Positions 1-64,000 of a stretch of DNA of 64,000 nucleotides are shown here, in pieces. Within the stretch, counting starts at the first letter, position 1. Each line of letters starts with the position of its first letter. A program made the translations under genes and the position numbers. The notes under the pieces were generated by a model. It was not told the origin of the DNA. It saw only the letters and a program-made list of their open reading frames with translations, and searched no databases. Source of the stretch: Callorhinchus milii (lineage: Eukaryota); contig NW_024704798.1 in the NCBI RefSeq assembly GCF_018977255.1, forward strand, positions 248,001-312,000, written 5' to 3'.

Positions 1-3000
1 TTGTGCAGCAATGTCCCACACACAGCAGTAGATGGAGTGACGGATTTGGTGGGTGTTGGGAAACACGAAGCGAAAAATAGCTTAACTTTGGAATCATACC
101 ATAGCATAATGATGCACGTTTTCCCACAGATGTAAAGTCAATTCACTTTACAGTATAATCTGTGAAGCGCTTTGAGACGTCAAGAAGACGTGAAAAGCGC
201 TATGTCAAATGTAAGGATTATTAAAATATTATTATTATCCAGAAGCACAGACACAGAGGGCATCTCTGTTAAACATTTGTTCAGAACTCAGAACTGCTAA
301 CAAGGCAGCACTTCCTCATCACTGCAGCTGGGTGTCAGTAGAGGCAATATCAGTTTGCAGTCCGATATATACACCATTATATGCCATTCAGACATTCTGG
401 CAAAAAGCCAGTTCCACATTATGTTTGGTCTTCAACCCACAGTAGTCTGAATCAGAGGCGAGAGTGAGAGCTACAAACTCAACCAGGCTGAAAGTGTCAA
501 CATATAATGATCTTTCTTTCAAGTATGATTGGAACCTATTGCCATTATGGACAAAAGAAGGCAAACTATATTTGTCGCTAAGTGTAAATCATGTTATAAA
601 GATCATTTGCGGAGTGGAGAGGCAAATGGTCTCCAGGATGTGATAGCAGAGAGTGGGGGCAGATAGCCTGAAAGCCCAATGGTGAGATGGGCAGGGCAGG
701 GCAGGAGACACTGAACAGGCAAAGGGAGGAATCATATCATTTCGTAGGTTGTAAGGAGTTTGCACCGGTCGGTTGGGGCAAAAAGCTCAGAGGGCATTGA
801 AGTTAAGGACTAGGCTATGATCAGCCGGTACCTGGTGGCTCTGACCACTAGGGGATGTGATGGTGGCTTTCATCACCCGGTGGCTATGATCAACCCACTT
901 AAAACATGGACAATCGTGCTTGTATTAAAGGATTTCTTCAATAATGGTTGCAATCGGTTTCATCCCATTCTGCAGCCGTTTCCCCCACAACCTTTATTTT
1001 TCAGTTCCAGATATTGAAGAACTGGTCTCTGATCAGGAAATGTGAATTACTCTCAGCCATGTTTTCATGTTGGGGATGCAACGTCATAACTCCTGTCTGT
1101 GTAATATCTACGAAAATCTCTTTTTGTTGAAGAATACAGTATTTAGCGTGAATTGTTTGAAGTTAGTAGATTGCTTAACACAACATTCCTACTCCTTTGT
1201 GACAAAAGTAAAACTATTTTGTTTTCTTAATTTGCTCTTACGTCTACAACCTCAGCGGCGTTCCTCAAAGTTAATTTTCCTAATGTGTTATTTGGCCGTT
1301 AATTATTTCAGATATCGCCGCAGTTAAATTAATTGGCATTAAATATTATGTGAAAGTTTCCACCCTTGCAGATTAAAAGTTGATCTTTGTTCTTCAAATA
1401 CAGAAAGATCTGCTTCCCCTCTTGTCACCTGAGGTATTCCAGGCTGGAGACTGGCTTTCTTATCTGATTGCAATGTTCTCAAAAACTGACAAGACAGCAG
1501 AGCTGGGGGATCTCTCAAGCTACCCCTTTATTACTGAAAACAAACCAAAGGTAAAGCCCAAAGTACAAACATGTTGCTTTGTTTAATGTTATCCAAATAG
1601 TTACAGTATGTTCTGTTGTTTGTATAGTATATTCTGTGAAGCAACTTGTGATGTCCAGAAGATGTGATAATGCAGCATATCAAATCCAAGCAATATTTTT
1701 ATTAAAGCTGGACCAGGCCTGTTATACAACGACCATGCTTGATATTCAGAGACCATTGACCTTCACTTGAATAATGCATTCTACGTATTGCCCGCACTGA
1801 CAAATGAAGGCGAAAGGTGTTTTGGCGAATAGTATCAATCCATTTGCAATGCTCAGGTTAACGTACATAATGATAGGTTAATCAGCAACACTGCTTCATT
1901 ATTATTGTTCGTGTAGGTCGTGGAGAATGTTAATGCATCCCAGGAAAATGAGTGAAAGTTACAAAAAAAGTCATTTTTGATTTTAACAAGTATCGATGTC
2001 CATGTGAGAGCAATGTTAAACCAATTTGAGTAAATATTATAACCATTCGGACTAATATGTTAATGCGCCACTGTTCGGCAGGAGAGGCCTAATATGTGTG
2101 ATCAAGTATTTGTTGCAATTACTCAGATGAGTTAGCTCTGGTGGGTAGATATGTGGGGTGTAAACCCGACACACATGTGAGCACATTGGCTCCTGAGGTT
2201 TAAATCCCACAGATCTTTAATCTACAGTGTTTGAGAGGCCTGTAATTATAGCACTTAAACTCTCGTGAATATTCTGTTTTGCTGTTACACATTTGTTCTT
2301 TGCTGTTATATTTTTGGCGTCATTTTGACAAAATTATAACTGTAATAAAAGTGGCTTCAGATAACTCGACCTAATTTGGTATTTTGTCCGTTATTTACTT
2401 CAACCGCACATGCGGGTCCTGCTGCAAATAACATGACAATCTGTGGTGTAGTCCGTGTCGACTAAAATGTTCTTTATCTCTACGTATGATCTGCCTCAGC
2501 AGCTTCCGCTGCCAGAAGTCTTCATCCCTCAACGTCCACTCCGTTCCCACCAACACCCACCCACCCCTCTCCTCCAACCCGCAATTCCCGTCTCTTTTTC
2601 TCTCGGTTTCACACACAAAAACACAGCTGATTTCAATCACGAAACACTGTTGTCGGCCACCACTTGCAAAAGTAATTATTAGCCCGGGAATTGCTTCAAT
2701 TTCAAATTCCAGATCCGTCAGCAAAGCACCAGAAACTCAATTTTAATGTTAATATAATCTTGGCTTTGCCTTTCGCTGTACACACATACATACAACACAC
2801 GTCTTATGGCAGGAAAGAAGCAGCAGCTCAGATGTTATCTGACAGCAGTTTCAATTGTAACTTTTTAAAACCAAAGTGGCATCACAGAGCCTTAGCAATG
2901 TATAGCTCAGAAGAAAGTCATTCATAATGTGTGTGACCAAATGATATTACACTGATTGACATGAGGTAGTTCTGGTGGGCAGAGATGTCGGGTATGAAGA

Positions 3001-3405
3001 CAACTCAGATGTCAGCACATTGGCCTCTGAGGATTAAATCCCATAGTGACTTGTTCCTACAGCGTTTCAGAGACCTGAAATTACAGCACAGAAACGCTCA
3101 GGATGATCGGTTTGTTGTTACATAGTTTATTGTTTGCTGTTGCAATTACTGGTGTCATTGTTCACAATTCTAATATAATAATATTTACATAACTTGATCT
3201 GTTGTGTTAAATTGGCCGTTATTTACTTCGACTTCACAACCAGATCCTGCAGCAAAGCACCAGGAAGTCTGTGGTGCAGCTCGTGTCGACTAAAATAATT
3301 TTTATCTCTCTGTGTGATCTGCCTCTGCAGATTCCGCTGCCAGTCCTCCTCGTCAACATCATCCTACCAACCTTCCCCCACTCAACACCCCCCACACACC
3401 CCCCA

Positions 3406-3457
<52 letters not shown>

Positions 3458-4224
3458 AACACACATACACATATTCGAACACTGTGGATTTAATGAAGGA
3501 AAAATATCGGTAGCTCAGACGTTATCGGGCATCAGTTGCAAATGTAAATCTTTAGTCCTCAAAGATGCATCACAGTGTCTTAGAAATTACAGCACAAAAG
3601 AAAGACATGTGTTGGACGTGTTTTTGGAAGTAAAACGTGTTTAGTCTAATTCACCTGTCTTTCCCTGTACTATTGGAGGTTACTTCTGATTCACAAAAGA
3701 GAGACAAGATCAAAGTGAGTTTAATTCAGAGAGTGGGAAATGAAACAATATTTTAAATAAAACTATATTCACCTTGAAATAGACAACCGCACAGCAGCAC
3801 AGACATTGGAGCTCAGAGCCTCAGGAGGACACGGGTACCCAGGGCAGGGCACAGACATTGGAGCTCAGAGACTGTGGAGCTGATGGACATTCAGGGCAGA
3901 CTCAATAACAGTTGAGACAAGAGTTGTTGCTGGTTACAAAGCCAGAGTTACAGTAATCGTTCGAGTCCAGAGATTATAACGTAAAATTGAGCAGCTTCTA
4001 TATTGGGAGATTTAGTGTTTCAACCAATGATAACCAACGGCTTCACACAACGGAGCCAAGCGGCGAGACACTGAGAGCGCGTCCCAGTCACTACACTTAG
4101 AGTACAGTGGGAAATCGGCCAAAATATGATGAAGCAATGGTTAGTAAACCAGAAATAGAAAAGGAGAGACACGAGTAGGTCTAAACAACGGCGACTGAAA
4201 GAGATAGAGAAAAAGACATGCTTC

Positions 4225-4440
4225 TCCAACCCCGAGTCTATCCATCTCTGAGCCTCACCAGCCCTGATACCGCTCCAGCCCTGGAACTCTCCAGCCCTGA
4301 GCCTCTCCAACTGTGAGACTCTCCAGCCCTGAACCTCTCCAGTCCTGTGCCTCTCCATCCCTAATCCTCTCCAGCTCTGAGCCTCTCTTGCCCTTAGCCT
4401 CTGTAGCCCTAAGCATCTCTGGCACCCAGTCTCTCCTGCC
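4225..4440 (+). repeat. Degenerate ~16-bp tandem repeat (cctctccagccctgag) in module B; also ~11260-11450 and ~18220-18410
   Basis: Repeated ctctcca/ccctga motifs at ~16-bp spacing. Confidence 0.75.
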
Positions 4441-4585
4441 CAATGTCTTAGGAGGCCTGAGTGCTCAGGAGCGGCTCAGCACTGAGACTCAATGTGAGTG
4501 TTGGGTCGCTTGGCGCTCTCTCTGTTTCTCTCTCTCTCTCTGGAAACAGCAACCGTAAACACACAACAAATGATTGCATAATCTT

Positions 4586-4916
4586 ATAATAATAATAATA
4601 ATAATAATCCTTGCATTTGATAAAGCGCTTTTCACGTCGGATGGACGTCCCATAGCGCTTCACAGAACACACTGTAAAGTGAATTGACTGTAAACTTGTG
4701 GGCGAACGCGGCAGCCAATTGCGCACAGCAATGTCCCACAAACAGTCGTAGACTGAAAATGCCAATTTTATTATTGTTTTTGGTTTTGGAGGGATTATTA
4801 TTAGGCTCTGTGTGGAGTAAGGAAACTTGCCCAAGGTTTCGCCCTCTGCCGGGAATTGAACTCAGGTCTCTCGCTTGCAAAGCGAGTGCTCTAACCACTG
4901 AGCTACAGGACTCCAC
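4586..4916 (-). mobile_element. Full-length tRNA-Ala-derived SINE with Deu-like core and L2/CR1-like 3' tail ending in (ATT)n; paralogous copies at 11602-11929 and 18564-18892
   Basis: Reverse complement starts gtggagtcctgtagctcagtggttagagcactcgctttgcaagcgagag (A box, TGC anticodon loop, B box), continues with core tgtgggacattgctgtgcgcaattggctgccgcg, and ends gaagcgct..gggacg..cgtgaaaagcgct..aaatgcaaggattatt. Confidence 0.9.
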
Positions 4917-7191
4917 TCCATCTTATGTTTTATGCTGTCAAACCATTTATATTGCTGCAGGAGACGCTGGAGGAGTTTTGCTTGGAAACATTTTTAAAAA
5001 AATAATTGTTTGTTTTTGATGAAAATGTAACTTTTAGTTTAAAGCAAAGGCTTCAATTCGCTGCAGGTTGCCTGCAGTTGCTCGGATGATGTGCAGGATG
5101 GGATTATATTCTGTGCGGCATTTGTGTTCATGGCCTACATGTGTTTGCATTCTCAGCGCCGCTGTTTGTCTTTGTGTCTGTCTGCATTTTTCTACCTGAT
5201 GAGTAACTGGCTTCCCACGTTGCGACATATGTTTAAATCATTTTGGTGTGTGTGCTTGTGAGTGTGTGAGTGTGTGTGTGCATGAATTTGTGTATGTGTG
5301 CGGGTGTGTACATGGTGTGTTGCTAGTTTTAGTGTAGTGTAAATATCCGCTGCAGTGTTTCCATCCTCTGTAAGTTTGTGCTGGAACCGCTCTGAGTGGC
5401 AGATACTGAACTGTGGAGCCTGATGTAATTGACTCGCTCCCATCTCCGCATTTGGAGCAAGAGTTTCACATTCAGTAGGAAACCGGTAATAGTCTCGGAG
5501 GCATTTTCATTTGCTGGGATACGTTTGCAGTACTTTTTGCACAGAATATCTTGTCGGCTGCATTTTATATCTGTTCACGTCATGTAACAGACTATCACCC
5601 AGACAGTAAAATAGTGAGACTTCGTTCTGTGGGATCTGCACTCATAATCTTGACTGGTTTATGCAAGGCACAGGGACAAGTTGGCAAAGTCACTGTGTGT
5701 GTCAGACATTTACACTGAGAATGCAGTCAGGATGACTGAAACCTTGACCTGTCCCTTCACTGGGGAGAGGTCTGGGTGAGGGTGTGTTCAAGTTGAGCAG
5801 CACTGGGCCCCACGCTCTCTGCCGCTGGTGATCAGACACAGAGGCTGAGAAGGCTCAACAATAAACTCACAGAATCTCACTGTAGTTATGTATAAAATAT
5901 ATCTGTGTACGTCGACTTATGGTCCAAAGCTTTTATTTAAATTAAAAGTTTTATTCATGTGCTGATGCCTAAGCTTGTCTCGATTTTTAAACAGGAGCCA
6001 GAGTCATGTCACCCCCTCCCACTATAGTGATGGCCTACAGTGTGATCATTCACAAGGTCAACATTGATCACTTTCCTTTCAATACCCGAAAGAGGAAGGC
6101 GAGATTATATATAACCATTCAAACTTTATTTAAAAAATGATCAAGTAAGACAATGAACAGTTGTGCTAACATAATTAATTTAATTTTAAACTGTATTTCT
6201 GATCACATTTTGTACAAGGCTTTGAGCAAGTTTCTCTTAAACCAAACACACACCTGCATTACGATTTAAGAACATCAGAATTTCTTCGGCTGAAAAAGAC
6301 CACGGTCCTTCTAGTTCGCCTTCCACCAACCGGACAGTCGCTTCAAATGTCTTGTGCCAAAACATATACTGTGTCCCGAGACATTATTTTCTTGCAGAAA
6401 CCTATCTCAATTGATCCTGAAATGAAGCACTTTTATCCTCATGGTCACGCTGTGCAGCCTGTTCCATACTTTTACTCTTCGTGCACTGAAGTAATGTTTC
6501 GGAACGTTTCTTCTGAATTTACCCTCCTTCACCGCACGCCCTGTCCTTTGGTTCCACTCTTCAGAATAAGATAAAACAGCTTTTCATATTCCTCATTTTA
6601 CCCCCATTGGCTGCTACATTTCCCCTCCAAAATAGTCAGTCCCTTCACTTGGCCGTGTATTCTGTGAAGCGCTTGGAGACGTCTCAATGAAATGATCAGG
6701 CGCTATAACATTGGTGCGTGTTATTACATGCAATGCAATGTAACATGATGGAAATATATAGATTGCAAAGTGTGTGGATCAAATTGTGCGTCCATCTCCC
6801 ATCAAGAACACAAGAGAGATGTTGGGGCTGCACATTGATCCACATCCCCCCCCTCACATACCCAGTATCTGCAATACTGCTGGACACATACAATGCACAA
6901 ATGTTTGATGGCCCATCTCAACTCATGAGCCACATTTCCGCCATTGGTCTCTCAGGAAGCACGATCAAAGAGAAAAGACGGGCAATTATATCCATATACG
7001 GTAATATCACCGCTCATTGGTGAATCTTATGAGGCGAATGCTTCATTTTATACATATCAACAATCTATTGGTTACAGGACAGAGACATTGGTTTGTGGTG
7101 AGCTGTTGTCCGGTGCTGTAGGGTCAAGACTGTAGTGGTTGACAGCACTCGCTTGATGTCCCTCACATTACTATCACACTGTCCAGTTGTG

Positions 7192-7237
7192 ATGCTGCGG
7201 TCAGTGGTCATCTACCTTCTTCTCCATACGCTGACAT
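7192..7237 (+). CDS. Orphan signal-peptide exon MLRSVVIYLLLHTLT, phase-1 donor (copy 1)
   Basis: ATG, 15 hydrophobic-rich codons, then T|gtaagt; 46 nt is a typical leader-exon size. No adjacent V exon found downstream on +. Confidence 0.55.
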
Positions 7238-8559
7238 GTAAGTTAATGGTTTCTGATATATCTTCATCATAATCACATTGTTTGTGTTATTATTAATAAT
7301 AAACGAAGGTGGTTATTCTCTGTTACTCCTGACCACTTTACACACTGATCGTGTAATAGAATCAAGTTATATTTACTGAATTGCAATTTGGTATATGGCG
7401 TTTCATGGTGTTGGTAAATTTTAAAGTGAAAAAAAGGGAAACGGGCAAAAGAAAGTTTAATTTTTGATCGAGATATGGGAAATGTTTGGATCATTTTCCC
7501 AATCATTCACGAAGAAAATTTTTTTTGTCTGAAAAACGGATTGCTGTGGAAATACATAAACCATTTCTGATATAGTGAAAACTGTTAAAATATTGAATTG
7601 AGTACATTGGAGGCAATTGCCTGTGAGTCCTGGAGAAATGTGAATGGTCAGCAATGGTCAGTGTTGTAATTCTAAGCAGATTATGTGTCACGTGAATTCT
7701 GTAATATTTTTGATGGTTTTAGATAATGCATTAAATAATATTCTGGCTTGGTTGCTGGTTTGTTTTACTTTACAGTTCAAATATGAGCAGTTTATCAGCA
7801 ATAACTAACATGTATTGAGTTGAATTCCCTGCTGTTGGTGGAGGCCACAGTAGCTCTTGATTTAAAGTTAAATATTTGAACGGATTATGAAAATGTTTCT
7901 ATTAAGCTTTTTTGATTGAACGTTACTTGCGTATTACTCGCACGTGAAGCAAGGTTTCAACACAAATATTGCCTTTCCGCATACGGTTCTGTTGCTTTTC
8001 ATCAGAGGGGAAAGAGGCAGAGAGTTGGGGGAAAGAGGCAGCGAGTCGGGGGTCTGGGGGATGGAGTTCCCGAGCGCAGAGACTGAATGGCTGAATCTAT
8101 TCCTATTTTGGGTTCCGTATTTTGCTTTATTTATTGACTCAAAAGAAAAGGATCGACTGTTGTTGTCCAAGAACTACAACTGACAGTGAAGACCTGACAC
8201 TGATGGACTCGGTCTTGCTATAGTGAAGCTGTTTCTGGGGTAGTTTCTCCTGTTCAGCACCAGCGCTGCTCTGAGCAATGAGAAGACACTTGTTTAGTGA
8301 GACAAAGAGACTGAGAAATGTGTAGATATAACATGTCTTCAATTTAAAATTTTATCAAAATAATATTGATTGTATCACAATAAAATAAAAGCTAAAGTTT
8401 TTGAATACATCGGCAAATACGCAATTTGTAAAAGTAAATTGGTTTATGTAAAAAAAAGAACCATTGAGTTAAACACATCAGTAAATGTTCCATTCCAGTG
8501 CACGATATTTAATTATTTATTTGCTCATTGCTCTTGATAGCGGTACATAAGCAGATTTT

Positions 8560-8923
8560 TTTCTGCATTGATTTAGAAGCGGAGATAAGAAAATGCTGAT
8601 TGTTTCAAAGATATTTACAAACTCTTAGACATTTTTCAAAATCATTTATTTTGATTTTTCTTCTACTTTTTCAACTAAAGATTTTACAACCTTTCCATGC
8701 AAAAAGAAGTCAATACACATGGGGTTCATATACAGCTCCCGGTTCCCGTGTTGTAAACACCGGCTGAAGCTTTCCGTCCTGCGCCGCTGCTATTGACGGT
8801 AATCGATCTGGAGGATTGGATCATTACAGACTGAGAGCATTAACTTAGCGAGAGCCGAGGACAGGTCCCTGAGAAAAACATACATTAAATCAGTAACATA
8901 GGGACCATCATCCACAGAACCAT
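8560..8923 (-). pseudogene. Possible heavily decayed V-like segment in module C (copies ~22540-22886, ~26550-26899)
   Basis: Leader-like MVLWMMVPMLLI*-T|gtatgt, FR1-like SVMIQS(S/T)RSITV, and later HVYW. In the 22.7 kb copy FS(R)VYNT has CGT where the Cys TGT would lie. Multiple stops and shifts, no RSS. Confidence 0.3.
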
Positions 8924-9638
8924 AGCCAGAGCCACGCTGCCCTGTGTGGGTGTCTCTGTGTCTCTGTCCTCACTGTAACTGCAGCTGAGATACAATAGCT
9001 CAGGTTTACAGGACAGTGTCGGGGAACAGCCTCACGGCTCTGACCCTCAACGGCTTTGATGTTTATATTGACCACAATCATGACGAGGAGTGAAAAGGAA
9101 AATAAATGTAAATAATAAGCGAACATATGCAGAATCATATTCAGTACTGTACCTGCCCCTTATTGCAATACTGATCAATATTCTTCACACCAGTATTGGT
9201 TATAATAATAGTAATATATAATAATAATATTTTATGTGTTCGGGTGAGTTAAATAAAATTCTTGTATTGAATACTGTGCTGATCATGTCTTCAAGAAAAC
9301 TCAGAGAGTTTCACATGATGCACGTCAAGTAAATTGACTTTAAAGAGAAATGCAGCAGCTGACTTTGCACAGCCGTGTCCAACACAGACTTGGATTGAGT
9401 AATCATATTATTATTATTATTATTATTATTGACCAATGCTCTGTCAGCCTGACTCCCCAGCTCTTCCCTACACAAGCTGCAGCCCAGCCAGATCCTGCGG
9501 CTCTTGTCCTCTCCAGCACCAGCCATGGCAGTCTGTCAGCATTGCCTCACATGGCTATTTGGAGAGGACAGGACCCACAGGGTCCGGGTGGTCTGTAGCT
9601 TGTGTTGTGAAGAGCTGTACAGAGCAAACTTCTCCAGG

Positions 9639-10424
9639 AAAAACACAGCTGATTTCAATCACGAAACACTGTTGTCGGCCACCACTTGCAAAAGTAATTA
9701 TTAGCCCGGGAATTGCTTCAATTTCAAATTCCAGATCCGTCAGCAAAGCACCAGAAACTCAATTTTAATGTTAATATAATCTTGGCTTTGCCTTTCGCTG
9801 TACACACATACATACAACACACGTCTTATGGCAGGAAAGAAGCAGCAGCTCAGATGTTATCTGACAGCAGTTTCAATTGTAACTTTTTAAAACCAAAGTG
9901 GCATCACAGAGCCTTAGCAATGTATAGCTCAGAAGAAAGTCATTCATAATGTGTGTGACCAAATGATATTACACTGATTGACATGAGGTAGTTCTGGTGG
10001 GCAGAGATGTCGGGTATGAAGACAACTCAGATGTCAGCACATTGGCCTCTGAGGATTAAATCCCATAGTGACTTGTTCCTACAGCGTTTCAGAGACCTGA
10101 AATTACAGCACAGAAACGCTCAGGATGATCGGTTTGTTGTTACATAGTTTATTGTTTGCTGTTGCAATTACTGGTGTCATTGTTCACAATTCTAATATAA
10201 TAATATTTACATAACTTGATCTGTTGTGCTAAATTGGCCGTTATTTACTTCGACTTGACAACCAGATCCTGCAGCAAAGCACCAGGAAGTCTGTGGTGCA
10301 GATCGTGTCGACTAAAATAATTTTTATCTCTCTGTGTGATCTGCCTCTGCAGATTCCGCTGCCAGTCCTCCTCGTCAACATCATCCTACCAACTTTCCTC
10401 CACTCAACACCCCCCAAACACCCC

Positions 10425-10474
<50 letters not shown>

Positions 10475-13400
10475 AACACACATACACATATTCGAACACT
10501 GTGGATTTAATGAAGGAAAAATATCGGTAGCTCAGACGTTATCGGGCATCAGTTGCAAATGTAAATCTTTAGTCCTCAAAGATGCATCACAGTGTCTTAG
10601 AAATTACAGCACAAAAGAAAGACATGTGTTGGACGTGTTTTTGGAAGTAAAACGTGTTTAGTCTAATTCACCTGTCTTTCCCTGTACCATTGGAGCTTAC
10701 TTCTGATTCACAAAAGAGAGACAAGATCAAAGTGAGTTTAATTCAGAGAGTGGGAAATGAAACAATATTTTAAAAAAACTATATTCACGCTGAAATAGAC
10801 AACCGCACAGCAACACAGACATTGGAGCTCAGAGCCTCAGGAGGACACGGGTACCCAGGGCAGGTGCACAAACATTGGAGCTCAGAGACTGTGGAGCTGA
10901 TGGACATTCAGGGCAGACTCAATAACAGTTGAGACAAGAGTTGTTGCTGGTTACAAAGCCAGAGTTACAGTAATCGTTCGAGTCCAGAGATTATAACGTA
11001 AAATTGAGCAGCTTCTATATTGGGAGATTTAGTGTTTCAACCAATGATAACCAACGGCTTCACACAACGGAGCCAAGCGGCGAGACACTGAGAGCGCGTC
11101 CCAGTCACTACACTTAGAGTACAGTGGGAAATCGGCCAAAATATGATGAAGCAATGGTTAGTAAACCAGAAATAGAAAAGGAGAGACACGAGTAGGTCTA
11201 AACAACGGCGACTGAAAGAGATAGAGAAAAAGACATGCTTCTCCAACCCCGAGTCTATCCATCTCTGAGCCTCACCAGCCCTGATACCGCTCCAGCCCTG
11301 AACTCTCCAGCCCTGAGCCTCTCCAACTGTGAGACTCTCCAGCCCTGAACCTCTCCAGTCCTGTGCCTCTCCATCCCTAATCCTCTCCAGCTCTGAGCCT
11401 CTCTTGCCCTTAGCCTCTGTAGCCCTAAGCATCTCTGGCACCCAGTCTCTCCTGCCCAATGTCTTAGGAGGCCTGAGTGCTCAGGAGCGGCTCAGCACTG
11501 AGACTCAATGTGAGTGTTGGGTCGCTTGGCGCTCTCTCTGTTTCTCTCTCTCTCTCTGGACACAGCAACCGTAAACACACAACAAATGATTGCATAATCT
11601 TATAATAATAATAATAATAATAATCCTTGCATTTGATAAGCGCTTTTCACGTCGGATGGACGTCCCAAGCGCTTCACAGAACACACTGTAAAGTGAATTG
11701 ACTGTAAATTGTGGGCGAACGCGGCAGCCAATTGCGCACAGCAATGTCCCACAAACAGTCGTAGACTGAAAATGCCAATTTTATTATTGTTTTTGGTTTT
11801 GGAGGGATTATTATTAGGCTCTGTGTGGAGTAAGGAAACTTGCCCAAGGTTTCGCCCTCTGCCGGGAATTGAACTCAGGTCTCTCGCTTGCAAAGCGAGT
11901 GCTCTAACCACTGAGCTACAGGACTCCACTCCATCTTATGTTTTATGCTGTCAAACCATTTATATTGCTGCAGGAGACGCTGGAGGAGTTTTGCTTGGAA
12001 ACATTTTTAAAAAAATAATTGTTTGTTTTTGATGAAAATGTAACTTTTAGTTTAAAGCAAAGGCTTCAATTCGCTGCAGGTTGCCTGCAGTTGCTCGGAT
12101 GATGTGCAGGATGGGATTATATTCTGTGCGGCATTTGTGTTCATGGCCTACATGTGTTTGCATTCTCAGCGCCGCTGTTTGTCTTTGTGTCTGTCTGCAT
12201 TTTTCTACCTGATGAGTAACTGGCTTCCCACGTTGCGACATATGTTTAAATCATTTGGTGTGTGTGCTTGTGAGTGTGTGAGTGTGTGTGTGCATGAATT
12301 TGTGTATGTGTGCGGGTGTGTACATGGTGTGTTGCTAGTTTTAGTGTAGTCTAAATATCCGCTGCAGTGTTTCCAACCTCTGTAAGTTTGTGCTACAAGC
12401 GCTCTGAGTGGCAGATACTGAACTGTGGAGCCTGATGTAATTGACTCGCTTCCATCTCCGCATTTGGAGCAAGAGTTTCACATTCAGTAGGAAACCGGTA
12501 ATAGTCTCGGAGGCATTTTCATTTGCTGGGATACGTTTGCAGTACTTTTTGCACAGAATATCTTGTCGGCTGCATTTTAAATCTGTTCATGTCATGTAAC
12601 AGACTATCACCCAGACAGTAAAATAGTGAGACTACGTTCTGTGGGATCTGCACTCATAATCTTGACTGGTTTATGCAAGGCACAGGGACAAGTTGGCAAA
12701 GTCACTGTGTGTGTCAGACATTTACACTGAGAATGCAGTCAGGATGACTGAAACCTTGACCTGTCCCTTCATCAGGGAGAAGTCTGGGTGAGGGTGTGTT
12801 CAAGTTGAGCAGCACTGGGCCCCACGCTCTCTGCCGCTGGTGATCAGACACAGAGGCTGAGAAGGCTCAACAATAAACTCACAGAATCTCACTGTAGTTA
12901 TGTATAAAAATATCTGTGTACGTCGACTTATGGTCCAAAGCTTTTATTTAAATTAAAAGTTTTATTCATGTGCTGATGCCTAAGCTTGTCTCGATTTTTA
13001 AACAGGAGCCAGAGTCATGTCACCCCCTCCCACTATAGTGATGGCCTACAGTGTGATCATTCACAAGGTCAACATTGATCACTTTCCTTTCAATACCCGA
13101 AAGAGGAAGGAGAGATTATATATAACCATTCAAACTTTATTTAAAAAATGATCAAGTAAGACAATGAACAGTTGTGCTAACATAATTAATTTTATTTTAA
13201 ACTGTATTTCTGATCACATTTTATACAAGGCTTTGAGCAAGTTTATCTTAAAGCAACACACACCTGCATTACGATTTAAAATCATCAGAATTTCTTCGGC
13301 TAAAAAAGACCACGGTCCTTCTAGTTCGCCTTCCACCATCCGGACAGTCGCTTCAAATGTCTTGTGCCAAAACATATACTGTGTCCCGAGACATTATTTT

Positions 13401-14095
13401 CTTGCAGAAACCTATCTCAACTGATCCTGAAATAAGCACTTTTCCTCATGGTCACGCTGTGCAGCCTGTTCCATACGTTTACTCTTCGTGCACTGAAGTA
13501 ATGTTTCGGAACATTTCTTCTGAATTTACCCTCCTTCATCGCAGGCCGTGTGCTCTGGTTCCATTCTTCAGAATAAGATAAAACAGCTTTTCATTATTCC
13601 TCATTTTACCCCCATTGGCGGCTACGTTTTGCCCCTAAAATATCAGTCACTTCACTTGGCCGTGTATTCTGTGAAGCGCTTTGTGACGTCTCAATTAAAT
13701 GATCAGGCACTATAGCATTGGTGCGTGTTATTATATGCAATGCAATGTAACATAACGAAAATGGATAGATTGCAAAGTGTGTGGATCAAATTGTGCGTCC
13801 ATCTCCCATCAAGAACACAAGAGAGATGTTGGGGCTGCACATTGATCCACATCCCCCCCTCACATACCCCAGTATCTGTAATCCTGCTGGACACATACAA
13901 TGCACAAATGTTTGATGGCCCATCTCAACTCATGAGCCACATTTCCGCCATTGGTCTCTCAGGAAGCACGATCAAAGAGAAAAGAGGGCAATTATATCCA
14001 TATACGGTAATATCACGCTCATTGGTGAATCTCAGGCGAATGCTTCATTTTATACCTATCAACAATCTATTGGTTATATGGACAGAGACATTGGT
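9639..14095 (+). repeat. Second copy of module B, bounded by sharp junctions
   Basis: At 9638/9639 module C (…cttctccagg) is joined to sequence matching 2617 (aaaaacacagctg). At 14095/14096 sequence matching ~7095 is joined to sequence matching 90 (ggaatcatacc). Confidence 0.95.
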
Positions 14096-17000
14096 GGAAT
14101 CATACCATAGCATAATGATGCACGTTTTCCCACAGATGTAAAGTCAATTCACTTTACAGTATAATCTGTGAAGCGCTTTGAGACGTCAAGAAGACGTGAA
14201 AAGCGCTATGTCAAATGTAAGGATTATTAAAATATTATTATTATCCAGCAGCACACACAGAGGCATCTCTGTTAAACATATGTTCAGTATTCATAACTGC
14301 TAACAAGGCAGCACTTCCTCTTCACTGGGTGTCAGTAGAGGCAATATCAGTTTGCAGTCCGATATATACACCATTATATGCCATTCAGACATTCTGGAAA
14401 AAATCCAGTTCCATATTGTGTTTGGGCTTCAACCCACAGTATTCGGAATCAGAGGCGAGAGAGAGAACTACAAACTTAACTAGGCTGAAAGTGTCAACAT
14501 ATATTGATCTTTCCTTTAAGTATGACTGGAATCTATTGCCATTATGGACAAAAGAAGGCAAACTATCTTTGTCGCTAAGTGTAAATCATGTTATAAAGAT
14601 CACTTGCGGAGTGGAGAGGCAAATGGTCTCCAGGATGTGAGAGCAGAGAGTGGGGGCAGATAGCCTGAAAGCCCAATGGTGAGATGGGCAGGGCAGGGCA
14701 GGAGACACTAAACAGGCAAAGGGAGGAATCATATCATTTCGTAGGTTGTAAGGAGTTTGCACCGGTCGGTTGGGGCAAAAAGCTCAGAGGGCATTGAAGT
14801 TAAGGACTAGGCTATGATCAGCCGGTACCTGGTGGCTCTGATCACTAAGGGATGTGATGGTGGCTTTGATCACCCGGTGGCTATGATACGCCCAACTAAA
14901 ACATGGGCAATCGTGCTTGTATGAAAGGATTTCTTCAATAATGGTTGCAATAGGTTTCGTCCCATTCTGCAGCCGTTTCCCCCACAAAATTTTATTTTTT
15001 CAGTTCCAGATATTGAAGAACTGGTCTCTGATCAGCAAATTTTAATTAGTCTCAGCCATGTTTTCATGTTGGGGATGCAACGTCATAAATCCTGTCTGTG
15101 TAATATCTACGATAATCTCTTTTTGTTGAAGAACACGGTATTTGGCGTGGATTGTTTTAAGTTAATAGATTGCTTAACACAACATTCGTGACAAAAGTAA
15201 AACTATTTTGTTTTCTTAATTTGCTCTTACGTCTACAACCTCAGCGGCGTTCCGCAAAGTTAATTTTCCTAATGTGTTATTTGGCCGTTAATTATTTCAG
15301 ATATCGCCGCAGTTAAATTAATTGGCATTAAATATTATGTGAAAGTTTCCACCCTTGCAGATTAAAAGTTGATCTTTGTTCTTCAAATACAGAAAGATCT
15401 GCTTCCCCTCTTGTCACCTGAGGTATTCCAGGCTGGAGACTGGCTTCTTATCTGATTGCAATGTTTCCAAAAACTGACAAGACAGCAGAGCTGGGGGATC
15501 TCTCAAGCTACCCCTTTATTACTGAAAACAAACCAAAGGTAAAGCCCAAAGTACAAACATGTTGCTTTGTTTAATGTTATCCAATAGTTTACAGTATGTC
15601 TTTGTTTGTATAGTATTTTCTGTGAAGCAACTTGTGATGTCCAGAAGATGTGATAATGAAGCATATCAAATCCAAGCAATATTTTTATTAAAGCTGGACC
15701 AGGGCCTGTTATACAACGACCATGCTTGATATTCCAGAGACCATTGACCTTTCACTTGAATAATGCATTCTACGTATTGCCCGCACTGACAAATGAAGGC
15801 GAAAGGTGTTTTGGCGAATAGTATCAATCCATTTGCAATGCTCAGGTTAACGTACATAATGATAGGTTAATCAGCAACACTGCTTCATTATTATTGTTCG
15901 TGTAGGTCGTGGAGAATGTTAATGCATCCCAGGAAAATGAGTGAAAGTTACAAAAAAGTCATTTTTGATTTATCAAGTATCGATGGCCATGTGAGAGCAA
16001 TGTTAAACCAATTGAGTAATATTATAACCATTCGTACTAATGTGCTAATGCGCCACTGTTCGGCAGAAGAGGCCTAATATGTGTGATCAAGTATTTGTTT
16101 CGCTTACTCAGATGAGTTCGCTCTGCTGGGTAGACATGTGGGGTTTGAATCCGACACACATGTGAGCACATTGGCTTCTGAGGTTCAAATCCCACAGAGC
16201 TTTGATCTACAGTGTTTGAGAGGCCTGTAATTATAGCACTGAAACTCTCGTGTATATTCTGTTTGCTGTTACATATTTGTTCTTTGCTGTTACATTTTTG
16301 GCGTCATTTTGACAAAATTCTAACTGTAATAATAGTGGTTTAGATAACTCGACCTAATGTGTATTTTGGCCGTTATTTACTTCAACCGCACAGCGGTCCT
16401 GCTGCAAAGAACATGAAATCTGTGGTGTAGTCCGTGTCGACTAAAATGTTCTTTATCTCTCTGTATGATCTGCCTCAGCAGCTTCCGCTGCCAGAAGTCT
16501 TCATCCCTCAACATCCACTCCGTTCCCACCAACACCAACCCACCCCCTCCTCCAACCCGCAATTCCCGTCTCTTTTTCTCTCTTTCACACACAAAAACAT
16601 AGCTGATTTCAAGCACGAAACACTGTTTCGGCCACCATTGCAAAGTATTATTAGTCCGGGAATTGCTTCAATTTCAATTCCAGATCCGTCAGCAAAGCAC
16701 CAGAAACTCAATTTTAATGTTAATATAACTTGGCTTTGCCTTTCGCTGTACACACATACATACAAACACACGTTTATGGCAGGAAAGAAGCAGCAGCTCA
16801 GATGTTATCTGACAGCAGTTTCAATGTAACTTTTAAAGCCAAAGTGGCATCACAGAGCCTTAGCAATGTATAGCTCAGAAGAAAGTCATTCATAATGTGT
16901 GTGACCAAATGATATTACACTTATTGACATGAGGTAGTTCTGGTGGGCAGAGATGTCGGGTATGAAGACAGCTCAGATGTCAGCACATTGGCCTCTGAGG

Positions 17001-17368
17001 ATTAAATCCAATAGTGACTTTTTCCTACAGCCTTTGAGAGACCTGTAATTACAGCACAGAAACGCTCAGGATGATCGGTTTGTTGTTACATAGTTTATTG
17101 TTTGCTGTTGCAATTACTGGTGTCATTGTTCACAATTCTAAAATTAATAATATTTACATAACTTGATCTGATGTGTTAAATTGGCCGTTATTTACTTCGA
17201 CTTCACATCCAGGTGCTGCAGCAAAGCACCAGGAAGTCTGTGGTGCAGCTCGTGTCGACTAAAATAATTTTTATCTCTCTGTGTGATCTGCCTCTGCAGA
17301 TTCCGCTACCAGTCCTCCTCGTCAACATCAACCTACCAACTTTCCCCCACTCAACACCCCCCTCACCC

Positions 17369-17411
<43 letters not shown>

Positions 17412-20400
17412 ACACACACACACACACACACAAACACACATACACATATTCGAACACTGTGGATTTAATGAAGGAAAAATACCGGTTGCTCAGACGTTAT
17501 CGGGCATCAGTTGCAAATGTAAATCTTTAGTCCTCAAAGATGCATCACAGTGTCTTAGAAATTGCAGCACAAAAGAAAGACATGTGTTGGACGTGTTTTT
17601 GGAAGTAAAACGTGTTTAGTCTAATTCACCTGTCTTTCCCTGTACTATTGGAGGTTACTTCTGATTCACAAAAGAGAGACAAGATCAAAGTGAGTTTAAT
17701 TCAGAGAGTGGGAAATGAAACAATATTTTAAAAAAATAAACTATATTCACCCTGAACTAGACAACCGCACAGCAGCACAGACATTGGAGCTCAGAGCCTC
17801 AGGAGGACACGGGTACCCAGGGCAGGGCACAGACATTGGAGCTCAGAGACTGTGGAACTGATGGACATTCAGGGCAGACTCAATAACGGTTGAGACAAGA
17901 GTTGTTGCTGGTTACAAAGCCAGAGTTACAGTAATCGTTCGAGTCCAGAGATTATAACGGTAAAATTGAGCAGCTTCTATATTGGGAGATTTAGTGTTTC
18001 AACCAATGATAACCAACGGCTTCACACAACGGAGCCAAGCGGCGAGACACTGAGAGCGCGTCCCAGTCACTACACTTAGAGTACAGTGGGAAATCGGCCA
18101 AAATATGATGAAGCAATGGTTAGTAAACCAGAAATAGAAAAGGAGAGACACGAGTAGGTCTAAACAACGGCGACTGAAAGAGATAGAGAAAAAGACATGC
18201 TTCTCCAACCCCGAGTCTATCCATCTCTGAGCCTCACCAGCCCTGATACCGCTCCAGCCCTGAACTCTCCAGCCCTGAGCCTCTCCAACTCTGAGACTCT
18301 CCAGCCCTGAACCTCTCCAGTCCTGTGCCTCTCCATCCCTAATCCTCTCCAGCTCTGAGCCTCTCTTGCCCTTAGCCTCTGTAGCCCTAAGCATCTCTGG
18401 CACCCAGTCTCTCCTGCCCAATGTCTTAGGAGGCCTGAGTGCTCAGGAGCGGCTCAGCACTGAGACTCAATGTGAGTGTTGGGTCGCTTGGCGCTCTCTC
18501 TGTTTCTCTCTCTCTCTCTGGACACAGCAACCGTAAACACACAACAAATGATTGCATAATCTTATAATAATAATAATAATAATAATCCTTGCATTTGATA
18601 AGCGCTTTTCACGTCGGATGGACGTCCCAAGCGCTTCACAGAACACACTGTAAAGTGAATTGACTGTAAACTTGTGGGCGAACGCGGCAGCCAATTGCGC
18701 ACAGCAATGTCCCACAAACAGTCGTAGACTGAAAATGCCAATTTTATTATTGTTTTTGGTTTTGGAGGGATTATTATTAGGCTCTGTGTGGAGTAAGGAA
18801 ACTTGCCCAAGGTTTCGCCCTCTGCCGGGAATTGAACTCAGGTCTCTCGCTTGCAAAGCGAGTGCTCTAACCACTGAGCTACAGGACTCCACTCCATCTT
18901 ATGTTTTATGCTGTCAAACCATTTATATTGCTGCAGGAGACGCTGGAGGAGTTTTGCTTGGAAACATTTTTAAAAAAATAATTGTTTGTTTTTGATGAAA
19001 ATGTAACTTTTAGTTTAAAGCAAAGGCTTCAATTCGCTGCAGGTTGCCTGCAGTTGCTCGGATGATGTGCAGGATGGGATTATATTCTGTGCGGCATTTG
19101 TGTTCATGGCCTACATGTGTTTGCATTCTCAGCGCCGCTGTTTGTCTTTGTGTCTGTCTGCATTTTTCTACCTGATGAGTAACTGGCTTCCCACGTTGCG
19201 ACATATGTTTAAATCATTTGGTGTGTGTGCTTGTGAGTGTGTGAGTGTGTGTGTGCATGAATTTGTGTATGTGTGCGGGTGTGTACATGGTGTGTTGCTA
19301 GTTTTAGTGTAGTGTAAATATCCGCTGCAGTGTTTCCATCCTCTGTAAGTTTGTGCTGGAACCGCTCTGAGTGGCAGATACTGAACTGTGGAGCCTGATG
19401 TAATTGACTCGCTCCATCTCCGCATTTGGAGCAAGAGTTTCACATTCAGTAGGAAACCGGTAATAGTCTCGGAGGCATTTTCATTTGCTGGGATACGTTT
19501 GCAGTACTTTTTGCACAGAATATCTTGTCGGCTGCATTTTAAATCTGTTCATGTCATGTAACAGACTATCACCCAGACAGTAAAATAGTGAGACTACGTT
19601 CTGTGGGATCTGCACTCATAATCTTGACTGGTTTATGCAAGGCACAGGGACAAGTTGGCAAAGTCACTGTGTGTGTCAGACATTTACACTGAGAATGCAG
19701 TCAGGATGACTGAAACCTTGACCTGTCCCTTCACTGGGGAGAGGTCTGGGTGAGGGTGTGTTCAAGTTGAGCAGCACTGGGCCCCACGCTCTCTGCCGCT
19801 GGTGATCAGACACAGAGGCTGAGAAGGCTCAACAATAAACTCACAGAATCTCACTGTAGTTATGTATAAAATATATCTGTGTACGTCGACTTATGGTCCA
19901 AAGCTTTTATTTAAATTAAAAGTTTTATTCATGTGCTGATGCCTAAGCTTGTCTCGATTTTTAAACAGGAGCCAGAGTCATGTCACCCCCTCCCACTATA
20001 GTGATGGCCTACAGTGTGATCATTCACAAGGTCAACATTGATCACTTTCCTTTCAATACCCGAAAGAGGAAGGCGAGATTATATATAACCATTCAAACTT
20101 TATTTAAAAATGATCAAGTAAGACAATGAACAGTTGTGCTAACATAATTAATTTAATTTTAAACTGTATTTCTGATCACATTTTGTACAAGGCTTTGAGC
20201 AAGTTTCTCTTAAACCAAACACACACCTGCATTACGATTTAAGAACATCAGAATTTCTTCGGCTGAAAAAGACCACGGTCCTTCTAGTTCGCCTTCCACC
20301 AACCGGACAGTCGCTTCAAATGTCTTGTGCCAAAACATATACTGTGTCCCGAGACATTATTTTCTTGCAGAAACCTATCTCAATTGATCCTGAAATGAAG

Positions 20401-21165
20401 CACTTTTATCCTCATGGTCACGCTGTGCAGCCTGTTCCATACGTTTACTCTTCGTGCACTGAAGTAATGTTTCGGAACATTTCTTCTGAATTTACCCTCC
20501 TTCATCGCAGGCCGTGTGCTCTGGTTCCATTCTTCAGAATAAGATAAAACAGCTTTTCATATTCCTCATTTTACCCCCATTGGCTGCTACATTTCCCCTC
20601 CAAAATAGTCAGTCCCTTCACTTGGCCGTGTATTCTGTGAAGCGCTTGGAGACGTCTCAATGAAATGATCAGGCGCTATAACATTGGTGCGTGTTATTAC
20701 ATGCAATGCAATGTAACATGATGGAAATATATAGATTGCAAAGTGTGTGGATCAAATTGTGCGTCCATCTCCCATCAAGAACACAAGAGAGATGTTGGGG
20801 CTGCACATTGATCCACATCCCCCCCCTCACATACCCAGTATCTGCAATACTGCTGGACACATACAATGCACAAATGTTTGATGGCCCATCTCAACTCATG
20901 AGCCACATTTCCGCCATTGATCTCTCAGGAAGCACGATCAAAGAGAAAAGACGGGCAATTATATCCATATACGGTAATATCATCGCTCATTGGTGAATCT
21001 TATCAGGCGAATGCTTCATTTTATACATATCAACAATCTATTGGTTACAAGGACAGAGACATTGGTTTGTGGTGAGCTGTTGTCCGGTGCTGGAGGGTCA
21101 AGACTGCAGTGGTTGACAGCAATCGCTTGATGTCCCTCACATTACTATCACACTGTCCAGTTGTG

Positions 21166-21211
21166 ATGCTGCGGTCAGTGGTCATCTACCTTCTACTCCA
21201 TACGCTGACAT
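21166..21211 (+). CDS. Orphan signal-peptide exon MLRSVVIYLLLHTLT, phase-1 donor (copy 2); candidate leader for the SRCR gene
   Basis: Same as 7192-7237 with one synonymous change (CTT/CTA). Phase compatible with the SRCR1 acceptor at 32561. Confidence 0.55.
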
Positions 21212-24200
21212 GTAAGTTAATGGTTTCTTATATATCTTCATCATAATCATACTGCTTGTGTTATTATTAATAATAAAGGAAGTTGATTAATCTCTGTTAG
21301 TCTTGACCACTTTACACACTGATCGTGTAATAGAATCAAGTTATATTTACTGAATTGCAAGTTGGTATATGGCGTTTCATGGTGTTGGTAAATTTTAAAG
21401 TGAAAAAAAGGGAAACGGGCAAAAGAAAGTTTTATTTTTGATCGAGATATGGGAAATGTTTGGATCATTTTCCCAATCATTCACGAAGAAAATTTTTTTT
21501 GGTCTGAAAAACGGATTGCTGTGGAAATACATAAACCATTTCTGATATAGTGAAAACTGTTAAAATATTGAATTGAGTACATTGGAGGCAATTGCCTGTG
21601 AGTCCTGGAGAAATGTGAATGGTCAGCAATGGTCAGTGTTGTAATTCTAAGCAGATTATGTGTCGTGTGAATTTTATAATATTTTTGATGATTTTGGATA
21701 ATGCATTAAATATTATTCTGGCTTGGTTGTTGGTTTGTTTTAATTTACAGTTCAAATATGAGCGGTTTATCAGCAATAGCTAACATGTATTGAGTTGAAT
21801 TCCCTGCTGTTGGTGGAGGCCACAGTAGCTCTTGATTTAAAGTTAAATAGTTGAAAGGATTATGAAATAATTAAGCTTTTTTGATTGAAAGTTACTTGCA
21901 TATTACTCGCATGTGAAGGAAGGTTTCAACCCAAATATTGCCTTTCCGCATAGGGTTCTGTTGCTTTTCATCAGAGGTGAAAGAGGCAGAGAGTTGAGGG
22001 GGAAAGAGGCAGCGAGTCGGGGGTCTGGGGATGGAGTTCCCGAGCGCAGAGACTGAATGGCTGAATCTATTCCTATTTTGAGTACAGTAATTTACTTTCT
22101 TTATTGACTCAAAAGAAAAGGATCGACTGTTGTTGTCCATGAACTACAATTGACAATGAAGACCTAACACTGAGGGACTCGGTCCTGTTAGAGTGAAGCT
22201 GTTTTTGGGGCCATTTTCTCCTGTTCAGTACATGCGCTGCTCTGACCAATGAAAATACACTTGTTCTTGAGACACAGAATGATAACACAGGGATTGAACA
22301 TGTCCTTCAATTTAAAATTTTATCCAAATAATATTGATTGTGTCATAATAAAATGAAAGCTAAAGTTTTTGAAAACAGCGGCAAATAAGCAATTTGTAAA
22401 AGTAAATTGGTTTACATAAAGAAATGAAGAACCATTGAGTTAAACACATCAGTAAATGTTCCATTCCAGTGCATGATACTTAAGTATTTATTTGCTCATT
22501 GCTCTTGATAGCGGTACATAAACAGATTTTTTTCTGCATTGATTTAGAAGCGGAGATAAGAAAATGCTGATTCTTTCAAAGATATTTACAACTCTTAGGC
22601 ATTTTTCAAATAATTATTTTGATTTTCTTCTACTTTTTGAGAAGAAAATTTTACAGTCTTTCCATGCAATAAGAAGCCAATACACATGGGGTTTATGTAC
22701 AGCTCCCAGTCCCCGTGTTGTAAACACGGCTGAATTTCCGTCCTGCGCCGCTGCTATTGACGGTAATCGATCTGGTGGATTGGATCATCACAGACTGGAG
22801 CATTAACTTAGCGACAGCCGAGAGCAGGTACTTGAGAAAAACATACATTAAGTCAATAACATAGGGACCATCATCCACAGAACCATAGCCAGAGCCCAAC
22901 CGCCCTGTGTGTGTGTGTGTGGTGTGTCTGTGTCTCTGTCCTCACTGTAACTGCAGCTGAGATACAATACCGCAGGTTTACAGACAGTGTCAAAAAATGG
23001 CCTCACGGCTCTGACCCTCAGCGGCTTTGATGTTTATATTGAACACAACATGACGAGGAGTAAAAAGAAAATAAACATAAATAATAAGTGAACATATTCT
23101 GCAGAATCATATTCAGTACTGTACCTGCTCCCTTATTGCAGATACATGATCAATACTTCCTCACCCCAGTATTGGTTATAATAATAGTATACTAATAATA
23201 ATATAATATTTTATGTGTTCGGGTGAGTTAAATAAAATTCATTGTATTGAATACTGTGCTGATCATGTCTTCAAGACAACTCAGTGTGTTTGACATGATG
23301 TACCGTCAAGTAAGTTGACTTTAAAGCGAAATGCGGCAGCTGATTTTGCACAGCCGTGTCCAACACAGAGGTGGGTTGAGTAATCATATTATTATTATTA
23401 TTATTATTATTTGACCAATGCTCTGTCAGCCTGACTCCCCAGCTCTTCCCTACACAAGCTGCAGCCCAGCCAGATCCTGCGGCTCTTGTCCTCTCCAGCA
23501 CCAGCCATGGCAGTCTGTCAGCATTGCCTCACATGGCTATTTGGAGAGGACAGGACCCACAGGGTTCCGGGTGGTCTGTAGCTTGTGTTGTGAAGAGCTG
23601 TACAGAGCAAACTTCTCCAGGTTAAAATATGCTCAATTGGATCTGCTGGTGGATTTGGAGCCAGAACAAGATTGAATGTATTTTCTTCCTGGAGTTTAAG
23701 TCCCTGCGTGGCCTCATTCCACTGAACATCAGCCACAGCCCCACGGCCTGACTGCTCCCTCGGCAGCTCAATTCCCCACCACCTGCTCACCAGTGTTCAG
23801 GTGTTCAGGCCCCGCTGTCTGCCACCCCCTCCCGCAGCCTCTCCCCCTCCACATTGGCTCTTTTATAACCGCCTTAAATGTTCCCTTTCCACCTGACTCT
23901 GGTCATCTTTCTCTCCTCCTTCCTCAGTTCCCCCACCGCAGCTCCGGCTCCCTTCCCGCTGTGTCAGGCGGTTTGAGACGTTATCTCACTGTGAAATGAG
24001 CTGTAACATTTTCAAATTATTGTTTTCTGCAGATTAATTAAAATATAGGAAATAACAGGACAAACGCATGTGATTATATTGGCGATCTATTGATGTTTCA
24101 CACATATTATCAATAAAATATTACTGTCCTACCTGTAAAATAAACTAGCATTACATTATTTTGTTACATATATAGATATGTGTATATATGTTTGTATTGA

Positions 24201-24884
24201 ATTAAAATGTGAGGATTGTTTCAGATAAATTTGTCTGTGAAGTTATTGCAGATAGTGAAGTGCTTAAACAATGTATGTGCTGTGATGGTATCCAAATACA
24301 TTCACGTCAAATGTAAAGGTAATTTGCAGATTAATCATCATATAGTGTAAGAAGGCCCTAAACCATCCGACGGCAGCAAATCAAAGTATGTTTTTTATTC
24401 ATTTCAAAACTTTCAATGTAGTGCGTCAATCAGATTTTCCATGCCAATCGAGGGAATATATGATAAATTTAGGTATAAAGGTTCTCCACAAAACTTTCAC
24501 TGTTTGGAAATATTTAGTTTGAATTGAGGTCATATTCTTAACATACATGGATTTGTGACTTGACAAATCTGAAGGTGGATGTTAAGAACATAATTTATCA
24601 TTGAGATTGTGAAGTCAGTGTAAAGGAAAGTATGAACATCTGCTGTTTCATCTAATGTTACGCAGGTGTTGGCAAGTTACAATCTTTCACATCTTTGTCA
24701 GTGCGACATTTAATGCATTTGAACACCAATAACTATAGGCTCGGCAATGGCTTCTCAAAGTAGTTTTTATGTAATTGAGATTGTAAGCGGTATTGCTCTC
24801 AGTTATAGATTAGGTGCATTAGTAATGAAGAATTCAGCTTAATGATACTGATGAAAGTACAGAAATTCCCAAGGACAGTTATTA

Positions 24885-25130
24885 TCTGTCCGCTCCCTAC
24901 CCTCAGGAGGCTCTGGCCTTCTCCACACCCCCGCCCGGCCTACCCCACCATCGGCTTTGAGCTCCTTGGCCCACAGCGCCTGGAGATCCCACAGTACCTT
25001 CATCTCTCTCCCTCCTTTGCCTCCTTCAAAACATGTCTCCACAGTCTCCTCTTCAACCGCGCATTCCTCCAGACAGCTCCCTCTCCCCTCCCTGCCCTCC
25101 ATCACCCTGATCCCAACCTCCAGCTCGGGG
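24885..25130 (+). mobile_element. L2 LINE ORF2 C-terminal fragment (second copy ~28945-29190)
   Basis: Translation …GFELLGPQRLEIPQYLHLSPSFASFKTCLHSLLFNRAF matches the L2 ORF2 end pattern (SL..FK..LKT.LF..AF). Confidence 0.75.
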
Positions 25131-25706
25131 CACAATCTTTGAGGTACTCCCGATGTGAAAAAACTTTACAAATGTGATGTTGTGGCTGTGTATCATTAAC
25201 AGAGTTGCATGCAGTCATGTGTCTCAATACCTCTGCAATAACACTCAACATCTAATGTGTAGCATTTGTGAATCTTTAGTTTACTAACGTGTTAAAGAGA
25301 AGGTATTCTGCAAGTGAATGCATATCCAGAATAATACTTGTATCGTCGTAAATACTAAATGAATAAAACTGATCTGAAATGACCAACACATTAATAATTG
25401 GAAAGCTTCCAGTTTTAGAATATTTACCTTTCTTTGTGGTTTGCGTCACCTTCTCAGTCTCTCTCTTGCTCTCTATCTCGCTTTCGCCCCTATATATCTT
25501 GGAGCCCCATCTCCCCCTCCCAACTTGTACTGGACACCGAGTCATCTTACATCAATAATTATTTGGTCACTTAATGCACCACTGTTTGTGGGATATTGCT
25601 GCGCACAATTGCTGCTGCGTTTCACCCACAAAAGACACAGTCACTGCACTTGACACTCTATTCTGCGTTCGCTTTGGGACGTCTCGATGACGTAATACGT
25701 GATATA

Positions 25707-25997
25707 AATAATAATATAATAATAATAATCGTTGCATTTGATATAGCGCTTTTCACGTCGGGAGGACGTTCCAAAGCGCTTCACAGAACACACTGTGAAG
25801 TGAATTGACTGTATATGTGTGGGCGAACGCGGCATTCGATTGCGCACAGCAATGTCCCACAAAACAGACGTAGATTGAAAATTACCAATTTATTATTGTT
25901 TTGGGGTTTTGGAGGGATTATTATTAGGCTCTGTGTGGAGTAAGGAAACTTGCTCAAGGTTTCGTCCTCTGCCTGGAATTGAACTCAGGTCTCTCAC
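25707..25997 (-). mobile_element. SINE (same family), cut by the gap; tail-to-tail with an older + strand SINE remnant at ~25555-25705. Equivalent intact copy 29770-30092
   Basis: Same core, tail and head motifs as 4586-4916. Confidence 0.85.
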
Positions 25998-26027
25998 NNN
26001 NNNNNNNNNNNNNNNNNNNNNNNNNNN
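25998..26027. other. Assembly gap (30 N)
   Basis: Run of n characters. Confidence 1.
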
Positions 26028-26099
26028 GATGCCTATCTCCGCGATAACCCCGGTAAGCTCCACTCGCAAAGTCTCGTGGGGACAATAAAGGACAGAGTT

Positions 26100-29000
26100 T
26101 TCTTTATTGAGTCAAAAGAAAAGGATCGACTGTTGTTGTCCAAGAACTACAATTGACAATGAAGACCTAACACTGAGGGACTCGGTCCTGTTAGAGTGAA
26201 GCTGTTTTTGGGGCCATTTTCTCCTGTTCAGTACATGCGCTGCTCTGACCAATGAAAATACACTTGTTCTTGAGACGCACAGAATGATAAACACAGGGAT
26301 TGAACATGTCCTTCAATTTAAAATTTTATCCAAATAATATTGATTGTGTCATAATAAAATGAAAGCTAAAGTTTTTGAAAACAGCGGCAAATAAGCAATT
26401 TGTAAAAGTAAATTGGTTTACATAAAGAAATGAAGAACCATTGAGTTAAACACATCAGTAAATGTTCCATTCCAGTGCATGATATTTAATAATTTATCTG
26501 TTCATTGCTCTTGATAGCGGTACATAAGCAGATTTTTTTTCTGCATTGATTTAGAAGCGGAGATAAGAAAATGCTGATTCTTTCAAAGATACTTACAACT
26601 CTTAGGCATTTTTCAAAATTAATTATTTTGATTTTCCTTCTATTTTTGAGAAGAAAAATTTTACAGTCTTTCCATGCAATAAGAAGCCAATACACATGGG
26701 GTTTATGTACAGCTCCCAGTCTCCGTGTTGTAAACACGGCTGATAATTTCCGTCCTGCGCCGCTGCTATTGACGGTAATCTATCTGGTGGATTGGATCAT
26801 CACAGACTGGGAGCATTAACTTAGCGACAGCCGAGAGCAGGTACTTGAGAAAAACATACATTAAGTCAATAACATAGGGACCATCATCCACAGAACCATA
26901 GCCAGAGCCCAACCGCCCTGTGTGTGTGTGTGTGTGTGTGTCTGTGTCTCTGTCCTCACTGTAACTGCAGCTGAGATACAATACCGCAGGTTAACAGAAG
27001 AGTGTCAAAAAATGGCCTCACGGCTCTGACCCTAAGCGGCTTTGATGTTTATATTGAATGCCAACATGACGGGGAGTAAAATAGAAAATAAACATAAATA
27101 ATAATTGAACATATTCTGCAGAATCATATTCAGTACTGTACCTGCTCCCTTATTGCAGATACATTGATCAATACTTACTCACACCCAGTATTGGTTATAA
27201 TAATAGTAATACTAATATATTAATAATAATATTTTTATGTGTTCGGGTGAGTTAAATAAAATTCATTGTATTGAATACTGTGCCTGATCATGTCTTCAAG
27301 ACAACTCAGTGTGCTTGACATGATGTACCGTCAAGTAAGTTGACAGTAAAGCGAAATGCGGCAGCTGACTTTGCACAGCCGTGTCCAACACAGAGGTGGG
27401 TTGAGTAATCATATTATTATTATTATTATTATTACTTGACCAATGCTCTGTCAGCCTGTCTCCCCAGCTCTTCCCTACACAAGCTGCAGCCCTGCCAGAT
27501 CCTGCGGCTCTTGTCCTCTCCAGCACCAGCCATGGCAGTCTGTCAGCATTGCATCACATGGCTATTTGGAGAGGACAGGACCCACAGTGGTCCGGGTGGT
27601 CTGTAGCTTGTGTTGTGAAGAGCTGTACAGAGGAAACTTCTCCATGGCTAAAATATCCTCAATTGGATCTGCTGGTGGATTTGGAGCCAGAACAAGATTG
27701 AATGTATTTTCTTCCTGGAGTTTAAGTCCCTGCGTGGCCTCATTCCACTGAACATCAGCCACAGCCCCACGGCCTGACTGCTCCCTCGGCAGTTCAATTC
27801 CCCACCACCTGCTCACCAGTGTTCAGCTGTTCAGGCCCCGCTGTCTGCCATCACCTCCCGCAGCCTCTCCCCCTCCACATTGGCTCTTTTATACCCGCCT
27901 TAAATCTTCCTTCTCCACCTGACTCTGGTCATCTTTCTCTCCTCCTTCCTCAGCTCCCGCACTGAAGCTCCCGCTCCCTTCCCGCTGTGTCAGGCGGTTT
28001 GAGACGTTATCTCACTGTGAAATTCGCTGTATTATTTTCAAATTATTGTTCTTTCTGCAGATTAATTAAAATATAGGAAATAACAGGACAAACGCATGGA
28101 TTATATTGGCGATCTGTTCATGTTTTAAACATATTATCAATAAAATATTACTGTCCTACCTGTAAAATAAATTAGCATTACATTGTTTTGTCTTATATAT
28201 AAATATATATATATGGTTGTATTGAATTAAAATGTGAGGATTGTTTCAGATGAATTAGTCAGTGAATTTATTGCAGATAGTCAAGTGCTTAAACAATATA
28301 TGTGCTGTGATGGTATCCAAATACATTCACATCAAATGTAAAGGTAATTTGCAGATTAATCATCATATAGTGTAAGAAGGCCCTAAACCATCCGACGGCA
28401 GCAAATCAAAGTTTGTTTTTTATTCATTTCAAAACTTTCAATGTAGTGCATCAATCAGATTTTCCATGCCAATCGAGGGGATATATCATAAATTTAGGTA
28501 TAAAGGTTCTCCACAAAACTTTCACTGTTTGGAAATATTTAGTTTGAATTGAAGTCTTATTCTTAATATACATGGTTTTGTGACTTGAGAAATCTGAAGG
28601 TGGATGTTAAGAACATAATTTATCATTGAGATTGTGAAGTCAGTGTAAAGGAAAGTATGAACATCTGCTGTTTCATCTAATGTTACGCAGGTGTTGGCAA
28701 GTTGCAATCTTTCACATCTTTGTCAGTGCGACATTTAATGCATTTGAACACCAATAACTATAGGCTCGGCAATGGCTTCTCAAGGTTTCAGATATTCATG
28801 AACATTTTGTATTTTAACAGTAGTTTTTATGTAATTGAGATTGTAAGCGGTATTGCTCTCAGTTATAGATTAGGTGCATTAGTAATGAAGAATTCAGCTT
28901 AATGATACTGATGAAAGTACAGAAATTTCCAAGGACAGTTATTATCTGTCCTCTCCCTACCCTCAGGAGGCTCTGGCCTTCTCCACACCCCCGCCCGGCC

Positions 29001-30092
29001 TACGCCACCATCGGCTTTGAGCTCCTTGGCCCACAACCCCTGGAGATCCCACAGTACCTTCATCTCTCTCCCTCCTTTGCCTCCTTCATAACACGTCACC
29101 ACAGTCTCCTCTTCAAACGCGCATTCCTCCAGGCAGCTCCCTCTCCCCTCCCTGCCCTCCATCACCCTGATCCCAACCTCCAGCTCGGGGCCCAATCTTT
29201 GAGGTCCTCCCGATGTGAAAGAAACTTTACAAATGTGATGTTGTTGCTGTGTATCATTAACAGAGTTGCATGCCGTCATGTGTCTCAATACCTCTGCAAT
29301 AATACTCAACATCTAGTGTGTAACATTTGTGAATCTTTAGTTTACTAACGTGTTAAAGAGAAGGTATTCTGCAAGTGAACGCATATCCAGGATAATACTT
29401 GTATCGTCGTAAATACTAAATGAATAAAACTGATCTGAAATGACCAACACATTAATAATTGGAAAGCTTCCAGTTTTAGAATATTTACCTTTCTTTGTGG
29501 TTTGCGTCACCTTCTCAGTCTCTCTCTTGCTCTCTATCTCGCTTTCGCCCCTATATATCTTGGAGCCCCATCTGCCCCTCCCCACTTGTACTAGACACCA
29601 AGTCATCTTACATCAATAATTATTTGGTCACTTAATGCACCACTGTTTGTGGGATATTGCTGCGCACAATTGCTGCTGCGTTTCACCCACAAAAGACACA
29701 GTCACTGCACTTGACACTATATTCTGCCGTTCGCTTTGGGACGTCTCGATGACGTAATACGTGATATAAATAATAATAATAGTAATAATAATCGTTGCAT
29801 TTGATATAGCGCTTTTCACGTCGGGAGGACGTTCCAAAGCGCTTCACAGAACACACTGTGAAGTGAATTGACTGTATATGTGTGGGCGAACGCGGCATTC
29901 GATTGCGCACAGCAATGTCCCACAAAACAGACGTAGATTGAAAATTACCAATTTATTATTGTTTTGGGGTTTTGGAGGGATTATTATTAGGCTCTGTGTG
30001 GAGTAAGGAAACTTGCTCAAGGTTTCGTCCTCTGCCTGGAATTGAACTCAGGTCTCTCACTTGCAAAGCGAGTGCTCTAACCACTGAGCTAC
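26100..30092 (+). repeat. Repeat of ~22100-25997 (partial C + D); recent duplication or duplicated haplotype across the gap
   Basis: Colinear at ~4-kb offset with many 1-bp indels; starts immediately after the gap. Confidence 0.9.
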
Positions 30093-31782
30093 ACTGATAT
30101 CAATGTGACTAATAAATTAATAAAACTGATCTAAAATGAGTGACACCTTAGTAATTAAAAAGAATCGAGATGTAGATGTCTTTTTTTTCAGTATAGATTG
30201 CGTATCCGGCTGTCCATCTCTAGCTCGCTCTCTCGCCTCCGAGTCAGTAGTTTGTAGGTTTGACCCTCCCGCCCACCCCCCAAAAGACACATATTCACAC
30301 AACCGCACAACCGCACACACGCACGTCGGGGTCTCTGATCTCACAGTCCTGACTGACTTACAAGCTCAGCGATGACTGGTGGTGGTTGTGTTGGTTGTGT
30401 TGGAGATGGTGGTATGTGTGGGGGAATGAGGATCGCCGCATTGCATTGGACACCATATCATTAATATAATGATTAATTCACGACGGTTTGTCGGATACGG
30501 CTCTGCACAACTGCTGCTGAGTTTCAACCACATTATATTCTGTGAAGCGCTTTGAGGCGTCTCAGTGAGGTGACACTTCATGGTGGATGTTAAAAACAGG
30601 CTTTATCGTTAAGACGGCAAAGTCAGTTCAACGGGAGATGGGAATATCTGATGCTTAGTCTCACATTAAGCAGCTCTCCTCGCCAGTTGCAATCCTTCAC
30701 ACCTTTTCACAATGCGATGAATAAATTATTTAAGTGGATGGAAAATGACTGACACATTTATAGTTAAATAGTTTCCAGCTACAGAGTGCTTAATTTTCGG
30801 CTTCGGTTGAATTTCTGGCCCTCGCTCTTTCTCTCGCCTCCGAGTCAGGAGGTTGTGGGTTATCCCCCCCTCCCCCTACACACAGCCACACAACCGCACA
30901 CCCACAAACCTCGGAGAATCTGAGCTCACAGACCAGGATAGCGATTCAGCACAGCGCAGGATTTGGGGCGATGGTGAAGGAGAGAGTGCCTCGTATTGTC
31001 GGAGACGCCAAATCTCCTGAGAAAAATAATAATTTGGTCGCTCAGTTTTTCTGCATAGCTGTTGTGGGGCACTGTTCAGTGCATTTGCTTCCGTCTTTCA
31101 TCCCCAAATGACAGAGTCACTAAACTGTACATTATATTCCGTGAACCGCTTTGAGACGTCTGAATGTTGGGATTATGCGCAATATCCAACGAAAGGATTA
31201 TTATGATTAGCAATACTCATATAATTAGATTATATATATATAATATATATTATCACCATTTCCCTAAGACTTATTAGACTTGTAATTGTATGGCGACTAT
31301 TTAGTCACACTGTGTATATTGTGTCATGTTCGGTCAGGAGGTACCACCCTCTGAGAGTGAAAGCTTTGATCTGATTTCACTGAAAATTTTTCAACGCAGT
31401 TGAGCGTTCAATATGACCGTGAACACAACGTTGGGCATTGGAAGTAGAACGGCATGGGCTTTGCTCGTGGTTCATTCTCTGTCCGTCAAAACTAATCTGA
31501 TGCGGAATGAGATTGAATAGGTCAAAAGGTTTCATCATCCGAACTATACTTCTGAAGTACGTAACTCGCGAAAACTTTCTGATTTCTGTTCCTCAAGTCG
31601 ACAGTCAAGCTACGAAATCAGGTGAGTATTTTTGTTTTGGATAAGCTATTTGTCTTCAGGACAAAATTTATAAAATACAATTAAATCAAAACTTTGACAG
31701 CACCAACAAACCCAAGCCAAGGGCCATCCTTCCGGCATAAAAGGTGCGAAATGTACTGCAGATGCAACTTGCTGCAGCTTTT

Positions 31783-31858
31783 ATGGATGTCAGGCTCCAT
31801 TGGCTTCCATCAGCAAAACGGATATTGTTTATAATCCTGACATTCACATGCCATTCAC
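31783..31858 (+). CDS. Alternative candidate signal-peptide exon for the SRCR gene (MDVRLHWLPSAKRILFIILTFTCHS)
   Basis: Hydrophobic ILFIILTF core; upstream gtgagt donor at 31622 and cag acceptor at 31777. The phase-1 donor is weak (gtcatg). Confidence 0.35.
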
Positions 31859-32560
31859 GTCATGCCCTTAGCATATGACTTATACCCCTACTCCTCAAGC
31901 AGTCACACCTACCCTTCGGCCTCATCGACAACAGCTTGCATTTGTATACCGTCCCTCGTGCAGGTTAGCATCTCAGAGCGCCTGGGTCAGCAGGACTCCG
32001 ACCCAGAGAAAGAGGGAGGTCGAAGTGGAAGCTCTTCCTATGTTATATAAACTTGGAGTCAAGGAGGAGGGATTGAGAAAGAGTGTTGCAGTGTTTATGG
32101 ACAAGTTCTGCCCTCTTAAGAACCCAGAGACCCTTCCCTTCCCTGGGTGACAGGCACATGTACAAGAAGACAAGAAATTTTTGTTTTTGCTGTGAAGTCC
32201 TGTCCCGCAATTTCAATACACCTCATGTTGAAATGCGAGGACACGTGGAATGTGCAGCACCTTTCAATCTATCATTTACTGAAAACCATCGTTCAAGTCC
32301 CACCATCGATTACATAGACTGCCCTGACACAACCTGCACAACTCTTCCAGCGCTTCACTGGATTTACTGTCAGGAGCAATGACTGTGTAGGCAAATGCAA
32401 CAGCTGCAACAGAAACAACTGGTATTCATACAGCGCCCTCAACGCCGGACGGCGACTCAGAGCGCCTCCGATTAAGTACAAGTTTTATTATTATAATTAT
32501 GACTATCCTGCGGGACTGGAAATCAAATACAAAGGCATGTTGCTGGTGATGTTTTTGCAG

Positions 32561-32893
32561 ATTATTTGAGGCTGGTGAATGGCGGCAGCCCGTGTGCCGG
32601 GAGAGTGGAGGTCTACCACGAAGGACAGTGGGGCACAGTGCATGGCTATGGCTCTGGTGGCTATGGTTGGGATATGATGGACGCGGCTGTGGTGTGTAAG
32701 GAGTTGGGCTGTGGAGCCGCGCTGTCAGCATCAGGAGACGCTCACTTTGGCGAAGGCTCAGGTCCCGTTGTGACGTACAATGTTCAGTGCAGAGGGAGTG
32801 AGTCTACTCTGAGGGGTTGTCAGTCAGAGCCCTGGAAGGACTATTCAGTGTACTGGTACTCACACTCCTATGATTCCGGCGTCATCTGCTCAG
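32561..32893 (+). CDS. SRCR domain 1 exon (WC1 domain-1-like, 6 Cys)
   Basis: YLRLVNGGSPCAGRVEVYHEGQWGTVHGYGSGGYGWDMMDAAVVCKELGCG…QCRGSESTLRGC…YSHSYDSGVICS; cag|at and g|gtaaat boundaries. Confidence 0.97.
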
Positions 32894-34336
32894 GTAAATA
32901 ATTTTCAGTCTCCCATCATTTTTTTCAATCCTCATATTTTCGGTAAACCACAGTTTGAGAAACTCTGATAGAGATTGTATTCCACATTGTGTCATATTAT
33001 TATTAAATCTCTAATTTGGAGGGTCACGCTGCACTGCCATAACACCCCCTCCACAACCAACAACGCCCTCCGCCGTCGCTCAATGTTGATTTTCTTTATT
33101 TTCCCTTCATATGCTCAGGAGAGGCTTCAATCATTGATTCAGACTTCTTTTCAAACCGGAACAAATACACATTGAAATCCGCAATGGTTCCTTAGGGTGT
33201 TCCATCCAAGACAGTCCCTCAATCTCTCCGACTTGTGGTTTCCCGGGTTTAATTGGCAAATTGCTGCAAAATATAGGCCGGGCTTATTAATAGTCCTTTC
33301 TTTCTTCATTGTCCTCATTATCTTTTGAGATCCCCATTGCACAACAGGAACTTTCAGACCCTTCCTTATGCTCTCAGGCTCTCACACTCCCATTAGATAG
33401 TAGGAACTGTCTCTTCTCATCCTCTCAGACCTTCTTTGCACCAAAGTTATTGTCCTTCCCTTCCTCACCCTCTCCCACCCCCAGTGCACAGGAAGTGCTA
33501 TCTCTCCTCAACCACGGAGACTCCCATTGCATAGCAGATAGTGCTATTCCTCTGCTGACACTCTCGGTCCCCCATTGCACCTCAGGTATTGTCTCTCCCC
33601 ACCTTCTCAGACCCACATTGCCTCTCAGGTGGTATGTCTCCTAACTCTCTCCGCCTCTTCTTGCACAGTTCCTGCTCACACTCTCAGACCCCATTGAATT
33701 GCAGGAAATGTCATTCCACCCCAGCCACTTCAATACTAATGCACAGCAGCTACTTCTAAATGATTTGGGACGTCATTCTATCCTGCAGTTCGCAGCGTAA
33801 ACTTATCTTGAGTCCTTTCGAAGCAGCGTAAGATATTTGTGGAGAAATTCATGCTACTCAGCACCACAAAAAAAACTTGCATTGATAGGCAGGTAGATTC
33901 GCATGGCGCTTAATCACTACCTCATTCACCTGACAAGTATCTAAATGTACATTACTATCTCTAAATTTCTGATGATTGCTTCAGCTTTCACCTGTTTGCT
34001 GTCTGTAGTTAATCTTTCTGTCAACGTGGAGTCCTGTATCTCAATGGTTAGAGCACTCGCTTTGTGAGCGAGAGACTCGAGTTCAACTCCAGGCAGGTCA
34101 GGGCGAAACCTTGGGCACGTTTCCCTACTCCACACAGAGCCTAACAATTATCCCTCCAAAACCAAAAACAATAATAAATTGGTCATTTTCAATCTGGGAC
34201 TATTTGCGGGACATTGCTGTGCGCAATTGGCTGCCGCGTTCGCGCACAAATATACAGTCAATTCGCTTTATAGTGCGTCCTGTGAATCGCTTTGGGACGT
34301 CCTCCCGACGTGAAAAGCGCTACATCAAATGCAAGG

Positions 34337-34369
<33 letters not shown>

Positions 34370-37300
34370 GGTACGCTCTTTGTATTATAATAACTCATAT
34401 CACGTTAAATCTTCCACTACAGAACATTATCCCCCCAAATTAATTGGTGGAAGCAATGCCTGTTCCGGCAGAGTTCAATTGCAGCGCGATTATAAATCAG
34501 GAACCATCTGCGATCATTATTGGGATTTACAGGACGCCGATGTGCTCTGTCGGCAATTGGATTGTGGCTTCGCTTTGTCAACTGGTTCTGGAACACAGTT
34601 TGGGAAAGAAACAGGTCTTATCTGGAAAACTAACTTCAATTGTGTCGGCGATGAATCCCGAGTGTCGGACTGTCCTGTATCATTCTGGGAGAAGTTCAGC
34701 TGTACAAATGACCATGATGTTACTGTTGTATGTTCCGGTGAGTGAAATAATAATTCTTTCATTTGATACCATTCATTACTAAGTCATTATTATTAAGTCA
34801 TTCTGACGTTCTCAACGCGCTTCAAATAATATAAGTTCATGAAATCTGGCTGCATATTTTGTCGACGGAAAAGCCAACAACTTAAAACATAATAGGACAT
34901 ATTCTTTAAAAGTAAAATCTACCTTTTCTTCAATGATGCGCTGTCTGTCTTAGAAAATCTGATCTATTGTGTGAGTAGGATTTGCGATGAGTTATTATTC
35001 AGGTGTCAGAGGTGACACCAATCTCCATCTCTAAAAATCAGCACAAACCAAATATTAATTTTATTATTGCACACGAGAGCATAGATTCCTGAGACAAAGT
35101 GTTTACTCCTGATTCCCATATTATAGTCTGGTCCTGATGAAGGACAATCTGTGGTTTCAGACTGGGGCGAAGATACTCTTCTGCTCCAAATGCAATGATT
35201 GTTTACAATATTCTCCTTATCTTCACGTTTTTTTTTCCTACTGGCATATGTGGTGATTTGTGTACTTGGGCTGGAGGCTGCTATCATTTTTTGTGTTATT
35301 GTCTGTTGATTATGTGTAGCTGTGAACACCAGTAACATCGTAGTCTGTGAAATGTTCATGTAATTTCTACGTTGCTATGAATATTTCTATGTCATTTTGT
35401 AGGGTATATTGTCACTTTCGAAATGCCTATTTTCAATTATTAACAAGATAAACTTATCTTCAGCTCTCACAGCTTTGATTGTGTAATTGTGCATTGAAAT
35501 CTTTGCAGGTAAACAGTGGCATTTACGGTTAGAGAGCGGTGGGAGCCGCTGTGATGGGCGAGTGGAGATTTATCATAACGGCACTTGGGGCAGATTGCTG
35601 GACGACTCCTGGAATATATCAGATGGCGATGTCATCTGCCGACAGCTGAACTGTGGCTCTGCCATTTCAGTCTACAACTCTTCCCAGTACGGGGAAGGCA
35701 CTGGACCTGTGTGGATCAATAATGTTCAGTGTATGGGAACCGAGACGCACATCTGGAACTGCCCACATTCCACAGTGGCTTCATCCTCCTGGAGCAGCAG
35801 TGATGTGGGAGTTCTTCGTTCGGGTGAGTGCATTTGACCTATAAATAGAAGCAATAATTGCCAAGTTTAATACCAAATTATTAAATCACTTACAATATGC
35901 CTTCCTGTCGGTGATTGTCTGTTACTCCATCGAAGTACAGACGTCCACAATGTCATTGAACTATTCCACACGTAGTGTTGTGAAAGCGCGGCGACAGCAA
36001 ACTGATATTCAGTTGATAATGAAGATTCACACACACTCAACACATTGAGTGACAATTAATATTTTGTTGCTGAATAACATTATAACCAAACGTAGTATTT
36101 GTCACCAATGGAAACCAGTCGTGTTGTGTTATATTGAAATAGATCACATGAAGCTCAGGCTGGTGGATGGTGGCAGTTCCTGCTCTGGAACAGTGGAGGT
36201 TTACCGCCTTGGAAATTGGAGGAGAGTGCGGGATCAGTTCTGGGATTTAAGTGATGCGAATGTGGTTTGCAGACAGATGGGCTGTGGTCCTGCCATGAGA
36301 GCCTATAACTCCCCGGTGCACAGAGAAGGTGAACGGTCCCCATGGCTGAAGGATGTTCGGTGTCAAGGAAATGAGGCAAATCTTTTGAAGTGCAAACCGT
36401 CCAGGCGAAACCAATCAACTGAGAAGATGAGTGATGTTGGAGTTCAGTGTTCCAGTGAGTGAATGATTATTAATGATTAAAATTTCAGTACTGGATTTTA
36501 ACTCGTTGCCGGTTGTTACTCGATTGGCGGAACTTTTCCGCGCGTGAATCATCTCTTCAATAAATACTAAAATAATAATTTGGTCACTCAAACAAAGACC
36601 GTTTGTGGGCCACTGATTTGTGTGATAGGCTGCTGCACTTCCTTCAGAAACCTACTGAATTCAATTTACGTTATATTCTGGGAAGCGCTTTGAGACGTGT
36701 CAAACACCAGAAAATATGTTAAATCAAACGAAATGTCTATTATTAATATTGATCTACAATTTGCATTCGAGTCTCTCCTATTTTGACATGATACCTCAGC
36801 AATGTGCATTGCTATTGCCTGGTTATATTTGACTGAAGGAGATTGGGTAGCCGATTGAAAATCAGCTATAACAGTAAACACTCAGTTCATCTTTTCCTCT
36901 CATCTCTCCTACATTCCTGTCATCATGATAATACACGGTATCAACTGATGCATGTTATGCAATAAATTAAATTTTGCTTTGGTTCAACAGAAGATGTTCA
37001 GATCAGACTGATGGACGGTGGGAGTTCTTGCGCTGGGAGAGTGGAAATTTTATTCAATGGAACCTGGGGGACGGTGTGTGATGACTCCTGGGGATCACTT
37101 GAGGCGGATGTTGTGTGCAAACAGCTCGGATGTGGATCTGCAGTTCATACAACATCTGCGGCCACTTGTGGGCGAGCTTCAGGCCCAGTTTGGTTGGATG
37201 AGGTCAGATGCTCAGGAAAGGAATCAGCTCTCTAGGAATGTCCCTCTTCTCCATGGGGGCAGCATGACTGTGATCACAAAGAAGATGTGAGCATTGTGTG

Positions 37301-40300
37301 TACAGGTAAGAGATTAAACACCTTGTGTTTCACCGTCATTACTTACTGATAGAGTGTCAGCCTGGCTCTGTTATGAGCAATCTCTCCCTTGAGTCAGAGT
37401 GTTGTGGGTTCAAACCCCACATGGCTTATTCATGGATAAATCTGGCAATCTGAAGCAGGATGAAATGTGCCGAGGCTGTCACTGGCTGTTTCTGGGACCA
37501 TAGTTATCTCACAAGCGCTTGGAAGCGGTTTTGGATTTTCTCCTAGTGCCCTGGACAACAATTTTCCTATCGATCATGGTTACTCTATTTGCGGCTTGCG
37601 CTGGTACATTGCTTTCGCTGGATCTGTCTGTATTGTCCGTCACCATAGGTAGAAAAACAGTGTATTTGAGATGTTTCGATTCCATATTGGTCTTTATGAG
37701 AGAAAAATAGTATTATCAATTAAAGTTCTTTGAAACTTCAAATATAATATTACAAATTATTCCAACATGTTTTCCAGCACCAATAAAAGATTTAGTTAAA
37801 AAAAAACTGACTTGCACTAAATTTAAACAATCACAAACTTTAACAAAATCCATCTTTTTGCCGCCAAAGAACACAAGGAGCTGCGGTTGGTAAATGGACA
37901 ACATTCCTGTGAGGGGAGAGTGGAAGTGTTTTACAATGGGACTTGGGGAACTGTTTGCTCGGACTCCATGAGGCGCAAATATGCTGAGGTGATCTGCAAA
38001 CAGTTATATTGCGGAGAAGCTGTGGCTGTTGATGATAGTGGTCGATATGACAGAGGATCTGGACCTATTTGGCTGGACGACATAGTGTGTAATTCACAGG
38101 AATCCTTCCTGTGGCAGTGCTCTTCGCCACCTTGGGGAGAACATGACTGCGATCATACAGACGACTTACGTGTAATTTGTTCAGGTAATGAAATGCTCCT
38201 CAGCTAATGTTTCTGAGTCAATATTTATTGTATTTCTATTTGAAGTATTTCATTGATAAATGTACGTTTAACGCAGAAGAAGCTCCGAAACAAAAGGATC
38301 GCGTAAAACAGTGCACTGGGAGTTCAACTGATCAGCAGCTTCATTTGTCAGGTACTGAATGAAAAAATATGAACAGAAGGAAAATGTGCTCTTATCAAAA
38401 TATTCACAACACAATTTCCAAATTTCCAACGGTATTTCCTGTAATGTGCATCAATTGCATAGAACTAATCCGCGCATTTGGTAACGCGATTTCACGTCTT
38501 CTGGACTTCACAGAAAACACGTGAAAGTGTATCGACGGTGTATTTATAGGCGGCAGCAAATTGTGCACAAACAGTTGTGGATCGAGAGACCAAATTATTA
38601 TAATGATTTATTTTTGAAGGATTATTTACAGGATAATTAAACAGATCCCCTGTAAGTAATGCTTCACGGGAAAAAAATCGCTTGATGACAGTATGGATGA
38701 AAACGTATTTTATGTGTGTGAGTGACTGACATGTGAAATGAATACTGTCTATGGATAAGTCTTCCCGACGTGAAAGGCTCCATAAAAATATAACGTTGTT
38801 GTTGTTGTTGCTGTCTGATCAGGACAGGAGATGCGGTTGGTTGGAGGAAGCAGCATTTGCTCGGGGAGAGTTGAGATACTGAGCAATAACACGTGGGGGA
38901 CGGTGTGTGACGACTCCTGGGATATCCGAGAGGCCAGTGTGGTGTGCGGACAGCTGGACTGCGGCCCGGCCGTGCGGGCTGTGGGACAGGCGGGGTTCGG
39001 ACAAGGCGCTGGTCAGATATGGCTGGACGAGCTTCACTGCAGAGGAAGCGAATCCTTTCTGTGGGATTGTGTCTCCGCATCCGCGGGTCGCAGCGACTGC
39101 GTTCACAAAGAAGACGCCGGTGTGGTTTGCTCCGGTAGGGATCCGATCTCTCAATGTTCATCGACAAATTTGAGGTTTTTAAAATTTTTCTCAACAAAAG
39201 CAGATTAATTCTGACTTCATTTGATGCCAGAAATTGAATGGTTACTGGATTTATGTTGTTTGCGATGTTTTGCAGGTAAACCTCCAAGACCGCCAATCCC
39301 AACCGCATCCTTTGGTAAATAACATAAATACTTGACTTCTTGCTGACACATTGCTTAGCTTTCCCAGATATTACCACCAGGTATTGCCATTCATTCGTAA
39401 TAAAATTAATATATCTAAACCAGTATATTTGTCAACTAACCTTTCAGTAGTCAACACTTGAGAAATGAACAGACTGTATAACTACATTTTAGAAATTAAC
39501 AGGCGTTTAACTTCAGGAAAAGAGCTGCATCAGTACAATTATTGAGATAGTTTGGGCATTATTCTGAGTACACTGTGCAACATATCATACACTGTGCAAT
39601 AATTTGCTTCAGATAACGTTCAGTTTAGTGTGAAGCATTTTTCTTTATAGTTTCGAACGTGTGACTACCACATGTTGTACAACAATAAAATAACAAATGT
39701 TATGTCCTTGATTTGCAAAGTCCAGTTGATCAACATACCTTTCGTGGTCTGCATCGTCCTTGGAATCCTGTTAGCAGTGGTACTATTTGCACTGATTGTA
39801 CAGATGGACAGTAATTCTTCAGGAAGAGGTGAGACAGGACTCTGATCTCACAGCACTGCCTGGAGCTCCGTTATCAATTCAGTTAAAATCCTGTTGATAC
39901 ACGTGTCCCTTTTGTTAACTTAATACTCTTACCTGTTTTTACCGTCTCGATTTCATTGCTGTATTCACATGTATCTGTTAAGTTGCACAAACTAAAATTA
40001 AAAACATTTGCGTTCAAATGCGTAGCTCAAACACAACCACAGATGCAAAAAGAAACCAGCAGACACAATTAGGCCTCAACGTAAACTGAGCGCAATAACA
40101 TATTTTTCATAAAGGATACAAAAACAGAGCAGTTAAACTGACACAAAAACTTAGATACCCAAAGCATCACAAATACACAGTTCTATTAATACACCAACAC
40201 ACAGAGCTAAGCAGATATTTGCAGGTACCTAAATACAAATGCACAGTCATATTTACCGATTGAAACAAACACTTACAAAAACAAGTACACAGATGAATAA

Positions 40301-43300
40301 TGAGGCAATAGTGACGACAATATATTGATATTTTCAAATAATAATACTAATGTAACATGTTCCAAATATTTACACATCAGTTTCAAACTCCACTGTGCAA
40401 TTTCAGGTTAATATTTTAATTTCTGTACATGTCAACTTCCAACAGAGGAAAAGTATCCGTCTGTTCGTTGGTGTCAAGCAGTTTATGAAGAAATTGAGGA
40501 ACGGCCGATCAGAAGTAGAAAGTTTGAGTCTGGCTCCTCTGGTACATACTTTGCAATCATGTTTATTGTATCCGCATCATTGTACAAAAAACATCAGCAT
40601 TAGTATCCCGATTGGTAGCAAATGCAAATGATTGAATGCGCTGTGGATAGGATTTCAAGGTTTTATTCAGAGAACTGAAAAAGCCAAATCTTGTTGCCTT
40701 GTATCAATTTACCCACTTAATAGAGGTGAAACCTACTCAATACTTCAATTTGTTCGGTCTTTCAATATTCAAATATTATCACCGATGATTTCAGCATTGA
40801 CCAATCGAACTTAGTTATAACAGTTAATTTAATACAAAGTAAAATAACTGTTAGATAGTGGGTTTTATAACTTCACCAAAACGAATCCTACAGAAATTAA
40901 TATAAGCGATGCTTATTGTGGTTCTGTAGTCCCAACGAATATCTAAAATCATACCTTGTTGTCAAATGTGTAATCTTTAGCCTGAACAGAGGAAGTATTC
41001 AAAGATCATGTTAATAATATTTAACCAACATTTGACCAAGATTACATTGTTGAGCGGTTGACCATATATTAATCACTCATTAAGAGTGATCCACGATTTT
41101 TGCAAAAAAAACTCATATTTTGGTATCTTTCTGTATTTTGATATAGCTATAGAATTAGACTCTAAGAAACACCGTAACTGGACAGTAATGACATTATTTG
41201 CTCAGTTTCAGGATCCAACGATTCTATCAGTAAACTGGAGTACTACACTGGGGAGAGTGTGAATGGATCTGATGCAGAACAAGGAAACGCTGAGGTGTTT
41301 CTTCCGAATGGCGATGGTGAGTGTGCGAAATAATTATTGTATTTTATTCAGCCTCTGATCAATTCGACGAAACATTTCAAAGCACTTCACATATGTTTAC
41401 AGTGATTTATAGTGATTGGTTATCTGTTGATGAACCTCAAAGGCAATTTGTGCGCAAAATATGCACAGTAATCAGGAGGAATGTGGGGCAACCCTCCAGT
41501 ATAAGAACTATTTCCCTTTTGAGATTTGCAATATTTAAATTCCAAATATACATCCAAACGGAGCTCAATGCACTGCACTCCCCCAGTACTGCTGTGGAGT
41601 GTTATCCAGAGTGTGATCTTAGTCCCCGAGTGGATTACAATCAGAAACTTCTGACCCAGAGGCTAAAGAGCTCTCAATTTATCCAGTTTTCACTGGAAGT
41701 CAAGCTTTAATCTTCAGATAAAGTATCTAAAAAGAAATTCAGGATGTTTTCAGTAGTTCAGGCATAAGATACCTTGAGCACCACTGTGTCCAAATTTGGG
41801 TGGATATGGATAGACATTTGTGGAAGACAATGTTGCAGGGCTGTGGGGAGAGCGCGGAGGAGTTGGAGTAATTTTGGTCACTCTTTCAATAGATGAACTG
41901 AATGGCCTCCTTCTCTGCTGTATAATATTATGTTATCTGCCTCCTTTTCCCATCTGAATGTTTGAGTGCGTAAGACTGACTTCCTGTTAACAGATCATCT
42001 TCAGGAAGATTACGACGACGCTGAGGGCGGAACCTTCCAGATGGCGGACCGGGGCCTCCTCCTGGTCACTGACACACACCCTGATGTCCCCGCACTGACC
42101 AGTCACACTGTCCAGGAAGCCTCGCTCTGTCAGGGTAAGAGCCGAACTGTCATGTCTTAACCTACCGCCGGAGATATTTAATCAGCAACACATCTGGGAG
42201 TGAAAATCATCATCACAGTTGCAATTATCATCAATCTTCCATTCCATACAGAAATGCAATGGCATAAAGACAACAGGAATTACAATTGTGCAGTGCCTTT
42301 CAAGTTAGGACGTCTCGGACAGGCTTCAATGTGTAGTGACTGTATGTGTAGGCGAGTTGGTACGTGTTTGCAGCAAGGGATTGGTAATAGGGCGGCTGGA
42401 GATATTTGGCCTCGCTGTGATATCTAAAATCAGAATAATTACGGGTCGATGTGCAATCTGAAATGGATATTTCAGGGTTTGATGAATTCATCTCCGAGGC
42501 GCTCTGTAACGCCAATAATTGCACATACAGAATGGTGCTCTGTGCAGTGTGAATAACTGCACATATAAAATGGTGCTGTGACTTACCGATTAACGCAGAT
42601 TTCCTTGTTTCGACGTCTTGTTAATAACAATCAAGATGCAATGAAGGAAATAATCGTTTACAGCACTATCAGCAATTATTGAAACGCACGTTTAAAAAAT
42701 TTATAATCTATTTAAAATTTAACAAGTGAGGAGCAATTCCATCTTGAATGCCCAACCCTTCCAGTTTTTTTAAAATGCTGATTGTAGTAATGGAGGTAAG
42801 ACACACAATCAGAAATCCAAGATGGTTATCTCCAAATCGGTATTTTTCACTCACACATAAACACACAGATACACACGCAGAGACCCACAGACATACATAA
42901 CATACCTATGTACACACAGACACAAACGCAGCACATAAACGATCATAGACAGACACAGGCACACACAAACAGACACACACCGAGACACACAACACACAGA
43001 CACTCACAGACAGATAGGCACACACAGGCAAACACACAGACAACACACATAGACACACAGACTCACACATATACAGACACACAAATGCAGACGCAGACAC
43101 ACACTTACAGATACACAGTGACACCTTTCTGAATGTAATTACTAATAAATGATGGTTTTCTCTGCAGAGGGTGGACACCACACAGACAGTGACCCGCTGT
43201 TTCCTGTTGACACCAGTCAGTGTGGTTATGATTACGATTATATTGACTGTGAGAATGACACCGAGAAGAACAGACAACTTCCCGTCGGGAATCAAAGGGA

Positions 43301-43325
43301 AGATCCTGAGCTCTGCAACGTCTGA
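32561..43325 (+). CDS. WC1/CD163L1/SCART-like group B scavenger receptor gene: 7 SRCR + hinge + TM + 4 cytoplasmic exons; premature stop in SRCR5
   Basis: 13 exons with canonical ag/gt boundaries, all phase 1, splicing in frame to a terminal TGA at 43323-43325. Confidence 0.93.
34026..34368 (+). mobile_element. Full-length SINE in the SRCR1-SRCR2 intron
   Basis: tRNA head, Deu-like core, long (ATT)n tail. Confidence 0.9.
34423..34737 (+). CDS. SRCR domain 2 exon
   Basis: HYPPKLIGGSNACSGRVQL…[23 protein letters not shown]…FNCVGDESRVSDC…VVCS; 315 nt, phase 1-1. Confidence 0.96.
35509..35823 (+). CDS. SRCR domain 3 exon (terminal Cys replaced by Arg)
   Basis: [23 protein letters not shown]…VICRQLNCG…VGVLRS; CGT at 35817-35819. 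Confidence 0.96.
36143..36454 (+). CDS. SRCR domain 4 exon
   Basis: MKLRLVDGGSSCSGTVEVY…WDLSDANVVCRQMGCG…VRCQGNE…VGVQCS; 312 nt. Confidence 0.96.
36991..37305 (+). CDS. SRCR domain 5 exon with in-frame TAG at 37233-37235
   Basis: [30 protein letters not shown]…KESAL*ECPSSPWGQHDCDHKEDVSIVCT; the stop sits at the conserved Trp. Confidence 0.95.
37870..38184 (+). CDS. SRCR domain 6 exon
   Basis: [30 protein letters not shown]…HDCDHTDDLRVICS; 315 nt. Confidence 0.96.
38823..39134 (+). CDS. SRCR domain 7 exon
   Basis: [30 protein letters not shown]…DCVHKEDAGVVCS; 312 nt. Confidence 0.96.
39276..39314 (+). CDS. Pro-rich hinge mini-exon (GKPPRPPIPTASF)
   Basis: tttgcag| acceptor, 39 nt, then |gtaaat; in frame. 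Confidence 0.8.
39721..39828 (+). CDS. Transmembrane exon (…IPFVVCIVLGILLAVVLFALIVQMDSNSSGR)
   Basis: Hydrophobic ~23 aa; 108 nt; g|gtgaga donor. Confidence 0.92.
40446..40541 (+). CDS. Cytoplasmic exon 1 (EEKYPSVRWCQAVYEEIEERPIRSRKFESGSS)
   Basis: aacag| acceptor, 96 nt, g|gtacat; AVYEEI motif. Confidence 0.85.
41212..41316 (+). CDS. Cytoplasmic exon 2 (GSNDSISKLEYYTGESVNGSDAEQGNAEVFLPNGD)
   Basis: tttcag| acceptor, 105 nt, g|gtgagt. Confidence 0.85.
41770..41930 (+). mobile_element. CR1 LINE 3' end fragment
   Basis: gggctgtggggagagcgcggaggagttggagt…gaactgaatggcctccttctctgctgta resembles the chondrichthyan CR1 3' terminus. Confidence 0.6.
41994..42134 (+). CDS. Cytoplasmic exon 3 (DHLQEDYDDAEGG…EASLCQ)
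   Basis: ttaacag| acceptor, 141 nt, g|gtaaga; EDYDDAE motif. Confidence 0.9.
42840..43120 (+). repeat. AC/ACAG-rich simple repeat
   Basis: Degenerate (acacagac)n. Confidence 0.85.
43168..43325 (+). CDS. Terminal cytoplasmic exon (EGGHHTDSDPLFPVDTSQCGYDYDYIDCENDTEK…ELCNV*)
   Basis: ctctgcag| acceptor, in-frame TGA; YDYI motif. Confidence 0.85.
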
Positions 43326-43336
43326 TCCCAACATTT

Positions 43337-43660
43337 GTGGAGTCCTGTAGCTCAGTGGTTAGAGCACTCGCTTTGCAAGTGAGAGACCTGAGTTCAATTC
43401 CAGGCAGGGCGAAACCTTGGGCAAGTTTCCTTACTCCACACGCCTAATAATAATCCCTCCAAAACAAAAACAATAATAAATTGGTCATTTTCAATCTACG
43501 ACTGTTTGTGGGACATTGCTGTGCGCAATTGGCTGCCGCGTTCGCCCACAAATATACAGTCAATTCACTTTACAGTCTATTCTGTGAAGCGCTTTGGGAC
43601 GTCCTCCCGACGTGAAAAGCGCTATATCAAATGCAAGGATTATTATTATTATTATTATTA
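43337..43660 (+). mobile_element. Full-length SINE inserted 11 bp after the stop codon (3' UTR)
   Basis: tRNA head, core and (ATT)n tail. Confidence 0.92.
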
Positions 43661-45270
43661 ACATCCCCATCAAACAGGTGAGTTGAGGTCTTCGTGATTT
43701 ACAGCATCATATCAATGATTGATATGATCGTCCTGGTGACATGTGTACTAGTAATCACAGTTACAGGTGATTGTAATGGTTAAACAACTTGACCAACACC
43801 GGTCAGTGATTTTAATCATTCACAATCCTGACTTGAGGCTGATATTAGACAGAATGGCAGTGATCATGTGCAGCCGTCACACAGGTATTCACGCCAATTG
43901 ATGATGAACTACAACTAAATACTTCTTGTCAACAGCTTCACAGTGAAGTGATCCATGGTTGGATGCGACTAAAACGTTAATTTATATTTACTATTCTGAA
44001 CTGTTGGAAATATTTTCTTTATTTGAATCAGAGATTATTGTTCCTATACTTTACTCGCAGAACTTTTATGTTATTTTCCCGAATCAAAAAATAATTTCAC
44101 ATTCTGCTATTTGAGCGTAAAAAGTACTTCTTCTTTGTAAATGTGGTATCAAATGGCAGAAACATTAACTAAAACAGTTGGAAACAGTCTCTCAAATAGC
44201 AGCCGGTGAACGAAACCCAAGTAACAGCCCCAGAGATTGTCAAAGCCAATGTGCTGTACTTTCGGGTATTATAAATGGATCAGTATTATGTTTTTGATGA
44301 GAATAAACTTATTTCCTTAAAATAATATCTTTTATTGTCTATTTTACAGAGCCATTCAACCGAAATTTCATCACCAATAATTACTGATTGTCTTTAGATA
44401 GAAAATCAGTGGATAAAATGAATATACAGGTTCCACAAACTTACCAACGCAATTAATATGAACCCGTGTCACATCTTTCTGTGATAGCAAGTTTCCATGT
44501 GTGCTCTGTGCAAAACATTCTTCTGTGATTTACAGAATGATTTGTTTGCATTCCAGGGTGAATATAATGCATATTTTAAACATTGCAGTAAACCGATGCC
44601 TTCGCTAGTGCTATCATATTACACAGAAAATGGTTGTATTTTTTATCCTTTTCTAATTTGTTTTGAATTTAGTTTTATGCTTACGATTCTAGACTGCAAC
44701 TGCGCTGACGAATTTTTTTTATTTTCTCGTCCCTTTAAAACATTGATTGTGACAAAATTATTAGATATCTGGACATATTTGTTCAGTTATTTTTGTTGAA
44801 TTATATCAATCATGTTATTTTATTTCCTAAAATGAGTCATTGGTCAGTTGGTTAAAAATAGATCCAGTTTAAGATGAAACTTGTATTGGAACCAGAAAGT
44901 TCTATGTTTATTCTGTAAACCACGGCGAGTATTAGTTTTGGGAATAATGGTAAAAATACATGAGCAAACAAAAGAGAATTGATGTTATGACAGCACCCAC
45001 CATGTGTCACAAGAGTGATATCTGCTCTTAACTGTTTATCTAATTAACAAACAGATTGTAAATGGTGAGTTAAAATCAAATATACTTCAATAAATATCAA
45101 ATGGACATGTAACCGCTCAGTTGTTTGTCATTGTTTTCAAGTGCAGAACACACAAACCACTTACATCTGTCTGTCCCTGACCACAAAAGTTGCAGAAGAA
45201 TTAGCAGATTCGTTACCTGAAATTCGGTGTGATTCTCACGAAATACAACCTGGATCACTGAAGAGGTGTG

Positions 45271-45693
45271 GGGTAGAGGGCAGTGATGTTGGGTAGAGGC
45301 CAGTGATATGGGGTAGAGGCCAGTGATTTGGGATAGAGGGCAGTGATGTGGGGTAGAGGGCAGTGATGAGGGTTAGAGGGTAGTGATGTGGATTAGAGGG
45401 TAGTTATGTGAGTTAGAGGGTAGTGATGTGGGGTGGAGGACAGTGATATGGATTAGAGGGCAAGGATATGGGGTACAGTGCAGTGATGCGGATTAGAGGG
45501 CAGTGATGTGGGGTAGAGGGTAGCGATGTCGGTTAGATGGCAGTGATATGGAGTAGAGGGCAGTGATGTGGGGTAGAGGGCAGTGATGTGGGGTAGAGGG
45601 TAATGATGTGGATTAGAGGGCAGTGATGTGGAGTAGAGGGCAATGATATGGGGTAGAGGGTAATGATGTGGATTAGAGGGCAGTGATGTTGGG
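45271..45693 (+). repeat. 20-bp G-rich minisatellite (gggtagagggcagtgatgtg), ~21 copies
   Basis: Strict 20-bp period visible (45271, 45291, 45311, …). Confidence 0.95.
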
Positions 45694-45729
45694 TTGTCCA
45701 ATCCCGGCTGCTCGAGCGCAGATGGCAAA

Positions 45730-46185
45730 AACTGGCCTGACAGATCACCACCAACTGTGGCTCGTGCATCTCCACAGCTGCAGACTTTCTTTGACGCGTG
45801 CGAAAACGGCCTTCTTCTCCAACATCATCCTGGAAACAAAAAAACAACTCTAAAGGCCTTTTTTTCCACTACCCATTACCTCCTCCGCTCGCTCCCTCAG
45901 GCCTCCACAATCTTCGCATCGAACGCCAAGTGCGAGGAGGTCGTGGACTTCTTTTCAACTATAGTAAATATGTCCGCCTGGCAGCCTCAGACTCCTGCGT
46001 CTTGTCACCCACTAGCACTGCATGTTCGTGCCCCTCAGCCTCCCACCTCTCCCTACATTCAGGGCCGCACCTTTGCTCACCTCCTTCCTCCACCCCCTCG
46101 CTCCGCCTCGGTAATATTTATTGCGAAGCGCTCTGAGACGCCGTCCGGCTTGGACGGCGCTACACAAATCTAAGTTTTTGTTATT
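45730..46185 (+). mobile_element. Internally deleted L2 LINE (ORF2 segment joined to 3' end)
   Basis: Translates across frameshifts to GLTDHHQLWLVHLHSCRLSLTRAKTAFFSNIILE..NNSKGLF.TTHYLL; ends gaagcgctctgagacg…gacggcgctacacaaatctaag. Confidence 0.8.
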
Positions 46186-46208
46186 GATCGTCTTTCAACT
46201 CCACAGTT

Positions 46209-47670
46209 TCTGAGCTCCAATTTCTATGTTCTGCACTGGGTATCCGTGGCCTCCTGAGGCTCTGAGCCAAAATGTCTGTGCCCTGCCCTGTGCATCCGTG
46301 GCCTCCTGAGGCTCTGATCTCCAATATCTGTGTTGTGCCCTGTGTACGTGACTTCCTGAGGCTCTGAGCTCTAATGTCTGTGCTGTGGCCTGGGTACGTG
46401 ACTTTCTGAGGCTCTAAGCTCTAATGTCTGTGCTGTGCCCTGGGTACCCGTGCCCTCCTGAGGCTCTGAGCTCTAATGTCTGTGCTGTGCCCTGGGTACC
46501 CGTGCCCTCCTGAGGCTCTGAGCTCCAATGTCTGTGCTGTGTCCTGGGTACCCGTGGCCTCTTGACGCTCTGAACTCCAATCTATGTGCCCAGCCCTGGG
46601 TACCCGTGGCCACCTGAGGCTCTGAACTCCAATGTATGTGCCCAGACCTGGGTACCCGTGGCCTCCTGAGGCTCTGAACTCCAATGTCTGTGCCGTGACC
46701 TGGGTACACGTGGCCTCCTCGGGTTCTGAGCTCCAATGTCTGTGTTGTGGCAGTGTACCGTGGCCTCCTGAGACTCGAGCTCCAATGTCTGTGCTGTGCC
46801 CTGTGTACCCGCGGCTTCCTGAGGCTCTGAGCTCCAATGTCTGTGCTGTGCCCTGGGTACCCGTGGCTTCCTGAGGCTCTGAGCTCCAATGTCTGTGCCC
46901 TGGGTACCCGTGGCCTAATGACGCTCTGAGCCCCAATGTCTACGCTTGGCCCTGGGTAACCGTGGCCTCCTGAGGCTCTCAACCCCAATGTCTGTGCTGT
47001 GTCCTGCGTACCCGTGGCCTCTTGAGGCTTTCAGCCCCAATGTCTGTACTCTGTCCTGGGTACCCGTGGCCTCCTGAGGTTCTGAGACCCAATCTCTTTG
47101 TCCTGCCCTGGGTACCCGTGGCCTCCTGAGGCTCTGAGCTCCAATGTCTATGCGGTGCCCAGTGTACCCGTGGCCACCTGAGGCTCTGAGCTCCAATGTC
47201 TGTGCTGTGCCAGCGTACCTTGCCTCCTGAGGCTCTGAGCTGCAATGTATGTGCTGTGTCCAGGGTACCCGTCGCCTCTTGAGGCTCTGAGCTCCAATGT
47301 CTGTGCCATGCCCTGGTTACCCGTGGCCTCCTGAGGCTCTGAGCTCCAATGTCTGTGCCCTGCCCTGCGTACCCATGGCCTCCTGAGGCTCTGAGCCCTA
47401 ATGTCTATGCTCTTCCCTGGGTACTCGTGGCCTCCTGAGGCTCTCAGCTTCAATATCTGTGCCCTGCCCTTGGTACTCGTGGCCTCTTGAGGCTCTGATC
47501 TCCAATACCTGTGTCCTGCCCTGGGTACCCGTGGCCTCCTGAGGTTCTGATCTCCAACGTCTCTGCCGTACCCTGGGTACCCATGGCCTCCTGAGGCTCT
47601 GTGCCCTAATGTCTATGCTCTGCCCTGGGTAACCGTGGCCTCCTGAGGCTCTGAGCTTCAATGTCTGTGC
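46209..47670 (-). repeat. 52-bp tandem array (~28 units), plus-strand consensus ~ctctgagctccaatgtctgtgctgtgccctgggtacccgtggcctcctgagg
   Basis: gggtacc recurs at 46442 and 46494 (52-bp period). Both flanks match module B 3770-3890 in reverse. Confidence 0.95.
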
Positions 47671-48160
47671 TACGTTTGGTTGTCTGTTTCAGGGGGAATG
47701 CAGTTTAATATTTTATATAGTTCATTTCAGACTCTCTGAAATAAATTCACTTTAATGTTGTCTCTCCTTTGTGAATCAGAACTAACATCCAGTGGTACAG
47801 GGAAAGGCAAGTGAGATGGACAAAACACGTCTTACATTTAAAGACCTCTCCAACAAATGTCTCTCTTCTGTTTTGCAAACGCTCAACACACACTGATCCC
47901 TCTCTGAGAAGTAAAGAGTGACTATGGCAACTGATATCCGATAACATCTCATCCGGCTGAGTGTTTCCTGCTTGAAATCAAGGCAGAACCACCTCATGTA
48001 ATTAAGTGTAACCATCATTTGATCACACATATTCCAAATGACTTTACTCTGAGCTATAAATTACTAAAGTTCTGTGCTGACTTTTTGTGTTTGAAAGAGT
48101 TACCATTGAAACTGCTGTCAGATTACATCTGAGCTGCTGCTTGTTTTCTGCTTAAGACAA

Positions 48161-48191
<31 letters not shown>

Positions 48192-49662
48192 AGAGACATA
48201 CAGAGAAAAAAAGAGTTGGACTGACTGCGAAAGCTAAAGCGACAGATTATCAAGAGAGTTCACATAAATTTATGTTGTTTGGCACAGGCTGCGCCCTGCA
48301 GTTTCTGGTGCATCGCTGAAGGTTCTGGATGTGGAGCTTGAAATACATTCCGTTCTAATTAATGTATTTACATCTGATGTCCGAACACATTGTAACCTGC
48401 TTTAAGCCCACTGTGTTAGTGTGTATGTGAGAGAGAAAGAGACGGGGATGGCGGTTTGGGGGGATATCATTCATGGGGGGTGGGGGTGAAGTGGTAGGAG
48501 TTTGGGGGACGAGAACTGCTGGAGCAGATTCTGCAGAGGCAGATCATACATAGAGATAAAAACAAAAGATTTTAGTCGACACGGACGACACCACATAATT
48601 TCTGGTGCTTTGCAGGTGGACCTGTGTATGTAGTTGAAGTCAATAGCGGCCAAATTAACATATTAGATCGAGTTATCTCAATGCACTATTACTACAACTA
48701 GAATTATGTCAAATAACGCACATAATGTAGCAGCAAAGAACAAAATATATAGCGCCAAATAGAAAACTTTCGAGCGTTTCTGTGCTACAATTACAGGCCT
48801 CTCAAACACTGTAGATCAAAGCTATGTGAGATTTGAAACTCAGGCGACAATGTGCTCACATGTATGTCGGGTTCACATCCACATATGTTTACCCACCAGA
48901 GCGAACTCATCTGAACAAATATCTGATTGCACATATTAGGCCTATTCTACCGGTTAGTGGCGAATTAACACTAATTCAAATGGTTATAATATTTACTTAA
49001 TTTGGTTTAACATTGCTCTCACATGGCCCTCGATAGTAGCTACAATTAAAATGACTTTTTATTGCAATTTTCCCTCTTCAGACTGGGATGTACTAATATT
49101 TAAACCGAACTACACGAAAAACAACTAGTAAGCAGTGGTGCTCAGACCCATATCATTGTATTCATTACCCTGATCGTTGTCAATGGGTTTACACTATTCG
49201 CCAAAATATTTCTTGCCTTCATTTGTCCGTACAGACAATAACTTTAATTCGAACACCAAGCGAAGGTCAATGCTCTCTGAATAACAATCAAAGTCACTGT
49301 AAAACAGGACTGGTCCACCTATTATCATAATGTTCATTGGATTTGATATAGCACATTATCAAATCTTCGGGACATCACGATGTGCTTCACAGAGTATACT
49401 GTAAAATAATATAGAATATTCTGTAAATATTTAGAAACATTTCGTAAATAAAGCAGGATGTTTGTACTGTTGTGCTTTACCGGCCCAGAACTTTCGTTCG
49501 CTTCGAGTAATAAAGAGTTAACTAAAGAGATCCCCAGACCTGCTATCTTGTCGGCTTTTGACAACATTACAATCAGATAAGAAAGCCTGTCTCCACTCTG
49601 CAGTACCTCGGGTGGCCACAGGGGAGCAGATATTTCCGCACTTCAATATGAAAGATCAGCTG

Positions 49663-50391
49663 TAATAATAATAATAATCCTTGCATTTGATATAGTGCTT
49701 TTCACGTCGGAGGACGTCCCAAAGTGCTTCACAGAACACACTCTAAAGTGAATTGACTGTATATTTGTGGGCGAACGCGGCAGCCAATTGCGCACAGCAA
49801 TGTCCCACAAACAGTCGCGGATTGAGAATGACCGATTTATTATTGTTTTTGGTTTTGGAGGGATTATTATTAGGCTCTGTGTGGAGTAAGGAAAATTGCC
49901 CAAGGTTTCGCCCTCTGCCTGGAATTGAACTCAGGTCTCTCGCTTGCAAAGCGAGTGCTTTAAATACTGAGCTACAGGACTCCACAAATAAGATAAGAAA
50001 GCCTGTCTCCACTCTGCAGTACCTCGGGTACAGGGGAACAGATATTTCCGCACTTCAATATGAAAGATCAGCTGGTAATAATAATAATAATCCTTGCATT
50101 TGATATAGCGCTTTTCACGTCGGCTGGACGTCCCAAAGCGCTTCACAGAACACACTGTAAAGTGAATTGACTGTGTATATTGTGGGCGAACGCGGCAGCC
50201 GATTGCGCACAGTAATGTCCCACAAACAGTCGTGGATTGAAAATGACCAATTTATTATTCTTTTTGGTTTTGGAGGGTTTATTATTAGGCTCTGTGTGGA
50301 GTAAGGAAACTTGCCCAAGGTTTCGCCCTCTGCCTGGAATTGAACTCAGGTCTCTCGCTTGCAAAGAGAGTGCTCTCACCACTGAGCTACA
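49663..50391 (-). mobile_element. Two SINEs (49663-49985, 50076-50391), each preceded by a copy of the same ~85-88-bp flank (49575-49662, 49991-50075)
   Basis: agataagaaagcctgtctccactctgcagtacctcgggt…gaaagatcagctg occurs twice, each abutting a SINE tail. Confidence 0.9.
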
Positions 50392-52329
50392 CTGATAAAC
50401 TGCAAGGTAGGAAACTGGCAGATAATTACGTGCAAATTAATTTAACTGATGTGAAATCTAAAATAATTTTCACTTCGTCAAGGTGAATTGATGCAGATTA
50501 TTAAATTAGAAATTTTGAGGAACACCCTTTAAGATTGTAGATTTAATAATAGCTTTAACAAAATAAGATATTTTTACTTTTGTCAGAAGGGTATGCAAAC
50601 TTTGACGGAACCAATCCACTTTCATAAAATAATTCAAGTCAAAATGCTAAAATACGAAACAAAAACATATAACATTATACAGAGATATGAGTTATGACGT
50701 TACGTGGACAAAATGAAACCATAGCTGAGACAAATTCCTTTTTCCTGATCCGAGAGCAATCCGTAAATATCTGGAACAGGAACATAAAAAGACTGTGGCG
50801 GAAATGGTTGGAGAATGGGATGAAACCGATTGCAACCATTATTGAAGAAAGTCTTTCATACAAGCACGGTTGTCAATAACACCAAAGGGTTGATCATAGC
50901 CACCGGGTGATCAAAGCCTCCATCATATACCAGGCGATCATTGCCACCATTTAGTGGATGATCATAGCTTCGTTCATGCCTTGAAATGCCTCTGCGGTTT
51001 TAGCCCAGACCGACCTGCCCAAACTCCTGACACCCTATGAACTGATCCGATTCTTCCCTTTGCCTTTTCAATGTCCGCTGCCCTGCACTGCCCGTCACGC
51101 CAATGGGCCTTCAGGCTATCTGCCCCCACTCTCTGGTATCACATCCCAGAGACCATTTGCCTCCCCACTCTGTAAGTGACCTTTGTAAAATGATTTACAA
51201 TCATCGACAAATATAGTTTGCCTTCATTTGTCCATATCAGCAATAAGTTCCATTCAAATTTCAAGCGAATATCATTATTAATTGAAATTTTCATCCTGGC
51301 TGTGTAAGTGACGCTCTTTTACGCCTCTGATTTAGAATATTTTGGGTTGAAGTGCAAACAGATTGTTGGAAATGGTCAATGCCATAATGTCCGAATGGTT
51401 TATAATGGTGTATATGTAGGACTGGAAACTGATATTCCCTCGACGGTCACCCAGCTGCAGTGATTGGGAAGAGCTGCCTTGTCAGAATTTCTGAGATTTC
51501 TGAGATGCCCGCTAAGCATATATTGGGCAATTTAATAATAATAGTAATCCTGGCATTTGATATAGCGCTTTTCACGTCTTCTAGACGTCTGAAAGCGCTT
51601 AACGGAATACACTGCAAAGTGAATTTCTGAATGAAACGTTTATCATTATTCTAAGGTACTGTTCCAAAGTTAAAGGAGTTTAACCTTCCTTTTTCCAACC
51701 TCCCACTAAATTTGTCACTCCCTCTACTGCTGTGTGTGGTACATTGCTGCACAAAACATGGTTAGAAAAAGAACACTTTACATTATATCCCGTCCAGCAC
51801 TCTGAGGCACTCTGTGCTGATGTTGTGACCCCCTTAATCGATGAAAAATGGCTATTGAAAGCAGGATCAAATACAATACCCTGCAATGCTACCTTGACGG
51901 CCTTTGAGAACACAACAATCAGACAAGAAAGCCATTCTCCAGCCTGCAATATCTTTGTTGACCACAGAAAGAGAATCTGTCTTTTCCGCCTTCAAGGATC
52001 TGTCCTATCCTAGTTTCACTCGTACCTATTCTAGCATTACTTTTTAAGCCTTTCAAATGGCTCCTTCTGCTGTTTGAAAACACGCACGAGCGGTGCTCTT
52101 CAGAAATTCATCCTTGGCCCTTTTCTCTTCACTGTCTAAAATTCCCCACTGAGCAATATAATACACAGACAGGTGGTGCACCTCCACAAGCTAATGACAC
52201 AAAATTGCCTTCGTCAGCTCCACCGTTGAGTCCACCTGCTGTTTTGACCGAATGATTATCAGCAACTAAGTATTGCAACATCTGGCAGTTTATTTAATGT
52301 ATATTTACCACAAAAAGATTGCTATTGTA

Positions 52330-53545
52330 CAATTGGTTTTGCTTATGCCTGAAACGGGTCTGGTCTCCGTGTACAAAATCAGAGAGAGCTCTCTGTATAT
52401 CAAGACTGGTCTCTTTACAACAGGTCTGTTTCCTGTATAAAAGGCCTGACCTCTTATAGCAGCTCTACCTCTATCTCTATTTTGTTTCAGGTTCCAGCAT
52501 CTGCAGGTATTGTGTTTGGTTCTGGTCTCTGTATAACTTGCCTCGTCCATGTATGTTCTCTGATAGTAGGCCTGGTCTCTGTACAATAAGCCTGGTTGCT
52601 GTAAAAAAAAATCTGTTCTCTGCATAGTTGAGTCCTGTAGCTCAGTTGTTAGAGTACTCGCTTTGCAAGTGATAGACCCGAGTTCAATTCCAAGCAGGGC
52701 ACAACGATGGACAAGTTTCCTTACTCCACACGCCTATTAATAATCCCTCCAAAACCATAAACAATAATAAAATTGGTCATTTTCAATCTACGACTGTTTG
52801 TGGGACATTGCTATGCACAATTAACTGCCGCGTTTGCCCACAAATATACAGTCAATTCACTTTACAGTGTGTTCTGTGAAGCGCTTTGGGATGTCCTCCC
52901 GACGTGAAAAGCGCTATATCAAATGCGAGGATTATCATTATTATGACTATTATTATTATAACAGAATTTTTCTCTGCATGACAGGCCTGGTTACTCTATA
53001 ACTAGCTGATTATCTACACAACAGGCCTGATCTCAGCAAAACAACCCTGGCCTCTGTATAAATTGTCTCTTCCCTGTAAAACCAGCCTCGTCCCTATACA
53101 GCACGCATTTTCTCTGAATCACAAGCTGGGTTAATATGTAACAGGCCTGTTCTTTGTATAACAGACATGGTCGCACTATAACAGGCCTGGTCTCTATATA
53201 ACATGCTAGTCCCTGCTTCAAAGGCCTGGTCTATTTATAACAGGCCTGGGTCTCTGTACAGCAGGTCTGGTCTCTACATAACAGGCCTAGTCTCTGTCTA
53301 ACAGATCTGTTCTCTGTATAGCACGTCCGTTATCTGTATATCAAGCTTGGTTTCGGTTTATCAGGCCTGTTTGTGTATAGCAGGCCGTGTCTCTTATAAC
53401 AGGCCTTGTCTCCGTATTACAAGGTCTAGTTCTGTAGAACACACCTGGCTCTGTATCACAGGCCTTCTGTCTGTATTACAGGCCTGGTCGCTGTATAACA
53501 GGCCTGATCTACATACAACAAGCTTGGTCTCTGTATAGACCTGTT
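52330..53545 (+). repeat. Degenerate ~20-22-bp minisatellite (acaggcctggtctctgtata) interrupted by a full-length SINE at 52630-52959
   Basis: Recurrent aggcctggtctct motif on both sides of the SINE. Confidence 0.8.
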
Positions 53546-55109
53546 CTAGCTATTCTAATAATAATCGTTGGGTTTGATTCAGTGTATTATCACGTCTTTG
53601 GGCTTCACAAATTGCTTCACAGAACAAACTTTAAAATAAATTGATTGCATATTATGTGGGGTAAATGCGCACCAAATTTCGTAGAGCAGCATCCCACAAA
53701 CATTTCTTGATTGAGTGACCACATTATTATTTTTTACAAGAACATTTCTTGAAGGTATAAGTAGCCCCAAACATGAGAAAAACTCAGAAACGTTTTCGCA
53801 CACACAACAGTATCACTTATACATGTATAAATTTGATACTCATGTAGAGCTAATCAGTCATGAAAATGGATTATCGGGTTCCTGTTTGAATACAGATTCA
53901 TAGACTCACTGAAATTAATGCAGATCAATAGTCTTACAAATTACCAACAACCAAAACATTCAATAGTTTCATGCTTCCAGTAGATACACTGACACAGTCA
54001 TTCGCAAATCCAACTGAAGTATATAGTACCATTCCTCACCATTGTAGCACAATACATTACATATCCGAATACATTGTTGAAAGGATCTGTACAACTTATT
54101 ATGCAGATTGACGTTATTTCAACGATACCTCATTCAAAAGTTTTGTTTGAGAAAACTGGATAAATAAATCCTGTCTGTTAGTCACACGTAAATAGTTTCA
54201 GACTTTGTGTATTATTAGCTGAAGGGATGCGTTTAAAGGCAATCATGAATCCAAGAAAAATTCTGGACGTGATGGATAACAGAAATTTCCAAGGACAGTA
54301 TGTACCAGCCTTACTCAGTGGAATCAATCTCACCTCTGGGTCAACAGTTTGTTGGTTCAAGCCCCATATTGGGACATGGGATCGCATTGTTTTCACTAGA
54401 TTTCTAATGCAGTGATGGGGCTGTGTTACATCGTGGGAGGTGCGGACCTTGTCATGAAACGTTCAACTGAGATCTGGCTGACTGTTCAGATGGAAGTTAA
54501 ATGTCTCATGGCACTAAACTATTTCCATTGTGAAGCATCATCCCAGAAATTTCTGAATCAAAAACGAAGGTGCTACTGATCTCCTGAGACAGACTGACAC
54601 ACATTCACTTTATTCCCTTTCAGTACTACTCTTGCGTCAATCAGTAAGCAATTTTTTCAAAGCTGATAATAGAAATTCCATTGTTTATCCATAGATGTGT
54701 ACTCAATAGGAATATTTGGAATATATTTCTTATCAGTGGGAATATTCTGATTAATTATGAATCCGGAAATCATTGTTGAATGAAATACATATATGCACAT
54801 TTGTGGTAAATAAAGCAAAATGTTCCACTATTGTGCCTTCTCTGTCCAGAACTTTGTGTTGCTTTGAGTAATAAAGAGTTAACTTTTGAGTTCCCCAGAC
54901 CTGTTGTCATGTCGGGTTTTGAGAACATTACGATCAGATAAGGAAGCCATTCTCCAGTCTGCAATATTTCTGTTGTCTCCAGGTGGAGCAGATCTTTTTG
55001 TCTTTGAAAGTGAAAGATCAGCTGTTGAACTGCAAGAGAGAAAACTGTCAGATGCTGTTTGTGCAAATTAATTTAATTGATGCGAAATCGGAAATTTTCA
55101 ATTCGTTCA

Positions 55110-55815
55110 TGCGAATCAAACGAGATTGAGCGAAATCGGCTTCAGGGTTGGAGTAACCTCTACAGCTTTGCTCAGTCGGTATCGGTAGAATCAATAGCCG
55201 CTCAGCGATGTAAATTAGTTACTGTCCAAAGCCACTTGTCCCCCTTCTGTCTTGGTCACTGAAGGCACCGTATGGGTAATGGAATCTCCTCAGGTCAGTC
55301 CTGAAAACAAGTTTAAAATAAAAATAACAGATTTTATCAATAAACAATACTGGCATTTGATACAGCGCCTTACGAAGTCTTCCAGACATCCCATAGAGCT
55401 TCACAGAATACACTGTAAAGTGAGTTGAATACATTTTGCATTCGAAACGCTGCAGCCAATTGCGCAAACCAGTGTCTCACAAACAAGTCATGGATTAAGT
55501 GATCAATTTATCATGAATTGTTTTTGAAGACATTATTGAACCTGAAATGCGAACCGCCTTTTTAGTCGATAGAATAACAATCAGGTTCATTATGCTGTGC
55601 ATGGAGTGAGAAAACGTGCCCAATATTTTGCCCTACAGGTAGTCAACATGGGTTTCTCGCTTGCGGGGTGTGCGCTCTGAACACTGAGCTACATGACTCC
55701 ACTGATAAAAGCTATGCAATCAATGTTGAGCATTGTCTGAAACTTTGGCGATTGGCCTTATTTGATTAACTATCATTAAATCAGCGAGGGCCAACACGAT
55801 CATAATTCCTCCCAT
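55110..55815 (-). pseudogene. TCR Vdelta-like pseudogene 3: leader MGGIMIVLALADLMI (55770-55815, donor damaged), V exon from 55300, 3'-truncated, no RSS
   Basis: GLT*GDSITHTVPSVTKTEGGQVALDSN*FTSLSGY*FYRYR… aligns to pseudogene 2; decayed SINE in the leader-V intron. Confidence 0.85.
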
Positions 55816-56724
55816 CGTCTCAGTTCTGTCTGCAGATGCCCATTGATTACCTGTGAGGTATTTGAGGTGATTAGCTCCAGCCCAGGCAGTGATAACGTGT
55901 GCTTTCATTTATGTCGTTCAAAAGGTAAAGTGCGAAACGTGCATGTGTTGAGAAACACATTCCAATTTCCAATGAATTATTTGTATTTGACTGGAAAAAG
56001 AGAACCACAGGATCCTGAATTATAACAGAAGAGGAGGAGGCCATTCGGCCCATCGTTTCTGATCTATGCCATCAAAGATTTTGTTGCTTAACAATTCCTT
56101 CAAATAAAAATAAAAATAATAATTGGTCACTTAATCTGTGCTTTTTTGTGGGACAATGCTGTGCGTATTTGGCTGTCGAAATTCGCCCGGAAAATATACA
56201 GTCGATTCGCTTAACTGTGTATTCTATGAAGCACTTTGAGACACCTCGAAGTCGTGATCAGGTGCTATATGAAATGCAAGAATTACGTAACTATTAAATA
56301 TATTGAATTCTGTTACTATTTTAGACTTGTCGTTAAGATCTGACCGGTGAAGATAATGTGAAAGAGCTAAGCAATCATTCCCACTGCTCCACTCTTTCCC
56401 AATAACCCTGCATTTACTTTTTTTTCCTGAGTGAGTACCCGTCCATTTCCCTTTGGAAAGCTGTTATGGAATCTGGTTCCACCAACTTTTCAGAGAGAGA
56501 ATTCAAAATCGTCAAATATCTCTGGTTTAAAGATTGTCTCCTTATGTACCATCTGGTCCTGTTGCCAATTATCTTCAATCTGCACAGCAATTGCTGTACT
56601 TGTTGCGACAGACGATTACGTGAACCTTCAGCAGACAGATTGACTTGTATTGAACGTGGTTCCTGTGAGACAGACTTCCTGGAAACAGACTGCTCGCCTC
56701 AGCGCCACATCACAAAGCTCAGAG

Positions 56725-56763
56725 AGTTATTGTACGAGGCTGTGACTGTTTCCCATCACTGTG
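56725..56763 (-). promoter_or_regulatory. 23-RSS of V pseudogene 2
   Basis: CACAGTG + 23 bp (atgggaaacagtcacagcctcgt) + ACAATAACT. Confidence 0.92.
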
Positions 56764-57565
56764 GGGCTGAACACACATTAATACACAGCGCGTCAGACAG
56801 CTGTAACTGGGAGATGGTTAATTTACTGGATTTTTTGGAGATCTGCAGCTCATCCGAGAAACGAGATTCAGCAAAATTCTCTTTATGTTCATAGGTATGT
56901 GTACACCTCTGTAGGATATACTCGGGTTGTGCCTCTGAGAGATGTCGGTACCAGTATAAGCAATACACCCTCAGTGATGTATGATAAATGCTGTCCAAAG
57001 TCACTTGTCCTCCTTCTGCCTCAGTCACTGAAGATTGCGACTGAGCTACAGAATCTCCCCGGGTCAGACCTGAAACACAAGCGAAAAATAAAAATGAACA
57101 GATTTTTTTAAAAAACCTTGCATTTGTTATTCTTATGTCTTATCGACGTTTCACAACACTTCACAGAATATACTGTGAAGTGAATTGAATGTATATTTTG
57201 TGAAAAAAGCCTGACAGCCAATTGCGCAAAGTAGTGTTTCACAAACAGCGCAGATTAAAATACTAATTTATTATTTTTTTCTTGGAAGAATTATTCCACC
57301 TGATCAAACGATCCACCAATTGGCTGACAAACGGTTCGTATAATTTCTGAGTGGAGTAATTCAAGAAGCCCAATGTTTCGCCCTGAGGGGAATCGAACTC
57401 TGATCTCTCGCTTGCGAGGTGAGCACTCTATATGCTGATCTACAAGATTCCACCAATAAAAGCCATGCAATCAATTTTGAACATTGGCTTAAAGTTTAGT
57501 TATTTGCCTTAATTGATCACCTGGTAGTAAAACAGCCAGAATCACCCAGATCACAATTCCCCCAT
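56764..57565 (-). pseudogene. TCR Vdelta-like pseudogene 2: leader 57521-57565 (45 nt, frameshifted), V exon 56764-57069
   Basis: GLTRGDSVAQSQSSVTEAEGGQVTLDSIY…LYWYRH…SKLTISQLQLSD. First Cys replaced by Ser (AGC); 1-nt deletion and TAA in the D.AVYYC motif. Confidence 0.92.
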
Positions 57566-58577
57566 CGTCTGAGCTCTATCTGCAGATGCCCATTGATTAC
57601 TTGTAGGATATTTGAGACGATTGGCTCCAGCCCCAGCAGTCACTACGTGTGCTGTCGCCCAATTGGTAAAGTGGAGAAGGTCCTCGTGATCAGCAACAAT
57701 TTGCAACCAATTATTCTTTTATGACTCAAACCATGGAAAAATAAGATCGTGGATCATAGCTGAACAGAAGGAGGATATTCGCTGCATTGTGACTGTTTCT
57801 ACTCTACTAAAGATATGAACACTCAGTTCCACGCCCCAAACTTTCCCCCTCGCCTTGCAATTTTATTTTGAGTTGTAAGATCCAGTCCAATTACCTTTTG
57901 ACAGCTACTGTCGAATCTGTTGCCACCAAAATATCAGGATGTACATTCTAAACTGTAACAAGTCTATTGATTAAATAAATGTCTGTCAGTCTCCCCTCAA
58001 GTTCTTTTGCCAATTAACTTCAATCTGCGAAATCAATTCAGGAGCTGTAAAAGTTTAATATGGAAAATAAATGTGATGTATGATATTTATAAAGAAATAG
58101 GAATGAAATTCAATAAACGATTAAATTACGTTTCACACAAAAAATTTACCACAACACCATGTGCACAGTTAACCGTCACTGAGAAAAATGGGCCGAAATC
58201 TGTTGCCAAAGTGTCAAAGACGTTATGAAAGAGGGATATCTCAAAGCATTACACGCGATATAACCTGAAGTTTAGTGACTGTATCTGTTCGTCAATTGCC
58301 AGTTAGTTACCTTTATAGTATATTCTGTGAAGCGCTTTGAGACATCTCGAAGACGTGAAAAGGCGTTGCATTAAGTGTAAGGATTAATACCATTTGTTTC
58401 ACTCTTTCAATACATGAACCACTCTATGACTTTTGCTTGAGGTTGGCAATTATTCACGTGTTTCCTCTGAGAGACACAGCAGCAAAGTCACAACTTGCTA
58501 AATAGGTCAACTGTCAGGACTAACATCTGTGCTGAGATTTAACCCTTTCTCTCCTCTTTGGAGGTTGAGGTTCTGTG

Positions 58578-58884
58578 GTGTAGTCTGACAGTAATACTCT
58601 GTGTCTGATGGCACATAATGTTTGGTGTCAGATAGAGCCAATGGGAACACAGCTACAGTGGATCTCTTCCTTCTCGTGCACAGATTTGGCATGTGTTGTA
58701 AATTCAGCACGGAAAGTGTCCCATCATAATCATGTCTCGTCGTGTACAGAGGAAGCTCCCCTGGATACCGACTCTACTAGAACATTAAAAAAATTCGTGA
58801 AATCAGCAGAGTATCTGCAGCTCAGGTTTGCAGTCTGTCCTTCGGTAGCAGACACTTTCATCTGTGATGGTTCACTCGCTGTCC
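58578..58884 (-). pseudogene. TCR V pseudogene 1 (alpha/delta-like)
   Basis: GTASEPSQMKVSATEGQTANLSCRYS…; frameshift in a T7 run; WY codons read TAG TAG; ends TEYYC. Heptamer-like CACAGAA without a good nonamer. Confidence 0.8.
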
Positions 58885-60050
58885 CTATAGCCAGAGAGAA
58901 TATATTATTCACTGTCACGCAGAGGCCTGAGGTAAATCCCCAAATTTTTTTCGGGTTGAGAGGGATATATTTACACATCACGCCCAATAACAGTGAATTT
59001 AACACGCAAAATATTTAACAGCACAAATGTGCTGCCGTGTTATCCTACAAAGCACATAGCAACTCAACTTTACCGTCAAACTATGTGAAGAGCTTTAAGT
59101 TATACTCCAAACCGGAATATATGTAAGGACTATTGTTCCTTCATCAACAAGATTTATTTTCTCTGCTGGATTGTCAAAAAAATCAACCTTGTGTTCTAAC
59201 GTAGGTCAAGTAACCCACAATTCTGCCTCAAACCCCATATATTTCTATATTCCAGTTGTCCATTCAATGCCATTTCAAATCAGCGATTATGTTGACTTCA
59301 GCTGCTGCAAGTAATGTAATTGCAATCATTGCGTTTGATGGAATGATTGAATATTTTCAACTTTAGTGCACAGCAGCGTGTTACAAATAATCGTGGATTG
59401 AGTAGCAAAACTTATATTTGCCAACAATTCTTGCAGGGGTCATTACCCCAGAAATTAATCCGACAGTCGACCAACAACCGCGTTCCTGCTTACTGCAAGC
59501 AAAAGAGAGACGCGAGTATTGAGTAAAGAAACTTGTCCAACTTTTCGACTGCCTGGGAATCGAACCCAAGTCCTCTCACTCACCACTGAGGTACAATTCT
59601 CCACTGAGATCAACATATCAACTTAAAAAAATGTGTTAAAATGTATGTCGCATCATTTTAAGTGCTCACTCTTACAATCAAAAGTATTGGCTGCTTTATA
59701 TTTACTACAAAGTATACTGTCAATTCAGTTTACAGGATATTCTGTGAAGCGCTTTGAGACGTCTCAATGATGTGCTGCAGCGGAAAATCAAACGTAGGGA
59801 TAACTCTATTTGTTATTGTGTTGCTACAACTGTTACTTTCAACATGTCTAATTTCCAACGAACACTTATCACAATCTAATACCTGTCGGTGAAAAATATC
59901 TTAAACATTCAGCAAGAAGTGTATCACATATTTTATTTCACGTCATATGAACTCAATCATGTGAAAGCTATGATAGCAGATTGGAAAAGGTTTGTTACAC
60001 TGTCTGTCACTAACTGTACTGCACTGTTTCGCAGCTTTGGTTGTGATGAG

Positions 60051-60089
60051 GGTTATTGTACGAGGCTTCCTAAGATGTGTATCACTGTG
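60051..60089 (-). promoter_or_regulatory. 23-RSS of the supporting Vdelta
   Basis: CACAGTG + 23 bp (atacacatcttaggaagcctcgt) + ACAATAACC. Confidence 0.95.
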
Positions 60090-60391
60090 GTGCAGACTGA
60101 GTGCACAGTGATACATAGCGGAGTCTGTCAGCCGCAGGCCGGCGATGGTTAAAATGCTGATTTTCTTGGCAGTGTCAAGAGAAGCAGAAATGTGATCTCC
60201 AGTGGGGTTTCCTCCCTCTCCTGAGCGTTTTCTGTGGAGCAGATATTCCAGTGTCTCACCAGGGGACTGACGGTACCAGGAGACGCTGAAGTCCTGACCG
60301 CAGAATCCTGAATATTGGCAATGTAAATTTATCCTCTCACCAGCAAAAGCAGTCTGTTCAGGCGGTGACTGGGAAACTGTAAACCTCGATC
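60090..60391 (-). CDS. Leaderless NAR-TCR supporting Vdelta segment, open, with extra CDR1 Cys
   Basis: SRFTVSQSPPEQTAFAGERINLHCQYSGFCGQDFSVSWYRQSPGETLEYLL…LTIAGLRLTDSAMYHCALSLH. Acceptor ttctgtag| is in phase with the upstream J donor; no leader seen in 60392-60824. Confidence 0.93.
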
Positions 60392-60824
60392 CTACAGAAG
60401 GCACATTAAAAGTCACATATGATCACGGAATTATGAAATGTTAACCACAGAAGTAGGCAATTCGACCCATTTTGTTTGAGCCAGCTTTCTGAAGAGCTGT
60501 CCAACCAATTCCACTCCCACGAGCTTTTCACATTACCTTGTGCTTTATTCCCCTTCTGAAATTTATTATCGAATCTGCTTCCAGCTCCATTTCACAGAGT
60601 GCAAATAAATCCTCATTATCTACCCTCGTGTTGTTTAGTCTTACAGATAGGTTCTCTAATTACCGAACCACTGGCGAGTGGAAACATTTTAATCGGTCAA
60701 GTGGTTTGTTGAAATGGCTCAGTTGTATATATTTGGGAGCAAAGACTTCGAATAAAGCATTTTACTAATTCATGTGAATAAAATTGATGTGAACTGCAAA
60801 TTTGCAGATGTATTTCTCACTTAC

Positions 60825-60878
60825 TTTTCGTTACGGTTACTTTGGTTGGTGATCCATCTTCGGTATATTCTTTAAAAC
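60825..60878 (-). CDS. NAR-TCR J segment (FKEYTEDGSPTKVTVTK) with phase-1 donor gtaagt
   Basis: 54 nt bounded by a 23-RSS and A|gtaagt; splices in frame (A+GA=Arg) to 60391. Confidence 0.85.
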
Positions 60879-60917
60879 CACAGTCACACGGCTCTCAATC
60901 TACAAGGTGCAAAAACT
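60879..60917 (+). promoter_or_regulatory. 23-RSS 5' of the J segment
   Basis: CACAGTC + 23 bp + GCAAAAACT. Confidence 0.88.
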
Positions 60918-61230
60918 GTGCAATCAGTTCATGGTGTAATACAGTCACCAATAACATCACTTGATTTCAAATTGGTCATTAATTGCTATCACTCCAACAC
61001 TGTCCCATCTTCCAATATTTTGGGCTTGCAAATCATGTTTAATTTCGATATTATTTCCACCCAAACACAGACAAAGTGCACGGCAATAAGAACATTTTTC
61101 TATAAAGCTCCAGCAATCAGCTGCTTGAAGTAATATATTTCGAAAGCAAAATTTCGACACATTGAACAACGCAGAATAGGACACCATCATCAGTGACACG
61201 CCCGATGCATTTACAAGTCAATAGCTGTAT

Positions 61231-61301
61231 GTTATTTGTGCTGATGTTTTCCAGTGTGCCTTCCCCAGCTAACACATTCTTTTACCGTCAACACAAAAAG
61301 C
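61231..61301 (-). other. D segment (61259-61272, TTAGCTGGGGAAGG) flanked by 12-bp and 12/13-bp RSS
   Basis: Plus strand: GTTATTTGT-12-CAGTGTG [14 nt] CACATTC-13-ACAAAAAGC; G-rich core typical of D segments. Confidence 0.8.
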
Positions 61302-61626
61302 AATGGTTTGAAGAAAAAATTAAAATGTTTCCTGCCATTTAAAAGTTATCAATCAGTGACATAACTGAAAAGTTCTTTAGTATATTGTCCATGGAGGTCT
61401 TTGCATGCTGTCTGTCTTTGTAATAAATTGCTAGTTACATGAATCCAAGAAAAGCTCTCACGTCAGGTTCATACTCACTCACTTTTCCGAAGTATTCTTA
61501 AACAAAAGTCGTTTTCTGAAGAAAGTGCTATTACACATCATTGTGCATCACATACCAGTGAGGAATGTGTATTGAAACATTGAGGAGTTCACATTTTCTG
61601 TGATTTTCCTGTGAGTTGGTGAAGGG

Positions 61627-61664
61627 GTTTTTTGTATTGTCGGAAGCCCAGATACAGCATTGTG
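61627..61664 (-). promoter_or_regulatory. 22/23-RSS of the NAR-like V
   Basis: CACAATG + 22 bp + ACAAAAAAC(C). Confidence 0.9.
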
Positions 61665-61947
61665 CTATACCAGTATCGAGCTGTACATCTGTAGTCAGCG
61701 CTGTCTTCAACTTTCAAATCATTAATTTCCAGAGAAGACGATTTCGATCCCGTGTCTGTCTTTACAACAAACCTTCCTTCACGAGGGATGGGATTCCAGT
61801 TTGCCCCCTTTCCAAATTGCATAAAAAATTCCATGTTCATGAAATTATCATTGTACCCTTCTTCAAAGACACAGCTGATGGTCAAAGCCTCGCATTCTTC
61901 TTTCCTAAGAGAGGATGGGGTCTGCTTTACTGAGGCACTGAAAACAT
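61665..61947 (-). CDS. NAR-type V exon (NAR-TCR V), open
   Basis: VFSA-SVKQTPSSLRKEECEALTISCVFEEGYNDNFMNMEFFMQFGKGANWNPIPREGRFVVKTDTGSKSSSLEINDLKVEDSADYRCTARYWY. Short C-to-D strand distance (no CDR2), and FR3 closely resembles IgNAR [31 protein letters not shown]. Confidence 0.93.
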
Positions 61948-62348
61948 CTGAAAATTATACACAACATAACATCAGTCAAAAACGTCTGCAATGCTGACCG
62001 CTTCTATAACATTTACATCCCAAGCTTTGGCTTGATTTTGATTGATATCAATTAACATAATATAATCCCGACATACAATTTCATTATAATATCAATTCAT
62101 ATAAATAATTTAATATATAATATGATTATCAGAATATAATTAAAAGCAATTCTCTGTCTAATTCCCGCCACAAACAACGTAGTTATTTCACTTCACAATA
62201 TATTCCGAGAAGAACCTTCAAACGTCTCATCGAAGTGACAAAGCAACATATCAACGCAAGGATCATTATTGTAATTATTATATAGCACATTGTTAGGATG
62301 ATATTCACTGGTGCTGTGTAGTGCTGTGTTATGGAAACAAACACTTAC

Positions 62349-62391
62349 ATTGTAAGAAGAGGAAGGAGATGGAGATACAGAGGAGAGGCAT
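62349..62391 (-). CDS. Leader exon of the NAR-like V (MPLLCISISFLFLQ)
   Basis: 43 nt, T|gtaagt donor; joins in frame to the V exon (T+AT=Tyr, YVFSA as in NAR leaders). Confidence 0.9.
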
Positions 62392-62439
62392 TCTCTCAAC
62401 GCTGAGAGATACCGTCAGCCCCGGACACCTCAGAGTGAC

Positions 62440-62560
62440 TGTGAGTAACACAGAGCTGTTCTGTGACTCAGAGCAGAAGGCGGAAGACGAGGCTTTTCTG
62501 TTGAATTTTGACCACTCCATTAGGAATGAATGGACAACTGACGTGGAGCCAATGAGAGGA
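62440..62560 (-). promoter_or_regulatory. Putative NAR-V promoter motif cluster
   Basis: AP-1 tgactca (~62464), RUNX-like accac, CRE-like tgacgtgg (~62539), ccaat and ETS-like aggaag within 170 bp upstream of the ATG. Confidence 0.35.
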
Positions 62561-64000
62561 AGTCAATAAACTGACACTGGGAATGGGACAACGTCTGCGT
62601 GATGGAGCTCCTCAACGACATAATAAGGTACAGTTTGAAATCGAAGGCTTATTATTTATCTGTGGCTCGGCCAATCTGTCTGTCTGTCTGTCTGTCTGAC
62701 TGTCTTTCTTTGAAACCTTAGGAACGTTTCCGTTCTCAACACACACATATATACACACACATACACACACACTCACACACACACATCTCTGTCTATCTGG
62801 CAGTAAATGGGAACCCGCTTGGTTGTTAAATGTTGATTTGCTTGGCATGGGCAAAAATCCCAGCATCATAATAATAATTTGGTTGCTTAATCCATGACTG
62901 TGAGTGGGACGCCGCGTTTTGTAGGCGAAATGCACCAAATGTTTGGCGCGTTTTGCCCACCAAACATACAGTCACTACGCTTTACTATGTATTATGTGAA
63001 GCGCTTTGTGATGGTATGGATGACGTGATGAGGCGTTGTATAAAATGCAAGGAGTGTTATTATAATTAATTGTTTTCGCAAACGTCACTGTCCTTGAACA
63101 CTGACCTGATTTAGGGGGTGTAAAGAGAAGCTGATTACCGGTGTTATCATAAGTTTGCGATTATTTCCCTTCTTGAACTGTGGACTTGGAGGGCCAAGCA
63201 GTTTGTCGCTGTATGTGATAGAAAGGTAATAGGTTTATCATTGAAGCCAGTTTTTCGCTGAAAAACATGCTAACGCTTGCATAATATATTGATCGATATC
63301 ATGATCCAAAACTTACACTAATTATAATGAATAGTTGATGGACTTTATATATTGTTGGTAAATTGAATCGGATAACTGTGCGTAGCAGTGTCCCACAGTG
63401 AGTCGTGGATTGAGGGACGGAATTCATATTTTACTTATGTATTTACGGACATTTTAAAAATATATATATAATTGGATTATTGACCCCCCGGTAAGCGATC
63501 TGCCAATGGACTGACAAGTATGTTCCAACTTACTGTTAGTTAAACGATGGCGTGTATAGAGAAATGAATCTAACCTGGGAATCCAATCCTGCACGGCCCA
63601 TGTCCTCTGTGTTGCTGTAACCATTAATCTACAGGACTCCGCATTACTTACATTGCTAAGTGCTTATGAGGAGTGCTCCCGATGTGTAATCCGCTGTATA
63701 AGAGTCAGTATTATTGTATTGCTGATGGCGGCATCTAATGTTGATTCAGAAGATTGTCAGTGTCTGTGTTGTCTCGGGATGAGTTTACTGGTGAAACAAG
63801 CAAATTGGTTTAGATTTGCACCGGTACCCATTGAGAGCAGACACGAAGCCGTGCACCATCAGTATTTCTCACGGATAAACACACTCCATCTGAACAACCA
63901 CCTCTTCAACCACCGCTTCCCAACGTCTTTACTCCTATTCCCCAGGAAGTTCCCCAGCCACCCACCGCCCCAGCTACCACCAGCTCCTCCCAGATCACCA

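What the first reader, a model, noticed from the sequence alone, without database searches (positions are those of the whole stretch)
32561..60089. A gamma-delta co-receptor-like gene lies in the path of V(D)J deletion: possible rearrangement-gated loss of a WC1-like receptor
Seen: the supporting Vdelta and pseudogene-2 RSSs point toward lower coordinates, and the SRCR gene lies on that side in the opposite orientation. Inference: if Ddelta/Jdelta/Cdelta lie beyond the left edge in the same orientation as the Vs, any rearrangement using this NAR-TCR cassette (or a V further right) excises the whole SRCR gene from that allele, while Vs left of it would keep it. Receptor dosage would then be tied to V choice, a somatic genetic switch coupling TCR type to co-receptor. 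If D/J/C are inverted, the gene would instead be flipped next to new enhancers. I do not know of this being described, but could not search.
Basis: inference. Interest (0 to 1): 0.85.

Follow-up and report, generated by a model that had tools for sequence, protein, structure and literature searches.

The report
WC1-like receptor gene beside NAR-TCR V segments
In elephant-shark-type DNA, one copy of a multi-copy WC1/SCART-like scavenger-receptor gene (this copy has a premature stop) sits 13-17 kb downstream of T-cell-receptor V segments, so V(D)J joining would probably delete it as a bystander; a regulatory switch is unproven.

Summary
On the minus strand there is a complete NAR-TCR cassette: leader, NAR V, D, J, then a leaderless supporting V-delta. 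Three V relics follow it. Two consensus 23-bp-spacer RSSs point to lower coordinates (2 hits; 0.05 expected by chance).

On the plus strand, 32561-43325, lies a 13-exon type I receptor gene with 7 SRCR exons, an interdomain exon, a TM exon and a tail carrying AVYEEI and LEYYTG. The tail and domain order match shark orthologues and bird/turtle 'antigen WC1.1-like' proteins, so 'WC1/SCART-like' is supported.

- This copy has an in-frame TAG in SRCR exon 5 and has lost a structural cysteine.
- It is one of at least seven about 80-93% identical segmental copies in Callorhinchus milii. One paralogue carries the same V fragment downstream.
- No D, J or C element is in the window, and I could not place the window on the assembly. 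Whether the gene lies between these Vs and D-J-C is therefore untested.

Passenger genes inside antigen-receptor loci are already known (trypsinogens in TRB). The most likely reading is a bystander gene in a duplicated V-region block. The switch idea remains an interesting minority possibility.

The parts
32561..32893 (+). SRCR exon 1 (D1; lacks the C2/C7 cysteine pair, as in its paralogues)
   Evidence: Pfam SRCR E 3e-26. AG/GT borders, 333 nt. The acceptor TGCAG|AT is conserved in all paralogues.
34423..34737 (+). SRCR exon 2 (D2, 8 cysteines)
35509..35823 (+). SRCR exon 3 (D3). The last cysteine is replaced by Arg (DVGVLRS; all six fetched paralogue proteins have DVGVLCS or DVGVVCS).
36143..36454 (+). 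SRCR exon 4 (D4; a tandem relative of D3, absent from paralogue L002)
36991..37305 (+). SRCR exon 5 (D5) carrying the in-frame stop
   Evidence: Four paralogue proteins read ESALWEC and a fifth ESALSEC, where the window reads ESAL*EC.
37233..37235 (+). In-frame TAG (Trp codon in four of the fetched paralogue proteins). It is the only internal stop of the 931-codon reading frame, at residue 506.
37870..38184 (+). SRCR exon 6 (D6)
38277..38351 (+). Interdomain (ID) linker exon, EEAPKQKDRVKQCTGSSTDQQLHLS
   Evidence: tblastn to P0009/P0015. In frame.
38823..39134 (+). SRCR exon 7 (D7, membrane-proximal)
   Evidence: Pfam E 3e-31. 98-99% identical to paralogues.
39276..39314 (+). Proline-rich stalk exon (KPPRPPIPTASF)
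39721..39828 (+). Transmembrane exon (VQLINIPFVVCIVLGILLAVVLFALIVQMDSNSSGR)
40446..40541 (+). Cytoplasmic exon with the AVYEEI tyrosine motif
   Evidence: The motif definition is in PMC2906472.
41212..41316 (+). Cytoplasmic exon with LEYYTG
43168..43325 (+). Last coding exon (GYDYDYID...; stop codon at its end)
62349..62391 (-). NAR-TCR leader exon (MPLLCISISFLFLQ, GT donor)
   Evidence: Read from the sequence.
61665..61947 (-). NAR-TCR V exon. It has Cys in the a-b loop and no Trp in the WYRK position.
   Evidence: Pfam V-set. The features match PMC1845163. Its paralogues are all from C. milii.
61626..61664 (-). RSS of the NAR V (CACAATG, 22-24 bp spacer, A-rich nonamer)
61231..61301 (-). NAR-TCR D element (about 61272-61259) flanked by 12/13-bp-spacer RSSs
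   Evidence: The 5' heptamer is weak (GAATGTG).
60825..60917 (-). NAR-TCR J: 23-RSS (60917-60879), then J coding 60878-60825 (FKEYTEDGSPTKVTVTK), followed by a GT donor
60090..60391 (-). Supporting V-delta exon. It has no leader, has an AG acceptor in phase with the J, and has Cys in CDR1.
   Evidence: Pfam V-set E 1e-14. Its C. milii paralogues are 83-93% identical.
60051..60089 (-). 23-RSS of the supporting V-delta (CACAGTG ... ACAATAACC)
58600..58890 (-). V pseudogene 1 (frameshifted, no usable RSS)
56764..57069 (-). V pseudogene 2. Its leader (57565-57521) has a stop at codon 5. Its 3' end is frameshifted, with a TAA where YYC is expected.
   Evidence: Compared with P0132.
56725..56763 (-). 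23-RSS of V pseudogene 2
55164..55301 (-). Truncated V fragment, a duplicate of the 5' half of pseudogene 2. The same fragment lies downstream of the paralogous SRCR gene in L004.

Best explanation
The window is a piece of the NAR-TCR / V-delta region of Callorhinchus milii (elephant shark) or a very close relative. It holds two kinds of gene on opposite strands.

(1) On the minus strand there is an apparently functional NAR-TCR cassette: leader, NAR V with a 23-RSS, a D flanked by 12-RSSs, a J with a 23-RSS, then a splice into a leaderless supporting V-delta with a 23-RSS. Three V relics follow it.

(2) On the plus strand there is one member of a multi-copy family of type I receptors of the WC1 / CD163c-alpha (SCART) kind. 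It has 7 SRCR domains, an interdomain linker after the sixth, a stalk, a TM segment, and a tail with the YEEI-type tyrosine motif that in cattle WC1 is needed for co-receptor signalling.

The SRCR gene and its flanks form a segmental duplication unit of about 45 kb or more, present at least seven times. The copies exchange exons by gene conversion and evolved under purifying selection. The copy in this window now has a TGG->TAG stop in SRCR exon 5 and a Cys->Arg loss in D3. It is therefore probably a recently disabled copy, or a null allele; skipping the in-frame exon 5 could rescue it.

Inferred, not shown: if this V block lies upstream of D-delta/J-delta/C-delta in the usual translocon orientation, joining from the supporting V-delta, or from any V further right, excises the SRCR gene on that chromosome. 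That would be a mechanical by-product, as for trypsinogen genes in TRB. With many paralogues elsewhere, it would have little or no effect on receptor supply.

Species and family:
- The best hits are C. milii paralogues at 59-69% overall, and up to 98-99% for single exons.
- NCBI names several of them 'antigen WC1.1-like' or 'M130-like'.

Tail homology:
- BLASTP gives E 5e-13 to a tortoise M130-like protein, 3e-6 to a flamingo WC1.1-like protein and 1e-11 to a sevengill shark orthologue. The alignments cover the TM segment, AVYEEI and LxYYTG.
- The Y-(Q/E)-(D/C/E)-(I/L) motif and the ID exon are family traits of WC1/CD163c-alpha; CD163A and CD163b tails are unrelated (PMC2906472).

Domain order:
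- It is collinear with shark orthologues.

Duplication unit:
- Window 5.9-52.8 kb is collinear with L002 at about 92%, and also with L003, L004, L005, L008 and L001.
- L004 carries the same V fragment downstream.

Selection and gene conversion:
- dN/dS is 0.31-0.39, and the nearest paralogue differs from exon to exon.

Lesions in this copy:
-.

NAR-TCR features:
- They match the published description.
- The two 23-RSSs are significant: 2 found against 0.05 expected.

Precedent:
- Non-TR genes lie inside a TR locus in cattle, human and mouse (PMC2685407).
Against: - The position of D-J-C relative to the window is unknown, so 'in the deletion path' is unproven.
- Three of the four V-type elements next to the gene are dead. 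That fits a decaying or orphan V cluster as well as an active one.
- No signal-peptide exon was found for the SRCR gene, so the 5' end of the gene model is incomplete.
- No expression data were available.
- The TAG could be a sequencing error or a polymorphism, in which case the gene would be intact.
- dN/dS of about 0.35 shows the copy was functional until recently.
- 'Bystander' is a default reading. It has not been shown.
Confidence: 0.6

Rival explanations
1. WC1-like co-receptor genes are deliberately interleaved with V-delta / NAR-TCR cassettes. V choice (or V-alpha to J-alpha deletion in alpha-beta cells) then somatically removes a defined subset of them. This couples TCR type or lineage to the co-receptor repertoire.
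For: - The geometry is right if D-J-C are to the left.
- The gene family really is WC1/SCART-like, with a conserved signalling tail.
- The SRCR gene and the V fragment were duplicated together at least twice: in the window and in L004.
- The family is under purifying selection.
- CD163-like SRCR receptors mark tcrg/tcrd-positive T cells even in cod (PMC9276791).
- How stable, variegated WC1 gene choice is set in thymocytes is unresolved in cattle (PMC5949365).
Against: - This copy has a premature stop.
- There are at least six other copies, and the stretches fetched around five of them show no V.
- Shark and ray orthologues have no V within the gene or within 10 kb of it, so the adjacency is not shown to be conserved.
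- Deletion affects one chromosome only, and the excised circle persists for a while.
- There are no expression data.
- The known embedded genes (trypsinogens) have no lymphocyte role.
Confidence: 0.07
2. Orphan or relic V cluster. The V segments here are passengers of SRCR-block segmental duplications and lie outside the working TCR-delta translocon (on another scaffold or chromosome, or too far away). They never join to D-J-C, and the SRCR gene is never excised.
For: - Three of the four V-type elements are pseudogenes or fragments.
- The paralogous blocks lie on at least six separate unplaced scaffolds.
- There is no D/J/C within 32 kb to the left.
- The left flank is only tandemly repeated SRCR-upstream sequence.
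Against: - The NAR-TCR cassette is complete. Its reading frames, splice sites and all five RSSs are intact, and its V-delta RSS is near consensus with a spacer conserved among paralogues.
- Cartilaginous-fish TCR alpha/delta loci are described as translocons in which NARTCR V segments are mapped alongside the other V segments (PMC12227049).
Confidence: 0.2
3. Inversional use. D-J-C lie to the right of the window, or to the left in the opposite orientation, as for the inverted V-delta downstream of C-delta in mammals. Joining would then invert the intervening DNA rather than delete it. The SRCR gene would be either untouched or flipped.
For: - Inverted V-delta segments are a regular feature of TRA/TRD loci (general knowledge of TRDV3 in human and TRDV5 in mouse).
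- About 3.4 kb inverted repeats (74% identity) flank the SRCR gene at 1-2737 / 14095-16708 versus 48300-51754. This shows the region has undergone inversions.
Against: Most V segments in every described TCR alpha/delta translocon share the orientation of D-J-C. Nothing in the window indicates a nearby C region.
Confidence: 0.08

Closest known systems
WC1 / CD163c-alpha (SCART1/2) group B SRCR co-receptors of gamma-delta T cells (cattle, pig, mouse, chicken, platypus)
   Same: - Each SRCR domain is encoded by one exon.
- There is an interdomain exon after the sixth domain.
- It is a type I TM protein.
- The tail has a Y-E-E-I motif of the Y-(Q/E)-(D/C/E)-(I/L) type.
- It belongs to a multigene family with gene conversion.
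- The tail is alignable to bird and turtle 'WC1.1-like' proteins.
   Different: - It has 7 SRCR domains rather than the 11 of WC1 (6 in short forms) or about 8 of SCART.
- It comes from a chimaera, and I found no description of this family in cartilaginous fish.
[quoted passage not shown]
- This copy has a premature stop.
- It sits next to TCR V segments, which is not the case for mammalian WC1 (cattle chromosome 5; PMC2906472).
Trypsinogen genes embedded in the TCR beta locus
   Same: A non-antigen-receptor multigene family is interspersed in a rearranging locus and duplicated together with V segments. Any copies lying between a used V and D-J are lost on rearrangement.
   Different: - The trypsinogens have no lymphocyte function, whereas this family belongs to a lymphocyte co-receptor class.
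- The position relative to D-J-C is documented for trypsinogens but not for this gene.
TRD locus nested in TRA (delta deletion by V-alpha to J-alpha joining)
   Same: This is the one accepted case where V(D)J deletion of an embedded gene has a lineage consequence: the cell loses the delta chain.
   Different: What is deleted there is itself an antigen-receptor gene. No consequence has been shown for the SRCR gene.
NAR-TCR doubly rearranging cassettes of sharks and elephant shark (Criscitiello 2006; Venkatesh 2007)
   Same: All the published hallmarks are present:
- a leader on the NAR V;
- Cys in the a-b loop;
- no Trp in the WYRK position;
- its own D and J;
- a leaderless supporting V-delta with Cys in CDR1 and its own RSS.
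   Different: Nothing material differs. This is another germline copy of a known family (83-93% identical to other C. milii copies).

Membership tests
WC1 / CD163c-alpha (SCART) subfamily of group B SRCR receptors | Tandem group B SRCR domains, one exon each | tested here: met
   There are 7 exons of 312-333 nt, all phase 1-1 with AG/GT borders, and each matches Pfam SRCR at E 1e-24 to 1e-31.
WC1 / CD163c-alpha (SCART) subfamily of group B SRCR receptors | Separate interdomain (ID) exon within the SRCR array | tested here: met
   A 75-nt exon at 38277-38351 lies between D6 and D7. It is in frame and shared with P0009/P0015. The trait is described in PMC2906472.
WC1 / CD163c-alpha (SCART) subfamily of group B SRCR receptors | Transmembrane segment plus a cytoplasmic tail with a Y-(Q/E)-(D/C/E)-(I/L) motif | tested here: met
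   The TM exon is at 39721-39828, and AVYEEI lies in exon 40446-40541. The motif rule is from PMC2906472.
WC1 / CD163c-alpha (SCART) subfamily of group B SRCR receptors | Tail homologous to named WC1-like proteins, not to CD163A/b or DMBT1 | tested here: met
   BLASTP of the 155-aa TM+tail gives E 5e-13 (P0101, tortoise), 3e-6 (P0097, flamingo 'antigen WC1.1-like') and 1e-11 (P0052, shark). No mammalian WC1 reference sequence was available for comparison.
WC1 / CD163c-alpha (SCART) subfamily of group B SRCR receptors | Domain-type order a1-b-c-d-e-d' | tested here: inconclusive
   The order is clearly collinear with shark orthologues P0077/P0052. With bird and turtle WC1.1-like proteins it is only roughly collinear (D1 maps to the first domain; D5, D6 and D7 map to the last three). 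The bovine domain types could not be assigned without reference sequences.
WC1 / CD163c-alpha (SCART) subfamily of group B SRCR receptors | Intact reading frame and signal peptide | tested here: not met
   There is an in-frame TAG at 37233-37235 and a Cys->Arg change at the end of D3. No convincing leader exon was found. The window copy is therefore at best a variant, and probably a pseudogene, of the family.
WC1 / CD163c-alpha (SCART) subfamily of group B SRCR receptors | [quoted passage not shown] | not testable with these tools
   No transcript data were available. The only evidence is by analogy (PMC2906472, PMC9276791).
NAR-TCR cassette | NAR V with a leader, Cys in the a-b loop and no Trp of WYRK, plus its own RSS, D and J | tested here: met
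   The criteria are from PMC1845163.
NAR-TCR cassette | Supporting V-delta without a leader, with a splice acceptor in phase with the NAR J, Cys in CDR1, and a 3' RSS | tested here: met
   The acceptor is at 60392/60391, the sequence QYSGFCGQDF is present, and the 23-RSS lies at 60089-60051.
Gene embedded in the V(D)J deletion interval of an antigen-receptor locus | Lies between a usable V RSS and the D/J/C cluster on the same chromosome, with V and D-J-C in the same orientation | tested here: inconclusive
   The gene is on the RSS side of the Vs. No J motif, D/J-type RSS or Ig-domain exon exists elsewhere in the window, and the window could not be placed on an assembly.

The most novel reading that the evidence does not exclude
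In chimaeras a WC1/SCART-like co-receptor multigene family is interleaved with V-delta / NAR-TCR cassettes. Each V(D)J deletion, and above all the large V-alpha to J-alpha deletions of alpha-beta cells, would then permanently remove a V-dependent subset of co-receptor genes. This would hard-wire a link between TCR type or lineage and the SRCR co-receptor repertoire.
Probability: 0.07. Interest if true: 0.85.

Novelty: new member of a known kind. Interest (0 to 1): 0.45.

Why it matters
- If the linkage is confirmed, it would place a WC1/SCART-type gene family, with its YEEI signalling tail already in place, inside or beside the TCR delta V region of one of the oldest jawed-vertebrate lineages.
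- That would push the origin of this gamma-delta co-receptor family back to the base of the gnathostomes.
- It would add a new element to the 'antigen-receptor complex' linkage picture of cartilaginous fish.
- It would also offer a natural test of whether somatic deletion can shape expression of a variegated receptor family. How WC1 gene choice is fixed is still open in cattle (PMC5949365).
- As it stands, the safer reading is a bystander gene like the trypsinogens in TRB. This particular copy is probably dead.

Tried and rejected
(1) Placing the window on a genome.
- Exact-protein look-ups are the only route to the assembly, and they work only for annotated products.
- None of the three homology searches returned a protein encoded by the window.
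- The V hits are UniRef-only and have no contigs.

(2) Looking for D/J/C in the window.
- I ran an FGXG J-motif scan, J-oriented RSS scans and a Pfam scan of 140 non-redundant flank ORFs.
- Nothing was found apart from the NAR-TCR's own D and J.

(3) RSS-like CACAGAG-22-CCAAAAACA hits.
- I rejected these. They lie inside tRNA-Ala-derived SINEs.

(4) The 'MLLVMLLAD' start codon used by NCBI models of the paralogues.
- I first suspected that the window's 1-nt difference here was a second lesion.
- I rejected this. The ATG is absent or out of frame in several paralogues too, so it is only the pyrimidine tract of the acceptor.

(5) Search for a leader exon.
- No credible candidate was found.

(6) Testing whether V adjacency is conserved in elasmobranchs.
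- The Heptranchias and Hemitrygon orthologue loci (65 and 102 kb) contain no V or RSS.
- The white-shark protein was not on record.
- Table S1 of PMC12227049, which holds the TCR coordinates, is not held.

(7) Word-seeded search restricted to the tail.
- It found only C. milii paralogues.
- Cross-species tail homology was shown by pairwise BLASTP instead.

(8) The paralogue loci L001-L003, L005 and L008 stop short of the V region. They neither support nor contradict co-duplication of the Vs.
Full report
WHAT IS THERE

The window is vertebrate DNA with one 30-N gap at 25998-26027. Every close protein hit is from Callorhinchus milii. The window is collinear, at about 80-93% DNA identity, with several unplaced scaffolds of assembly GCA_018977255.1. 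It is therefore elephant shark, or a very close relative, and it is a paralogue of those scaffolds rather than identical to any of them.

THE V SIDE (MINUS STRAND)

Reading 62.4 kb to 55.1 kb on the minus strand gives a textbook NAR-TCR cassette:
- A leader exon at 62391-62349.
- A NAR V exon at 61947-61665, with Cys in the a-b loop and no Trp in the WYRK position. It ends in CACAATG with a 22-24 bp spacer and an A-rich nonamer.
- A 14-nt D element at about 61272-61259, between 12/13-bp-spacer RSSs.
- A J at 60878-60825 (FKEYTEDGSPTKVTVTK), preceded by a 23-RSS and followed by GTAAGT.
- A leaderless supporting V-delta exon at 60391-60090. Its acceptor is in phase with the J, it has the CDR1 cysteine, and it ends in CACAGTG-23-ACAATAACC at 60089-60051.

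These are the features published for elephant-shark NAR-TcR (PMC1845163).

Three V relics lie downstream of the cassette:
- A frameshifted V without a usable RSS, at about 58890-58600.
- Pseudo-V2 at 57069-56764. Its leader has a stop at codon 5. Its 3' end is frameshifted, with a TAA where its relative P0132 has YYC. It keeps a good 23-RSS at 56763-56725.
- A truncated duplicate of pseudo-V2 at 55301-55164.

The consensus 23-RSS pattern, allowing up to 2 mismatches, occurs exactly twice in the window. Both hits are at these V ends on the minus strand, against 0.05 expected from shuffles. The other RSS-like hits lie inside tRNA-Ala-derived SINEs and are spurious.

THE SRCR GENE (PLUS STRAND)

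Seven SRCR exons span 32561-39134. All have AG/GT borders, are phase 1-1 and match Pfam SRCR at E 1e-24 to 1e-31. tblastn with C. milii paralogues found six further exons:
- A 75-nt interdomain exon between D6 and D7.
- A proline-rich stalk exon.
- A TM exon.
- Three cytoplasmic exons, ending in a stop codon at 43323-43325.

The spliced frame is 931 codons.

The tail carries AVYEEI, LEYYTG and a GYDYDYID stretch. The same TM, xAxYEEI and LxYYTG layout is seen in shark and ray orthologues and in bird and turtle proteins that NCBI calls 'antigen WC1.1-like' or 'M130-like'. Pairwise BLASTP of the 155-aa TM+tail gives E 5e-13 (tortoise), 3e-6 (flamingo) and 1e-11 (sevengill shark).

Herzig et al. 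(PMC2906472) define this feature. WC1 and CD163c-alpha/SCART share a Y-(Q/E)-(D/C/E)-(I/L) motif, and its phosphorylation is required for WC1 co-receptor activity. They also share an interdomain exon. The tails of CD163A and CD163b are unrelated.

The domain order is collinear with the shark orthologues, and D3 and D4 both map to one shark domain. Against bird WC1.1-like proteins it is only roughly collinear. The DMBT1-like names in the first hit list are automatic labels based on SRCR repeats. The TM and tail argue for the WC1/SCART branch. Function on gamma-delta T cells is untested here. By analogy, a CD163-like SRCR gene marks tcrg/tcrd-positive T cells in cod (PMC9276791).

STATE OF THIS COPY

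There is one internal stop: TAG at 37233-37235 in SRCR exon 5. Four of the fetched paralogue proteins have Trp at this position (ESALWEC) and a fifth has Ser (ESALSEC). The last cysteine of D3 is Arg, where the fetched paralogue proteins have Cys. Everything else is intact, including all 26 splice borders and the tail.

dN/dS against five paralogues is 0.31-0.39. The nearest paralogue changes from exon to exon, which indicates gene conversion. The copy was therefore functional until recently. It is now a young pseudogene, a null allele or a sequencing error. Exon 5 is 315 nt and phase 1-1, so skipping it would keep the reading frame.

No leader exon was found. The 'MLLVML' start used in NCBI models of the paralogues is not conserved in frame among the copies. 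It is just the acceptor's pyrimidine tract, so its state in the window is not a lesion.

A DUPLICATED BLOCK

The SRCR gene and its flanks recur on scaffolds MU249865.1, MU249903.1, MU249898.1, MU249882.1, WEZY01001621.1 and WEZY01002678.1. All are collinear with the window over the stretches that could be fetched. Only L004 (MU249882.1) reaches far enough downstream, and it carries the same minus-strand V fragment. The SRCR-plus-V arrangement is therefore neither an assembly accident nor unique to the window.

The left 32 kb of the window is tandemly repeated SRCR-upstream sequence, in 7-14 kb units at 96-98% identity. It includes a 3.4-kb segment that is an inverted 74% copy of sequence found downstream of the gene.

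THE DELETION CLAIM

On the minus strand the order is NAR-TCR cassette, V relics, SRCR gene (antisense), then the left flank. If D-delta/J-delta/C-delta lie further left on the minus strand, deletional joining from either RSS excises the whole SRCR gene.

That condition could not be checked. The window has no FGXG-type J, no D/J-oriented RSS other than the NAR-TCR's own, and no Ig-domain ORF in any flank. No protein encoded by the window is in the collections, so I could not obtain the window's coordinates. Cartilaginous-fish TCR alpha/delta loci are reported to be translocons, and NARTCR V segments are mapped alongside the other V segments (PMC12227049). That makes the condition plausible, perhaps somewhat better than even, but it is not shown.

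The shark and ray orthologue loci show no V within the gene or within 10 kb of it. Adjacency is therefore not demonstrated outside the chimaera.

HOW IT MOST LIKELY WORKS

Shown:
- A complete NAR-TCR/V-delta cassette faces a WC1/SCART-like gene.
- That gene is one disabled member of a constrained, gene-converting multigene family.
- The block containing it was duplicated as a unit.

Inferred:
- Rearrangement of this V, or of more distal Vs, would delete the gene on that chromosome as a mechanical by-product.
- With many paralogues, a second chromosome and a stop codon in this copy, a dosage effect from losing it is unlikely.

The closest precedent is the trypsinogen family inside TRB. It is conserved in cattle, human and mouse (PMC2685407) and has no lymphocyte role. 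The one accepted case where such a deletion matters is TRD nested within TRA.

It becomes more interesting at the family level: if SRCR paralogues alternate with V cassettes along the array, V choice or alpha rearrangement would prune the co-receptor gene set. I give that about 7%.

NOVELTY AND SCORE

The NAR-TCR cassette is already known. The SRCR gene is a new member of the WC1/CD163c-alpha kind. I found no paper in the searchable library describing this family in cartilaginous fish. Its position next to TCR V segments is a new instance of the known 'embedded passenger gene' situation. Interest is 0.45. The linkage and the deep conservation of the YEEI tail are worth a comparative immunologist's attention. 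However, the headline mechanism is untested, is conditional on unseen sequence, and is undermined for this particular copy.

Noticed in passing
window 4841-4911, 11854-11924, 18817-18887, 30033-30093, 34030-34101, 43341-43412, 49915-49977, 50331-50391, 52631-52702: There are nine tRNA-Ala-derived SINE heads. One begins about 16 bp after the SRCR stop codon. Their bodies contain CACAGAG-22-CCAAAAACA, which mimics a 23-RSS and could mislead RSS scans.
   Followed up: partly
window 46209-47671 (also 45267-45694): A G+C-rich minisatellite of 52 bp x 28 and another of 20 bp x 21 lie between the SRCR gene and the Vs. Both are conserved in paralogues L002 and L004. Two-copy versions of the 52-mer occur in inverted orientation in the left repeats (3797-3899, 10814-10916, 17775-17877).
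   Followed up: no
window 1-2737 and 14095-16708 versus 48300-51754: An inverted repeat of about 3.4 kb (72-75% identity) flanks the SRCR gene about 31 kb apart. It could have mediated an inversion that set the gene antisense to the Vs. Paralogue L003 has the same element downstream of its gene.
   Followed up: partly
window 89-23621: The region upstream of the SRCR gene is tandemly duplicated in 7-14 kb units at 96-98% identity, with a further 4-kb repeat at 22096-30060. The only N gap (25998-26027) lies inside this repeat, so the copy number here may be uncertain in the assembly.
   Followed up: partly
window 36143-36454; L002 (no counterpart): SRCR exon content differs between paralogues. 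D4 and the interdomain exon are missing from L002/P0015, which instead has a short extra SRCR after D1. D2 is missing from P0013 and P0029. The nearest paralogue also changes exon by exon. Together this suggests exon-level gene conversion and shuffling in the family.
   Followed up: partly
window 57069-56764; protein P0132: The V family of pseudo-V2 lacks the canonical first cysteine (VDLESNY / VTLDSIY) even in its intact relative P0132. It carries a Cys just before the conserved Trp instead (DYCLHWYR). This is an unusual V-domain disulfide layout.
   Followed up: no
window 60917-60879 and 61626-61664: The NAR-TCR V and J both carry 23-bp-spacer RSSs, and the D carries 12/13-bp spacers on both sides. 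This is an IgH-like 23/12-12/23 arrangement inside a TCR locus.
   Followed up: partly
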